Source: Reclinomonas americana ATCC 50394 (taxonomy: Eukaryota). From it: 64,000 bases of DNA. The stretch covers positions 240,628-304,627 of the forward strand of contig PS015061.1 in NCBI GenBank assembly GCA_048213135.1, given 5' to 3'. A program made the position numbers and the translations under genes. Positions 1 through 64,000 of this stretch are shown here, one piece after another. Each line of letters opens with the position of its first letter. Position 1 is the first letter of the stretch. The notes beneath the pieces were generated by a model. The model worked only from the letters and a program-made list of their open reading frames with translations. It searched no databases and had not been told where the DNA came from.

Positions 1-61
1 TCTTCTTGTTCAATGCGTGTTTCTACGTGTGGGTGTGGGGTCATCAAGCCCAAGGAGGGGC

Positions 62-3000
62 TTACTCGGTCGCCTCGGAGAGGGCGCTGGCGCTGGCACT
101 CGGCACACCGCCGTCGCTCTTGCTGGCGTCCTGCAAATTATCAAAGCTGCTGGCGCGCCCACGCACTCGTTTCGGTGGTGTAAAGACCACGTCCTTGAGC
201 GAGTCCACAGCCTGGAGGAGGGGAGATTTAGCGGCGATCGCTCATCGTTCATCTATCCCGAGACTGGCGAAGAAGTTACCTTGTCGGCAATGCGACGGGC
301 AGCCTGTCGCCACCCAGCACCATCGACGGCTGCCGCGCACAAGAGTGAGAAACAGGGTGCGAACTACGCAGCAAAACCAACAAACAAAAAAATGCACACC
401 AGCTTGCTTCAGTCGCTTCCAGTTGTCTACCAACACGTCGAGCTTGAGCTTCTCCTCGATGAGGTTCTTCTTCTCTTTGAAGAACTGCTTCACCGGTCTG
501 ATGGTCTTGGTGTCCTGCAGCTTTCTCATCTGTGCGCAGCGGAAATGATGAACACTTTGCTGCCATTCCGTTTTCTTGCACCCGGCGGCACGCAACATTT
601 CTCTTCAACATCATGGCAATGCCACCGTCACGGCGCAACTCGTCTTGATAGATGCGATGCATGTGCGGACTGGTGATGATGAATGCCAAGTGAGTCAACA
701 ACGCACACGATGTGATGATGACATCGCATTGACTGGCCACGAAACGTTTCCACGACGCGATTGAACACGAGATGGCAGAAGTGGGCGAACAGAGCCATGA
801 AAAACACCGACCAACTGTTGGCCAACAGCGCAATCCCGTAGTAGCCGGAGAGTCCATACAGCGAGTCGGGATGGTTGAGATATCTACGACATAGGAGGAA
901 GGAGGGTGGCATGTTTCTTGAGTTGACGCGACAAACGGCAAGTGACGGCATCGGAGGCGACTCGAACCGGTAGATTCCCGTGTAGATGAGCTTCGGTGGC
1001 AACTCGGTGACAAAAAAGTCGCCATAGTACCTGCGTGGTGCAGCATGCGCCTTTTAGATTCCCTCGAGCACCACCTTCCTCTCTCTTCTCTGTCTTCTCT
1101 CACACACACCATCCAAACAGGCCGAGTGATTTGAGTGCCGACACGGAGCCCCACATATTGACGCCACACAGCAGCTGCATCAAAAAAAGCGCCGCAGTGA
1201 GGGAGTGTACGCACGCGCGCGTCAAACAATGATGGCAGCACACACAGCGCACCAAGCCAGCCAGAGCCTTCCACATGTAGCGCTGGTCCAGAATGTTGGC
1301 CGGGAACTCGGCATACGCCCAGGCGGCCACCACGAAAGAGATGCCGTTCATCGTAAAGGCAATGTTGTAGAGCATCTTCCACGTCTCGAAGGCGTCGCGA
1401 TTCGTCTTGCCCTCGGCTATGAAGCGCTTTGTCCACATGCGCTCCTTGCCCTGGTAGTACAACAGGAAGCCGAGTCCCAGTCCCGAGAACATGCGCCAAA
1501 ACACAAAGTTGCTGTGCGTTGCGCCAGAGTGAGCGCACAGCAGCAAAAGACACATAGTGGTGTGCCAGACGCAACGATAGCAGGAACCACTGCTGCACGG
1601 CCAGGGCACACAGCAGGAGATTGTAGGCCACCACAAACACCAGGCACAGGTCAGAGACTCGGGAGAGCGACAGGTTGAAGAGGAAGATGGACTCGCGCGG
1701 CGACGAAAAGTAGCCGTGTTGCGGATGATAGAGGATGCGCTCACGCTCCGACTCGACCTGCTGGTTGTCGGCGCCCATGGAACCATAAATCTTGTCCATG
1801 TCTGCTCTCATGCACACAGATAAGTGCGTGCTCTCCCAGAGAGTGGGGAACAGAAGACGAGCAAGCAACGCAACGAGGCTCCTCGACCACCATGAGGAAC
1901 ACAAAGTGGCAAAAGTGCACAAAGACGCCGACGTAGAACGGTTCGTACGACAGCGCAAAGAGTGGAGCGCCGTACACAAAGGCGTAGCTGAGGGGCACCA
2001 GCAGTGAGAATGGATGCCACTGTGGAATCTTATCAAACGCTGAGCCTCTCACACGCACCCGACAGTGTACATGGGGTGCGGGAACATTTGGAAGATGCCG
2101 TCGAAAATCAGCTCCTGGTCAATCTTGAAGAAGAAATCGCCCCAGTCTGCCGGAACGCACGCAGAATGAGCAAAACACGCACACAGATTACCTCCCCAAC
2201 ACCGCACACACTACGCAACACCAGGCAAAATCGCCGAGCACACGGTGCGCGTCGGTCTTGGCCCAGATACTGAGGACGCCGAGTGACAAACCCGACAACA
2301 TGATGCCAATGTCGCTGAGCGTCCACTCAGAGGCGGCCCAGCAGATGAACAGGATGCGGAAGACGTAGCAGGCGTACGACACAAAGTCCAGCACCAGCAC
2401 CAGATCCACAATGTAGCGGTAGGCCATCCAGGCGTTGAACTCGAGCGGATACGTGTCGAGCGTGACGGGAAATCCAAGCGATTTCGACAGCCACGACTCG
2501 AACGACGCACGGAACCGCGGCAAGCGTCGAGTGGCGGCATCAAACCACCGCTGAAACGCAAACGAGTTGGACTGGGCGTGCAAAATGTACCCAATGCCAG
2601 CATCGTACGCCAGCCGCCAGAAAATCGTCGAAATCAGAAACACCTGGGACGGCAAGCAACAACAACACAAAACAAACAAACAAACACGGAAAATATAAGC
2701 TGACTGACCAACACTGGTGATTGCTCCGACATGGATCGACTGTGACACTTGGCAACGACAATTCTTCACACAGCGCTCTCTCTCTCTCTCTGTACACGCG
2801 TGTACTGGGGACACACACACACACACACTCACCCACGACGGAGTCCGCGTGAAGAGCAGCGCAAACACATGACCGAGGGCCAACGCCACTGACAAGCCAA
2901 GCACCGGCGTCCATCGCGATGGCGAAAAGAGCGAGCTCATCACACTCGACGTCTTTGGCACACAGAACTCTGCGCGTAGGACCAACGGAGTTGAGACGTC

Positions 3001-3349
3001 CCGAGAGAACGAAAGGAAGACGAGTCATGTCCACACACACAGACAGACCAACACCACCAAAGGTGACGCCCACTGGCCGCGGCTCATCCGGTGCCTGTGG
3101 CGGCGGCTTTGGTGGAGCGAGCTTCTTACTGGGCACAACCATGACATTGTTGTTGCTGTCATCATCGTCTCCCACGTCGTCTTCGGCTTCGCCATGGCCG
3201 CCATGGTCGGCATGACTGGTCATCATCATGAGCGCGTGTGTGCTCTCGCAGCGACGAGGCGGAGCAGCTGCTGTTGTCTTGCCTGCTCCCGCAGCAGCAG
3301 CTGCCGGAGTGCGTCGCCGACGCGGTGGCGTGGTTGGCGCGGACGACAT
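62..3349 (-). CDS. CHO2: Phosphatidylethanolamine N-methyltransferase, fungal CHO2-type (two PEMT halves); about 13 exons
   Basis: Spliced motifs [64 protein letters not shown] and VVEEPHMDKIY. The second half has [19 protein letters not shown] and VVETPHM. Twelve GT-AG introns keep the frame to TAA at 62-64. Confidence 0.88.
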
Positions 3350-3527
3350 TACTTTTCTCGGGATCCCTCAAAGACAATAAGGGAGCGAGCACCTCCCGTC
3401 TGTCTCCAAATGTCCATTTGCACTTCGACGACGACAAGTGAGCGTCAGCTGTGTGTCTTCTTGGCACTCATTTTGTTCACTCGTCCTCCTCCCCCACGCA
3501 GCGCGTGAGAGTGTATCGCACACAAAC

Positions 3528-6500
3528 ATGCTCCGTGTGCTGTGCCCAGTTGCGTTTGCATGTGCGCGTGTGTGTGTGTGCGCGTGTGTGTGCATTTGAC
3601 AGTGCTGCGTGTGTAGGATGGAGAACAACTGGAGCTGGATGTTGCACCGCAGGCGGTGCTGGTGCGGAGGCTATTGGAGAAGTTCGGATCGACAAAGTTG
3701 GCGGGAGTGCCGCCGGAAGCCATCTCTGTGCATGTGTGTTTGCGTCTGTGCTCTCTGTTGTGTGTGTGCATTCGATCGTGGCTGATGCATGTGCATGTGT
3801 GTGTGTGTGTGTGTGTGCGTTGCAGCTTGTCGACGACTTGAGTCAGCCTCTGGATGAGGAGACGGCTCGTGTGTTGTTTGCTCAGTTGCCGGAGACTGGC
3901 CAGCGACGACTCGACTGCTGTGTGCAGTTTGACGAGAGCAAGGCATTACCTGCAGGCGAGTACGTGTCGATGTCCCATCGATTGCACGTTGCACTCACAT
4001 CCAACAGGCGTCGTTCGTCAATGGTCGCGGGAGGTCGTGTCGCACGACTATTTCGTGATCCAGCCGCCAGATACGAGTATGATGGGTACGTTGGGCGTGT
4101 GGCATCGACTGCTGCTGGTGAGCTCGTCTCACTCGGGAAGTCTGACACAGGCTCGGGTGTGCTGAAGTATGATCCGGTGTTGGTGTCGTGTGAGTTCATC
4201 GACAACTCGATCGAGCACATCACAGTCGGGGAGCACGCGCGCGGAGAAGGACGTGTGTTACTGACGTGGAATGTGGAGGATGAGGTGCGATGGCATGTGC
4301 CGCTGTGCACTGCGGCGCTGGTTGTTGTTGTTGATGATGAAGGGTGATGGATGTAGGATGCGTCAGTGTCCATTCGTGACAACGGGTGTGGCATGGACAG
4401 TCGCAGCATGGCTACGTTTTTCCGCCTCGCCTATTCGGCTGCGCTGAACTCGCGTGGCGGCGAGTTCGGCAGCCACTCGCGTTTTCTGTTCATCTCCTCG
4501 ATGTATTCGATGTATGGTGTCGGTGCCAAGGTTTGTGCAGAACGTGTTATATGTTGTGCGCTGCAACATGCGAATGACCATTGGTAACGCAGTTTGCCGC
4601 CACCGAGATCGGTGAGCGACTTGCGATGCAGTCGTCACGCGGTGGTGGCATTGCATGCACCGGTGTCGTCGACAAGCAGCTGCTGCACGAATCCGGCACG
4701 TGGCAGTTCAAGGTGCAATACACGAGCACTGAGCGGCTCGAGTCCTACACCGAGGCCACCATCAGTCAGTTGACAAAGAATGCTGTCGAATCCATGAGGC
4801 ACTACGTCGACGAGGACAACCGTAAGCTGTGCGAAACCATCGCGCACATTTACTATCCGCTGGTATGCACTCTTCGCCCATGTCATTGCATTCCGTGCGA
4901 TGAAATTATAACTTTGCAGCGGTGCAGATCTTTTCCTGGTCGCGACTGATTCCTGTCAACAAGGTGGCCAGGCTCGAGGACCTTGCGCAGTTGCACGCTG
5001 TCATCTTCAGCTTCTTTCCCGACCTCCCACCTGCCAGTGTGTTTGCGACTGAGGACGGTGTGGACGGTGGTGAAGGTGAGTTTGCGCGTACCACAGGTTT
5101 TCTTATTGTTTGTGTGATTGTCACACACACTTGAGCAGCGGCTCGATCCTCCGATCGAGAGGGATCGGCAGAAGTTTCTCGTAGCACCCGTGCTCGGAAG
5201 GATGACGGTGCGGAGGATTCCAGGAAAATGCTGCTGCTGCGTCAGATGCCAGCAGTGGTGACAGTTGCGTTTCGCGCAGTGTGTGCTTCAGGACGATGCG
5301 AACTCACAGCCTCTCTTTGCTTGTGAATTCAGCAACAAGAGCAAAATCTCTCGTTTGCAATCAACCGTTACCTGCTAAGAGAGGTCGATGCCGTGCAGCC
5401 TCTGTACGACACGCTGCTGTTCACGCGTGCCGCCTCTGTCAAGTGCTTCCGCATGTGTATACGTGACGGTGACAAAACGGCTCATTTGGTGGTTAGTAGT
5501 AGCACGTTTGGTAGCTGCTTGTCGCAGTAACTTACCGCCCTTGGAATGTGCGCGTGCAGGTTGTCCTCGGCTATTTCCCCATCACACTCGGGCAGGAGAC
5601 GATGCCCGAACATCCTTTCACCGGCAGAGCCGAGTGTGGTGTCGACATTCGCTGGATGGGTCGCTTGCTGTGCGGAGAGCGCTGTTTGCAGCTTCCGTGG
5701 ATCTTTCCGCGACGCAAGCTGTCGCAGCGCTTGCTGAATCGCGTTCGTGGCACGCTGTATCTGGTGCGTCTTGTCTTGCAATGTGCAGCAAGCAGCGCGT
5801 TTGTGACTTGTATAACTTGTGCTTTGCTGATTGCAGGACGAGAATTTCGCCCCGCAACAAAACAAGAATCTGCTCGACCCGGTCTCCAAGTTTACCACGG
5901 CACTGAAGGACGGCAACCTCTGTGATATGCCGCTGCGCATCTTCAACTTGAGGATGGTGGACGAAGTTGCCCCGCAGCTCGGCAAGGTACATGAATCGAG
6001 CATCACGGCGAAGGAGCTGACAGAGCAAATCTTGGACTGGGTTGAGTACGCGAGCCAGTCGTTCGACATGGATGTTGCGTGCGGTACCCCACGATGTCAT
6101 GGTTGCCTCATTTTGCGCTCATTCTCCTGTTATTGTGGGCAGATTACTCTCCACAAGGATGACTATATTGTTGGCAATGGAGAGATGCTACTCTATCGAG
6201 CCGCCACCGTGTATGGCAAGAGATTCCACCAGTTCGAGTACATCCACTGGGAGGAAAACAGCTACTTCATGATCGCCTACTTTGTGGAGAAGAACTGGGA
6301 TATACAAATTCTCGGTGATGAGCCCAACGACTGCTTGCGTGAGTTCGCTCCGGAATCTGTTGGGTTTGCTGTTGGGGGGAACCATTCACATTGTGTTGTT
6401 TTCGTGTTGCAGGTGTCGCGTTGTTGCCCGTCAACAGTCCACAGCAAGTGGAAGCGCTCAGTAAGGAGAAGACTCCGCCGCACCAGTGGGCGGCGAGCAC

Positions 6501-9500
6501 GTTGCAGATTCTGCCGGTCCGCGTCGTGTTTGGCGACTTGCGTAGTGGCGTTCAAGCGAGAATCGACAAGTTTGGACCTTTCCTCCGCAATGTCGTGACG
6601 CGAAAACTGTTGCGTCTTGTCCTTGCACAACCGTCATGCTGTCTGTGCTGCATGTTCATCTCTGCTTGCAGCCAAGCAATGTTGGAAAAGGCGCCTGTAC
6701 GACACGCAAGCTTGGTCTGTGATGAGAAATTCTGGGAGGCGTGTCGCTTGGCAGTGGCCGATCAGGACGATGTTCCAAAAGAGGACGACGCGGTGAGCAG
6801 CATAGTCACAGCGCCTCTGCGTTAGCAGTTACTTACAGTGATGTGGTGGTTGCAATCGTGCAGGAGCTGGAGGCCAGCGGTGTTCGCGAGCTCGCAACAA
6901 GCACTGAACTCGTGCGCCCCGTCGGATTCAGAGTGCCGTGGGACTGGATGCGGATCATCGCTGTTTCACGTGCTGGCAAGGTTTGTACGTTTGTGCCGTC
7001 CGTGGAGTCGCTCTCTGTCGCTAAAGCAAGCGGCTGCTAGGCTTGTCCCGATGCCAAGTTCAACGCCGAATTCAAGATGTACCTGACAGAAGCTGGCGAG
7101 CACGAGCGAAAAGTTGTGTTTCGTGATGATTGTCCATTGAATCCCCGTCACTGACGTGGTGATTCGACAGGTATTCTACGAGAGAACGAACCAGAAGCTG
7201 AAAACGTACAAGTTTGCCGATTTCTCGGTCACCAACATGAAGTTGGAGAAGGTCGGCAGATACGATTTCGAGTTTTCCAGCAAGGATCTTGATCCGTTCT
7301 GCTTTAGCGTGACAACTGAGCCTGGTGAGTTTGTCGAGTCACGACAGTGCAATCTCGCGCGACGCCACCATTCTCACTCCACGCACTAGGAAACCTCTGC
7401 AAGTTGCTTGTCAGTGGCGGCAACGTGGAAGTCGGTCAGAGTACGACCTTTGTTGTGCACGGAATCGACTCGGAAGACATTCCTGTCCGCATCCGTGAGA
7501 CCGACATTTTGTCACTGGAACTCCAGTCTCATCTGGTTGGTGGCTACGCCACAATGCATTGTGTGCCTTCTCTGAACGTTCTCACCCTGCCGCGCAGCGT
7601 CGCAAGATTGAGTTCTCGTACACCATAAACGTGGGCGAGGATACGTTGCCCCTCGGTGCCAAGGTGTCGGTGAAGGGGCGACCGAAGTTGCCGTCGCTCC
7701 GCATTCTGTTGACACCAACTGGGCGCTTTGTTGGCGATGACCAGCGTTTCGTCCTCATGCTGCTGCGTGTTGTGACGCAGGCAGGCTGTGCTTTCTTACA
7801 AACATCGTAACGTGCAGCGTCGTCGGATGTGCTCGGCAAAGCAACACTGTTTATCCGCTATGGTGAGAATCGAAAGGAGAAAGTCGGCTTTGAGCTCAGA
7901 CAAGGTTTTTGACGCCGGTGGTTGTCACTTTTCTCTTCTTTGGTATGCTGACGTGCTCCGCGTGACACAAGGTCCTCCTGCTCGTGTGGTGCTGTCTGTG
8001 GACTCGGTCACCGTCTACGACGGTGCGCAGCCGGACGACGACATCAGTGCAGAGGTTGCTGCATTGACTTGCTGCCGACATGTTGTTGCAGTCCACTGAC
8101 TGTGTACATGCAGGTTCTCGATGCGGCAGGCACACGTGTCGTCACGCAGCCCGTACAGCTCACGCTGCACGCCGTTGGTGGCCGTCGCGTTCTAATCGCC
8201 CCGAATGTAACCGTAGATACAGATGACGGCTACTGTGCCAGCCTGCAGCAGCACGTGACAGTTTTGTGGCGATGACCTTCTCCTGCGATGTGTGTGCGTG
8301 TACTATGATTCTAATTACACAAACAACAGCTACACCCGGATTTCTGGGGCACAGCTGTGATTCGTGTGCAAGTCGCTGGCCGCGCGGACATCGCAGCCGA
8401 CCTGACTGTCCGTCGGCTACAATCCTCATTGGTCGTGGAGCCGTGTGAGGCACTGGAGCCACTGCCCCGTGGGGAAGCCAAGTCGCGCCACCCCCTGAAG
8501 TTGTGGGGCGTGTCAGGTTCGGAGATCGAGTGCACCATGCGGCGATGTGCTGAGGACGGGACTCTGTTGCTGTCAAAAGTGTTGTACTATTCAACAGCAG
8601 TCATTCCTGCGTGCTATGCTGCTGACTTTTGTGTCTGTGGCACGCAGTTCAGCGTCAAACTTCCTGGCGTGCGAGGAACGACTGCGAGTGATGATGACGG
8701 CATCTGCCGTGTGCACGTACGGCTGCCGAAAGAGGCTCGCAAACGTGTCGCCACAGATGTTAGTTTCAAAACTGTTCGCTGACATTGTCATCTCTGCAGC
8801 TTGGTGCCGCCACGATTCCAGTAACGCTGCGGTTTTCCGACTCGTCGACGAGGGAGGAAGAGGTGCCTGTGCTGTGCTTTGTCGGTCAGCCGACAAAAAT
8901 CGCCAGCATCACGATTCCCCAAGATGTGCACATTGGTTGCCCGTTCGACGTGGCTCTGCGAGTCACCGACGAACACAACAACGACATCCCCGCGGCAAAA
9001 TTGACGCGCAACGCTGTGCGTCTCGAGTTTGTCGATGCCGGCGAAGTCAGAGTGTCGCCGAATCGACAAGTCAATGCCTTCGATCAGCTCTTCTTTACCT
9101 GTGAGATTCAGCGCATGGAACTGGATGGTGCTTTGCGTCGGCGAGCCGCCTGTGTTGCTTATCTCGAGCCAGCCGTGCGTTCCGCGAGTTCTGCTTGTTT
9201 TTGCGTTGCATTCTCTGATGTCTCGGTGCGCTCTGCAGGCCCGAGGAGGCGCCGGTTCTGCTGAGATTCGTGAGAGTCGCGATTTTTGCGTGGTGGCAGG
9301 TTTGTGCCTGTTAGTGCCTGTCGAATCCCACCACTGCAGCACTGCAGTCCTAACTCTTCATAATGCAGGGAAACCTAGTGTCATCAAAATCGAGCTGCTC
9401 GGCGGTGGCCGTGCCGAGGTTTGTGATGGGATCTCAGCAAGTGAGACCATTATGGATGCCTGACTTGCGGTTGTGTCGCACAGGAGGAGCAACCGGCAGT

Positions 9501-12500
9501 GACTAACGATCCAGTCGAGCTGTATGCAGAAGGTGGGCGACCGTGGACACAAGAGATTCGCATTGCTGTCGTGGACCAGTCGAACAATACGACGATTGCG
9601 AACAGTGGGGGTGCGTCCATATTGTCAAGGATTACGTTTGCTTTGATTCGCACACGCTGCTTATTCGTGCGTATGGTTGCAGTTGTGTTTCTTCTTGGCG
9701 ACGGCTCAGTGGCGCCGAAAGCTACTCGCTCCGGTGGTGCAGCCGCTGCCAGTGTCGTGCATGAGGACAAGACATTCAAGAAGCGTCATTTCTCCATCAC
9801 GGGTGAGTTGGCTCACGAGCTCCGTCACTCACTGATGAAGATGCTGAAAGCGGAGTGGACACTGTGCAGAGCATCAGCCGTTCGCTGACGTGACGTTGGC
9901 CTACCCGAAGATGGATCGCCCCCGCACTTTTGTTATTCGCTGTGGCGACTGTGAACGCAAGGTGCGTGCGTCGGAGTCGACTTGATGATCCGTGTGTGTT
10001 GTCTTGACACTCTTGCTTGATATGCAGATTGTTGTGCATCGAAGCCGATCACATGATCCACACAGCCTGCTTGTGAGCGTCTTGGGAATGCAGCCGTTGT
10101 TTGCTGGCCACGTGTTCCCACGCTGCAAAGTCGTCGTGTGCGATGAGGATGGCAATCCGCATCCCGAATCGTCCGCTTTTGCCCCGCACTTGTCGTGCGA
10201 CGTAGCCGAGCTCACTGCGCCGACAGAGGACGACGCTCCGCCGTGGACAAGGGCGTTTGACCGGGAGGAGAATGGTGCGTGTCGAATTCCCGCTGTGATG
10301 CTGCTGTTTACGCTTGTTGATTGTCAGCGTGAGTGCAGCATGGTTCTTCGAGTTTCAACGACCCATCAGTCGTGTGACGCGCCGGAGCGTTGATGTCACT
10401 TTCCTGTTGCCCGAATTTGGTGAGGCGCGCTCACGTGTCAGCGTTTCGCTGTTGTCGGGTGAGTACGTCGCCGTGCATGTGTGTGTGTGTGTCCCTTTGC
10501 AAGTGTTGATCGAGATTGTTGTCCGTGGTAGGTGCGCCGCACGCCCTGGTAGTCGTTGATGCAGCGAAAAGGTGAGTGATGCAAGTCAGTGTGTTGTGTC
10601 GGAAGCGCATTCTCATCCGCGAGCAAGCAGACACATGGCACACGTTCAGTGCCACCTGAGCGATGCCGGCGGTCACAGTCGCGTCAGGTGCATCGTTGTC
10701 GACAAGTTCGACAATCCTACGATGCTCAATCATCCCGAGTTGCGCGTCACATGTCTGCAGCAAGTCCACCGATGATCATGGCATTAATAATGCTTGTCAC
10801 GGGCAGGCTGCCGGCACAGATTGGCGACGTGCAGGCTCGTTTCGTCAACCCACCACACGAAGACCACCAGTGCAGCAACATCGATATCGACGCACGTACA
10901 AACCCCTCGATCGTTGCCTTCGACTTTAATATGCAAAACGAGCGTGCAGTCACTCTGCCAGGCCACTTTGCAGTCGACTTTGTTCTTGAAGGAGCGGAGG
11001 AACCATTGTCGCTGCAGACTTCCGAGGTGACGGTGTTTGTGCCTGGAGGTGAGAGACAGTTTCACTGCATTGATACGCAGTCGTAGTTTCTCACCTATCC
11101 TCTCGCGCAGCGGCTGATGCCGCCGAAGAGAATCAACGAAAAGCTCTGCGCGAACACGTCCTGGCGCAGCGGAAGATCGCCAAACAAAGTCTCGGCGTGC
11201 TCCAGAGCACAGTCAAGGCATGCCGTGTGTTTTTGCCATGTCCGTTCTGCAAAGATGTCGTGCCTGACCCTGCAAGCCTTGATGCAGACTCACCGTGCAT
11301 GGCTGACGACCAATCTTGCGTCCATGAACCTGACTCTCGACGAGGTGGAGCGGCGCGTTCGAGAGAACAGTCCACTGCCTGTCCTCGATGTGACGCGCTT
11401 CTCGTTCTCGTCACAGCACGATCGCGCACAGCAACTGGTTTGTCCGATCGCAGACTGCTACATGAGGCTTGGCACATTCATTGCTGGTGTTTGCAGGATA
11501 TGAGTAGAGTTCTCGGACAAGTAACACGCGAAAGAGACGGCGTCCTTGGTGTTCTTGGAATGGTACCGGTCATACACATCGCGATGTTCACATATTGTGT
11601 CCTGCTGACGGAATTGTTACATGTGCGGCAGATGGCGCAGGTGGTGGATTCGCGAACGAACTGGGCCATCTCCAGTCTCTTGCAGAATGTGATACGTGCC
11701 TTGGTGCTCGAGCGGGCGGACAATGTTGATGAACTGCGCCGTCGATTCCGGGATGAGGTAAAACGAGTAGCTCTTTGCATTTGCTTCTTCTTTCGCCGAC
11801 CGCGCTCACCAACACCCGTGTCATAAGGACGTGGCTTTTATCAAGCTCGGATCCCTTCAGCTTGAGCTTGACGGCTTGTTGCGTGACGACTGCATGACTG
11901 TGGACGGGGCTGTCAGGTTCCGATGGGAGCCACAAAAGAGGAGTTGTGTTCGTCTGGCCTACCAGTGCTACTGGCATCGTCTCACAATGTGGCCGCAGAG
12001 TTTTACCCGAGTAAGGATGGCTCAATTCGGCCGACAGTTGACGGCGTTCCTGACGGCGTGATGCACAAGTGCTCATTTGCCATCAACCAGTTGGTGTACC
12101 GGTTTGATCCCGCACTGCCGGCGAACAAGCGGTTCATCAAGGTGTGGCACACGCGAGAGATGCCTGTTGTTCTTCTCATGCAACCAACTTTGACTGTGAC
12201 TTCAGGTGTTCTACAAATTCTTGTCGAGCACCATGTTGTGGGAAACCATGGATGACTTGCGCGAATTTGAGCGCCGAGTGCGAAGCATCCCAGCCACGTG
12301 CGTGAATTCTTTGACGCACAGCTCTTGGCACATGTGGCTTACCGTCTGGATAACACAGCATGGTTGCCCTCCGGCAACCGGAAGTGGACGTGCCATATGT
12401 TGTGAAGACAGACGGACTTGAGTACTCGAAGCAGCGCACGCCTGCTGTCAACAATGGCACATTCAGACTGCTGCAAGTGACGGCAGAAGATGTCCTCCCG

Positions 12501-13180
12501 CTGGCCTCCCCGCCGGGATCGGGACAACTCAAGCGCTTGCTTCATGCCAGCCGTGCGGGAATGGAGCTGCTTATTCAAGCCAACAGAGTGCGTGTGACTG
12601 GCACGAATTCAATGCTGTCATCTCGCTGTCGCACTCATTACCATTACTCTCCTGGTGTGCGCACGTAGCTGGCACTGTATGAAAGAGTAGTGGAGATGAC
12701 AAAAGAATACCTTGGAGCGCTGGAGCAGCTGCAACAAAGAGAAGTGCGTGAGTGGTCGGACGTGCAGCGCAGCAAGGTGGTTTGTTGACGCGATTGTGTT
12801 TGCAGGCCGAACTGAGAGAAGCCGATGAGCGGCTCCGAGTGATCCACAGTGAACAGGCCGATGCGTTGGTTGTCGCCGCTGGCGACCGTGATGACGGTGC
12901 CGGTGCTGCCTCCGGCTCGGCTTCAGGATCAGCCATCGGGTCTCCGTCTTCCGGCAGTCGGCCACTCATGACGTCCGCCCGACATCGTCGCCCGCCGACC
13001 GCTCTTCCTGGCGATGAAGACGTTGAGGATGAAGGCGAGGGCGAAGACAATGGCGGTCCCTCCTCATCGAATGGCGGCAGTTCCAGCTCACGTCGTATGG
13101 TTTCTGGGCGTCGACTTGCCAGTGCTCCTGCTGCTGGTTCGTGTTGCAATCATTTGCACCGTGGGTCGCAAGCAACATAG
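3528..13180 (+). CDS. SMCHD1: SMCHD1/GMI1-like protein: GHKL ATPase, long beta-rich linker, SMC hinge with coiled coils; about 40 exons
   Basis: GHKL motifs CEFIDNSIEH, IRDNGCGM and YSMYGVGAK. Transducer-like AHIYYP, YFPITLGQETMP, IRWMGRLL and NRVRGTLYLDENFAPQQNK. Hinge-like DGVLGVLGMMAQVVD..WAISSLL, FAINQLVY and VFYKFLSSTMLWETMDDLREF..VKTDG. Some internal exon boundaries are ambiguous. Confidence 0.8.
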
Positions 13181-13326
13181 TATCTCTTCTTGACAATCCT
13201 CACAGATCAACCACCGCTGAAGAAACCAAGACGCTGATAATGTTTGGAGTAATAAAGTGTGAAGTACGTAGAGGTGTCCTCAAGTCCTTCTTCTTCCGTC
13301 ACTCTGTCGCCATCAAAGCGACAAGG

Positions 13327-16221
13327 ATGGCAGCATCCCATCCAGTGGGCGTTCCACTGCCACCAGCACCACCACAAATACCATCGCTGCCATCCATGGC
13401 CAGCCCGCCTCAGCAGCAAGCACCGCCGATCAGTGTCACGCACTCGTCGTCCTCGTCTTCCGCTGCACCACCCGCATCCAACCCCGCCACTGCCGCTGCC
13501 TCGGCCGCTGCAGCCGCTGCAGCCGCCGCAGCCGCCGCCGCCTCGTCGGTGGTCACTCCCACCTCAGCGTTAACTGCGGCCCCGACCATCTCCGTGCTCG
13601 TTGTCGTCTCCTCCTCGCGTGGCCAGCAAGTCGTGCTGCAGTATCCGCCACCACAGGAACCGGCGAGTGGCACCGCCGCAGATGCCGGCACTGCCTCGTC
13701 TGCCTCTGTGCCTGCCAACTCGGCGTCCGCCACCGTCACCGCCGCTGCGTCTGCGACACCCACACCACCTCCGCAACAACAGGCTCCTGCTGCTCCTCCT
13801 CCGCCCCTCACACTCGGGAACGGTGGAGGCGCTGCGTCGGCGGGAGAAGGCGCAGGCGATGGTGATGGTCTGTCTCGCTGCTCTTGTCTGTGTGTGTGTG
13901 TGTGTGCGTGCATCTCTCATCTGTGAGCAGATCATCTGCGCGGACGACGGCATGCTCGACATGCGACGACGGGCTCGAGCTCGCTGCCGTCGGCCTCTGC
14001 TGCGCCGCTGTTGCTGGGCACGGGTGGAGGACCACCGCCGCGGAGAGCCATGCCGGTGACAGTCGATGTTGCGTTGCCCGTGTGGTGTTGTTATTGGTGC
14101 AATCGTCGACTGATCGGCATGTATGTGTGCGTGTGGCAGTCGCCTCTGCCTCAGGACGACGTGCCTGGTGCGTGGTTGGACTCGTCCATGTCACCCAGTC
14201 CATCGCCGTCGCCGGGTGCCTCGCCACTGGTGCCGTCCACGCCCGGCCGAGCCACTGGCTCCTCCCTGTCGCAGAATTCATCGCTCCCACCGCCTTCATC
14301 GACGGCGGCCTCGTCGGCGTCGGCTGTCACCGCTGCAGCCAGCGCCGGTGGTGCGGTGGCAGGTGCTGCCTCGTCTTCTGTGGCGCCTTCGACGTCGTCG
14401 CGACCTGTTAATCTGTCGGCTGTTGCGTGTGGACAGCGAAGGATGTGTTTGTGCGTTGTGCGCTGATTGTCGTGCGCTGCAGACGTCGTTGGACTTGATC
14501 TTTGGCTTGCCTTCGTCGGCCATGTCTGGTCTCCTGTGTCCATCCAAGTCCGCTCTCCTGATGGGCCAGTCGGGGGGCGCTCAGCCGCGTGGTCACATGC
14601 TGCGAATGGAATCACTGATCTTTTTCTGCCTGCCGAGCTCGCTGAAACCGGCTCGCAACGCTCCATCGACCGACATTACGCACTACTCGCTCGTGCTGGC
14701 GTTCCCTCTCCGGCAGTCGCGTGTCCTTTCGGCATCGCTGCGTGCCAACACGAGCCCCGTGCGCGAGATTGCCGAGCGCTACACCAACGTACTCACCTTG
14801 ATTCGCGAGGCACTGCTGCGAGAGCAGATGCGCTGCAACTTTGTGCTGGAGGAGCTCAAGCTGTTGACCACGATTCACGATTCGCACTCGTCGTGGCCTG
14901 CGGTCGTCGAGCACGCACTGGCCAAGAGCGAGTTGGCGCGCGAGTTGGCCGTTTTCCACCGCGTGAGTACAACTCGTCGACGCACGGCTTGTCTCGTGCG
15001 CCACACTTGCCTGACTTTGCGCGTACGCAGTGCCTGTCGGATTCCAATGCCGTGCATCTCGCCGTGAATAACTGGGTTCCGCTGTCGCTGAGATTACCGC
15101 GGCCACTTGATTTCGGTCCACCACGGCCGACTGTCGTGCATGGCGATGGCGGTCTTCACGGCGTGCAGCCACACCTGGCGGTGCTGCTGGAGGACGGTGC
15201 CGCGGAGTTCATGGCGCAGCTCAAGTGCTGCACGCCGATTGTGAAGAAGCTGGTGTCGACTCTGATTCCCTTTCGCACCCTGCAAGAGGTTTGGCACTGA
15301 GCTCATCCTCGTGCTCGTGCGAGTTGAACGGGGGAGCACTCAACTAGGTTGGCGCACACAGCTGGCGACCGAGAACGAGACCAGCGTGGACACCATGTGC
15401 GCTCTCGCTGCACATTTGCGGTACTGGGGACTGGCGCGTCTGTTGACTCGAGTGTCGCGCAACACGCGGTTCCGAGTGGACGGATCGGCGTATGGCGGTG
15501 AAGTGTATCGCATGTTGCACGCGGAGCGTGAACCTGGCGAGGTTGGTGTCGCAGTCGTGGCACTTCTTCCTCTCCCCCTGTTGACGCTGATCCACTCGAT
15601 GTGAGCAGTTTCAGCGGCGATTCTCACGCCTCAACTGGCCGCTCAGTCGCACGCTGCAGCGCTTCTCGGTGACCACGCACTGGATCTTTCACGATCTCTC
15701 GCTCGAACAATTCAACGAGCTGCAAGAGGTGATGTGGTGGCCTCCCTCATCTCTTTTACGTATATGCGTGTGTGCGTCGCTCACTCCTGTTTGCACTCGC
15801 GTGGCAGGCGGTCGTGTGGCTGCTCCAGCGACAGCTGATTCGCCCGGTGTACCGCTACGTGCAGATGCTGTCGAACGACGACGACGACGACATGGACGAC
15901 CATCAGCACGACCCGTACATGCACGTACACCACCACCACCATCACCACCATCACCATCGTCAACGGCACCACCACCACCATCATCACCACCACCATCACG
16001 AGCACCATCATCGACAACGACCACATTTTCATGCACGACCACCTCGGGACTTCCAGCAAGTTGCCGACGCCGATGCCGAGACCTTCCTGCGCCTCAAGCC
16101 GTTCTTCACGGGCGAGTACTCCGTGGACGACATCCTGGCGCAGGTGCATCTGTCGCCAGACGACTTTGAGCGCATCCTCGACACCTATCGCGACCTGCTC
16201 GTGCAGTACGACTTGCAGTGA
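13327..16221 (+). CDS. NPRL3: GATOR1 subunit NPRL3/Npr3 with low-complexity inserts and a poly-His tract
   Basis: ISVLVVVSSSRGQQVVLQYPP (longin start), ALLREQMRCNFVLEE, KSELARELA, VHLAVNNWV, LAAHLRYWGLAR, VVWLLQRQLI and FLRLKPFFTGEYSVDDI. Confidence 0.85.
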
Positions 16222-16764
16222 ACTTGCTTCTCATTCAATCACGTCGTCGAAGAATGTGGGGAATCCTGTCGCGTGTTTTGTGTGTGAGTGAAAGGGAGAG
16301 AGGGCAGACAGAGGCGAGAAGTAGGCAACAAGCGCACCTGTGGTCGTCACACCCTCGCCGAGCATGCGCACTTGCGTGCGAAACGATCTGCGCACAAAAG
16401 GGAATGAGTGATCTCATCAATGCACTCACAGTGAAGGATGCCTGCGTGACTCAACCTCTCCACTGCACGCTGTGGATTGGCAATGAGCGACACTGCTGGT
16501 GGGCGCACAAGTTGCGTGCTGCACACACATACACACACGCGCGTGGGTGATCACCAAACAGCTATGTGAAGAGAGAGAGAGAGAGACAACTCACGTGTGT
16601 GGAAGAGGACCGGCCACCACTTGCTTCCACCAGCTCCACGCAAACACAGCACTGATGAGCGTCCACAACAGACCACTGCTCACATCAATCTTCATCCCTC
16701 GCGCAGACAGACACACAAGTTGTCGATTGATTCATTGAATAGATGTGATGACGCGCTGCTGTGC

Positions 16765-19283
16765 TCAGACGGCGGCCTTCGAGGAGACATCGGTGCGACA
16801 CCGCCGGTGCTCATCAATGAGCTTCTGACCGCGACGGCCGAACGCTGGGATGTAGACCTTGCCGGTGACGCTGTGTGGCAGCGTGAACGAGCTGGAGCCG
16901 GCCTGTGGGCGCATGTGCCCACGCAGCAGCGCCTTCAGGGTCGACGACAGGTGGTGTGTGGCATCGGTGGCGGGACGATCGGCATCCGAGGCCGACGACT
17001 CGTCATCCTCCAGAGAGCCCTTGCCCGCCAGCTTTTTCCTGCGCGTGTCGGGAGGGGGTGAGCGGCGAGGAGCAGGTGAGAGATGGAAAAAGTATAGCAG
17101 TGAATGAACCTGCGGATCTTTTCGCGCTGCCTGTCGACCTCGGCGGCATCCATACCCGGCTGGAACAGCACGTCGGTGGCCGACGTCGCGCTTGCCTTTT
17201 TCACCTGCAAGCGATCCATCAGTCTGCCTGTCACTGACCACGAGTTCGCGTCAGCAACCGTACCTTGGCAAAATTACGCTGGTTCAGCCGCGCCATGTTG
17301 CGCGCCGCAATGTCGATGCGCTTCTCGTCGTCAACGTTGATGCGCTTCTCAATCTCATCCAGCTGTGCCTCAATCTCGGCCACTGTGCACAACCAACCGA
17401 ATGTCAAGGTGAACAGCATGAATCATGACAGATGGAGGAAGGCAGGCAGCAAGCAGAAAAGGATATCTTGTGCGATTGCCCTGCGACTCGGCCTCCACGA
17501 GCTGACGCTCGAGTTGTGCCTTTTGTGTCACCAAGTCCTCCTTCTGACCACCGAATCGCCGGCGCCTCTCAATCTTCTTGTTGACCTCGGCCTGCACGCC
17601 AAATGATCCAAGTAAAAGATGAGTCGTCGAGAGGGAGAGAGTGAATGCGGTCGGGAAGCGAGGCGACGCAACGGCAGTGAGTGGTCTGGTGGTCTCCGCC
17701 TTGATGTGATTCACCTTCTTCTCCACATCGCTCTCGCTCGGGACGCGACCGTCGGACCGCACATGCGAGAGCCAGAAGCTGAACTCACTCTGCGCACGAC
17801 CATGAGCAGGGAGACGACGAACACAGCAGAGCAATTTGACAGCGCACATCGGTGAACGGCGCATTGGAGAGCTGGTCCAGGCGAAACTCCTTGACGTCGG
17901 CAATACGCAGCGCCAGCTTGCGGTTCGTGTACACCACCGATCCACTCGACGCATTCAGCTTGTACGTGGTCTCCTTTTCTCTCACCTCTGCACGCGCATC
18001 GTGAGCTCGGGGGTGAGGAACAATGCACTCGATCAAGTCTGCTCACCGTCGACCACACACAGACGATACACACGCTTGCCGGCGTTCTCGCCGATAATCA
18101 CACGGACCACACAACCGGGGATCACCAGCGGCGCCCACGGCTCCTCAATCCACGCCTCAACCTGAGAGCGCGTGAGGAACAGGCGTTCCACTCGACGACG
18201 AATCACCTCGTCGGGCTGCCGGCGGGCACGGAGAGTGAGCGTACGCCACACGCATGAACAATATCAACAACAAAAGCACAGCAGACCTCGTACGCCTGCT
18301 GATCGTGCGCCTCTCCATCGTGGTAATCGACCTCCATGCGTGCAGCAGGCGCGGGTCGTGCCGACGAGCGGGAAGAGGACTGCACGCATCGTGAGCACTC
18401 TTTTTGATGAAGGCCCAACCACAATCCACAGACACACCTTGCGACCAACATACTCGTCCTCCTCGTCGGCCACCTCCTCGTCGGGCTCATCCGCTCGCAT
18501 ACGCGAATAGTCCTCCTCGTCCTCATCGTACTCAATCACCGTCGCCGTCTTGCGTCGCTTTCGCTCCGCCGCGGCCTTGGCGCGATCCTTCTTCTTGCGC
18601 TCCTCGTCACGTTGCTTCCCTGCACACCACACCACCCTCAGTGCCACAGTGGGCAAACACGCTCAAGTCAGACACACGTCGCAACTCCTCGCAATCTTGT
18701 CGCGATACTTGTTCTCATGCTGCTGCTTCCGGCGCTGATACTGCTCCCGCAGACGATCCAGCTCGTCGAAACGATCAAGAAGGATCTCTTCGCGCTCGAG
18801 CTCACTCATGTGCAACAGACTGCACGCACAGAAACAAACGTCAGTCTCTCACTGAGAACGAGCGCGCGTTTTCACACACACTCACCGATTGCGATCTGCA
18901 TCGTCAATGAAACCGTCGCGATCGTACGGCGGCACAAACTCCTCCAGCTCGCTCATGTCAGACTCGCTGAGAGAGCAAGAAGAGAGTGAGCGAGTGAGCG
19001 AGTGTCAACTCTGACAAAGACAACTTGCTGACCTCTGCTCTCCATCCTCTGCATCGTCGTCCTCGCGAGGTCGCTATAGGCACGCACAGAGGCATGTGTG
19101 AGAGTGAGAGAGAGAGACAGAGAGAGTGGCATGCAACAGACAGACAAGCGCGCGCACCTTGCGTGACTTGGCCGCCGCCGGCTGCACAACATATGCTCAG
19201 TCTGTGCACAGGCACGAGACCAGAGACAGCACACACACCTTGTCAAACATGCTTTCGACTGCATCGAGCCACTCTTCGTCCAT
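16765..19283 (-). CDS. RTF1: PAF1 complex subunit RTF1 (Plus3 domain)
   Basis: N-terminal segment MSELEREEILLDR. Plus3 domain LTRSQVEAWIEEPW..IPGCVVRVIIGENAGKRVYRLCVV..EFRLDQLSNAPFT..EFSFW. Followed by a coiled coil and ARLNQRN. Confidence 0.85.
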
Positions 19284-19622
19284 GGTTGCAAACACTGTGT
19301 GTTTCATTGATTGGGCGTCTGCACTTTTATTTCATCTCGTTGCTTGCGACTTCTGCGCAAAAGTTCCTCTCTCTCTCCCGCCACATTGAGCGTGCGTGAG
19401 AAGAGCACAGAGCAGCGCGCTCATGTCGGCACCAGCTGTTGCGTCTTGCGTTTTGTGTGCAATGTCGCGCTTACTTTTGCCTCACTCTCACTCTCTTGTT
19501 CCTCTGCACGCGCGTGTTAGGGACGTGATGGTATTGCGTGTGTGCATGCATGTGTGTGTGTGTGCGTGTGTGTTCTGTCTCATTGTGTGTGCGCGCGCAC
19601 AGGGAATCGCCATGAAGATCGG

Positions 19623-21164
19623 ATGATGCGAAAGCGGTCGTCGCCGCCTCGTCACGCGGCACCGAGCACTGAGGAGCCGCCACGCAAGCGACGTGCAGGG
19701 TATGTGTGCACCCCTCCTCCCTCCTCTCTCTCTCTCTCTCTCCCCTTTACACATTGTTCATTGGATTTCCGTGGCAGTGGCGACGAGATGGTGAGCAAGC
19801 CATCTGCTTCTTCGGCGGCGGCAGCGGCAGCAGCAGTGACGGGCAGCACGTATCGTGAGGCGTGTGAGTTGGCCATGCAGGCGCTGCGCGTGCAAGGGCC
19901 TGATGATCTGGTGAAAGTGGTGCGACGCATGCAGCGAGACAACGCTGCGCGGGATCGCCGTGTGCGGCGGCTGACGGCGGAACTGATGGTTCGTCGGCAG
20001 CGGAGTACGTGGTTGCGGGCGAGAGAGACGCGACAGCTGTCGCTGGATCCGCTGGTGTCGCAGGCGTTTACGCGGTTACGGGCCAAGCACGATGAGCTGC
20101 AGAAGGAGCTGACGGCCTCGCGAGAGGAGCTGGAGGTGGCCAAGGTGGACTGGCAGAATTATGCGGCCAACGCCACTGGCATGCGTCTGGTGGCCAAGCT
20201 GCAGGCGGTGCGGGCGGAGAACAAGGAGCTGGGCGACCAGTTGAAGGCGACCGAGGCGCGTCTCAAGGAGGAGCTGGCGCTGCAGAAGCTGTTGGCGGAA
20301 CAGCTGCGTGATTCGCTGGCCGAGTCTCACGAATACGTGTTCCAGTTGGATGAAGAGGTGCGCACGATGGACGCCACCATCGCATTGCTTCGTCGACAGC
20401 TGCGCGACACACGCCAGCAGCTCCGTGCGCACCAGCAGGGAGGCCACGTGGTGACGGCAGATGACGGCGAGAAGGCGCCCAGCACTACCGCCACGAGTGC
20501 CACCACCACCACCACTGCCACGACCCCCACCTCTGCCGCTGCGGGCGAGGCGGCTGGTGAATCACAGTCACCAATGGCACCGGTGGTTGTGGTTGAGCAG
20601 GCTGTCAGTGAACGGTTTGAGGTCGCAGACGAGGACGAGGAGATGGAGGAGCAGCAACAGCAGCGTCAACAAAATCTGCTGCAGCATTTCGACATTCACG
20701 CACACGGTGGCATTACGCCTGACTTGGACGACGATGCGGAAGAGGGGGACAACGAGGACGGCGAAGAGGGTTCGTTCCCGCCGCCGGAGGCGCCGCACCG
20801 TGAACGACGTGACGAGTCCGAGAGACCGTATTACGCCAACGTAGACGACGAAGATAACGATGGAGGTAATGGTGGTGATGACGACGACGACGACGATGAC
20901 GACGGTGGGGACCAAGCGATGATGGAGGGCGAGCAAGCAGAGGATGATGAACTGGCCGACTTTGATCAGCCAGAGACGGGCGATCTGGACGACGAGGTGG
21001 GAGCGGCGTATGGCGCACCCGACGTGCACTTCCGCGACCGCGAGGAGTACCAGACGCACGACTACGACGACGAGGAAGATGCTGGCGTCGATCCCGACTT
21101 TATCGCCGACGACGAGGGCAAGCCACCGTCACCGTCGCCCGTAGAAAACGACAATCAAGAGTAG
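19623..21164 (+). CDS. WTAP: WTAP/FIP37/Mum2 m6A methyltransferase adaptor with a long acidic tail; probably one intron (~19700-19777)
   Basis: LDPLVSQAFTRLR..REELEVAK..TGMRLVAKLQAVRAENKELGDQL..ELALQK..EYVFQLDEEVRTMDATI matches the WTAP coiled-coil signature. Confidence 0.82.
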   Translation: MMRKRSSPPRHAAPSTEEPPRKRRAGYVCTPPPSSLSLSLPFTHCSLDFRGSGDEMVSKPSASSAAAAAAAVTGSTYREACELAMQALRVQGPDDLVKVVRRMQRDNAARDRRVRRLTAELMVRRQRSTWLRARETRQLSLDPLVSQAFTRLRAKHDELQKELTASREELEVAKVDWQNYAANATGMRLVAKLQAVRAENKELGDQLKATEARLKEELALQKLLAEQLRDSLAESHEYVFQLDEEVRTMDATIALLRRQLRDTRQQLRAHQQGGHVVTADDGEKAPSTTATSATTTTTATTPTSAAAGEAAGESQSPMAPVVVVEQAVSERFEVADEDEEMEEQQQQRQQNLLQHFDIHAHGGITPDLDDDAEEGDNEDGEEGSFPPPEAPHRERRDESERPYYANVDDEDNDGGNGGDDDDDDDDDGGDQAMMEGEQAEDDELADFDQPETGDLDDEVGAAYGAPDVHFRDREEYQTHDYDDEEDAGVDPDFIADDEGKPPSPSPVENDNQE

Positions 21165-21181
21165 ATGTATAGTAAACAAAA

Positions 21182-21193
21182 TTTGGCGCCAAA
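21182..21193. promoter_or_regulatory. Palindromic E2F-like element TTTGGCGCCAAA upstream of WRAP73
   Basis: Perfect 12-bp palindrome matching TTTSSCGC on both strands, in the 70-bp gap between the WTAP stop and the WRAP73 ATG. Confidence 0.45.
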
Positions 21194-21234
21194 AATCTCA
21201 TCATCGCTGCGTCTTTCGATCCGTCTTTCTGCGC

Positions 21235-23292
21235 ATGGAGCTCAGCTTCTCTGACGCCGTCGCCGGCGGCAGTGACACGTGTGCTGTGTCACCCGATGGC
21301 AAGTTCATCGCCGCCTGCGCCAAGTACAAGCTGATTGTGCGCGATGTCGACAAGCTGGAGGTGTGTTTGCACTGTGGGAGAGAGCGAGGGAGAGAGACTG
21401 ACACACTCTGCATGCCCGCAGATCATTGCACTGTGGCAGTGCGACGACGCCATTCGGCGACTGGAGTGGTCGTGCGACTCCAAGTACATTCTGTGTGGCC
21501 AGTACAAGCGCGGTCTTGTGCAGGTGAAGACAGTCACTCTCTCACACACTCATACCGCCCTGCTGGCCTCACTCACTCACATGTGCACAGGTGTTCTCAC
21601 TGGAGGATCCCACATGGAACTGCCGCATCGATGAGGGACCAGCGGGTCTCACGCACTCACGATGGAGCCCTGATGGACGTCACATTCTCAACGTTGCAGA
21701 CTTCCAGGTGTGCATACACTGCGGGTGAGACTGTGCGTATGTGCATGAGTGAGTGCTCACGCGACGCACAGTTGCGAGTCAGCGTGTGGAGTCTCCTGGA
21801 CAAGTCGGTGCGATACATTCAGTATCCCAAGTTCTCTTCGCACGGTGCGTGTGTGCCTCGAAGACTAGATGGGAGACAGCCAGTGAGTGTGTTGGTGGTG
21901 AGAGAAGTGTTGATCTCGTGTGCCACAGGTCTCGATTTCTCACCCAATGGCGAGTACATGGCGCTTGCCAAGCGACAAGACTGCAAGGATTTCGTCGGTA
22001 TCGTGTCGACAAAGACGTGGGATGTGGTCAACGTTGCGCGTTCTTGGTGTGGGCGCGCGCGCGCGTTGTAGTGGTCAGCTCTCTCACCGCGTAGCCACAG
22101 ACATTCAATGTCGAGACGCGTGACCTGGCCGACTTGCGATGGAGCCCCGACGGTTCTTCGATTTGCGTGTGGGACACAGTGCTGGAGTATCGCATTCTGG
22201 TGTACTTGATGAATGGAACGCGTGTGGCGCGCTATGCGGCCTACGAGGATGCGCTGGGCATCAAGAACATTGCGTGGAGTCCGTCACTGAAGTTGCTGGC
22301 GATCGGCAGCTACGACCACAAGGTGCGCAAATCCCATCGTCGCCCCGCCCGTTCGTGTCTGCCTGGACTGACGTGTGTTTGTGTGTGTTGTTTCCAGATT
22401 CGCGTGCTTAACAACGTCTCATGGAAGCCGCTGGCAGAACTGGAGCACACTCCGACGGCGGTGCCCTCAACTGCAGTTGGGCGCCACACATATACTTATG
22501 TATGTCTGGGTGTGTGTGCTTACTCTCGTGCCCTGTCGCAGATGATTTTCCGTGAGCAAGAAAGAGCTGCACCCCCGGAGAGCGCATTCCTCGCCGGTGA
22601 CGCGCCGGAGTCTTCGGCTCCGACAACAAGCACGGAATGTTTGTGTGCACCACTACTTGCCCGACAAAAAATACCGAATGCTTGCTATTGTTGACGATTC
22701 CTCCTGTGCAGACGTCATTGATTCCTCGCCAGCTGCGCTGCGGCTCCGGGAGGTGCAGGCCGACAAGGTGTTGTCGCGCCTTGGTGTCGGTACTCTGTTG
22801 TGGAGCCCAGACGCCCGCTTGCTGTGCGCCAGAAACGGTTTGCACGTTTGTATGGGGGTGCTCGATATTGGGGTACTCAACAGCGAGCTGTTCGCGAACG
22901 CAGACAACATGCCTGAAGCTGTCTGGGTGTGGGATATGACCACACTCACACTGCTGGCGGTGCTCGTTCACTTGGCGCCAGTGAGGAGCATGTCATGGGA
23001 CCCCATCGCTCGAGAGGGTCGCCACCGCCTTGCGCTGTGTGCCGGCGGACCGCGTGTGTACCTGTGGACCGAGGAAGCGGCGACATGCGTCGACCTGCCC
23101 GAGAGTTGCGTTTGTGTGCCACGTGTATGCACGGTAGCTGAAAGCGGCGATCATCTAATCGCATCGCATGTGTGCTGCTTGCGGCGAGCAGCTTCCATCA
23201 GTGCACAGGAAGTGGCGTGGGGTCCGGACGGTCGCCATTTTTCCATTGCAGATCGCGAACGATTCTGCCTGTGTTACACAGACGGCTCGTGA
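21235..23292 (+). CDS. WRAP73: WD repeat protein WRAP73/WDR8 (centriolar); about 11 exons
   Basis: [102 protein letters not shown] and [10 protein letters not shown]. Confidence 0.92.
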
Positions 23293-23490
23293 GACCCGCT
23301 GGTGCGTGTGATGGCTTCTTCAGTGTAAAAGTTGCGCCGGTTTGAGTGATACAGGTTCTTGGAATTTTCTCGGCGGAGTTTGTTCGACTTTGCAGACTGC
23401 GCTGTGAGCGAAAGCCACGTGCCAACAAGTTGTAGTGTTTCGTCGTTAGGCAGTGCTGTGTGAGAGAGAGGGGGGGAACGTGCCGAAGAG

Positions 23491-26400
23491 ATGAGCAGGC
23501 AGGTCGACGCGTTGGTGATGCCACATTCCGACAATCCGCCGGTGTCACCCGAGCACTGCGTGCTGGAGGCTGAGGTAGAGAAGCAGCAAGACGAGTCCGA
23601 TGACGAGGTTGAGCGGCCGATGAGCATGGTGTCTATGCTGATCAGTGCGGCACTGGCGAGTGCGATGCGCGCATCTTCGGAGAGTCAGCTGCCGACATTG
23701 GTCGTCACGAACAGAGGGGCTTATGTCGGTATCAATCGAGCCTTCCGAGGTGCGTTTGTGTGGTTATGTCTGTGGGGTGTGGTGGGGGTTGAGTGGTCGA
23801 GAGTGTGTGTGAGAGTGAGAGAGCGCGATTGGCACAGCGAATTTGAAAAGCGCACTCGTGGAATGCCTGTTCAGGAAGCAGGGTGTTTGAGAGCAAGCAC
23901 TCGGTGTTTGTGCATGGCTATAGAAGAAGAAGAAGAAGAGAAGTACGATAGAGGGAGCAGGGGGCGTGCGAAGGCACTTCGTTCCGGCGCGAAGAAGATT
24001 CGACCTTGATCGTTCCTGGACACAGCTAACGGTTGGTTCGCTTTTTGCAGATGAGCTTTTGGCTACGGACGAGACGACAGTCACGCAGCGCTGGCAGGGG
24101 TATGGGTGGATAACTAACCTGCTGTTGCACACCGGCGGCCTTGCGCCTCCTGCTCGGTTGGTGCCAATGTGTATTGGACGGCAGCATCTCACCAGCAGTA
24201 GTTGCCTAATTTTTATCTCATGCTCTCACAAGGTCACCGACGTGGGAACTGCTACGTCATGTGGCACGTCTTGCCGCCTGCAGTGGGTCTGAAGACAGGG
24301 CCATCGGCCTCGCTGAAGCGCTTGGCTTCCGTGGTGTGTGCGTTGCCAACTCGTCGAACGGCGGTATTATTCCGTGCCGAGTCACACTTTACCCGCTGCG
24401 GCTGTCGCCGCCCGGTCTTGCCCGAGCAAACTTGGCCAGTTGCGAGGCCACGCCATTCTGCGGTCTCTACTTCGTCGTCTAAGTGTGTATGTGCGTGCGC
24501 GCAGAATGTGCCGACGATTGTGCGGCGGAACTCGCATTTGCGGCTGAAAGTTCTGGAGACGACGAAAGTGTCCACGGTGAATCATCAGCTGGTGAGTTGC
24601 CGGTGACATGTGATTGCGAAAGCACGGTGGAGGTAGCCGGGTTTGTCGTGCTACTGGAGCCTGTGCCGGAAACGCTGGCGTTGTTGGTGCCGGACTGGCG
24701 TGCTGAGATTCAATGGCGACGGGGGGGGAAGTACGCCCCGGTGGATGACGACGGTACGAGTCAACTGCAGTGCTGTGTGTGTACGGCAGACATGATGCAA
24801 AGTTCGTCTCATGGTGTGCTTTGGTGACGCAAGTGCTGACGGATACACACGATCGGATTCAGTCGTGGCTGTTGCGGCGACCGGTTGTTGAGGCCGCCGA
24901 CGAAAGTCGCGTGACCGATTTTCTGTCACTGGTGGCCACGGGCACGGTGGCAGTGGACAGAAAATCGGCGTGGTCCTCCTCGTCACAATCATCGTCAGCG
25001 GCGAAGACTGCGAAGCTTGCAGCACCCCACACGAGTTGCACACAGCAGCACTCTTTGTCGCTGTCTGCTGCTATTTCCGCCGCTAAGTCTGATGTAGCAG
25101 CGGCTTCGGAGGCTGCTTGGATGCGAGCGGAGGACAGGAAGCAGACAGAGTCAAAGACACAGGGGATCGGCGGCGATCCGGGATCACGCGCTTTCGACTT
25201 CCCCCTGATCTCGGCTCTGCCGCTCGACGCGCTCTCCGTGCGTGAAGTGTTGGACACGTGAGTGTTGCATGGATAATCTTCTACTGGTGGTGCTGTCGCA
25301 GTAGCATCACACGTGTGCTGTCTACAGAATCCCCGTTGGAGTGTTTCAGGTGAAACGGCGGCATCCAATGTTCTCATTGTGCTGCTGTTGCTGACCAAGT
25401 TGATGGATGCAGAATTCCCCGGGTGGAGAGTGCGTGTATGTCAACCAGTATCTGTGTGATCTTGTCGGCCGCACTCGCGATCAGCTCATCGGCGTGCGTC
25501 ACCGCGTCAATGCATCTTCCCCTCGTGTCTCGACGTTGATTGCACTGATGATTTTTTGTGTTGCATCTGCAGTGCGAGTGGCACCGCGTTGTTCACCCGG
25601 TGAGTAATGTGTTGTGAATAGCGCGTATTCCTTCACTCACACAACAGCCTTGTTGTTTGGTGTATAGGATGATGTCGAATACGCATTCAAGGTGGGTCCA
25701 GAGAAGCCGCTTCGCTCCTTATTTGCAGCTCACGCGAGGAACATGATTGCAGCGGTGGACGTCGTCGGTTAAAGCCGGCGTGACGCAGGTGTGTGAGAAT
25801 GTCGCTGACGACACAGTTCAAGCCTCGGCCACTCACATTACTGTTGCTGCAGGTCACGTGGAACTACCGATGCACACTTCCGAGTGGGCGAGCGCGTTGG
25901 GTAGTCGTGCGTGCCAAGGCCATCCTCACGGTATGTGCATGGGGTGTCAATGGTTGACGGTGAACGCGGTAAGTGACCCGCTCGATGGCCAATCGCAGGA
26001 CGGTAACCTGCATGGATGGATCGGCACTGTCACCGACGTGTCATCGAATCTGGCCGTGCGCAGCAAACTCGAGCGAAGCCTGCAGATGCACCACACCGTG
26101 AATGACCTGTCGCCAGTTGGTTCGTACCCGCTGTGATTCACAGAGCTCATTCGCGTCTGTGTGCCTAACAGTCACTGCGTGAGTTCGTTAGGCGTGTTTT
26201 TCGCGGAGTTGTCGGGCATGGTAACATTCTGCAACAGGCGGTTCATGGATCTGGCCGCGCGTTGTGGCGAGCCAGTGATAGACGGCGCCATGGGGACATG
26301 GTTCCGCCATCTAGTCGGCTGCTCGGAACATGGCGTTGCCTCTCCCAATGTTGATGCCATTGCGCAGACGTGGGACACTACCGTTTGCCAGGGTGGCAGG

Positions 26401-27027
26401 TGAGATGGAAAGAGCGCAAACGACGAGAGCGCGTGTCGGTGCTGACGGAGTGAGTTCGGCAGATTCGAGATGGAGATCCGACTGCCGGCATCGGATGGCT
26501 CGCAGATATGGATCAACTGCATTGCGGACGCACATCAAGAAGACAATATGATTGTGGTTCGTGTGTGGAGCACGAAAGTGGCCAAGTAAGAGAATCGCAT
26601 CACTCACTCACTCACTCCTATCATCGCGCAGGGCTACGTCGGTATTTTGGTTGATGTGCGTTGCTGCCGACTGCGATAGGCACACGTGGGCGCAGAAAGA
26701 CTCACCCCCGCGACGCAGATTACCGAGATGAAGCGGACGCAGGCGCGTCTGGAACAGATGGTGCTCTCTGAGAAGCGAGCCAGTGCTAGCAAGACGGACT
26801 TCATTGCGGCGGCCTCTCACGAGGTATGCGCGCGTCAGGCCAATATCGCACTCTCAGCCTCTGTACTCCTTACATTCTCTCGTTTACGCAGATTCGAACG
26901 CCACTGAACGGGATGCTTGGCATGCTGCAGTTGCTGACGCTGGAGAACCACGTCTTGCCAGGTGGCAAAGAAGTTGTGTGCACACATGCATCAATTACGT
27001 CTTACAGATTTCCGTTGTTGACTGATG

Positions 27028-27099
<72 letters not shown>

Positions 27100-29629
27100 T
27101 AGTGTGTAGTAGTAGTGTCGTCGTTCGTCGTCNNNNNNNNNNNNNNNNNNNNNNNNNNNNNNNNNNNNNNNNNNNNNNNNNNNNNNNNNNNNNNNNNNNN
27201 NNNNNNNNNNNNNNNNNNNNNNNNNNNNNNNNNNNNNNNNNNNNNNNNNNNNNNNNNNNNNNNNNNNNNNNNNNNNNNNNNNNNNNNNNNNNNNNNNNNN
27301 NNNNNNNNNNNNNNNNNNNNNNNNNNNNNNNNNNNNNNNNNNNNNNNNNNNNNNNNNAACATTGTGCATAGATGCTGTCTGCTGCACTACAGTGCGGTCG
27401 CTTCCTGCACATATTACTCAACAATGTGCTCGATATGGTTCGACTGGAGGCAAAGGAAGTGACAGTGCGCGTTGCCGAGTTTTCGGTGGCAGCCGTGATC
27501 GACGACGTGGGTACGTGGCCAGTCGGGTGCGGACGCAGTGCACGTGCTTCAGCAACTAACAAGTAACTGGTACACGCGCGCAGCCAACACGTTCCTCATA
27601 ACGGCAGCCGAGCAGCATGTGCCGTTGTTGCTGAGTGCCGATCCCGAGTTACCACCTGTGTTGCTGGGTGATCAGACACACCTGAAACAAGTTGCGTTGT
27701 CGCAGTTAGTCGTGAGTCTCGTTGCTGATTTCTCAAGCGGTGTGCATGCATGTCGCAGGTGCTGCTCAACCTGCTCTCCAACTCAGTGAAGCACACATCA
27801 TGCAACTCAGTTTTCCTTGTCGTTCGTCGTCACGCTCAGCAGGTAAAGTCGTCCGTGCAATGAAGCAGGGTTGTGACATATCCGCTCATCTGGTTGGATG
27901 CATGTGCATAGGACGGCGTTCCAGACGGCTCAGTTCGCGTGCATTTCCAAGTGCGCGACCACGGAGAGGGCATGCCACCCGAAGTATGCCACAATATTTT
28001 CTCCAAGGTCTCTCCTTCTTTTGCGGGTGGTGGTGCCAGTCTTTCTCGCAACACGCCTGACAGCATGTTACTACGTTGTGTTGGTGACCTAGTTTGCCAG
28101 TGACGGCGCCGGACACGGTGTCGGCCTCGGTTTGTACATTTGTCGCGAGCTGGTGGATTTGATGGACGGCACCATCGACATCAGCAGTGAGCTGGGCAAG
28201 GGCACCACCGTCAACGTGACGTTGGTGCTGGCAGTGCCGCCTGATGTGCCAGCATCTTGCTGGCTCACGCAAGGTGGGCAACCACGGCTTTGTGTTTATG
28301 CTTGCGGTTGCTTCTGCCTGCCTGCCAACTTACCATTCCTTGCACATGCAGGTCGCCCTCGGGCGGCTGTGCTGTTAGATGTGACGAGCCACCCGCATCC
28401 ATGGTTGCTGCAGCATATAGTCGAGCTAGTATCTTCGAGCATTCCCGCTGTGCGACTCGTTACCAGCACCGACGAGGCCCGTATCGTGTCTGCCGAGATA
28501 GGTTAGTTTGGCCTTTTTGGGCGCCGTTGGCCAGCCAGCCATTATGTTGTTTTTCACATGTTTTCCGTGACACAGATTCATCAGACACAATACTGCTCCT
28601 GCGCTACTCGTACCTCCAAGAGGTAGCATCGATATACTCCAGTGGCGAACTGATGATGGCCGATCTGCAAGAGCTGTGCGGTCGGTTCGCGCAAACTGTG
28701 GTCATGTGCGAGATCCACGAACGTGTGTACGCTGATGAGGTAGCTGTGTCGTGCGATGTCGATACGCGACGTTTGCAACAAGCACTGACCCCGATGATGG
28801 TAGGCTCTGGCTGCGCTGAAAGGGTCGACGAGGTTCTTCATCATCACCAAGCCCGTGGCTGTGCACCACATCTTGCAGGCGCTGGGCGTGGCATCCTACA
28901 GCAGGGTGAGCACGATATACTTGGCGGTCGTTGTGAATGATGGAGTGTGGTCACGATTCTCATGTTGTACGTGTGTATGTGGCAGGCAACCAATGCTGTC
29001 GACTACGCCGACAAGACGTGGGTGCGGCAACCGCGAATCCTGGTGGCCGAAGACAATCCAATCAATCGCAAAGGCATGTCGCGCGCTGCACTCACCGCAG
29101 TTGTGGTGGACAGTTTGCTGACTGCTGATGTTTTGATGTGCATGCGCAGTGCTGTGTCGGCTGTTGCGACAAATGCAGTGCATTACGTTTGTGGCGTGCG
29201 ATGGTGGCGAGGCCATTAGCGGTGTGAAGGAAAACTGGCCACTCGACTGCGTGCTGATGGATGTGCAGGTGTGTGCGTGTGCTAGTGAATGACATGCTTT
29301 TTTCCTGGTTGTGGAGGAGCCTCACTGTGTTTTTGAGTGCAGATGCCCGTCTACAACGGGCACGAAGCGACGCAGCGCATTCGTATGCTCGGCCGCCCCT
29401 TCGACCAGGTGCCAGTTGTGGCCATTACGGCGAATGCCACCGATGCCGACGAACGCAAGGCGCTGGCAGTCGTTGCGTTCTACGGCGCGATCTTGTGAGT
29501 GGCATTTGCAGCGCATGAAGGAACTCACTGGCGTCTTGCGTGTTGCAGGGAATGGATGGCTTCTTGTCGAAACCAATCGACTTGGCCGGCCTCCGGCGAG
29601 TTCTCGAACAGTACGTGCCGTGTACTTGA
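23491..29629 (+). CDS. Cytosolic hybrid histidine kinase: PAS/PAC domains, HisKA, HATPase_c, pseudo-receiver, receiver; spans an N-gap in an intron
   Basis: PAS_3 segment EWHRVVHPDD..YRCTLPSGRARWV..GWIGTVTDVS. H-box FIAAASHEIRTPLNGMLGMLQLL, N-box GDQTHLKQVLLNLLSNSVK, G1 VRDHGEGM, G2 GVGLGLYICRELVDLMDG. Receiver ILVAEDNPINRKV..VLMDVQMP..AITANA..FLSKPI. Linking the 5' part (23491-25260) to the rest is less certain. Confidence 0.88.
27029..27357. repeat. (GT)n microsatellite followed by an assembly gap (N 27133-27357), intronic
   Basis: Directly visible. Confidence 0.95.
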
Positions 29630-29823
29630 GTGGCAGCAATCAATAATGGCAGAGAAAGAATGCTTGTATAGTAATGGCACAAGAGAGCAAAACTAAAGAG
29701 TAAACCGCGAGAGCAGCACTCCGTGGTTTTGATGTCGCGATATCAAAATTTCATCGCCTGCCTGCCCGCCTGGCGCTTCTGCTCGCTGTGGGGTGCGTGC
29801 GTTGCACTGCTTGACGCGGGTGT

Positions 29824-31428
29824 ATGACGTACGCGGCCACAGGTCTCATCAACTCGCCTGTGGGTCGCTGGCCCAGCTGGTGGCTCGTGTTTCGCGCCCC
29901 GGCACGGATACCACGTGGTAAGTGTCTCTCTCTCACGCACTCACAAGCAAGCATGTGTGTGCGTACACTGCTGTCTCACAAGGACTCGCTCTGCACACCA
30001 GAGCAATGGATGTTCCTGCTGTGGAGCTTCCTGATCGCATGCGTCCTGCAACCGCTGGTGGAGCCTCTCACTCTCCTCTGTGCTCCGTCGACATATGTTC
30101 GCCTGTCGACCACTGGGCGACAGCAGTGGGCCAACCGGTGTGTGTGTGAGTGAGTGTGCGTGTGTATGTGCATTCGCAGTTGACTCTCGCATCTCGCAGC
30201 ATCATCAGCTCACTGTTCTCCGTTATTGCCACACTGGGCGCTGTTTCGTTGCCCATCGCTTTCTCTGTGTGTGCGCACACATCCACTCACTGTCTTTGTA
30301 TGTGCAGGCTCTCTGCTTGGTCGGGTCTGAGCTGTCGGCCGCCTCTGTGGTGACACAGTCTGAGGGTGCCGACGCGGTGCTGGCCTTGTTTCTCGGCTTT
30401 CTTATCTACGACACGGTGGCCATGTTGGCCTACCACCAGGCGCTCTGCTCCAAGTCGCTCTTCGTGCAGCATCTGCTCTTTGAGGTGGTGCTGTCACTCA
30501 GTCTGGTTCGAGGCGACTCATGGTCAGCATTTAATTTGGTTGGTCACGTTGACTGATTCTCTCCTGTGGCAGGCGTACCACACGGGAACGTTCTACGCAC
30601 TCAGCCTGCTGCTGACGGAGGTCGCGACGCCGAGCTGGCATCTCATGCACACGCTGAAACAGACCAATTGCGCGTCGCCACGCGCTGCGGCAATCAATTC
30701 GGTGGTTCTCGTGTGCCTGTGGGGCTTCGCCCGCGTCCTCGTCCCGACGTGGCTGCTGTACTTAATGATGGCGAACTGGGCCGATGTCTCCATGATGCAC
30801 CCGTTCCAGGTGCTGATGCTCATTGGCGTCACTCTCATCACGGGCACGCTGGGATTCAATCGGCTGCTCAAGGTACTTGCAAGGTTTCCCATGCATCGGC
30901 TCCTCATCGCCGCCTGTTCACCCGACCTGTGCACAGCTGGTGACACGAGCACGTTTCCAGTGGAACCGCCGCCTCGACGAGATGCACGACGACACGAGTG
31001 TGGTCGCCATGGTGAACCTCAGCAGTGGCGACGGAGATTCGCCAGTGTACGTGCCACTGCGGCACGTCAGCTCCCTCTCCAGGTTATCGCCGACCAGCAT
31101 GCTGGCGAGTGGTATCGGCACCACCAACTCAGAGGGCATGGTTGACAGCGGCAACGGTGTGGTGGTCGTCGACCGCGAGTATTACTTGGCGAGTCGCGAT
31201 CACCGCCTGCATCTGTTCCAGTCGCCCTCGGCAAGCTCTCTCGCCGAACTGGTAGCAGCCGGCGGTGGCGGCGGTGGTGGAGGCAGCGTGGGCGGTGGTG
31301 GTGGCGGTGGCAGTGTCAGTGGCAGCGCCGTGAGTCCGCTCGGTGACGACTCCGAAATCATGTCGGAGCACTCGCATGTCAACGCGCCCTCGTCGCCCAC
31401 CATGAGATCCTTCACTCCCAAACACTAA
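29824..31428 (+). CDS. TLC (TRAM/LAG1/CLN8) domain membrane protein
   Basis: Multiple hydrophobic helices; LFLGFLIYDTV, FVQHLLF, LLLTEVATPSWHL and NSVVLVCLWGFARV fit the TLC pattern. Ser/Gly-rich tail. Confidence 0.7.
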
Positions 31429-31550
31429 CGTAATGATATATAAAGCACACAGAGAGAATTGTTTAGAAACGATTGTCAACGTGTGTACTCTTGGCTTCAT
31501 TCGCATGGTGGGAGTACACGGACGGCGGGGGGGCGACACGGCTAGGGCGC

Positions 31551-32364
31551 TCAGAAGATGCCGAGGAGCTGCAGGCCAGTGGCGAAGCTCGTCAGCAGGA
31601 GAGTGATGAGGGCAATGTAACCAAACGCGCCACGGTTGCGGGCCTCCGGCTTGCCGGTCGAGTAGGACTGTGAACAGCGAAGTGAGGAGGGATGCATGAA
31701 GGTCGCAGTAGCAGTGCGGAGAAGCGGAAGAACGTACAACAAAGTACACCACACGCGAGGCCAGGAACACGGCGCCGGCAAGCGCGGAGATCGTCGGGTA
31801 CGACAGGCCACCGAGCAGCAGCAGCACGAGGAAGCCGGAAATGCTCTGGATGCACATTGTCAGAGCAGAGTTCACGGGGGAGGCAGAGAATAAGCAAGGG
31901 CGAAACGGACCTCCAGCGTGTTCTGGTGACCGCGCTGCACGCAGTTGCTACAAAGACACACACATTGTCAGCTCATGCGGAATGCACGAAAAACACTTTT
32001 TGTCAGCCAGAGCGCAACTAGACATCTGTGACAATGGTGAATGAGTATTACTCGCCGGAGTAAAGCCAGCAGGAGGGAAGAGGAAAAACGCAACTCGAGT
32101 CGGCATTCCACTTGGCATCGCCCTCCTTGTACTCACGGCTGCACAGAAGACATTCATTATCTCACTTGTATCGAATTTGAATGACACGTGGCATGCATGC
32201 ACGCAACTACAGAAGCGGGTACTGTGCGTGTGTGGAAATGCATAGCGTGTGTGTAAGTGAGTGATTGCAGTGAGAGACAGTGTGCACAGTCGCGCACTCA
32301 CCTTGACGCCGTACAGCTTGCGGGCCTTGCCGACCATGGTGCCCTGTGCATGCGGGAAAATGCA

Positions 32365-32410
<46 letters not shown>

Positions 32411-32873
32411 TGTGTGTGTGTGTCGCACCACTACACTAGTACGTACGTACGGTACGGACGGACGGCCGGACGGACGGGACGGGCGGACGGACGACGACGA
32501 CGTACGTCGTGGTGGGGNNNNNNNNNNNNNNNNNNNNNNNNNNNNNNNNNNNNNGTACGTACGTACGTACGTACGACGTACGACGACGACGTAGTAGAGA
32601 GAGAGAGACGAGACGAGGAGAGAGAGACGAGAGAGAGAAGAGAGGAGGGAGAGAGAGAGAGAGAGAGAGAGAGGAGTGTGTGTGTGCGTGTGCCACTCAC
32701 CATGAACACGTTGACGAGCGGCCAGAGGGCGGCGACGAGCACGACGTAGCTGTGGGTGGTGAGACACACAGAGGGTGAACAACATGCTGCAAGCAATAAT
32801 GCAAGAAAGAGTGTGTGCGTGTGTGAGAGGCGACTCACCCGTACTCGCGCGGGAGAGAAGCGATTGAGGCCAT
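31551..32873 (-). CDS. MGST3: MAPEG family microsomal glutathione S-transferase 3-like; 9 exons including 7-nt and 14-nt microexons
   Basis: Spliced product MASIASLPREYGYVVLV..VGKARKLYGVKYPLLY..SNVYNCVQRGHQNTLE..LLLGGLSYP..RVVYFVSYSTGKPEARNRGAFG. Confidence 0.9.
32367..32690. repeat. (GA)n/(GT)n microsatellites around the gap N 32518-32554, intronic in the MAPEG gene
   Basis: Directly visible. Confidence 0.9.
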
Positions 32874-33919
32874 GATGGAGGTTGTGCGTGCGCTCGGTTT
32901 TGAGAAGAGAGAGAAACGCGGAGTGTGCGTCGGAGCAGCGAGCGCGAGTGGCGAGACGGACAAATCCGACGCGCCGAATTCGACCATTGCGAGGCCGCAG
33001 CGCTCGCGGTCGGAAGAATGCATGCAGCGGACGATGAGGCTGGCGGTGTCGCCGAGCAGCAGCATTCCGTGAGATTGGGAGTGGGAGTGGCGGATTTTTT
33101 GAATGTGAGTGTTGCGGTTGCAATTGCAGGCGCTTCCGAATCCGGGTCCGGCTGCTGCGCACCCACCGAGGTGCCGAGAAAGCCAGTGCTGCAGGTCCGA
33201 AGACCAGAAAAGCCAACTCGAAAGCAAGGTGATCATGCCGCGATTGCGATATGCCGAATTCGGAAAACCGCGCGGCAGCCACCCAGGCCCTCTTTTCGCG
33301 TACACTGAGGAAAGGCTTGCCCGTGTATACGATGATCTCCACTGCTATGGTATCCGCCGATGTGCAAAGCGGAAGACCGGCGTGATCAATCGGTCTGCAA
33401 TTAAAACTCCACCGAAAAGGAATCCAGTGGGCTGTGGCTTGAATTTGGTCTTTTCTCCGCCTCGTGGGAGAGCCCGTGCTTTCTCTTGAAATGCACACCA
33501 CACTTGCCTTTGCAAGCATCAGGGTGGTCACCCGCGGCGCCCTTCGATATATATCCCAAAGCGCGCACGATACCGACGCCCAAGATATCGAAACACGAAC
33601 GATCGTCATCAGCGCCCATGGCCGCACTTCCTCACCCTGCTCTCTCTCTCTTGCGGTGGCTTATGCACAACAAGCAGCCACGTCAATGGCCGCGTGATGC
33701 ATTAGAATCCTTTGTATCTCCGACCCGATTGAAACAATCAACGGTCATTTTTGTTTTCGACCCGTTTTGCGAGAGAAGAGAGAGCACGTGTGCGTGAGAG
33801 AGATTCGTGTCGGTGGCACACCCACACTCACAAGCAGCCACACCACACCACACACACACACACCACATACATATCACACGTAGCGTGACTGTGCCTCGCT
33901 AGGAGAGAGAAAGAGAGAG

Positions 33920-35425
33920 ATGGGAGCCTCGTCGTCACTCTCACAACAGGCGTCGCTGGTGTCGTTGCACTCGCTCGCACGCATCCCCTCGTACCGACCA
34001 CACGATGCACCACCGCCACAACCTAAACGCTCGCGCAGGCGACGCAACCTGCCGCGCAAGTTGGCACTGGCGTGCTCGTGTCTTCCACCGGCACCGCGGC
34101 GCACGCGATCACAACGGTGAGTGATGCTGTTTCTGTATCCACCACCCTCGCCCCGTGTCTTTTCTCCCCTCTCTCCTCCCCACATCGCGCGCCCCCTCCT
34201 CTTGTGTGAACACACACACACGTTCGCGTCGTGGCTCCTTTCCCCCACTCGGTTGTGTTTCAGTTGTCCGCATTCGGCAGTTGGAATCTGATCCGCATGT
34301 TACCCCTCCGTCTCTTCTCTTTGTGCGTGGCGCAGCGACTTGGCCATCTTTGGTCGTGCCTCGACCGGACGCAACGCGTCGACAATGGAGACGAGTGCGG
34401 CGAGTACTGCATCGGAAGACACCGTTCGGTATGTCTGCGTCTGCGTACATGTACCTTGCAGCAGTCAAGCAACTGACATGTAGCGCTGCGTCAACTCCCC
34501 TAGTCCCTTCTCGTCGCCGCATGCCAGACCGCGCGATTCGGTCGGCGGTGAGTTGGACGAAGGCACACATCACGAGTGGTATGCGGGGGGTGTGGATGAC
34601 ATGGAGGGCGACTCGGTGCTGGCCATGGTGCGGCAGCGACACATGCTGGCCGTCAGCGTGCGGGAACACCGCGGCCTCACGCCACCGCCGTCTCCGGAGC
34701 CGCTTGCCATCATGGCCACGCCACCCAGAGCCAGTGGACTTGTGCGACTGCCCGGCATCCTGACCTCACCCAGCGCCTCACCCAATATTAAGGTCACTGC
34801 GGAGGGCATTGGACCGATCTCGCACGGTGGTGATGATGCGGCGCCGTTTTCGCCGCCATACAACTCGCAACCTCTGCGCCCCGTACCGGCTGCAATCCAT
34901 CGTGGCTCCCTCTCCTCGGCAGTCGCCGACGATGACGATGAGGAGGAGGAGGAGGACGACGGTGTCGTTGACGGGCAGCGAGAAGAGGAAGACGATGGGG
35001 AGGAGGAAGACAAGGAGAACATGGCTGACGAGGATTTGGAACGGGAGCCGCTGTCTCCTCTGCGACGGTCCTCGGCCGTCCTCGGTGGCCGCACCAGCAG
35101 CAGTGGCAGCATCGGCAGTGCCGTGCGCCGCAACTCGGTATCGCCCCGACTCGAGGACTCGCGCGGCACTGTTGCTAGCGGTGGTGTCGTGACGCCGACT
35201 GGCTCCGGTGTTGAGCCTCGACGCCCGAGTCGCAGTTCAACACTGCGCTCGACGCCCACTTCTGTCATGTCCGCATCGTCGGTGCGAGCCGACAGCCCTC
35301 TCTCGTGCATCAACAATGCGTCGTCCACTGAGCCGCAACTGGCCACCCTGGCAGCCATGCTGCCCGTCAAACGGCCCCAACTGCCGTCTCTGCAATCCAT
35401 GCAGCAACCTGCATCCGACGAATAG
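33920..35425 (+). CDS. Hypothetical, largely disordered Ser/Pro/acidic protein; the start MGASSS fits an N-myristoylation pattern
   Basis: Long last exon (ORF 34553-35425) plus upstream GT-AG-bounded exons. No family recognised, and the 5' exon linkage is uncertain. Confidence 0.5.
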
Positions 35426-35536
35426 AAGGCACTCGGTGCACTAAATGAACCCCCCCCCCCCCCCACTATTCACACGCCGCCGCCGGAGACTAAAGAAGAT
35501 ATGCATTGTTTTCCAACAGCTCACAAGCCGTGCGCG

Positions 35537-39420
<3,884 letters not shown>

Positions 39421-39628
39421 CGACGATCATTGCAGAGATAAGGGAGTCGGTGGCAGGACGTCGGTGTCGTCCTTCATTCATGTCGCGCAGCTGCGTTCTC
39501 TCTCTCGAGTGTGCTGCTGTCTGCGTGGAGCACCTCGGCAAGGCGTGTTTCTTGCCGAGGGAAGATCAAGAGCGTTCCCTCGAGCTCCCTTTCGCGACGT
39601 TCGTTGCTGTCTTGGCAATGTCGTCGTC

Positions 39629-40888
39629 TCACTCCAACGGACTCAGTGTCAGCTTGACGCCGCCCTGAATGTACACGACGTTGCAGGTGAGCTCCATGGC
39701 GCCGTCGGCGTCGGTGACGGCGTCGAGACGGAATTCGCCCTCCTGGGGGAGAGGGGAGAAGGGAAATATGGGAGAAGGGAGGGGTAAGAAGACGAGGAGC
39801 TCAAGCTCTGCGAGCAGCACCACCCGATGACTGGAATGTACGAATAGTTCAAGATGAAGGTCGCGGAGAGGGCATGCAAGCTAAGAAGTAGAGCACGTGA
39901 AGAGGTGACAACCAAAGAGACTTGAACGATGAAGGCAAAGAAAAAGATCGAGGAGGAAAGCAAGACGGTAGTTCTCGTCGTGAACGAGTCGTGGAGGACA
40001 ACGTTGCATTACTGCAACAGGAGCACGACAAGGCTCTGAAAGGACGGTAAAAAAAGGGAGAATGCGTTGGGACAGACAAGGATGCAGCACTGCAGGAGAA
40101 GCACGACGAATGCTCTGAAGGGATCGTTGTCGACGACAGTTAAACATGCAAAAACGTGTTGTGAAAGACAAGGTTGCAGCCTTGCAGGAGAAGCACGACG
40201 AATGCTGCGGCCAACAATCACACAGATGTCACTGGAGAGAACGGATCGAAGCACTGAATGGATCTCCGTCGCTGGCTCTCTCGACCCATCCTTCCCCCAC
40301 CACCGCTCACCCCCGCATTCTCCACATCCTCCCGCCCCACCGCATGCATCAACAAGTACCGAATCCAATGCCGATTGTTGATGGTCGAGTACGGCACAAG
40401 GCCGCGCGGGGTGCGAAACATGATGAAACAATCGCCCGTCTCCTCGACGTACTTGAGATGCACATGCAGTGCCGCAAGAAGTCGCGTCGCATGCAGAATG
40501 TGACGCAGCAGGAGGAGCGTGGTGTGTGGTCGCACGAGCGTGGGATCGTCATCGAAACGTGATTCGCGGAGATCGAGCTTGACAATGCGTCGTTTCTGTG
40601 CATCGAATGAGAGAGTGTGTGTGTGTGGAGGGAGAGAGAGAGTGTGTGTGTGTGTGTGTGGGTGTCTGTGCGTACCTCGACAATGGTGGAGTCGGGGTCG
40701 TTGACAATGCCAGTGTCGAGTGTGCGGAAGAAGCGACTGGCGGTGGCCACTGTGTCGCTGTGATGAGCGAGTGGTGGTGGCGAGGAAGAGGAAGAGGCAG
40801 GTGGTGGTGATGAGGAGGAGGAGTCTGCTGTGCTGGGCGATGAGAGGTGCTGCAGCAGGCGACGCACTCGGCGCACGGCCGTCGACAT
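39629..40888 (-). CDS. Hypothetical protein with an N-terminal PTS2-like nonapeptide RVRRLLQHL
   Basis: Exon 1 MSTAVRRVRRLLQHL..DSTIVE splices GT-AG to KRRIVKLDLRESRF..HLKYVEETGDCFIMF..HWIR. Later exons are uncertain. Confidence 0.55.
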
Positions 40889-40988
40889 GTGAGTTGCGCA
40901 GGACGCGGAGAGACAACTCGGTGGCGTGGGAGGAGGATCAGCTGTGTTGCCTGGTGGTTGACAGTTGACGCACAGTGCAGCGGAGTCG

Positions 40989-41982
40989 ATGAAGCATGAC
41001 AGGCACGAGAGAGAAGCGACGTCGATCGCGATCGATATCTTCGACGTCGAGATCATGCATCCCTTGTCGCTCATCGCCTGCTCTCATAGTCTGTGGAACG
41101 GTAGGCAAGTGCTTTCGGTGCACCCAGTGTGCGCAGTCGCCGGGCACGATGCCTGTGACTCGACGTTCCCTCACAGGTTGTCACGCACCCATTGATTGAC
41201 TTCGTTGACTTCTCCTCCATGCGCGCACACGCCAGTCGCTAGTGTTCTCCACCGCGATCGTCTCCACCGCCTCTCCTCCGTGTCAGTGCGTTTCTGCCTC
41301 TGTGTGTACGCGAGTCTGCCTGTGTTTACACAGCGCTTTCAGGATGACCTCCTTCGCATACGACAGCGCGACTGTGGAGTGCGAGTGGGATCTCTTCTTT
41401 GGTGTTGACCAGCTCGATCGTGAGGAATTCACGGACGATGTCGACAATGTGATGCGCTCCATCACGCCACTGCTCGGCAGTGATCGAGTGCAATGCATTC
41501 ACAGTGCCAGTGGACTGCGCGCGGTGGCCAAGGCACTGAAGGAGAGCACGGTGAGCTTGTCGAGCCTCAAGGCGTGCTCCAGTGCTGCTGCACTGGCGGC
41601 AGTCACAGCGGTCATCTGTGGACATGCGTTTCGTGGAGACGAGTCACAGCTTTGCTTGTTCATCGTCAGTGAGCTGCGGAGTGTCGTCATGTGGCCTCCC
41701 GCGATGCCCACCGCGATCTACTTCTCGCCCTGGGCCTGGCGGAGTCATCTGCGCCGCGAGCTGGCGCTCCATCATGTGCGTCGCAACCCTCTGTGCAGTG
41801 AGGCTGGTCGACTGGCCACCGCTGCCATGAATGCCGCGGTATGTCGGGGCACGAAATGCAGCAGTGTGGTGGTTCCGAAGCGCTCACTGTTTTTTGATCG
41901 ATCGTAGGAGGTGCCGAGCGACAAGAATTCGAAGCAGTGGCTTGCCGAAGTGTGGGAGATCGAGGTGGAGGAGCTTCCGTGA
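40989..41982 (+). CDS. Hypothetical protein, divergent from the PTS2-like gene
   Basis: Protein-like exon (ORF 41242-41907, ECEWDLFFGVDQLDREEF..) spliced via GTATGT..TAG to a last exon EVPSDKNSKQWLAEVWEIEVEELP*. Start uncertain. Confidence 0.5.
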
Positions 41983-42191
41983 CGAGCACAGTGCCATTGG
42001 TCGTTCTCGCGGTGCACGCCTGTGAGAGTCAGGCTGCATGACTGAGGCGGTGGGTGAGTGTGCTTGTGGGGTGTGGGGCACACCAAAAACAAGGCCTCGC
42101 AAAAGTGCTCTCGTCGCGTGGTCGAGTTAGAGTCCATGTGACAACTATTTTGAATATTTTCCATTGTGTTTTCCGTGCAAGAGAGCAGACC

Positions 42192-42605
42192 ATGCCCAAG
42201 TCCAACCTCGCTACCTTCTTCACCTGCGCTGCCGTGACCTTGTTCCTCGTAGCTGTTGTGGCGGCTCCGTATGCCCATTCTGTTGTCGCCGACGTGCGCG
42301 TATCAGTCAAATGCCCTTCGAACCAAGTCATGTTGTGCTCCGGTCATGGGTGCTGCCAGGCGTACGCCAACGAGGGCAGCCAGTTTTGTTTAGCCAACAA
42401 TGCCCGCATGTGGTACAGCTGGAACTCGGACTGCGTGTCTCCGGACCAGGTGGTGCTGGGTCTCGAATTCGTCAACGGCAGCGGCAACAACACGGAGGGC
42501 TGTGCGCTGCAAGCCAACGTGAACGGCACCGCGTGGCAGACGTGGATCCACACGAACCTGGGCAAGATGCACTGGGAAGACAAGTTGTACGCGTACTGCG
42601 TGTGA
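42192..42605 (+). CDS. Small intronless secreted Cys/Trp-rich protein (137 aa)
   Basis: Signal-peptide-like N-terminus (TFFTCAAVTLFLVAVVAA), 8 Cys in the mature part, NGS/NNT/NGT sequons, and AATAAA about 28 nt after the stop. Confidence 0.72.
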   Translation: MPKSNLATFFTCAAVTLFLVAVVAAPYAHSVVADVRVSVKCPSNQVMLCSGHGCCQAYANEGSQFCLANNARMWYSWNSDCVSPDQVVLGLEFVNGSGNNTEGCALQANVNGTAWQTWIHTNLGKMHWEDKLYAYCV

Positions 42606-43800
42606 CCTGCAACTCGAAGAAGCGCCTGTTGCAATAAAATCTGCGTCCCCCTCCTCGTCTCGCGTCATTCCATCACAACTCCTTCGCTGCCGTGCAAGTG
42701 CCTGCGTGGACACTTGAAACCCGTGATTATCTGTCCCTGTCTTACCCGACGCAAAGCACGCTGCGTTGTGAGCGGCAGCTTGGATCAGCGCTGCGAGTTC
42801 GTGATCATGAGTGGTCGCTGGCGTCTGGCACGGAAGAACGTGTGCCAGCCGGTACCGGTGTACTGCAGTGCAAGTCTACTCCACCGCCATCTCCCGTCAC
42901 GCGCAGCTCGTGGTGAGTGGCCGTCGGTGAGCGATGGAAGGACACTCAGTGCTGGTGTGGTCTCTCGCCTTCACCCCCAACGGCGAGCACGTCGTTGGAC
43001 AAGGCAGCACCACCACAGCGACAAACGAGGTTCGCCGGAAGAACACACTTGCCTGGTGTCATCTGTCACTGTCATGATCACTCCCAACACGGAAGCCACG
43101 ACAAGACAGTGCGTACGCGGCTATTGGAGAGTGGAGAGGAGGTGTGACGGCTGGATCTGGAGGGAAAAAACACGCATTGTCGCCATCACTCCTGACGATG
43201 CGCTGCGCGCGCACATTGTGAACGGCCACAGAGCTGAACAAGACTGTGAGAGCGCGGTCTGTGGCAAGCGGCGAACAAGTGCGATGGCTGAAGACACACG
43301 GGCTGGAGTTCTCTGTTGCGGTCTCTGCATGTCATCAGCGGAAGTGCAGAGAAACACCACCGGTACCTGATCGGATTTCGACGCTTGTGTTGTTCTTGAG
43401 GTGTCTCGCTTTCTTGCACTAACGCAAGGTGATGATCATCACGCAGCTGCGCATGCGTTTGGTGGACTGCGTTGTTGTTGTTTTCTTCGGAGATTGGTCG
43501 TTCGACGTCACTGGGATTGATCGAGTGCCGCTGTGTAACCATACAGGAGAGCAGACCATCTCTGATCGCCAACACTCCCACCAACGGCTTCCCGCACAAA
43601 AAAATGGCCACGTGGTCGACAACAACGTCGATCGATTTTCGTCCAAAAGGACAAAGGTGTGATTCGGTTTTCGGCGGGCGTGCGGTTTTTCGGCAACAAA
43701 TTGTACACACACGCTGAGAGCGGAAGGAGTGGGAGTAGGACCACACTCACACACTAGGCACACTCTCAGAGAAGAAAAAAAACACACACACTGAAAAAAC

Positions 43801-46800
43801 ATGAGCGCTGGAGGAGTGCCTGCCTCTCCGGCATCCTCTTCTGCCTCCACAGGAGCTGCCTCGGCCACACCCGTAGTCGCCGCCGCAGTGGAGCCCGTCC
43901 TGCTGCGCAAGCTGGGCGTGACTGCGCCCTGTGACTCCGAAGTCACCGCAGTGGCGTTGCTGGCCTCGGGCGGAGTCGTCATGGGCACGCGTCACGGAAA
44001 GATGGTCTACTGGAGGTACTCTCGCTCATTTTTGCGGTTACCGTTTATCCATATGTAGCTCACCTGTCTCTCCCACCAACAGTGACGCATCATCGTCGGT
44101 TCCGTATGAGTTTGACGGCCACTCGCGTGCGATTAGCGATCTGGCGGTGCACGCGGATGGACGGACGCTGTACGCGGCCTCGCTCGATGGCACCGTCTCT
44201 GCGTGGGATCTCGCCACGTGTCGCATGCGTCTGCGCAAGCGAGTCGCCTCGGAGAACGCGCCACCGACGACGCCCACCTCTGCTGGAGGCGATGAGCAAC
44301 AGACGGACTTGTCGGCGTCGCCGGCGGTGCTGGGCATTGCGGTGTCGCCCGATGGCAATGTCGTGGCCACGGGTAGCGCCGACAAGAAGGTCCGCATCTT
44401 TGATATCATGCTGCAGGCCGAGGGCGCCATGGATGCCGGCGAGGCCATGCGGCGTCTGGAGCTGCACAAGACGCTCGGGGCGCACACGGGCGATGTGAAT
44501 CATGTGCGCTTCTCGCCAGTGGGCGGCAGCTCGGCGCTGCTGGCGTCGGCCTCGCGCGATGGAACGCTGCGCATTTGGGATCCGGTCAATGGCGAGTCGT
44601 TGGCGCGTATTGCGCAGATGCCCGAGGGAAACTTTGGCGGTCTGTCGTGGTCGCCCGATGGGCGCAAGGTGGCCGTGGCCTCGCGCACGGGCACGTTTTC
44701 GGTGCTCATTTTCGATGTGGACACGAGCATGTGTGAGCATGTGTGCCGTGGCCACACGGCGCCGGTGCATGACTGCGCGTGGTCGCCGAACGGGCGCTTC
44801 CTGCTGTCGGTGTCGGACGATCGCACGGCGCGCCTGTGGGACGCCTACACGGGCCAATCGCTGCACACGTTCCGCGACTATGATGCGCCTGTGCGTGCGC
44901 TGGCGTGGTCGCCGGACAGCGCCTTCTTTGCCACGTCGACGGATCGCTCGGTCGTGCAGTACGCCGTGTCGTTTGTGCCGCAGGTCGAGTTTGTGCCGAT
45001 TGCCGGTGCCGGCTCGCTCTGTGTCTTGCGCTGGTCCAAGCCGTCACCGGTGGCCAGCCTCCGCCTCGTGCACATTGCACCGTCGGCCTCGGATTCCATG
45101 CGCTGTTGCGTGCCTCTTGTAATGTCTTTTTCCCTCTATTTCTCTTCGCTCACATGTATCACAGACATCGAGTCGTCGTCGTTTATCGCGGCCGAAGGCG
45201 AGGGCGTGGGACCGTTTGAGGCGTGTGTCGTGTGGCTGGAGGAAGCCGGCCCGCACACATTCCGCCTGGAGACGCGGTGGCGTGACGGTCCAGCCGACGC
45301 GCCGTGGATGGCCACGTCGGCGGTGACGGTGGAGAGCACCGGCTGCGCCACCTTTGATCTGCGCCTCGACAGCGTTGCCGCCTTCTCGGCCAAGGTCGCG
45401 TGGGATGCGTCGTTGATTCGCGCCATTCAGGAGCAGGCTCCGTGGGTCATGCGCTCGCTGCGCCTCGACATGACGGTGCACTGCGCGCCGTCCACTCGCC
45501 ACATGACGGAGAACCGCACGGCACCGCTGTTTATGCTGCCGCCGGTTATGCTCTCGGACCAGCAGGTGGCACAGGGCCACTGGCAAGTGGAGGGTCTGCT
45601 GCCGTCGCAGCAGTACAAGTTGCACGCTCGCCTGCTGCTGGTCGGTGGCACACTGGTGTGCGCCCAGTCGCTGGTGTTGCAGACGGGTCATCTCGGTGAG
45701 TCTCTCTCTTTCTTTGATCCATTCTTTGTGTTGTTTTCTCATCACCCTCCCCTCGCTAGAATCACAACTCGCACAGACGACGTGCGACGCGCTGCTCCGC
45801 GAGTTCAGCACCGACACGGTGGCCGACGCGCTGATGGCCGTGCCGACTGCACGCAACTCGAACCGCCGCCGCGGCTCGACCGTCCCCGGCAGCCTCGATG
45901 GTGACGCGCCTGCGGAGGATGCAGTGCCGTCGACCATTCAGCAGCTGCGTCGCGCGCTGGAGGAGTTGGCGGCGCTGACATCGCGTCACACGCCGACGCC
46001 GCTGCGCGAGCGCGTGGTGGAGATTGCCAGTTCGTTTGCGCACCTGGTGGGTGGAGTGGACGAGCGCGACGGCGAGCTGCGCCAGACGCGCATCGAGCAG
46101 GCGTCACGCGCCCTCATCCTCCTCCGTCGTCACATTGCCGAGCTCGGCAATGAGGCTGTCGGCTTTGGCCAGGCTCTGGCCACTCTGGCCGACGCCGACG
46201 AGTTGCTTCGCCAGGCTCGTGCCGAGGCCGACACCGCGCGTGAGCGCCGTCTGCCCGAGTCGCACCGCGACGCGCTGGAGGTCGAGGCCTTCCGCCGCAC
46301 CGACGCCCGCCTGTTGGCCTCCGACGCCGTGATTGCGGTGTCGCGCCTGGAGGCCATGGCGGACTGGGCCAAGGACACGAACGGTCTGCGTGCTGCCGAG
46401 TGGACGCAGTTGGAGGAGGAGTGCCGTCGCGAGGCGTCGGGAGCACGCGAGGAAGCGGAGCGCGCCGGACGCACGGTGGTGGCCGCCGAGGTGCGCGTGC
46501 AGCAGGCACGTGCCGAGGCCGAGGAGGAGTACCTGGAGCTGCAGCGTCGGCTGGAGGTGAATCGCGTCCGTCGCGAGTGCCTGGCGGGCGTGCACGCGCA
46601 GCTGTCGGGTCACAAGATCCGCTTGCACAAGGCGGAGCGCGATCTGCGCGAGCACGTCACGTTCTTGGAGCGCATTGCCGAGCTGCCGAAGTGGTTCTCG
46701 GAGCGCGCCCGCGCAGCTGCTCTCGTTGGCCTCAACCAGTGCAAGCAGTGGCGCCAGGAGGAGGAGGACGGCGGGCGACCGGCGACGGTGCGCGCCGAGT

Positions 46801-47631
46801 GGCAGCAGATGCAGCAGGAGCTGGAGCTGGCCACGCTGCGTCACGTGCTCATGGCCGAGAACGTGGCCAAGCTGGAGAAGGAGACGCGCCGACTGGAGCT
46901 GGCCCACTTGCACGACCAGGTGTCGGGCAAGCGCGAGCAGCTGGCCGAGTACAAGTGCCTCGCGCAGCGCTTCCGCAGCGACTGGCAAAAGTGGGAGGCG
47001 CGCATGGAGGAGCTCGGCTCGCAGCACATGGGCATGGACAAGCCCGCCGTGCGTCAGCTGGCCGCTCGTCTGCGCCGCAACGTGCTCCGACGCGAGGTCG
47101 AATCGGCACCCGAGTGGATGCGGAAAGAACGTGCGTCTCTGTTTATGTGTTTGTTTGTTTGTTCAGTGATTATGTTCTCATCTTGTTTGTGTTTTTTCGC
47201 TTGCAGTGGACTTGCCGGAGGACGATGTGCTCGATTCAGTGGACATGTCGTCGGCCGACAGCATTGGCTCATCGATGCTGTCACCCAAGTCGTCGGCCTC
47301 GTCGGCGCTCATTAGCGGCGTGCAGAGCCGCCTCGTGCTGCTGGAGCACCCGGCCAGCGGCATTCGCGTGAAGCGCCAGCAGCTGGTGATCACATTCGAC
47401 GCACCCGACGAGGAGGAGAGCGACGGCGCCTCTGCCAAGACGTGGCGTCGCTCGGCGCTGGTGTGTGCCGCCGCCTTTGCCGACATTCTCGGCAAGGAAA
47501 GCGTGTCGACCAAGGAGGACGAGGAGGAGATGGTGGTATCGGCCACCGTGCCGATCGATCAGGGCAAGCAGCACGGCATGCTGGAGAGACTCGGCGGCGC
47601 CCTGCGACGCGCCATGACGGCTGACAACTGA
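43801..47631 (+). CDS. WD40 beta-propeller + FN3-like domains + coiled-coil protein
   Basis: GH..WD repeats (GHSRAISDL..VSAWD, AHTGDVNHV..LRIWD, GHTAPVHDC..ARLWD), FN3-like VEGLLPSQQYKLHARL, and a helical C-terminal half. About 4 introns. Confidence 0.8.
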
Positions 47632-47951
47632 GCAGCCGCTTGCGCCCCTCCTTTTTTTGTGTGTACGAAGTTGTATAAGATTGTTTTTTCCTCCTTTTTT
47701 GTTTGCTGTTTTGCGCCTCGAAGAAGTTTTTTTAAAAGAAGAGAATGCCAAGGTCGAAGATGGGAATTAAAGGGTATATACACCGCATGTGTGTGACGAC
47801 GCTGTTGAAGGTTTTTTAGGGGGTGCCGTTCATTCCCGTAGCATGCCGAGCACGAGAGGAGCCGAAAGTATGAAACAGGTGGTGGTGGTGGTGGTTAAAG
47901 AGAGAGTGGTTGAACAAAAAAGGCATTGCTCACACGTCCGTCGTGCTCGCT

Positions 47952-49344
47952 TTAGAGCTTGTCGAGTGACTCGGTGGTCTGGCGCACCACTTGCGAGTGG
48001 CCATACTGCGCCACGTCGACGCCCTCAGCCTTCTCCGCCTCCACCTTCTCGATGATCCAGTCGTAGGTCCTGCGCAGGCCGTCGACGAGGGTGATGCCGG
48101 GCGCCCAGCCAAGCACCTCCTTGATCAGCGTGTTGTCCGAGTTGCGGCCACGCACACCCTCCGGGCCGGGGATGTGGCGGATCGGCAGCTCACGCTCGCC
48201 AAACGAACATGCCATCCTGGCCATCTCGTTCATCGACACCATCTCGTCGGAGCCAATGTTCAGCGGCTTCTTGTAGTCCGATCTGCAACCGAGGGGTGAG
48301 GAGGGGATGTGTGGGGAATGGCATGTGATGAAAGCAAACGCACCGCATGAGGCGCAGAATGCCCTCCACGCAGTCGTCAATGAAGCAGAACGAGCGAGTC
48401 TGCTCGCCGTCGCCCCACATCTCAAAGTAGTCGGTTGAGCAAATGGCCTTGCGGCAGAACGCAGCAGGGGCCTTCTCGCGACCGCCCTTCCACGTGCCGT
48501 GCGGGCCGTAGATGTTGTGGAAGCGGGCAATGCGCGTCTCCTGCGTAGCGAGAGAGATGTGCGTGAGCGGAAGAGAGAGAGGCAGAGAGATGGTGAATGG
48601 AAGCGACGCAACAATCGGGAAGTCGTTGGCGTAGTGCATCGCGAGCTCCTCCATGGCGAGCTTCTCCAGGCCGTAGGCGTCCTGTGGGCGCGCTGGCCAT
48701 GCATCGGCCTCCTTAAGGCCCGGGTTGGCCGAGTCCTGATGGGATGGCAAGAAGGTGAGTTATGGGGGAAGGGAGGGAGAGGGGAGGGAGAGGGAAGGGA
48801 GAGAAGAGGGAGAACAGGAGACATGAAAAAGACGAGTGAGGGAGAGAGGCTAGGCAGTACCTCCTGCTTGTCCTCCGGGTAGATGCAAGCCGACGAGGCG
48901 TAGAACATGCGCTTCACACCATTGCGGCGGCACGACTCCATCACGTTGAAGTCGCACACTGTGTTGTTGTACAGAATGACCGAGTGGTTGCTTTGGATGA
49001 AGCCCATCTGCACAATGAAGTAAGAGTGAGTGAGCGGAAGAGAAAGAGAGGCGAGGGAGGAGAACGAGGACGAAACTCCACCCATGTCGGCAGCCAAGTG
49101 GAACACCCAATCGCAGCCCTGAGTCGCGCGCAGGCAGTTCTCGAGTCTGTGACAGAACGAGAGAATCGTCAGTGATGGAGGAGGACGGATGAAGGGCGAA
49201 GAGAGGGAGGTGCGAAGAGAGGGAGGGAGGAAGGGAGAGAGAGAGGAGAGGGAAAGGAGAGACGGAGAGAGTGAGTGGAATGAGTGAGTATGAGAGCGAG
49301 TGAATGAGGTGCGATTGAGTATGAGGAATGAGAGAGAGAGAGAG

Positions 49345-49411
<67 letters not shown>

Positions 49412-49861
49412 ATGAGAGAGAGAATCGTCAATGATCATGCAGAGTGCCATGTGTGCATGCATGCGTGGCGACGCAACGTGCGCAGATCCAACAAGAGGAA
49501 CTCGTCGCAGAACTCGGACTTCTCAAAGTACTGTGTGAGAGAAAGAGAGAGCACGTGAGCACACGTGATCAAGATCCATCAACAGAGTGAAACGACTCGC
49601 ACGCAACCTCCTGCTCCTTCCAGTCAGCACCAATCACGTGGTGGCCCTCCGCCTTCAGACGGCGAGAGAGGTGACCACCAATGAAACCACCGGCACCAGT
49701 CTGCAAAGGAGAGAGAGAAGGAGGGAGAGAGTGAGGAGTGATGCTCATGCGCGCATGTTGCACGCGCCCCACACGCGTCCACTCTTCTGCGTGTGTGTGC
49801 GTTTGCTCTTGTGTGTGTGTGGGCGTGTGTGTGTGTCGGTACGCACCACGCAGATCTTCAT
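47952..49861 (-). CDS. GME: GDP-D-mannose 3',5'-epimerase; 8 exons
   Basis: TGAGGFIGGHL, VFHLAADMGGMGFIQSNHSVILYNN, YASSACIYPE, PQDAYGLEKL, WKGGREKAPAAFCRK and HIPGPEGVRGRNSDNTLI are GME-specific motifs. Confidence 0.95.
49331..49410. repeat. (GA)n(GT)n microsatellite in a GME intron
   Basis: Directly visible. Confidence 0.95.
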
Positions 49862-50852
49862 GTTGGATGATGAGTTGGTTGAGGAGAGGGGGGGATAGCA
49901 AGCGCGCGCGAGAGTCGCGTAAAATATCGTAAATCGGATGGATTGAGCGGCGTTTTTACGAAACGGCTGCGTAAGAAACATGCAAAGATTCTCGGGCATT
50001 TGGCGGCCGGGTCGGGTGTCAGTGGTGAGTAAATCGCGCGCTGTTGTGGGTGCCTGGTGTCTCGAGCACCACAGCTGCAGCTTCGATCATGCATGATCGT
50101 GAGCTCCAAGACCGGCTGCAGGCGATTCCAATCTCCGTGTATGGTGCACCTGTGTGCAACTGGAATGCAAGCATGGATTGTTGCATCGGCAGGTGGGGGC
50201 CCATTGTCGTCTCTTCTGCATTCTCAAGAGATATCGATGTTCGGAAAAATTCGGTGCCTGTGCACCGGCTGCGAGGTCCACTCAGCGGCATGGAAGATCT
50301 CACTCCTCGTCAACATGTACGCGGAGCAACGCACAGACGCTGCAGCTGATCGATTGGTTCAGGATATCGATGTTCGGATCCGGTGAAATCGGTTCGGTGT
50401 CGAATTCGTTCCGCGATCGGCGTCGCTTGCGAAGTCCGTGGGAAGGGCGGCAAGATGTTCGAGACAAACTGTGTGGTGAACTGCATCAAGTGCTCTCGAG
50501 CCGTTTAGCAGCGACTGGAGCGTTGCGAGGAACGAAAGGAAATCGGGTATCTGCACGCTGGGTTTACAGCAACGCCTCGATAAGCAAGTCCAGATCAGCG
50601 CTTCGAACCCATCTGGCCTCGGATAGTTGCGCAAAAGCCAACAGCTGCACATGGGCTTGCAGAACCGTCGACGCGTCGCCTTGCGCTGGATTATCGAATT
50701 CGAAACTCGACGTTTGAAACCTTCGCAGCCCGAGCCGTCGCGTAAAAACTCATGAAGTACATGCACACGTGCAAGTTTCCACAAGTCCCTTGACAAAGCG
50801 CAGCAAATAGAACTTCGTACTTGCCGGAGGACGAACATTTTCGTCGGTATCG

Positions 50853-53800
50853 ATGTCCGTCTCCCTTCCCCCCCACTCTCACATGAGCCACCTGCTCTCC
50901 TTTGTGGAGGGCCTCCTGCGTGGCCGAGTAGACGAGGTCACTCTCCACTCCCCTCTCTCTCAAGAAAAAACATGCATTTCCCCGCGCTGCTCACTGCCTC
51001 TCTCCTGCCCCCTCCACACACACACACACACACACAGATCGACCTGCGCAACAGCGGCCTCACCGACCGTGACGCTCGCGACATTGCTGCTCTCCTTGGC
51101 AAGTACCAACAAACAGCAACACCACGCGAGTTCCGCCTCAATGGTAAGTCACTACACTGGAAGTCTCAATCTCTCACACATGCACACACACACTCTCACG
51201 CACGCACTCCACACATCAGTGAACCAGATCGGCCCCGAAGGTACTCGCGCACTGGCTCTTGTCATGAGTCGCGTGGAACGACTGCACCTGGCTCGTTGCG
51301 TGACACACACTCTCACTCGCGCGCACTCACTCTCACTCTCTCTCTCTCTCACACACAGAGAATCGCTGTGGAGTTGAGGGCGCGCGATGTCTCGGCAAGT
51401 ACTGTCGCCAGCTGACACTGCTCAATGTCACAAGTTTCGCCTGCGAGTGAGAGAGTGAGAGAGTGAGAAACAACAACGATCAACGATGATATTCACCGCA
51501 CACTGGTGCAGACTGTGATATCGGTGATCAGGGATGTGCGGCGATCGCCACTGGGTGCACACAATTGGGCACGTTGATTGTGGCAGGTGCGTCTTTAGCT
51601 CTCTCTCTCTCTCGCGGTCGTTGTGTGGGCGACACTGAGGGCGATTGTTTGTGCAGGGAATGGAATCACAAAGATTGGCGCAGCGGCCATGGCAGCTGCC
51701 TCGTCGGCGCTGCATACACTGGACGTGTCGAGTTGTGTTTCTCACGTGCGCGCACACTGTGTTCTCTCATCTGTCTGACGTGGTTGTTGTCGGTGTCGGT
51801 GTCGCAGAGAACCCGCTTGGTGTCGATGGTGCCAGAGGTATGTGAAGGCTGCATGATGGTGGCGTCGACATTTCTGACCCGCGCTTTGTTGTGTTGCAGC
51901 ACTGGCTGGTGGGCTCCCGGCACTGACGTGGCTCGATGTGTCGCGTTGCGTGCCTGGTCGTGCGACTGCATTTCAAGTTTTTTTGTGGGAACTCATCTCG
52001 TTTCGCAGAGACTGCGCTGGGCGATGCCGGCGCTGCTGCGATTGCCCAGTTCGCCACGCTCACTTGCCTGAGAATAACTAGTTGAGTTGACAGTGATTGG
52101 TGGACGAGTGCGTATCGCATCTCTCCTTCGCTGTGTTGCCCTCGCGATGTCCCTCTCGCTGTGTCATTCTCCCTGTGTCGCTGTCGCTGCGTCACTCTCG
52201 TTGTGTCGCTCTCGCTGTGTCACTTTTACTGTGTCATTCTCGCTGTGTCGCTCTAGCTGCGTCACTCTCGCCGTGTCGCTCATCGCTGTGTCGCTCATCG
52301 CTGTGTCGCTCATCGCTGTGTCCCTCTCGCTGTGTCACTCTCGCTCTGTGTCACTCTCGCTGTGTCGCTCTAGCTGCGTCGCTCTAGCTGTGTCGCTCAT
52401 CGCTTTGTCTCTCTCCTCACTGTGTCTCTCTCCTCACTATGTCGCTCATCGCTGTGTCGCTCTCCTCACTGTGTCGCTCATCGCCGTGTCGCTCATCGCT
52501 GTGTCGCTCATCGCCGTGTCGCTCATCGCCGTGTCGCTCTCGCTATGTCTCTCTCCTCACTATGTCGCTCATCGCTGTGTCGCTCTCCTCACTGTGTCGC
52601 TCATCGCTGTGTCGCTCATCGCTGTGTCGCTCATCGCTGTGTCGCTCATCGCTATGTCGCTCTCGCTGTATCGCTCTCGCTGTGTCACTCTCGCTGTGTC
52701 GCTCTCGCTGTGTCGCTCATCGCTGTGTCACTCATCGCTGTGTCACTCATCGCTGTGTCGCTCATCGCTGTGTTGCTCTCGCTGTGTTGTTTATTGATGT
52801 GTCGCTCTCGCTATGTCGCTCTCCTCACCGTGTCGCTTTCGCTGTGCCGATTTCGCTGCGTCGCTCTTCTCGCTGTGTCGCTCTTCTCGCTGTGTCATAC
52901 TCGTTGTATCGCTCTCGCTACGTCGCTCTTCTCACTCACTCTCTTCCTGTGGACTTACTCCTCTTCTCCATTCTCGCTCTCCTTTTCCATCCTCACCCTC
53001 CACCACCTCCCCCAGAAAACGACTTGAGCACGGACGCCTGCGAAGCCATCTCGTCGGGATGCCCGATGCTCACTGAATTGTGGTTGTCGGCCAACCCAGC
53101 AATCGGCGTCGGTGGCCTGTTGCGTGTGCCCAGCTTTCCATCGGCCGTGTTGACAACTGACTTCTCCTGCATAGAGCGGCAATCAGCGAACGGTGTCGCG
53201 AGTTGACCACACTGCGAGTGTGTCGTTGCGTCTCATGCCTCCCTTCTTTTGATCTTGTCTCCACATTCTTGACTCCCCATCGTCGCGCAGACTGCCAGCT
53301 GGACACGGCAGCAGTGGATGCGCTCTGTGGACTGTCTTTACTGCAGTCGTTGGATGTCACTGGTGCAGAAATAATCACTCTTTGCTGCCACCAACCTCGC
53401 CTGGCAGTCTCATTCTTTTCCGCAGGCAATCCTCTCGGCAACAGTGGTGCTCAGCGGATCGCCACGATATCCTCGCTCACCGAACTGAATGTGTCGGAGA
53501 TCAGCATGGGTGCTGCTGGTGCCAAGGCGATTGCAGAGGGATGCGGGCAGCTCACATCGTTGACCACGACTGGTTTGTTGATGCATCTACACGCTATTGC
53601 GAGAGTAGTGATAGCGAGCTACACAACCTGTTGTTGCGATCTCACGCCTTCCCTTTCTCAACGTCGCTGCTACGAGTCTCCGTTCTTTTGTCTCGTGTTA
53701 TCTGTCTTTCCACCTTCATGTTTCCACTTATTGTGGATCACACTCTCGTTTCCTGTCTCCTCTCGTCTCACTCACAGTTTCTCTCGCATCTACCTCCATT

Positions 53801-55027
53801 GCACTTCTCGCCCTCGCGTTCCCGTCTCTTCTCCACTCACTTGATGCCTCTAATCAACTCACCTCTTCCTTGATCGCTCCGCTCTTCTCCTCTCACTCCC
53901 TTCTCTCTTCGCCCCTCCCTTCTCTCTTCTTCCGCCCCTTCCCCTTCTCCCTCCTCCTTCCTTCTCACATCACTTTCCTTCTCTACCACCGCCCAGGCAA
54001 CGGCTTCCAGAGCTTCGCCTTGGCCTGCGGTCTGGCACGCAATCACACCTGCAAAACCGACGCCGATGTGGTGCGCGTCGTGCAACAACAATTGTCGGAG
54101 TTGCAGAGATTACTCGACGGTAAGTTGCTTTCCGCAATGTCGTGTGACGTTTCCTTTCCCTCAAGTCGTTCTTGTACACGCGCAGTCGCTTCGCGACGAA
54201 CCACACAAGACATGTCGGTGTTGACTGGAGAGGATATTCCGCGTGTGGAGCGAGTGTCGCGCACCGCGGACTCGGGAGCATGTCTCGCACTGCAGTGGGA
54301 CTGCACGCTGATCAACTCGCTGCGCCATCCGGTGCAGCTGCAGCTGACACGGCGCGCACTCGGTCCTCTCGGTGACCGTGTCCGCGACGATGCGCCGGTG
54401 GAGGGTGCGTCTCTCTTGCTCGCCGACTATTCTCCACGTGCTGTTGTTGCTCAACTGTATCGCGTAGTCTTGGCTGGCGCCCTGTTCATCCCCTGCGAGC
54501 TGAGCATCACGCGATGCCTCGTTCCCGACGTGCAACCCGGCTGGTACGAGTATCGCTTGGAGGGTCGAATGCTGGCCGTCAGCCAGCAGTGGGTGCCGAA
54601 CCCGTACTGGACTCCGATTCAGTGTACACTCGGGCCTGTGCCAGCGGCCATTGTCAGCATCGCACCGTTTAGCATCACGCTGCAGTGGGACACGGCAGCC
54701 ATGTCACCGAATGAGGTTTGACAAAGCGGGCAGTGATGTTTCTCTGTTTCTCTCAGTCTCGCTCCCACACACTCTCATTGTCCCTCGCTCTCCCTCTGTC
54801 TTTCTCTTGCTTTGCCTCTCTCCTTGTCGCCCTGTCTGTCTTTTGTCTGTCTGTCTGTCTGTTTGTCTCTCCCTCGCGCGCTCTCTCTCTCCTACATCTA
54901 TACTCTCTCTCAATCCGTCTGTGTGTGTGTGCCTGTCCGTCCCTTCCTCCCCCCTCTCTCCGTCTCTCACTCTGCCCATCTGCCCGTTCGTCTGCGTGTC
55001 TCTTTGTCAGTTCTTTCTCTTTCCCTC

Positions 55028-55061
<34 letters not shown>

Positions 55062-58000
55062 GCTCGTCTCATTCTCTTGTCCTCTCCCTCTGTTTCTGTC
55101 TCACTCTGCCTGTCTGCTTGCCTGCCCGTTAGCCTGGCTGTCTCCGCTCTCCATCTGTCTTCTCCTCCGTCTCCTCTCTCCCACTCCCTCACCCTCTCTC
55201 TTCCTCCTCCCTCTCCCTTTCCTGTCCCTTCCTCCCTCTCTTCTCCCCTTTCTCCCTCCCCCCCTTCCCCTCCCCCCTCCCTTTCCCATTACCTCATCCC
55301 TACCATACCGCAGATCCCCTGGGCCCGCGACCACCTCTTCGGCCTCAGCCGATTCGCCACTCGCGCTCGAGTCAAAATCGTGCTGCGACCGCTGGCCGAC
55401 GGTGGCGATGCCGAGCAAGTGTCATCAAGGTGAGGATGGCGTGGTGTGTGCTTGTTTGTCATGCGTTTGATGAGTGACACTTGTCCTTTGCCAATCGAGC
55501 AGTCGACCGGCGGCCGAGGTCGTCGTCAGCGCTCCGCTGTCGTCCTCCAAAACAACTGTGCCCGGCCTTATTCCCAATCGGAGATACTCGGTGTACACGC
55601 AGGCCACTGCCAATGGCGTGTTGAGTCGGCAGCTGCACATTGGCGACGTGACCACGACATCGTTGGATCCAGGTACGTGCATCGTCACTGTTTATTGTCT
55701 TGGGAATTTGTCGACTGTGCTGGTGACACTCTGCCACACCGAACAGAGTACGCGGTGGCCCTGCAAGACCACTGCGAGGGAGTCGTACAGCAGCTGCTTG
55801 TCAAGTCGCCGACCATCTTTCGACCACTGCCCCAATCAGTGCGACTTGTGTGTGCTGAAGGTGTGTTATCAGTTGGTGTTGTGAAGGAGAGCCCCAAATC
55901 TCATTCTCTTGTTCCTATCATTAGATGTGCTGGATGCGGCCGATGCGTGTCTCGCCAGACTCGACGAGTGGCGGCAGGTGGTGGCCACTCTGTCGGTGCC
56001 CCCAGTCACCGAGAAACCAGTCTTTTCGAGTGCGTCACTCTTGTACCCGGGCTTCTATTGGGTGACGCTTCGTGCTCACCAACCCTTCGATTTCATTGCA
56101 GTCACTGGTGCGCGTGTGGATCCGTCGAGGGCGCTGTATCCGGTCGACACGGCCATGCAGCTCATGAACCGCCTATCACGCTTCCTCGATCGCTGCTACG
56201 AAGTGGTGCTGGAGACGCGCAAGCACTGCGACTCGGCCCACCGGATCTACGAGTTGTTGCAGCATGCGCTGGAGCGTGCGGCCACCGATGTGCAATCGCT
56301 TTGCTCCGTGTCGCGTGACTGGTGCCAGGACGCACAGCAGCTGGGCACCACGGATTCGCTGCTGCGACAGGCACTGCAGCGAGTGGAAGAGGTGGTGTCG
56401 TCGGTGGAGCACGCCGCAGCACTCTCGCGGTCCAGTGTCACGCCCGAGCCGTCGTCACTGACTCCCGCCTCAGCCGCTCGATCGCCCTCGGCCAATCGAC
56501 GACCCATGTCGGCACAATCGAAATCGTCGCCCACGCTTCTGTCGACACCGACGCCGATTCGTGATGTGGCCGGCGACAGACATGCAACAATTCGTGAGGC
56601 ACGTCAACACCTCTCTGTCGCATCGAGCGTCGCTCTTTCCTTGCTCATGTGACGCGATGCAACAGGTGGTGCAGTGCATGAGTGCGCGCATGGAGGCGTC
56701 GGACCGTGTGCGCGTGTCATGCGACGCCGTGAATGTGTGGGAGCGACTGGCCACCACCGAAGTGAGCGAGCAGAACAGTGTGGCCAGTGAGCCGACAAGT
56801 GCGCGTGGCGGCGATGGAGACACCATTTCCACGTTGAGCAAGTGGAGTAGCGAGCCACCCGGGAGCTGGTGGGACACCATCACTCGCCAGGCGCGCGCAT
56901 GCGAGACCGATCCAGTGCGCGAAGTCCGCAAGGTCATTCGGTAAGGAGGAGATCTTGTGTGCGCATCGAAGATCAAGTGTGATCATCTCATCTGCGTGAT
57001 GCACAGTGCCATGGAGAGCGATGAAGCTCTGTTGAACGGCATGGTTCGTGAGAATGCCACGGTGGGTGCTGAAATCGAAGCTCAGCTGGAGGAACTCATG
57101 CGCCGGAAAGTCAAGAATCGTGTGGAGGCCGAGGTGTGTGTGTGTCAAGTGTCTCTCTTTCCATCCATTCCTTTTACTTATCTGCACTCTCTCTCCACAG
57201 ACGCTCCAGTCAATGGTTCAAGGCGTGAGTGCGAGGAAACAATTCCTCGCTGACGAACTGCAGGGCATGCTGGTGAAACCAATGCCGTCACCACCACTGT
57301 CCCTGCTGCCCAACTTGTTTCGCACGGATTCAGCGGTGAGTATTGCTCCGCACGCCCACCCTCGGTGGCGATCGATACTCACAGCCGTGCTGGGTGTGTT
57401 GACAGGAGCTGTGCAACTTTGCATTGTCGGCCCACCAGATGCTGTGCAACACGGAGGATGACGCGCGGGCGCGCACGTCGCAGCAAGTCGAAGACACGCT
57501 GCTGCGGGAGGTTGGAGTGGCGCAGGCTCGATTGTCACTGCTGAATCGCAATCGTATCTCGTTGGAGCGACTGCGCGATGCATCGCTGCACACGGAGACC
57601 ACCGAGTCGCACATATCCGAGCTGTACACGAGGGCTGTCGAAGAGGAGAAGCGGAGACGGCGATACGAGGCAAAAGTGCTGGAGGTGAGAGCGTGCACTC
57701 CAGCACACACTGCCGCCAGAGCGGATTCTCACTCGCTGATGCTACAGTTTGGTGCCTGGTCCGGGCGTGACACTCGCGACCTGCAAGATGCCATTAGCAA
57801 AGCACGCTCGGATGCCGTGTCGACGCTGCCGCCACTTTCGCCCTCTTCCCGGCCTGCATCGGCGGTGCCGGGCGAGCTGGCGGTCGACGGAGACGATTAC
57901 TCGTCGCTGGTGGACTCGGAGGATGCGGCGGAGATTGTGCGATGGCAGAGTGCACTGCGCATTGACCCGTCGACGCCAGACTTGGAGCGACTGACGCTCG

Positions 58001-58589
58001 GCAACACCAGCATGATGAGCTCCAACGTCCACTCGTCGCCGTCGGCGTTGTTGCATTCGCGTGGCAGTCCGGGTGGCGTGGGAGGCGGACGATTCGACGA
58101 CATGAGTGGTGGACACCAACGACCGCAGCGACTTGCCGCGGTGAGTGACACTCACTCTATCGTGTTTTTCACCTGCTCACGTCAAAGTATGCGTATTCAG
58201 CAATTACAAATGCTTCTCGTCGACATGATCACCGATGCACCGCCCACCTCGGTGGCCTACCGACGCAACAAGGTAGTGATTGATTTCACGCCGGACGAGG
58301 AAGGGGATGAGGTCAACGAACAGGCTGCACGGCGCGCACGGCAGTGTGTCCGCGCTCTGTCGAGTATCCTCGACAGCCAGCATGTGGAGGCACAAGACCT
58401 GGTGGTTCGCGTTGACGCGCAGGTATCGTTGACCCTTGACCATGTCCCTGTCGCGTAGTTGTGTGGAGTGCTCATTTTTCTGCTTCCGTGCGCAAGGTGG
58501 CGTTGGAGAGTGACTTGTTGGAGGAGTTGCCGGTGGCGCTCTACCGATGTGCCTCCCCCGTGCAACAGCAGCGAGGACCAGCACGATAG
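50853..58589 (+). CDS. RNI-like leucine-rich repeat protein with FN3-like domains and a coiled-coil C-terminus
   Basis: About 12 LRRs (LxxLxLxxNxIGxxGAxAI), then FN3-like segments (VPDVQPGWYEYRL, PGLIPNRRYSVYTQA) and helical exons ending at TAG 58587-58589. C-terminal exon joins are less certain. Confidence 0.75.
52125..52930. repeat. Intronic minisatellite, ~15-bp unit TCGCTGTGTCGCTCA, with a higher-order ~123-bp duplication
   Basis: Tandem gtgtcgctcatcgct copies. The block ctctcctcactatgtcgctcatcgctgtgtcgctctcctcactgtg recurs 123 bp apart (near 52428 and 52551). Confidence 0.9.
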
Positions 58590-58692
58590 GTGGATGAGGA
58601 AGAACTGCCTGCAATGCAGGCCCGCACGACGTGCATAACACTAATGAAACTGTACAACATGTATTGCTCCAAGCGTGCGTGCGCTCCTGCGT

Positions 58693-60391
58693 CTACTTGG
58701 CGGGGCTCACCACCACCGGACCGATAGAGCCGGAACTCTCGCTCACCGGTGGTGCCGAAAAGCCCTCGCCCAGCACCTCAGCATCGCTGCGTTCCGACAC
58801 GGTGGTCGCCGTGGCAGTGGTTGAGGAGTCCTCGGCGTCACCGACCACACCAGGTACTGTCTTGGCATGGCTGCGTGGCCACTTGGTGGTGTCCACAGTG
58901 GAACCGGAGCCGGAGCCGGCGGAGACGTCACCGGCACTTGATTTCATGCCGAGCTGCACGAGCTTGCCGGCAAACTCGGACTGTTCTCGCTTGTTGTCCG
59001 TGGCCAGTGTCTGCACGACAAGCATGAGCGACACTCTTGTTCATGAGAGAAGGCACGTCGGTGTCATGTACCTCACGGCCCTCACGAATGGCGTCCACCT
59101 CCAAGCGCGTGAGGAACATGCTGTCGAGGCGATAGTCGATGAAAGCCTCGGCCGCCACCGGCACAATGTCCTTGATCAGGGCAAACATGGTGTAGGCGTA
59201 GTCGCGAATCTCCTGCTGCGCGTGCGCGTCCATGCGCAGCGAGAGGAAGTGCATTGTGTTGTGCAGATCGGCACACCAGTACCACTGCAGAGAGAAAGAG
59301 AGAGCAATGTGAGACGCGGGGGAGAGGAGAAGGTACAATGAACTGGCTTACCTCGGTGTACGTGTTGAGCGGGAGGCCAATGCGCGCCTGTTCGCGGCTG
59401 AGACCCTTGGCAAGCAGACCCTCGTACTCCTCGTAGCTCTTCTCGGCGCGGTCCAGATACGAAAGGAATTCCTCGGCCGTCATGTCGTCGGCCACATCAA
59501 CTGCATGCCACAAGGAGTGGGTGAGAATCGGAGAGCAGAACCACGCTGGCACTGTCGACAGCAAGCACACCTCCTCCCTGGCGATTGGCCGTCGACTGCT
59601 TGCGAATGTTGTCGAGTGTCGGCCGGTAAAAGAGGTCCTTGACCACCGAGTACCGCGCCGAGTATTCGTTGACGCTGGCGGTGCGGTGGCGGATCCACTG
59701 GCGAGCTGCCGGAAAATGCAATGTCAGCACGCTGGCCGAGTCGCCACACGTGCGGCGGAGAGAGAGAGAGACGCAACCGATAAAGATGGGCATGCGACAG
59801 TGGAACTTGAAGCGAACCATCTGGTGGCAGCCGACGACACGAGTCAGCATTGTGTTGAAAGAGTGAGTGCATCAGCAGACGAACCTCGAACGGAGTGGTG
59901 TGACGATGACGAGACAGGTAGCGAATCAGACCGCGATCCTCATTCACGCGCTTCGTTCCGTCGCCATACGACACTCGAGCCGCCTGTATAGATGGTCCGG
60001 AACGAGACAACACCAGTGAGGACAGACGAATCTCAATCGGACACTCGTGATCCTCGCACATGCACAAGCACACTCTTGCACACACACACACACAGAGTGC
60101 TACGTATACACGCACCTGCACAATGGCAAAGTCGGCAGTGTGCCCGCGCGGCACCAGACGCGGCATGCAGTCGACCAGTGCGACCATTCCGTGATCGTGC
60201 ACGGCCACCTCCCATCGCGCACTGCCGCCCATCACATCCACCAGCTCAGTCTCCGCAGGCACGCGGTTGATGCGGATCGCCGAGCATGAGTAATCAGAGT
60301 AGTCGAGCGAGGTGAAGCCGGCCTCGGGCATCACACTGCCTCCACTACCGGAGGCGCTGCGCTGCTGTGTGTGCTCGGCGGTGAATGACAT
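58693..60391 (-). CDS. thyX: Flavin-dependent thymidylate synthase ThyX (Thy1), Dictyostelium-like; 7 exons
   Basis: [21 protein letters not shown], the ThyX motif [28 protein letters not shown], and [22 protein letters not shown]. Confidence 0.96.
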
Positions 60392-60504
60392 GTTGGTGGT
60401 GTGGTGGTGTTGAAGAAAAGGGAGGGAAAGAAAGGTTGGAGGGTCTTCTCTGCGCTCTCTCAAAGTGACGAAAATGAATCGAGGAGTGGGGGTTTGCCGG
60501 TTGC

Positions 60505-60521
60505 TTTGGCGCGCGCGGGAA
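60505..60521. promoter_or_regulatory. Two opposed E2F-like sites (TTTGGCGC / TTCCCGCG) about 115 bp upstream of thyX
   Basis: The sequence tttggcgcgcgcgggaa lies in the short gap upstream of the thyX ATG. Confidence 0.5.
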
Positions 60522-60648
60522 GCTCGCCGATCAAATCATCACTTTTTTCGACAGCAAGCAGCTGCGGTTGATCTGCAACCAACGAAGCCCTTCGTTATAC
60601 ACGCGATTACTGAAGTACATTTTTCTCTGGCTCTGCATTTTTTCGTCA

Positions 60649-62005
60649 TCACAGCTCGTCGAGCACTCGTAATGAATGATCGCGCAGCTGGAAGCGGAAA
60701 TTGATAAAGATCTCCGAGCCATCCTCCCAGGCTCCGTACAGGCGACCACGTGCATCGAGTGTGCACGTCTCCAGATGCCAGTGCCAGTGGTGTATTTCTC
60801 CGCTCAGCTCCTCGCAGGTGGGATCGGTCAGCGGCTGCGTGTGTGCCTTCGGCGTGTGGTTCGGACCGAATTGAATCGTCACGTGCGGCGTGATGCCGGC
60901 GTGGCGGACCAGTGGCACACCGAGGCCGAGAATGGAGCCTGCACATCAACACTATTTCAGTGCCACTCGACAGTCGCGCGCAACACACATTGCACGCACC
61001 GGTCTGATTGACACCAGCGAATCCAATGGCCAAGCGATACCTCCGATCGCCGGTAAACGTGAGCATATTGAACGAGCGTGCAAAGGAGCCTGTGTGCCGC
61101 TCAGTCGACTGTGAAGCAACCGATCGGCCCATCCCACACAGCACGCACCTTTCGACGATCCCATGCCCGTGCGCGCCTTCTCCGCCAGCGGATTCAGCAG
61201 CTCCGAGTCGTCGAGATCCGAGTCAAACGTGATCGACTGCTGCGCCAACGCATCGTAGGCCCAGCCGACCAGACGCGAATTCGTCGCCACTCGTGAGCGC
61301 GTATGCAGATCCACAAACTGGCACTCTGCGCACACCCAAGTCACACACATACACAAACGCATGCATAAAGCATCATCGCGTCGTCGACATACCCACACGA
61401 TCGCGCCACCCGGCCGTGGCATCGCCCTTTTGCCGCGGCTTGAACGACAAGCGTCTATACTGCGTGCCATCGGGCTCCGACGACGCCGCCGGCGACAGCG
61501 CCGTCTCCATGCTCGACTGATCCTCACCGACCGCCACATCGCTGGCCACCGACGGCGACTTGGCCATTGCGATCTCCTGTCGCACCTCCATGCGCCGTTC
61601 CCGCTGTTGCGCACGCGCGTGTGTCAGCGTCTACAGTAGCGAGCGAGCGGGCACTCAACGAGCCGCACAGACCTTGCTGGGAGCCTCGGGCACAAACACA
61701 TCTCCGCCACCAACTGCACCATCATCATCATCGTCCTCGTCGTTTGCGGCATTATGGATGGTCGAGTCGACGGGTGGCGCAGGTGACGGCCACCGCGCAT
61801 TACGACTGACAGAGGGCGCGCGTGCGGGTTGCTGCGAGGCGGCGGTGGCGAGTGGCGGAGGTGACGGTGACCGTTGGCGCACCGCGTGGATCACCACTCC
61901 ATCCGTCGATTTGCGGTGTGCGGGGGAGGCGGGTGGCGAGCCAGTGGGGGCGCCGTCGCCAGTGGGTGCAGGTGCCACTGCAGCCACACTTGCGCCGCAG
62001 CCCAT
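60649..62005 (-). CDS. Hypothetical dually acylated protein (MGCGAS) with a disordered N-half and a beta-rich C-terminal domain; 5 exons
   Basis: Four GT-AG introns join ORF pieces 61655-62005, 61373-61591, ~61150-61325, ~61000-61090 and 60649-60940 in one frame. Confidence 0.68.
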
Positions 62006-62226
62006 GTCAACGACTTACTCGTTTGGCCTCGTTTCGTTGACTGCGAGTTCATTTTCGGTGTGCGCAAATAGTTTTCCCGCGGTGATGCGAACGAATATGC
62101 AGTGCGGGAGAGTGGAGGGGAGTGGGTGTGTGAGGTGAGTGCGTGGCGTGCGTGGTGTGTTTCAGTGCATGTGGGGGGTGGCGAGGTCAACGCTCCCATG
62201 CCTAGACAACTCTATCGTTACCGTCA

Positions 62227-62307
62227 GCGACTTTGGCCGAGTGGTTAAGGCGGCGCCCTGCTAAGGCGTTGTGGAAACACGCGAAGGTTCGAATCCTTCA
62301 GGTCGCG
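62227..62307 (+). tRNA. tRNA-Ser(GCT), intronless, long variable arm
   Basis: Acceptor stem GCGACTT/AGGTCGC plus discriminator G, D arm TGGCCGAGTGGTTAAGGC, anticodon arm GCGCC-CTGCTAA-GGCGT, variable arm, and T loop GGTTCGAATCC. Confidence 0.95.
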
Positions 62308-62311
62308 ATCA

Positions 62312-62325
62312 TTTTTGCTTTTTTT
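62312..62325 (+). terminator. RNA polymerase III oligo-dT terminator of the tRNA
   Basis: TTTTT then TTTTTTT, starting 5 nt after the tRNA 3' end. Confidence 0.8.
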
Positions 62326-62520
62326 CTTTTCGTTTTTTCCTCCACTCACACGCACCTCTCTCTCTTTCTCTTCCTACCTTCTCCTTCCACCAACAAGAAA
62401 AAGAAAAAGAAAAGACGCCACTATCAATTTCCGCAATTTTTCCTCTTCATTTTTTACTGCAGTCGACGGCTGCCAGCAAGTGCGCACTCGGTCCTTCCCA
62501 TCCCTCTCTCCCTCTCGCTC

Positions 62521-62950
62521 TCACAAGTACAGGCCCTCTGGCACACCCTCCGACTTCTTGTACAGAATCTTCTCCTTGGCCTTGCGCAGGTCCGACTGTT
62601 GCACCTTCATACGACGGTCGCGCAGCGCCAGCAGACCGGCTTCGGTGCAGAGCGCCTTGATGTCGGCACCGCTCAGCTCGTCCTTGGCCAGAATGAACTC
62701 GTCGAGGTTGACGTCCTCGGCCAGCGTCATGCGGCGCGTGTGGATCTCAAAGATGCGGCGCTTCGTCTTCAGGTCGGGCAGCGGGAACTCGATCTTGCGA
62801 TCGATACGACCCGGGCGCAGCAGCGCCGGATCCAGGCTCTCAATGCGGTTCGTGGCCATCAACACCTGTGTGGTGAAGGGTGAGAGGCGAAGGAGGGCGT
62901 CTTATCTTTTCAACACCTCCCTTCTCATTCTCGTAGTCTATCTTCTCTTC

Positions 62951-63047
<97 letters not shown>

Positions 63048-63377
63048 NNNNNNNNNNNNNNNNNNNNNNNNNNNNNNNNNNNNNNNNNNNNNNNNNNNNN
63101 NNNNNNNNNNNNNNNNNNNNNNNNNNNNNNNNNNNNNNNNNNNNNNNNNNNNNNNNNNNNNNNNNNNNNNNNNNNNNNNNNNNNNNNNNNNNNNNNNNNN
63201 NNNNNNNNNNNNNNNNNNNNNNNNNNNNNNNNNNNNNNNNNNNNNNNNNNNNNNNNNNNNNNNNNNNNNNNNNNNNNNNNNNNNNNNNNNNNNNNNNNNN
63301 NNNNNNNNNNNNNNNNNNNNNNNNNNNNNNNNNNNNNNNNNNNNNNNNNNNNNNNNNNNNNNNNCTGTCTTCTCTCT

Positions 63378-63452
<75 letters not shown>

Positions 63453-63457
63453 CTCTC

Positions 63458-63496
<39 letters not shown>

Positions 63497-63502
63497 GTCT
63501 GA

Positions 63503-63536
<34 letters not shown>

Positions 63537-64000
63537 GTCTGTCTGTCTGTCTGTCTCTCTCTGTCTGTCTCCCTTCTTTTTCTCTTCTCCCTCTCCCTTT
63601 CCCTTTCCCTCCTTTCCCTCCCCACAAACCTTGACTTCACCCTGCGCGTCAAAGCCGTCCAACTGGTTGAGCAACTCAAGCATGGTACGCTGAATTTCAC
63701 GCTCGCCACCCGAGTGGGCGTCGTAGCGCTTCGTGCCGACGGCGTCAATCTCGTCGATGAACACAATCGAGGGCGCCAGCTCTTCGGCCACGCGGAACAG
63801 CTCGCGCACAAGCTTGGGGCCTTCGCCGAGGTACTTTTGAATGAGTTCGGAGCCGACCACACGCAAAAACGTCGCCGACGTGTGGTGAGCGACAGCGCGC
63901 GCCAGCAGCGTCTTGCCAGTGCCGGGCTCGCCGTACAGAATCACACCCTTCGGCGGCTTGATGCCGATCTCGTCGTACAGCTCGGGATGCGTGAGCGGGA
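62521..64000 (-). CDS. PSMC1: 26S proteasome AAA-ATPase Rpt2 (3' part; 5' end lies outside the window)
   Basis: [63 protein letters not shown], and the C-terminal HbYX tail PEGLYL*. Confidence 0.96.
62950..63575. repeat. (CT)n/(CTGT)n microsatellite with gap N 63048-63364, in a PSMC1 intron
   Basis: Directly visible. Confidence 0.95.

What the first reader, a model, noticed from the sequence alone, without database searches (positions are those of the whole stretch)
596..59777. Abundant one-base-shifted 5' splice site class (GTTGCG/GTTTCG/GTTGTG/GTTGAG) across nearly all genes
Seen: joining conserved motifs in frame gives more than 30 donors in which the usual +5 G sits at +6, so the common GTGCG(T)/GTGAGT appears displaced by an extra T. 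First-G positions on the minus strand: 596, 745, 1575, 1874, 2219, 17672, 18685, 32018, 32094, 32207, 48612, 49076, 49477, 49607, 59777. On the plus strand: 3549, 5264, 6074, 6609, 7113, 10739, 11943, 14068, 14422, 22033, 23105, 26973, 27691, 29472, 30243, 45105, 51295, 51434, 51732, 51945, 52081 (GTTGAGT), 53119, 53225. Many are fixed by conserved motifs (GDFAW-Y-WGDF, EEP-H-MDKIY, HLKQ-VLLNL, DFPI-ETRIARF). Established: in mammals, rare GUU-type donors are recognised by U1 snRNA pairing in a +1 shifted or bulged register. Inference: here that register, or a variant U1/U6 snRNA or specificity factor, serves a major fraction of introns, a second donor dialect that I do not know to be described at this scale.
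Basis: partly seen in the sequence, partly recalled or inferred. Interest (0 to 1): 0.88.

Follow-up and report, generated by a model that had tools for sequence, protein, structure and literature searches.

The report
Abundant one-base-shifted GTTGCGT intron starts
In this intron-rich protist genome piece about one intron in five starts with GTTGCGT instead of the usual G|GTGCGT-type signal, a discrete second "dialect" of splice donor that is known only as a rarity in humans and that the universal U1 RNA sequence does not obviously explain.

Summary
All 38 listed sites read GTT[G/T][C/T/A]G at the stated coordinates. Gapless alignment to homologues fixes eight of them in the GME and PEMT genes. 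Six more sit at the same repeat position and phase as ordinary donors in an LRR gene.

My own self-trained gene finder recovered 37 of the 38. From random starts it split 202 donors into two classes:
- 78% are (A)G|GT[G/A]NGT.
- 22% are H|GTTGCGT.

In 17 well-scoring genes, 44 of 197 introns (22%) are of the second class. That is 41 of the 67 donors that lack G at -1 (Fisher 5e-21). Length, phase, acceptor and branch-like motif are the same in both classes. There are no U12 signals and no introner-like similarity.

The exon side of the second class fits the main class slid by one base, which favours a shifted register over a bulged one. However, pairing to the universal U1 5' end is predicted to be no better than at decoy GT sites, and C at +5 is preferred over A. 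I therefore infer a pairing partner with a different sequence. No snRNA gene, genome or RNA data could be examined. I found no report of this at such a scale.

The parts
530..596 (-). class-B intron, aat|GTTGCGTG, PEMT gene
   Evidence: model; homologue alignment uninformative here (2/10)
670..745 (-). class-B intron, aac|GTTTCGTG, PEMT gene
   Evidence: 40/41 HSPs gap-free across junction
1512..1575 (-). class-B intron, atc|GTTGCGTC, PEMT gene
   Evidence: 28/41 gap-free
1802..1874 (-). class-B intron, ctc|GTTGCGTT, PEMT gene
   Evidence: 42/52 gap-free
2147..2219 (-). class-B intron, ggt|GTTGCGTA, PEMT gene
   Evidence: 51/53 gap-free
3549..3616 (+). class-B intron, cca|GTTGCGTT, GHKL-ATPase/SMCHD1-like gene
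   Evidence: model
5264..5332 (+). class-B intron, aca|GTTGCGTT
   Evidence: model
6074..6142 (+). class-B intron, gat|GTTGCGTG
   Evidence: model
6609..6671 (+). class-B intron, act|GTTGCGTC
   Evidence: model
7113..7170 (+). class-B intron, aaa|GTTGTGTT
   Evidence: model
   Evidence: model
8261..8329 (+). marginal pattern match, aca|GTTTTGTG
   Evidence: model; weak motif
   Evidence: model
10739..10806 (+). class-B intron, cga|GTTGCGCG
   Evidence: model
11943..11998 (+). class-B intron, gga|GTTGTGTT
   Evidence: model
14068..14139 (+). class-B intron, gat|GTTGCGTT
   Evidence: model
14422..14482 (+). class-B intron, gct|GTTGCGTG
   Evidence: model
15289..15361 (+). marginal pattern match, gag|GTTTGGCA
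   Evidence: model; weak motif, -1 G
17592..17672 (-). class-B intron, gcc|GTTGCGTC, RTF1-like gene
   Evidence: model
18620..18685 (-). class-B intron, gga|GTTGCGAC
   Evidence: model
22033..22100 (+). class-B intron, aac|GTTGCGCG, WD-repeat gene
   Evidence: model
23105..23191 (+). class-B intron, aga|GTTGCGTT
   Evidence: model
   Evidence: model
26973..27392 (+). class-B intron, gaa|GTTGTGTG, 420 nt including an N run
   Evidence: model; N run 27133-27357
27691..27758 (+). class-B intron, caa|GTTGCGTT, histidine-kinase gene (HLKQ|VLLNL)
   Evidence: downstream exon starts at HATPase_c profile position 9, weak E 0.078
29130..29178 (+). marginal pattern match, gat|GTTTTGAT
   Evidence: model; weak motif
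29472..29548 (+). class-B intron, gtc|GTTGCGTT
   Evidence: model
30243..30307 (+). class-B intron, gct|GTTTCGTT
   Evidence: model
31948..32018 (-). class-B intron, cta|GTTGCGCT, MAPEG gene, follows a modelled 7-nt exon
   Evidence: model; micro-exon unverified
32026..32094 (-). class-B intron, cga|GTTGCGTT, MAPEG gene
   Evidence: model
32139..32207 (-). class-B intron, gta|GTTGCGTG, MAPEG gene, follows a 14-nt exon
   Evidence: model
   Evidence: model
45105..45164 (+). class-B intron, gct|GTTGCGTG, WD40/coiled-coil gene
   Evidence: model
48541..48612 (-). class-B intron, att|GTTGCGTC, GME gene (DFPI|ETRIARF)
   Evidence: 32/39 gap-free
49008..49076 (-). class-B intron, gga|GTTTCGTC, GME gene (ADMGG|MGFIQ)
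   Evidence: 39/39 gap-free, identity 1.00
49147..49477 (-). class-B intron, cac|GTTGCGTC, GME gene (DLR-T-LENC), 331 nt with microsatellites
   Evidence: 38/38 gap-free
49531..49607 (-). class-B intron, gag|GTTGCGTG, GME gene (KEQE|YFEKS)
   Evidence: 38/38 gap-free
51295..51358 (+). class-B intron, ctc|GTTGCGTG, LRR gene
   Evidence: same repeat position and phase as ordinary donors
51434..51511 (+). class-B intron, caa|GTTTCGCC, LRR gene
51732..51807 (+). class-B intron, cga|GTTGTGTT, LRR gene
51945..52008 (+). class-B intron, cgc|GTTGCGTG, LRR gene
52081..53015 (+). class-B intron, cta|GTTGAGTT, LRR gene, 935 nt filled with a tandem repeat
53119..53174 (+). class-B intron, cct|GTTGCGTG, LRR gene, phase 2
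53225..53290 (+). class-B intron, gtc|GTTGCGTC, LRR gene
59706..59777 (-). class-B intron, tcg|GTTGCGTC, ThyX gene ([12 protein letters not shown]); gene missed by my models
   Evidence: read by eye; flanking exons hit Pfam Thy1

Best explanation
These are genuine U2-type GT-AG introns with a second, discrete 5' splice-site consensus, H|GUUGCGU. This class B stands beside the main class A, (A)G|GU[G/A]NGU.

Shown here:
- The junctions are real.
- The class holds about one fifth of introns and about 60% of the donors that lack G at -1.
- It shares every other intron feature with class A.

Inferred: class B is read one nucleotide out of register.
- The intron's G+1 takes the place of the exon's G-1.
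- U+3, G+4, C+5, G+6 and U+7 take the places of +2 to +6.
- The exon's -1 behaves like the ordinary -2.
This is the +1-shifted U1 register known from rare human sites. The cut is still made at the GU, so it would be fixed later by U6/U5, where the extra U has to be accommodated as a bulge.

Further inference, weaker: class B insists on G-C-G-U, avoids A at +5 and avoids G at -1. The pairing face that reads it is therefore probably not the universal ACUUACC. It more likely carries G and C where other eukaryotes have the two pseudouridines. One U1 of that kind would pair perfectly with G|GUGCGU, and with |GUUGCGU with a single mismatch.
For: Junctions:
- Homologue alignments for GME and PEMT.
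- LRR repeat position and phase.
- ThyX and HATPase_c exon matches.

Discreteness:
- The 2-class mixture from random starts gives 0.78 / 0.22. -1 G is 0.82 in one class and 0.05 in the other.
- -1 G against class: 127/26 versus 3/41, Fisher 5e-21.
- The 24 other GTT donors are G|GTTNGT in the ordinary register, 21 of them with -1 G.

Specificity:
- 25 of 33 GTTGCGT are donors.
- GTTGCG occurs 4 times in sense exons against 22 times in antisense exons.

Same machinery:
- Median length is 69 nt in both classes.
- Phase distribution does not differ (p 0.95).
- Both have a (G)CAG acceptor and enrichment of CTCAC.
- There are no U12 motifs.

Shift rather than bulge:
- Exon positions -4..-1 of the 44 sites score -344.9 bits under the class-A profile slid by one. 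Background gives -360.3 and the same register gives -468.4.
- Pairs to U1 average 6.41 in the shifted register, against 4.20 for decoys.

A different pairing face:
- +5 is C 30 / T 5 / A 1, against A 30 / C 30 / T 20 at the matching class-A position (p 1.2e-5).
- Class-A donors without -1 G are enriched for +4 C: 15/26 against 39/127, p 0.013.
- A hypothetical G-C face improves mean predicted duplex energy for both classes: A from -6.26 to -8.28, B from -1.19 to -6.35 kcal/mol.
Against: - No transcript evidence. No RNA run was listed and none could be laid.
- No U1 or U6 gene could be read, so the pairing partner is entirely inferred.
- With the universal U1 5' end the predicted duplexes of class B (mean -1.19 kcal/mol) are weaker than those of decoy GT sites (-2.46). 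Plain slippage on a standard U1 is therefore not enough.
- By simple pair count, the bulged register (6.36) is as good as the shifted one (6.41).
- The U1 5' end is, from recall, almost invariant across eukaryotes, so a re-coded one would be unusual.
- The +4 C compensation signal is weak (p 0.013, uncorrected).
- 18% of class B has U at +4, which would mismatch a C in the partner.
- All statistics come from one 64-kb window and from my own self-trained gene models, which contain errors (a missed ThyX gene, doubtful micro-exons, three marginal sites).
Confidence: 0.5

Rival explanations
1. Two U1 species. The ordinary U1 serves class A. A second, variant U1-like snRNA with a 5' end complementary to GUUGCGU (ACGCAAC-like) serves class B as a dedicated reader.
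For: - The near-invariant seven-base consensus: GTTGCGT in 25 of 44, G at +6 in 44 of 44.
- The preference for C over A at +5.
- The weak predicted pairing to the standard U1.
- A hypothetical fully complementary face gives a class-B mean of -9.79 kcal/mol but worsens class A to -4.95, which is what a dedicated reader would look like.
- A preference for A at -1 (0.41) would fit a U next to the complementary stretch.
Against: - No snRNA sequence is available.
- The same intron positions in LRR repeat units switch between the classes. Both classes also share all other signals, so nothing else marks a separate pathway.
- One U1 with a G-C face explains both classes more economically.
Confidence: 0.2
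2. Standard U1 with a bulged U. G+1 and U+2 pair as usual with C8 and A7, U+3 (or U+2) is flipped out, and GCGU pairs as +3..+6. This is the human 'bulge +2/+3' register.
For: - The register exists in humans (Figure 1C legend and Table 3 passages of PMC4856993).
- The mean pair count of class B in this register is 6.36, as good as in the shifted one.
- A bulge must in any case form with U6 at catalysis (inference).
Against: - In this register -1 would still face C9, so G should be favoured as in class A (0.81). It is 0.07 instead, and the same-register model loses by 123 bits to the shifted one.
- A consensus with -1 G would pair far better (-5.9 against -1.4 kcal/mol), yet it is avoided.
- The inserted base is always U, although a bulge could be any base.
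Confidence: 0.1
3. Recognition is mainly by proteins or by later snRNPs rather than by U1 pairing. For example, a LUC7/U1C-type factor or an RNA-binding protein reads UGCGU, and U6/SNRNP27-type positioning fixes the cut.
For: - Class B has no exon-side consensus and a strong intron-side one. It is an extreme case of the intron-weighted ('right-handed') 5'SS class that LUC7 paralogues distinguish in animals and plants. For 10.1101/2022.12.07.519539 I saw only the search listing and the start of the abstract; the definition of the classes is recalled.
- Predicted U1 pairing is no better than at decoys.
- U6 can use non-canonical registers (abstract of PMC11162779).
Against: - Class B equals class A slid by one base at six of seven positions. 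That is what a nucleic-acid ruler predicts and is not expected of a protein motif.
- No factor could be examined.
Confidence: 0.15
4. Artefact or relic. Either the true junctions lie elsewhere and GTTGCGT is a nearby enhancer, or the motif is the remnant end of a family of mobile introns (introners).
For: - There are no transcript data.
- My gene models are self-trained, so motif and model could reinforce each other.
Against: - Homologue alignments fix eight sites without gaps.
- The motif emerged with no donor model at all.
- Only 10 of 44 sites have any in-frame alternative GT of acceptable class-A score, similar to the control rate of 22 of 153.
- All-against-all BLASTN of the 197 introns gave 5 weak low-complexity hits, and there is no conservation beyond +7.
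Confidence: 0.04

Closest known systems
Human 5' splice sites read in the +1 'shifted' U1 register (Roca & Krainer 2009, seen only as a reference entry and as ref. 10 in PMC4856993 passages; the paper itself is not held, so its content is recalled)
   Same: - The intron starts GUU and the usual +5 G sits at +6.
- The cut is at the GU although the pairing is offset by one.
- Here the exon -1 behaves like the ordinary -2.
   Different: - In humans these are isolated atypical sites. Here they form a discrete class of about 22% of introns with its own near-invariant heptamer.
- A at +5, which would lengthen the helix with a standard U1, is avoided here.
- Predicted pairing with a standard U1 is at decoy level.
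Human 'bulge +2/+3' register (Tan et al. 2016, PMC4856993, passages read)
   Same: GUU-type donors with one surplus U between GU and the downstream consensus.
   Different: - 54-68 sites of 201,541 in humans, against 44 of 197 here.
- The strong avoidance of -1 G here argues against this register.
LUC7-defined 'left-handed' and 'right-handed' 5'SS classes (10.1101/2022.12.07.519539; listing and start of abstract only)
   Same: Two classes of U2-type donors in one genome, one leaning on exon-side matches and one on intron-side matches. The anticorrelation between -1 G and the strength of the intron side is the same in kind.
   Different: Those classes are the two ends of a continuum in a single register. 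Here the second class is displaced by one nucleotide and is sharply separated (Fisher 5e-21).
U12-type (minor) introns
   Same: A second intron class with a long, rigid 5' splice-site consensus and little exon-side signal.
   Different: - There is no [A/G]TATCC start and no TCCTT[A/G]A branch site in any of the 197 introns.
- Acceptor, branch-like motif and length are the same as in class A.
- The frequency is far above the 0.36% quoted for human U12-type introns (passage of PMC4856993).
Variant U1 snRNAs with altered 5' ends (recalled from the literature on human vU1 genes; no paper read here)
   Same: They would provide a second reader for non-consensus donors.
   Different: No such RNA could be looked for here. 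No variant is known (recall) to serve a fifth of a genome's introns.

Membership tests
U2-type GT-AG spliceosomal introns | GT...AG boundaries whose removal restores an open frame and continuity with homologous proteins | tested here: met
   GME and PEMT junctions are gap-free in most HSPs. LRR repeat spacing is 23-26 residues with donors at a fixed offset.
U2-type GT-AG spliceosomal introns | Pyrimidine-rich 3' region, YAG acceptor and a branch-like CTNAY motif 8-45 nt upstream | tested here: met
   Class B: C at -3 in 0.93, CT.A[CT] in 27 of 40. Class A: 0.82 and 95 of 138.
U2-type GT-AG spliceosomal introns | Removal from transcripts at exactly these positions | not testable with these tools
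   No RNA run was listed and no genome is held.
Shifted-register 5' splice sites | U at +3, G at +6 and U at +7, i.e. the ordinary consensus displaced by one | tested here: met
   Class B profile: T 1.00 at +3 and G 1.00 at +6 (both by definition of the pattern), T 0.80 at +7. The unsupervised class gives 0.96, 0.97 and 0.79.
Shifted-register 5' splice sites | Exon position -1 faces U10 and behaves like the ordinary -2 (A-rich, not G-rich) | tested here: met
   -1 is A 0.41 / G 0.07, against class-A -2 of A 0.50 / G 0.15. Log-likelihoods are -344.9 (shift), -360.3 (background) and -468.4 (same register).
Shifted-register 5' splice sites | Better pairing to the U1 5' end in the shifted than in the canonical register, and better than at non-sites | tested here: inconclusive
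   Pair count is 6.41 shifted against 4.16 canonical, and 4.20 for decoys. Nearest-neighbour energy with the universal 5' end is -1.19, against -2.46 kcal/mol for decoys. The organism's own U1 is unknown.
Shifted-register 5' splice sites | Rescue by compensatory U1 mutations in the shifted register only | not testable with these tools
   Needs an experiment.
Bulge +2/+3 register 5' splice sites | -1 still pairs with C9, so G stays favoured at -1 | tested here: not met
   -1 G in 3 of 44, against 127 of 153 in the other donors.
U12-type introns | [A/G]TATCCTT 5' splice site and TCCTT[A/G]A branch site | tested here: not met
   0 of 44 and 0 of 153 for both motifs.
Introners (transposon-derived intron families) | Extended sequence similarity among copies | tested here: not met
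   5 weak hits in all-against-all BLASTN of 197 introns. There is no conservation beyond +7. Only this window was searched.

The most novel reading that the evidence does not exclude
This lineage (probably a jakobid) has re-coded the pairing face that reads 5' splice sites. Either its U1 carries G-C in place of the two pseudouridines, or a second U1-like snRNA is complementary to GUUGCGU. The genome would then run two donor dialects one nucleotide out of register, with class B the usual solution wherever the exon cannot end in G.
Probability: 0.3. Interest if true: 0.88.

Novelty: new variant of a known kind. Interest (0 to 1): 0.75.

Why it matters
- The 5' end of U1 and the G|GURAGU logic are among the most conserved features of eukaryotic gene expression. 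Shifted or bulged registers are treated as rare exceptions found by mutational analysis of a few human exons.
- A genome in which about a fifth of introns use a sharply defined, one-base-displaced donor would be a natural large-scale test set. It bears on how U1 binding, U6 hand-over and cut-site choice are coupled, and on whether the U1 pairing face can evolve.
- There is a practical consequence. Gene finders trained with a single donor matrix score these sites about 11 bits below ordinary donors (median -7.5 against +4.0 bits). They would mis-annotate a large share of genes in this and related genomes.

Tried and rejected
- RNA evidence: no RNA holder was listed for window 1-10000, and the cap then closed that route. 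Nothing could be laid on the window.
- Whole genome: none is held, so no U1/U6 search and no genome-wide logo were possible.
- Rfam on the window: only a tRNA reached threshold. At E up to 5 no spliceosomal snRNA appeared.
- Related genomic DNA: the metagenome scan with the WD40 exon gave three loci at 28% identity, which are not relatives.
- Earlier notes of this scan: nothing on this genome, on its relatives or on this motif.
- Literature:
  - The bare motif search returned primers and unrelated hits.
  - Searches on registers, jakobid introns and protist consensus found no description of such a class.
  - Roca & Krainer 2009 is not held.
  - Supplementary files were not consulted.
- First gene-finder training, from long ORFs, failed: 63 introns with no consensus. 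I replaced it with eight hand-picked coding stretches as seeds.
- Rejected explanations:
  - U12-type introns.
  - Introner relics.
  - Nearby canonical donors.
  - A one-base slide of both intron ends. At 49076 this would give GVG instead of the conserved GMG.
  - Origin by a G-to-T change at +1 of an ordinary donor. It would shift the frame and cannot be compensated at an AG acceptor (reasoning only).

Full report
**What the window is.**
- The window is compact, intron-rich eukaryotic DNA with 53-64% G+C. No whole genome is held for it.
- My gene models give 20 genes, 17 of them scoring 80 bits or more, with 197 introns of median length 69 nt.
- Genes I recognised:
  - a two-domain phosphatidylethanolamine N-methyltransferase (PEMT)
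  - GDP-mannose 3,5-epimerase (GME)
  - a hybrid histidine kinase (HATPase_c)
  - an RNI-type LRR protein
  - a WD40 protein and proteasome subunit Rpt2
  - a ThyX thymidylate synthase (Pfam Thy1)
- The two Rpt2 exons are 94.1% identical over 237 residues to the protein named Seculamonas ecuadoriensis Rpt2. The best of 110 other full-coverage hits reaches 87.8%. The source is therefore probably a jakobid related to that genus. This rests on one protein.
- The only jakobid nuclear genome paper I found, on Andalucia godoyi, describes an intron-poor genome with all-GT-AG introns and says nothing on donor classes (passages of PMC7050145).

**The observation at its coordinates.**
- All 38 sites carry GTT[G/T][C/T/A]G with the first G at the stated base.
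- Most continue with T, so the consensus is GTTGCGT.
- The window holds 71 GTTGCG on both strands, 33 of them followed by T.

**Independent evidence for the junctions.**
- GME (minus strand, 49861-47952) has seven introns. I placed them first by tblastn with three homologues and by reading the sequence. I then aligned the modelled protein to 39 homologues.
  - The four class-B junctions are spanned without gaps (+-6 residues) by 38/38, 38/38, 39/39 and 32/39 HSPs.
  - At 49076 the alternative of sliding both intron ends by one base would give GVG instead of the invariant GMG.
- PEMT, using 40 homologues, has five class-B junctions. They are gap-free in 51/53, 42/52, 28/41, 40/41 and 2/10 HSPs. 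The last lies in an unconserved tail.
- In the LRR gene the repeat starts are 23-26 residues apart.
  - Donors 51295, 51434, 51732, 51945, 52081 and 53225 each lie 4.3 residues after a repeat start, in phase 1.
  - The ordinary donors 51587 (GTGCGT) and 53363 lie at the same position and phase.
  - The split codon starts with G where the donor is ordinary, and with C or A where it is class B.
- 59777 lies in the ThyX gene, which my models missed. By eye the junction restores [12 protein letters not shown], and the neighbouring exons match Thy1 profile positions 15-54 and 72-102.
- The exon after 27758 starts at HATPase_c profile position 9. This fits HLKQ|VLLNL but is weak (E 0.078).

**An unbiased census.** I wrote a small generalised-HMM gene finder with a three-periodic Markov coding model. 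It allows any GT and any AG, considers both strands, and is trained on itself.
- Training from long ORFs failed, so I seeded it with eight evidently coding stretches (5.2 kb).
- With no donor or acceptor model at all, GTTGCG was already the commonest donor hexamer: 7 of 95 introns, against 71 of 8540 GT sites (binomial 1.6e-5). GTGCGT came next with 6.
- With one position matrix it was again the commonest hexamer, 20 of 183.
- With a two-component mixture fitted from random starts (30 restarts), the 202 donors split as follows:
  - Class A, 78%: -2 A 0.49, -1 G 0.82, +3 G 0.56, +5 G 0.81, +6 T 0.61.
  - Class B, 22%: -1 G 0.05, +3 T 0.96, +4 G 0.82, +5 C 0.79, +6 G 0.97, +7 T 0.79.
- In the 17 genes scoring 80 bits or more (3 low-scoring models dropped):
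  - 44 of 197 introns (22%, 95% CI 17-29%) match GTT[GT]NG.
  - 24 other GTT donors are G|GTTNGT in the ordinary register, 21 of them with -1 G.
  - 129 donors are non-GTT.
- Class B occurs in 11 of the 17 genes, which are all 11 genes with seven or more introns.
Three of these (GTTTTG, GTTTGG) are marginal.

**Specificity.**
- Of the 33 GTTGCGT, 25 are modelled donors, 1 lies in a sense exon, 4 in antisense exons and 3 in unmodelled DNA.
- Of the 71 GTTGCG, 30 are donors, 4 lie in sense exons and 22 in antisense exons.
- Control hexamers such as GTTGCA or GTTGCC are never donors and are not depleted in sense exons.
- Scored with the class-A matrix, class-B donors have a median of -7.5 bits, against +4.0 for class A.
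- Only 10 of 44 class-B sites have an in-frame alternative GT within 60 nt that reaches the tenth percentile of class A. The control rate is 22 of 153.

**Same kind of intron otherwise.**
- Length does not differ between the classes (median 69 in both; Mann-Whitney p 0.64), nor does phase (p 0.95).
- Both classes have a (G)CAG acceptor and enrichment of CTCAC upstream of it.
- No intron has a U12-type start or branch site.
- All-against-all BLASTN of the introns gave 5 weak hits, so these are not copies of a mobile element.

**Which register.**
- Written one base to the right, class B reads A-G-U-U-G-C-G-U against A-G-G-U-G-C-G-U for class A. They differ at one position.
- G at -1 separates the classes: 127 of 153 against 3 of 44 (Fisher 5e-21). 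Class B makes up 41 of the 67 donors without -1 G.
- Exon positions -4..-1 of class B fit the class-A profile slid by one (-344.9 bits) better than exon background (-360.3), and far better than the same register (-468.4).
- This favours the shifted register over the +2/+3 bulge, in which -1 would still face C9.
- The surplus base is always U, as the shifted register requires.

**A problem for a standard U1.** I used the universal U1 5' end, recalled from memory, with pseudouridines treated as U.
- Predicted duplexes average -6.26 kcal/mol for class A, -1.19 for class B and -2.46 for 1500 decoy GT sites sampled from the same genes.
- The two changes that would strengthen pairing are the ones avoided:
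  - -1 G would give -5.9 against -1.4 kcal/mol, yet it occurs in only 3 of 44.
  - +5 A would give -5.1, yet +5 is C 30 / T 5 / A 1. The matching position of class A is A 30 / C 30 / T 20 (p 1.2e-5).
- Within class A, donors that lack -1 G are enriched for +4 C: 15/26 against 39/127, p 0.013 uncorrected.
- A hypothetical face with G-C in place of the two pseudouridines improves both classes (A -8.28, B -6.35). A face fully complementary to class B helps B (-9.79) and hurts A (-4.95).
- These are model calculations on an unknown RNA. They ignore pseudouridine, the cap and the U1 proteins.

**Literature.**
- In humans, validated non-canonical registers cover 1.5% of 201,541 5' splice sites. The +2/+3 bulge covers 68 sites, or 54 after curation. 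U12-type introns are 0.36% (passages of PMC4856993).
- Reviews list shifted and bulged registers as exceptions (passage of PMC9311317).
- U6 too may use non-canonical registers (abstract of PMC11162779).
- LUC7 proteins distinguish two donor classes in animals and plants (listing and start of abstract only).
- Searches for the motif, for registers with protists, and for jakobid introns found no report of a class like this one. PMC12817076 and PMC1201135 (passages) add nothing on donor sequences. I did not consult supplements, and unpublished jakobid annotations may already contain such junctions.

**Limits.**
- The analysis covers a single window, with no transcripts, no snRNA genes and no relatives.
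- Only GT-AG introns were allowed in my models.
- The models contain errors and the lineage assignment rests on one protein.

Noticed in passing
window 59270-60400 (-): A ThyX-type (flavin-dependent, Pfam Thy1) thymidylate synthase gene with at least four introns. ThyX is uncommon in eukaryotes (recalled). My gene finder modelled a spurious plus-strand ORF here instead.
   Followed up: partly
window 31551-33065 (-): A MAPEG/MGST3-like gene modelled with micro-exons of 14 nt (32208-32221) and 7 nt (32019-32025), each followed by a class-B donor. The micro-exons are unverified.
   Followed up: no
window 52081-53015 (+): A 935-nt intron of the LRR gene is filled with a degenerate tandem repeat (units such as GTGTCGCTCATCGCT). 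It gives long spurious ORFs and a strong C/T skew.
   Followed up: no
window 62524-62865 and 63630-63998 (-): The proteasome Rpt2 exons are 94.1% identical to the protein named Seculamonas ecuadoriensis Rpt2, against 87.8% or less for 110 others. This points to a jakobid origin for the window.
   Followed up: partly
all modelled acceptors: The acceptor consensus is (C/T)(G/A)CAG, with G at -4 in about 60% of introns of both classes. A CTCAC branch-like motif is the most enriched 5-mer 8-45 nt upstream in class A and is also enriched in class B.
   Followed up: partly
class-A donors lacking -1 G, e.g. 9175, 12298, 12588, 25494, 26656, 47131 (+): Ordinary-register donors without -1 G are enriched for C at +4 (GTGCGT): 15/26 against 39/127. 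A at +4 is not enriched. This is the opposite of what pairing to a pseudouridine at U1 position 5 predicts.
   Followed up: partly
window 50883-53600 (+): Homologous intron positions in successive LRR units use class A when the split codon starts with G (Gly) and class B when it starts with C or A (Gln/Lys/Asn/His). GTGCGT and GTTGCGT differ by a one-base indel inside the intron, so the two classes can interconvert without touching the mRNA.
   Followed up: partly
window 27133-27357, 32518-32554, 37596-38109, 63048-63364; e.g. 49330-49420: Four N runs, and very many (CA)n and (CT)n microsatellites in introns and spacers.
   Followed up: no
window 62227-62307 (+): A tRNA gene (Rfam 61.5 bits) lies between the Rpt2 gene and its neighbour. 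A sub-threshold C/D-box snoRNA-like hit at 20892-20943 (E 0.0011, below gathering) lies in an acidic coding repeat and is probably chance.
   Followed up: no

Follow-up and report, generated by a model that had tools for sequence, protein, structure and literature searches.

The 64-kb stretch of Reclinomonas americana DNA analysed here, which we call the window, contains three genes whose introns were checked against homologues: CHO2 (phosphatidylethanolamine N-methyltransferase; 62..3349, minus strand, 13 introns), a GDP-mannose 3,5-epimerase gene (47952..49999, minus strand, 7 introns) and a bacterial-like ThyX gene (FAD-dependent thymidylate synthase; 58693..60391, minus strand, 6 introns, all after exon G). 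A leucine-rich-repeat (LRR) gene (50883..53996, plus strand) and a MAPEG-like gene with tiny exons were placed by gene models. Such models were built for the whole window with a donor choice that was blind to the exon bases, and they gave 152 GT-AG introns. Donors with G at +5 were defined as standard, donors with T at +3 and G at +6 (mostly GTTGCGT) as shifted, and the remainder as other. The models were correct at 22 of the 26 homology-checked introns, and the other 126 of the 152 are calls of the gene models only. The shifted class has 39 members in the window-wide contingency table and 40 in the profile, energy and pair-count tests.

CHO2 was traced by hand. The preliminary description had listed seven standard donors in this gene (GTCTGT, GTGAGT, GTGCGT, GTGCGC, GTGTGT, GTGTGC and GTAACT), each after an exon G, and five shifted donors, each after T or C, and our trace agreed with this list. 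It also recovered an 84-nt, in-frame intron that had been overlooked, with the donor g/GTTCGA at 967 (the slash marks the cut). CHO2 has therefore eight standard and five shifted donors when g/GTAACT is counted as standard, following the earlier assignment. The trace and the homologues agreed on t/GTTGCGT at 590..596, c/GTTTCGT at 739..745 and c/GTTGCGT at 1569..1575, all on the minus strand. On the same strand, c/GTTGCGT at 1868..1874 gives a junction that yields the conserved EEP-H-MDKIYG, and t/GTTGCGT at 2213..2219 one that yields the conserved GDFAW-Y-WGDFFF. Twelve of the 13 junctions align without gaps to the closest homologue, P0241, and to other homologues; the thirteenth, of the intron at 596, adjoins a 3-residue indel relative to P0241.

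In the epimerase gene all seven junctions were gap-free against homologues, at up to 77% identity. Its donors are g/GTGCGT, g/GTTGCGT, c/GTTGCGT, a/GTTTCGT, g/GTACTG, t/GTTGCGT and g/GTGCGT, and three of the homology-checked shifted ones among them lie on the minus strand at 48606..48612 (t/GTTGCGT), 49070..49076 (a/GTTTCGT) and 49471..49477 (c/GTTGCGT, of a 331-nt intron). In ThyX four model junctions were gap-free against homologues, and 5-residue insertions were removed by placing two donors 15 nt further upstream, at 59351 and 59071. The LRR gene model received two corrections by eye, in which two calls were dropped on reading the sequence at positions 53041-54240. With these corrections, the donors of introns 2-13 became identical to those listed before. 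The shifted donors of this gene, all on the plus strand, are c/GTTGCGT at 51295..51301, a/GTTTCGC at 51434..51440, a/GTTGTGT at 51732..51738, c/GTTGCGT at 51945..51951 and a/GTTGAGT at 52081..52087 from the gene model, together with t/GTTGCGT at 53119..53125 and c/GTTGCGT at 53225..53231, which were also read by eye. The acceptor of the intron that begins at 52081 is uncertain because of tandem repeats inside the intron.

The gene models placed further shifted donors across the window. On the plus strand, GTTGCGT follows A at 5264..5270, 23105..23111 and 27691..27697, T at 6074..6080, 6609..6615, 14422..14428, 19438..19444 (a 165-nt intron) and 45105..45111, and C at 29472..29478. Variants on this strand are a/GTTGTGT at 7113..7119, c/GTTTCGT at 7746..7752, a/GTTTTGT at 8261..8267, c/GTTGCGC at 22033..22039, a/GTTGGGC at 22476..22482, a/GTTGCGA at 24439..24445 and t/GTTTCGT at 30243..30249. 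The donor g/GTTTGGC at 15289..15295 (plus strand) fits the definition as a weak member, and t/GTTTTGA at 29130..29136 (plus strand), of a 49-nt intron, is a low-confidence call. The MAPEG-like gene on the minus strand has a/GTTGCGC at 32012..32018, known from the gene model only, and a/GTTGCGT at 32088..32094 and 32201..32207.

According to the preliminary description the last exon base predicts the donor class, G going with the standard donor and non-G with the shifted one, and this was borne out when the contingency test was run on the 152 modelled introns of the window. Standard donors had G at -1 in 69 cases and non-G in 17 (n=86), shifted donors in 4 and 35 (n=39) and other donors in 11 and 16; for standard against shifted donors the Fisher test gave an odds ratio (OR) of 35.5 and p=6.4e-14. 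The association was found again (G/non-G) in the homology-checked introns (standard 13/0, shifted 2/8, p=9e-5), when the three checked genes were left out (55/17 and 2/28, p=3e-11), with a second coding model (63/21 and 4/31, p=1e-10) and with the donor model switched off entirely (47/11 and 2/22, p=7e-10). The two donor classes and their association with base -1 are thus confirmed. The rule is statistical rather than absolute: after a G, 69 of 84 donors were standard, and after a non-G (68 introns) 35 were shifted, 17 standard and 16 other. Four exceptions had been named before, and all were recovered. The shifted donors after G in the epimerase gene (g/GTTGCGT, 49601..49607, minus strand) and in ThyX (g/GTTGCGT, 59771..59777, minus strand) have gap-free junctions against homologues, and the standard donors after C, c/GTGAGT at 6339..6344 and c/GTGCGT at 9175..9180 (both plus strand), come from the gene model only. 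Another exception of the gene model is g/GTTGCGT at 35702..35708 (minus strand).

The shifted class appears to ignore the last exon base. Its proportion of G at -1 is about 10%, which equals the background: G preceded GTTGCG in 3 of 28 donors and 5 of 43 non-donor sites, and it preceded non-donor GTTNNG in 59 of 295. Standard-like donors followed G in 50 of 66 cases (76%), compared to 197 of 1432 non-donors (14%). It does seem, therefore, that the +1G stands in for the -1G. Across all donors, +5G was present in 69 with -1G and 18 without it, and absent from 13 and 52, respectively (OR 15, p=2.5e-13), so that the probability of +5G was 69/82 given -1G and 18/70 given another base. This positive association is sensible only if the +6G of the shifted class is a working equivalent of +5G. 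The window contains 33 copies of GTTGCGT where 15.3 are expected; 0 of 100 shuffles reached 33, and 24 of the copies were used as donors in the original gene models. Intron phases were similar in the two classes.

The composition of the shifted donors supports the view that the second class resembles the standard motif displaced by a single base over positions -1 to +8, rather than a different motif. When the standard profile was slid by one, the log-likelihood of the shifted class rose by 272 nats and 38 of the 40 donors scored better; with only positions -3..-1 and +7..+10 the gain for the 40 donors was still 76 nats. Positions -1, +7 and +8 of shifted donors were indistinguishable from -2, +6 and +7 of standard donors (chi-square p=0.3, 0.54 and 0.35), whereas the difference was strong when positions of equal number were compared (p=6e-12, 3e-9 and 0.03). 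The match was poor between shifted -2 and standard -3 (p=0.04). Shifted +4 (G in 32 of 40, A in none) and +5 (C in 33 of 40) were far more constrained than standard +3 and +4, and their composition was statistically different (p=0.009 and 1.5e-6). At the 3' side the classes have the same branch motifs (CTCAC, CTGAC and CTCAT) and the same CAG acceptor, with a median branch-to-acceptor distance of 20 in standard and 19 in shifted introns and a median intron length of 68 and 69 nt.

Pairing was calculated against the canonical U1 5' end, AUACUUACCUG. The mean nearest-neighbour energy of the 40 shifted donors was -0.64 kcal/mol in register +1 and -0.40 kcal/mol in register 0; 15 donors were better in register +1, 21 were tied at zero and 4 were worse. 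Shifted donors form a stable duplex with canonical U1 in neither register, whereas standard donors reach -6.29 kcal/mol. By count, complementary positions rose from 4.12 to 6.47 of 11 in register +1, which was better in 36 of 40 donors, a gain that is partly built into the class definition (+3T and +6G). The preliminary description had read the shifted class as a U1 register moved by one and had named the absence of a pairing-energy gain in register +1 as a refuting outcome, and with canonical U1 there was almost no such gain. The other side of that reading was supported, in that the profile slides by one and -1G is at background. Canonical U1 leaves the constraint at shifted +4 and +5 unexplained, and no U1 gene was found within the 64-kb window.

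We give about an even chance to the explanation that the window has one seven-base donor signal in two placements, read by U1 and U6 in a shifted register. The common signal of the GT-AG introns would be G-[G/U]-U-G-Y-G-U. In the standard class the cut would fall after its first G (G/GUGYGU); in the second class, to which about 26% of introns belong (39/152), it would fall ahead of this G (/GUUGCGU), and the intron +1G would occupy the slot held by the exon -1G in the standard class. The exon base at -1 would therefore be unselected and have background composition. As the likeliest mechanism, the same 5' splice-site reader, the U1 5' end and then the AUAC/ACAGA region of U6, would bind one nucleotide further downstream, and the catalytic spliceosome would then cut at the first GU. 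Both the identity of the readers as U1 and U6 and their pairing in a shifted register are inferred.

Human 5' splice sites that need a shifted register are rare. In the parts of the literature drawn on here, +1 shifted U1 (PMC4856993) and shifted U6 (PMC11162779) registers are established for individual human sites; both papers cite Roca and Krainer 2009 for +1 shifted-register sites, and PMC11162779 reports them for 'some human 5'ss'. In these sites, as proposed here, the cut stays at GU, U1 pairs one position downstream and +1G replaces -1G, as if one base were inserted after +2. However, in the human sites as described there the paired stretch is long (a test oligo containing AAGUAU is predicted at -6.5 kcal/mol in PMC4856993), whereas GUUGCGU has almost no duplex energy with canonical U1. 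Moreover, the register is described for some sites in human, and here the class makes up about a quarter of introns (39/152), known from sequence alone.

The near absence of pairing energy with canonical U1 in any register would be accounted for if GUUGCGU is recognised by a divergent U1, by a second U1 or by a different snRNA, the likeness to the moved standard motif being secondary. The organism's U1 might have an altered 5' end, one that pairs for instance with GC at the two middle positions, or there might be a variant U1 with complementarity to GUUGCGU. Shifted donors vary far less than standard ones (GTTGCGT in 24 of 40 donors, against 17 of 84 for the top standard hexamer), its preferences at +4 and +5 are strong, and standard +4 favours pyrimidines (T 34 and C 27 of 84) and not the A expected opposite pseudouridine. 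Nevertheless, we consider this explanation unlikely. All 3' signals are common to both classes, and the 5' end of U1 is very widely conserved. Among donors without +5G, +3A is present in 6 of 11 that have -1G but in 2 of 16 that lack it, as expected for the canonical U at position 6 of U1. A variant in the normal register with C opposite -1 predicts an enrichment of -1G, which is absent.

Ordinary compensation between the exon side and the intron side, with the register unchanged, is also improbable in our view. AG//GU and //GURAG are given as the two major 5' splice-site classes in PMC9803359, and left- and right-handed sites are described in the LUC7 work (PMC11842720); in the sections considered, these reports describe two anticorrelated donor classes in plants and animals. 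By the same logic donors without -1G would need a stronger intron side, and GUUGCGU would be such a side in this GC-rich genome. In both systems, as here, one class relies on the exon end and the other does not, its exon-end sequence being relaxed, and non-G standard donors in the window are enriched for the best hexamers (GTGCGT or GTGAGT in 8 of 17). However, GUUGCGU is the weaker intron side in the normal register, with U at +3 and mostly C at +5, and differs from //GURAG, as outlined there, by its U at +3, C at +5 and G at +6. In contrast to those classes, -1G and +5G co-occur in the window and do not replace each other. In human donors -1G and +5G are linked in a 'seesaw' (Burge and Karlin 1997 and Carmel et al. 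2004, both quoted in PMC9803359), which likewise makes the last exon base statistically dependent on intron positions, but the sign is reversed here. In addition, the profile as a whole, -1 to +8, fits the standard one only after a slide of one base.

We think it distinctly improbable that U1 pairs normally at -1, +1 and +2, the U at +2 or +3 bulges and the duplex continues from +4. For human sites such bulge registers are established, and the parts of PMC4856993 on bulge and asymmetric-loop registers offer a non-canonical alignment of donor and U1 like the one proposed here; the intron side from +4 on would look identical to that of a shifted register. However, these registers keep the -1 pair, and -1G should be enriched at least as in the standard class, whereas it was seen in 4 of 39 shifted donors, compared to 12-20% before non-donor sites, and shifted -1 is like standard -2 rather than standard -1. 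It is hardly tenable that GTTGCG donors were miscalled or that the association arose from sequence context: the gene models are imperfect, two LRR calls were dropped and G ahead of GT is generally rare in the window, but at all 10 shifted donors of the homology-checked genes the junction is gap-free or yields conserved residues, exon bases never entered the donor choice, the association survives without any donor model, GTTGCGT is over-represented, and context accounts for the low -1G of the shifted class but not for the 76% of the standard class.

The GTTGCGT class is probably a common shifted-register donor class, with a putative mechanism in which one signal is read in two placements. Given the composition of base -1 in this class, exon ends would be freed from coding constraint.

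The last exon base (position -1) and the class of the donor that follows it are strongly associated in this window. We called a donor shifted when it had T at +3 and G at +6, standard when it otherwise had G at +5, and assigned the remainder to a class of other donors. In the corrected set of 152 introns, 69 standard donors followed G and 17 another base, against 4 and 35 for the shifted donors and 11 and 16 for the others. For standard against shifted donors this corresponds to an odds ratio of 35.5 (Fisher test, p=6.4e-14). The association had been proposed in a preliminary description of the sequence, and it persisted in every variant that we ran (G/non-G at -1, standard vs shifted): the uncorrected set (66/18 vs 4/36, p=2.6e-13), a second coding model (63/21 vs 4/31), the introns outside three homology-checked genes (55/17 vs 2/28), the 26 introns within those genes (13/0 vs 2/8, p=9e-5) and the introns of 55-200 nt without GT-repeat donors (63/13 vs 4/32). 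It was also present with the donor matrix switched off (47/11 vs 2/22, p=7e-10), in a parse that was poor and recovered 6 of the 26 checked introns. The observation is therefore real and strong. All donors listed in that description for CHO2 and for introns 2-13 of the LRR gene (50883-53996, + strand) were found where it placed them, as were its four exceptions (g|GTTGCG at 49607 and 59777, c|GTGAGT at 6339 and c|GTGCGT at 9175).

Shifted donors served 39/152 introns, and GTTGCGT made up 24 of the 40 in the uncorrected set. The window contains 33 copies of this heptamer, whereas shuffling gave an expectation of 15.3 and 0 of 100 shuffles reached 33. Nine of its sites were unused as donors in the original gene models (3549, 11878, 14068 and 16511 on the + strand; 17672, 34048, 34375, 45857 and 58269 on the - strand). 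Some of them lie directly upstream of predicted start codons and some within a gene of earlier parses (16765-18956, - strand), and they may represent missed introns.

The evidence base consisted of the 64-kb window and protein homologues. The DNA is eukaryotic nuclear, with a G+C content of about 57%, four runs of N and tightly spaced genes with many short GT-AG introns. CHO2 was first traced by hand on the minus strand, where 14 exons gave one open protein of 738 residues. Calling introns by intron signals alone was too unselective. Our own gene finder combined a three-periodic Markov coding score, an acceptor matrix, a branch-site matrix, an intron composition score that leaves out the first 8 intron bases, and a two-class donor matrix covering only positions +3 to +8 of the intron. 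Exon bases were absent from the donor score and contributed solely to the general coding score. The 13 CHO2 introns provided the starting donor matrices, which were then re-estimated from the model's own calls, and the final version gave 25 genes with 152 N-free introns.

Junctions of three conserved genes were compared with homologues retrieved by single exons. All 7 were gap-free in the GDP-mannose 3,5-epimerase (homologues up to 77% identity). In the hand model of CHO2, 12 of 13 were gap-free against P0241, its closest homologue (55% identity over the query exon), and the thirteenth adjoins a 3-residue indel in a variable region; the automatic model contained 11 of these 13 introns. In ThyX, 4 of 6 junctions were gap-free in the gene model. 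The two other modelled donors lay 15 nt too far downstream and produced 5-residue insertions relative to the homologues, which vanish once the donors are moved 15 nt upstream in phase, to g|GTAAGC at 59351 and g|GTACAT at 59071. Altogether, the calls were exact for 22 of the 26 checked introns, and the miscalls fell in the standard and other classes, with none in the shifted class. When 53041-54240 was read by eye, the last two LRR introns of the preliminary description, with donors g|GTGCAG at 53363 (+ strand; 63 nt, in frame) and g|GTTTGT at 53573 (+ strand), proved right. The model calls at 53633 and 52668 in this gene were probably wrong and were replaced, which left n=152 unchanged.

Gene finders read through two short introns. 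The 84-nt intron of CHO2 (884-967, - strand) is in frame and free of stops, and its removal restores the conserved GIYR-YLNHP; the 63-nt intron of the LRR gene (53363-53425, + strand) is a multiple of three without an in-frame stop. Homology in the first case and the repeat pattern in the second show that these stretches are introns.

The proper control for G at -1 is a motif-matched background, because G seldom precedes GT in the DNA of the window generally. We dropped a codon-position expectation (13.6/40), which neglects this rarity. G preceded 3 of 28 GTTGCG donors, compared to 5 of 43 non-donor GTTGCG and 59 of 295 non-donor GTTNNG. Before standard-like donors it was found in 50 of 66 cases, compared to 197 of 1432 non-donor matches. 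Exon G at -1 is thus strongly selected in the standard class and, because its frequencies at donors and non-donors are equal, neither selected nor counter-selected in the shifted class.

The profiles of the two classes suggest how they are related. From -2 onward, standard donors read A, G | G, T, G (less often T or A), Y (less often A), G, T, G, T. Shifted donors have background composition at -1, followed by G, T, T, G, C, G, T and then G or T at +8. The standard profile was applied to the free positions of the shifted donors, once with the same numbering and once slid by one base. The slid profile was better by 272 nats of log-likelihood and for 38 of the 40 shifted donors, and the gain was 76 nats when only positions -3 to -1 and +7 to +10 were used. 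Shifted positions -1, +7 and +8 were indistinguishable from standard positions -2, +6 and +7 (p=0.3, 0.54 and 0.35) and differed sharply from the standard positions of the same number. Positions +4 and +5 agreed with the slid profile in direction but were sharper, and -2 fitted poorly. Over all introns, G at -1 and G at +5 were positively associated (69/18 vs 13/52, odds ratio 15), as expected if G at +1 and +6 of the second class replace G at -1 and +5 of the first. The sequence statistics thus give good support to the view that both classes represent one signal in two registers.

If so, GUUGCGU would be G|GUGCGU slid by one base, with the G at +1 pairing with C9 of U1 in place of the G at -1. 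The 64-kb window contained no U1 or U6 gene detectable with Rfam (the sole match was a tRNA-Ser), and for pairing we took the canonical 5' end of U1 as tabulated in PMC4856993, which may not be the organism's own. Shifted donors had 6.47 of 11 complementary positions in register +1 (pairing one nucleotide downstream), compared to 4.12 in the normal register 0, and +1 was better for 36 of 40, although three of these pairs stem from the class definition itself. By nearest-neighbour energy, their mean was -0.64 kcal/mol for register +1, against -0.40 for register 0 (15 donors better in +1, 21 tied at zero and 4 worse, n=40), compared to -6.29 for standard donors. With canonical U1, a stable duplex for the shifted class was unsupported in both registers. 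The preliminary description had read the shifted class as a shifted U1 register and had named a missing energy gain as the result that would count against it; the small difference found comes close to that. Its reading therefore stands as to one signal in two registers and is weak as to the energy of pairing. Judged from sequence, U1 pairing in the shifted register is plausible, though energetically weak under canonical U1.

A divergent or second U1 could instead read the shifted class. The preferences of this class at +4 (G in 32 of 40 and T in 8, never A) and +5 (C in 33 of 40) are far sharper than those of standard donors at +3 and +4. A canonical U1 with two pseudouridines opposite fails to account for this, which leaves room for such a U1. 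On the other hand, donors with G at -1 and without G at +5 have A at +3 in 6 of 11 cases, which fits the canonical U at U1 position 6. A U1 register with a bulged U at +2/+3 would keep the pairs from -1 to +2 and so predicts enrichment of G at -1, which was at background. Plain compensation between exon and intron in an unchanged register does occur among standard donors (of the 17 without exon G, 8 are GTGCGT or GTGAGT), but it does not fit the C at +5 of shifted donors or the positive link between G at -1 and +5.

Neither the minor spliceosome nor a family of introner-type mobile introns explains the shifted class. U12-type introns have an RTATCCTT donor and a TCCTTAAC branch site near the acceptor. 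Here the donor is GTTGCGT, and the two classes share their base composition, median length (68 nt standard vs 69 nt shifted), C at acceptor position -3 (75/84 vs 37/40), branch motif (CTCAC, CTGAC or CTCAT) and median branch-to-acceptor distance (20 vs 19). An all-against-all blastn of the 152 introns minus their first 9 nt gave 451 matches, and all 40 that we inspected were simple-repeat runs.

Passages of PMC4856993 and PMC11162779 describe a U1 register shifted by +1, documented at individual sites in humans, and the proposal of a shifted register for U6. The shifted donors resemble those sites in that they are cut at GU in all calls, with G at -1 (4/39) at background, and in that their preferences are the standard ones moved by one (272 nats). 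Dependence of donor type on the exon end is known: passages of PMC9803359 describe it for the AG//GU and //GURAG classes, and the same theme is found in passages on left- and right-handed donors (PMC11842720), while a further paper concerns U6 m6A and exon-end diversity (PMC8163875). A //GURAG donor has a purine at +3, A at +4 and G at +5, whereas the donors here have T at +3 by definition and mostly G and C at +4 and +5. In the human seesaw described in a passage of PMC9803359, G at -1 and G at +5 substitute for each other; here the sign of this dependence is reversed, with G at -1 positively correlated with G at +5 and anticorrelated with the GTTGCG motif. A GTTGCG or GUUGCG donor was undescribed among the best-ranked literature matches. 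The donors of this window are set apart by the motif, its sharpness, its share (39/152) and the reversed sign.

Several genes in the window deserve separate mention. ThyX (58693-60391, - strand) is nearest to bacterial enzymes, and the only named organisms were Planctomycetes-type bacteria, with exon matches about 70-75% identical. Yet it has 6 spliceosomal introns, all after exon G and 5 after AG. ThyX has the look of a gene acquired by transfer in which introns arose afterwards; these introns are then presumably young, and one of them has the donor g|GTTGCGT. The LRR tandem repeats (52081-53028, + strand) translate as VSLIAVSLIA... in the model, and this stretch is more likely one long intron than coding. 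Long introns do exist in the window, as an epimerase intron (49147-49477, - strand) with a homology-confirmed junction has 331 nt, compared to 61-146 nt for the others. In the model of a MAPEG-like (microsomal glutathione transferase 3-like) gene at 31551-33065 (- strand), three successive introns of 69-71 nt, all with a|GTTGCG donors, are separated by exons of 14 and 7 nt. The region 4393-11826 (+ strand) was modelled as two large genes (4393-7912 and 8108-11826) whose 27 introns rest on the gene model. Four of their exons had no match in Pfam, and an exon of the second had one weak relative (E=2e-6) among 1.8 billion protein representatives; this may be a gene specific to the lineage, and perhaps one gene instead of two. 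No relative turned up when metagenomes were scanned with a lineage-specific exon. With an epimerase exon the scan found 80 loci, the best 69-74% identical and many on contigs of 1-2 kb, none close enough for orthologous intron comparison. A tRNA-Ser (GCT) at 62227-62307 (+ strand) has a predicted gene on one side and, on the other, an Rpt-like proteasome ATPase gene that has a run of N inside and extends past the window end.

It is conceivable, although we lean slightly against it, that in this organism reading the 5' splice site with an offset of one nucleotide is a principal, constitutive way of recognition, used by about a quarter of all introns, and not a rare exception. It may go along with a U1 5' end that has co-evolved or with an additional U1. 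Shifted or bulged U1 registers have been reported for only some human sites, each requiring mutational proof. If GTTGCGT serves about one intron in four, this organism would offer a natural system for the handover from U1 to U6 with binding and cutting offset by one base, for how far donor recognition is base pairing where canonical U1 pairs poorly, and for the co-evolution of donor type with the coding sequence at exon ends. In this organism, gene finders trained on one donor matrix will overlook such introns or place them wrongly. If recognition is indeed out of register, the exon ends of the shifted class would be fully released from the requirement for G.
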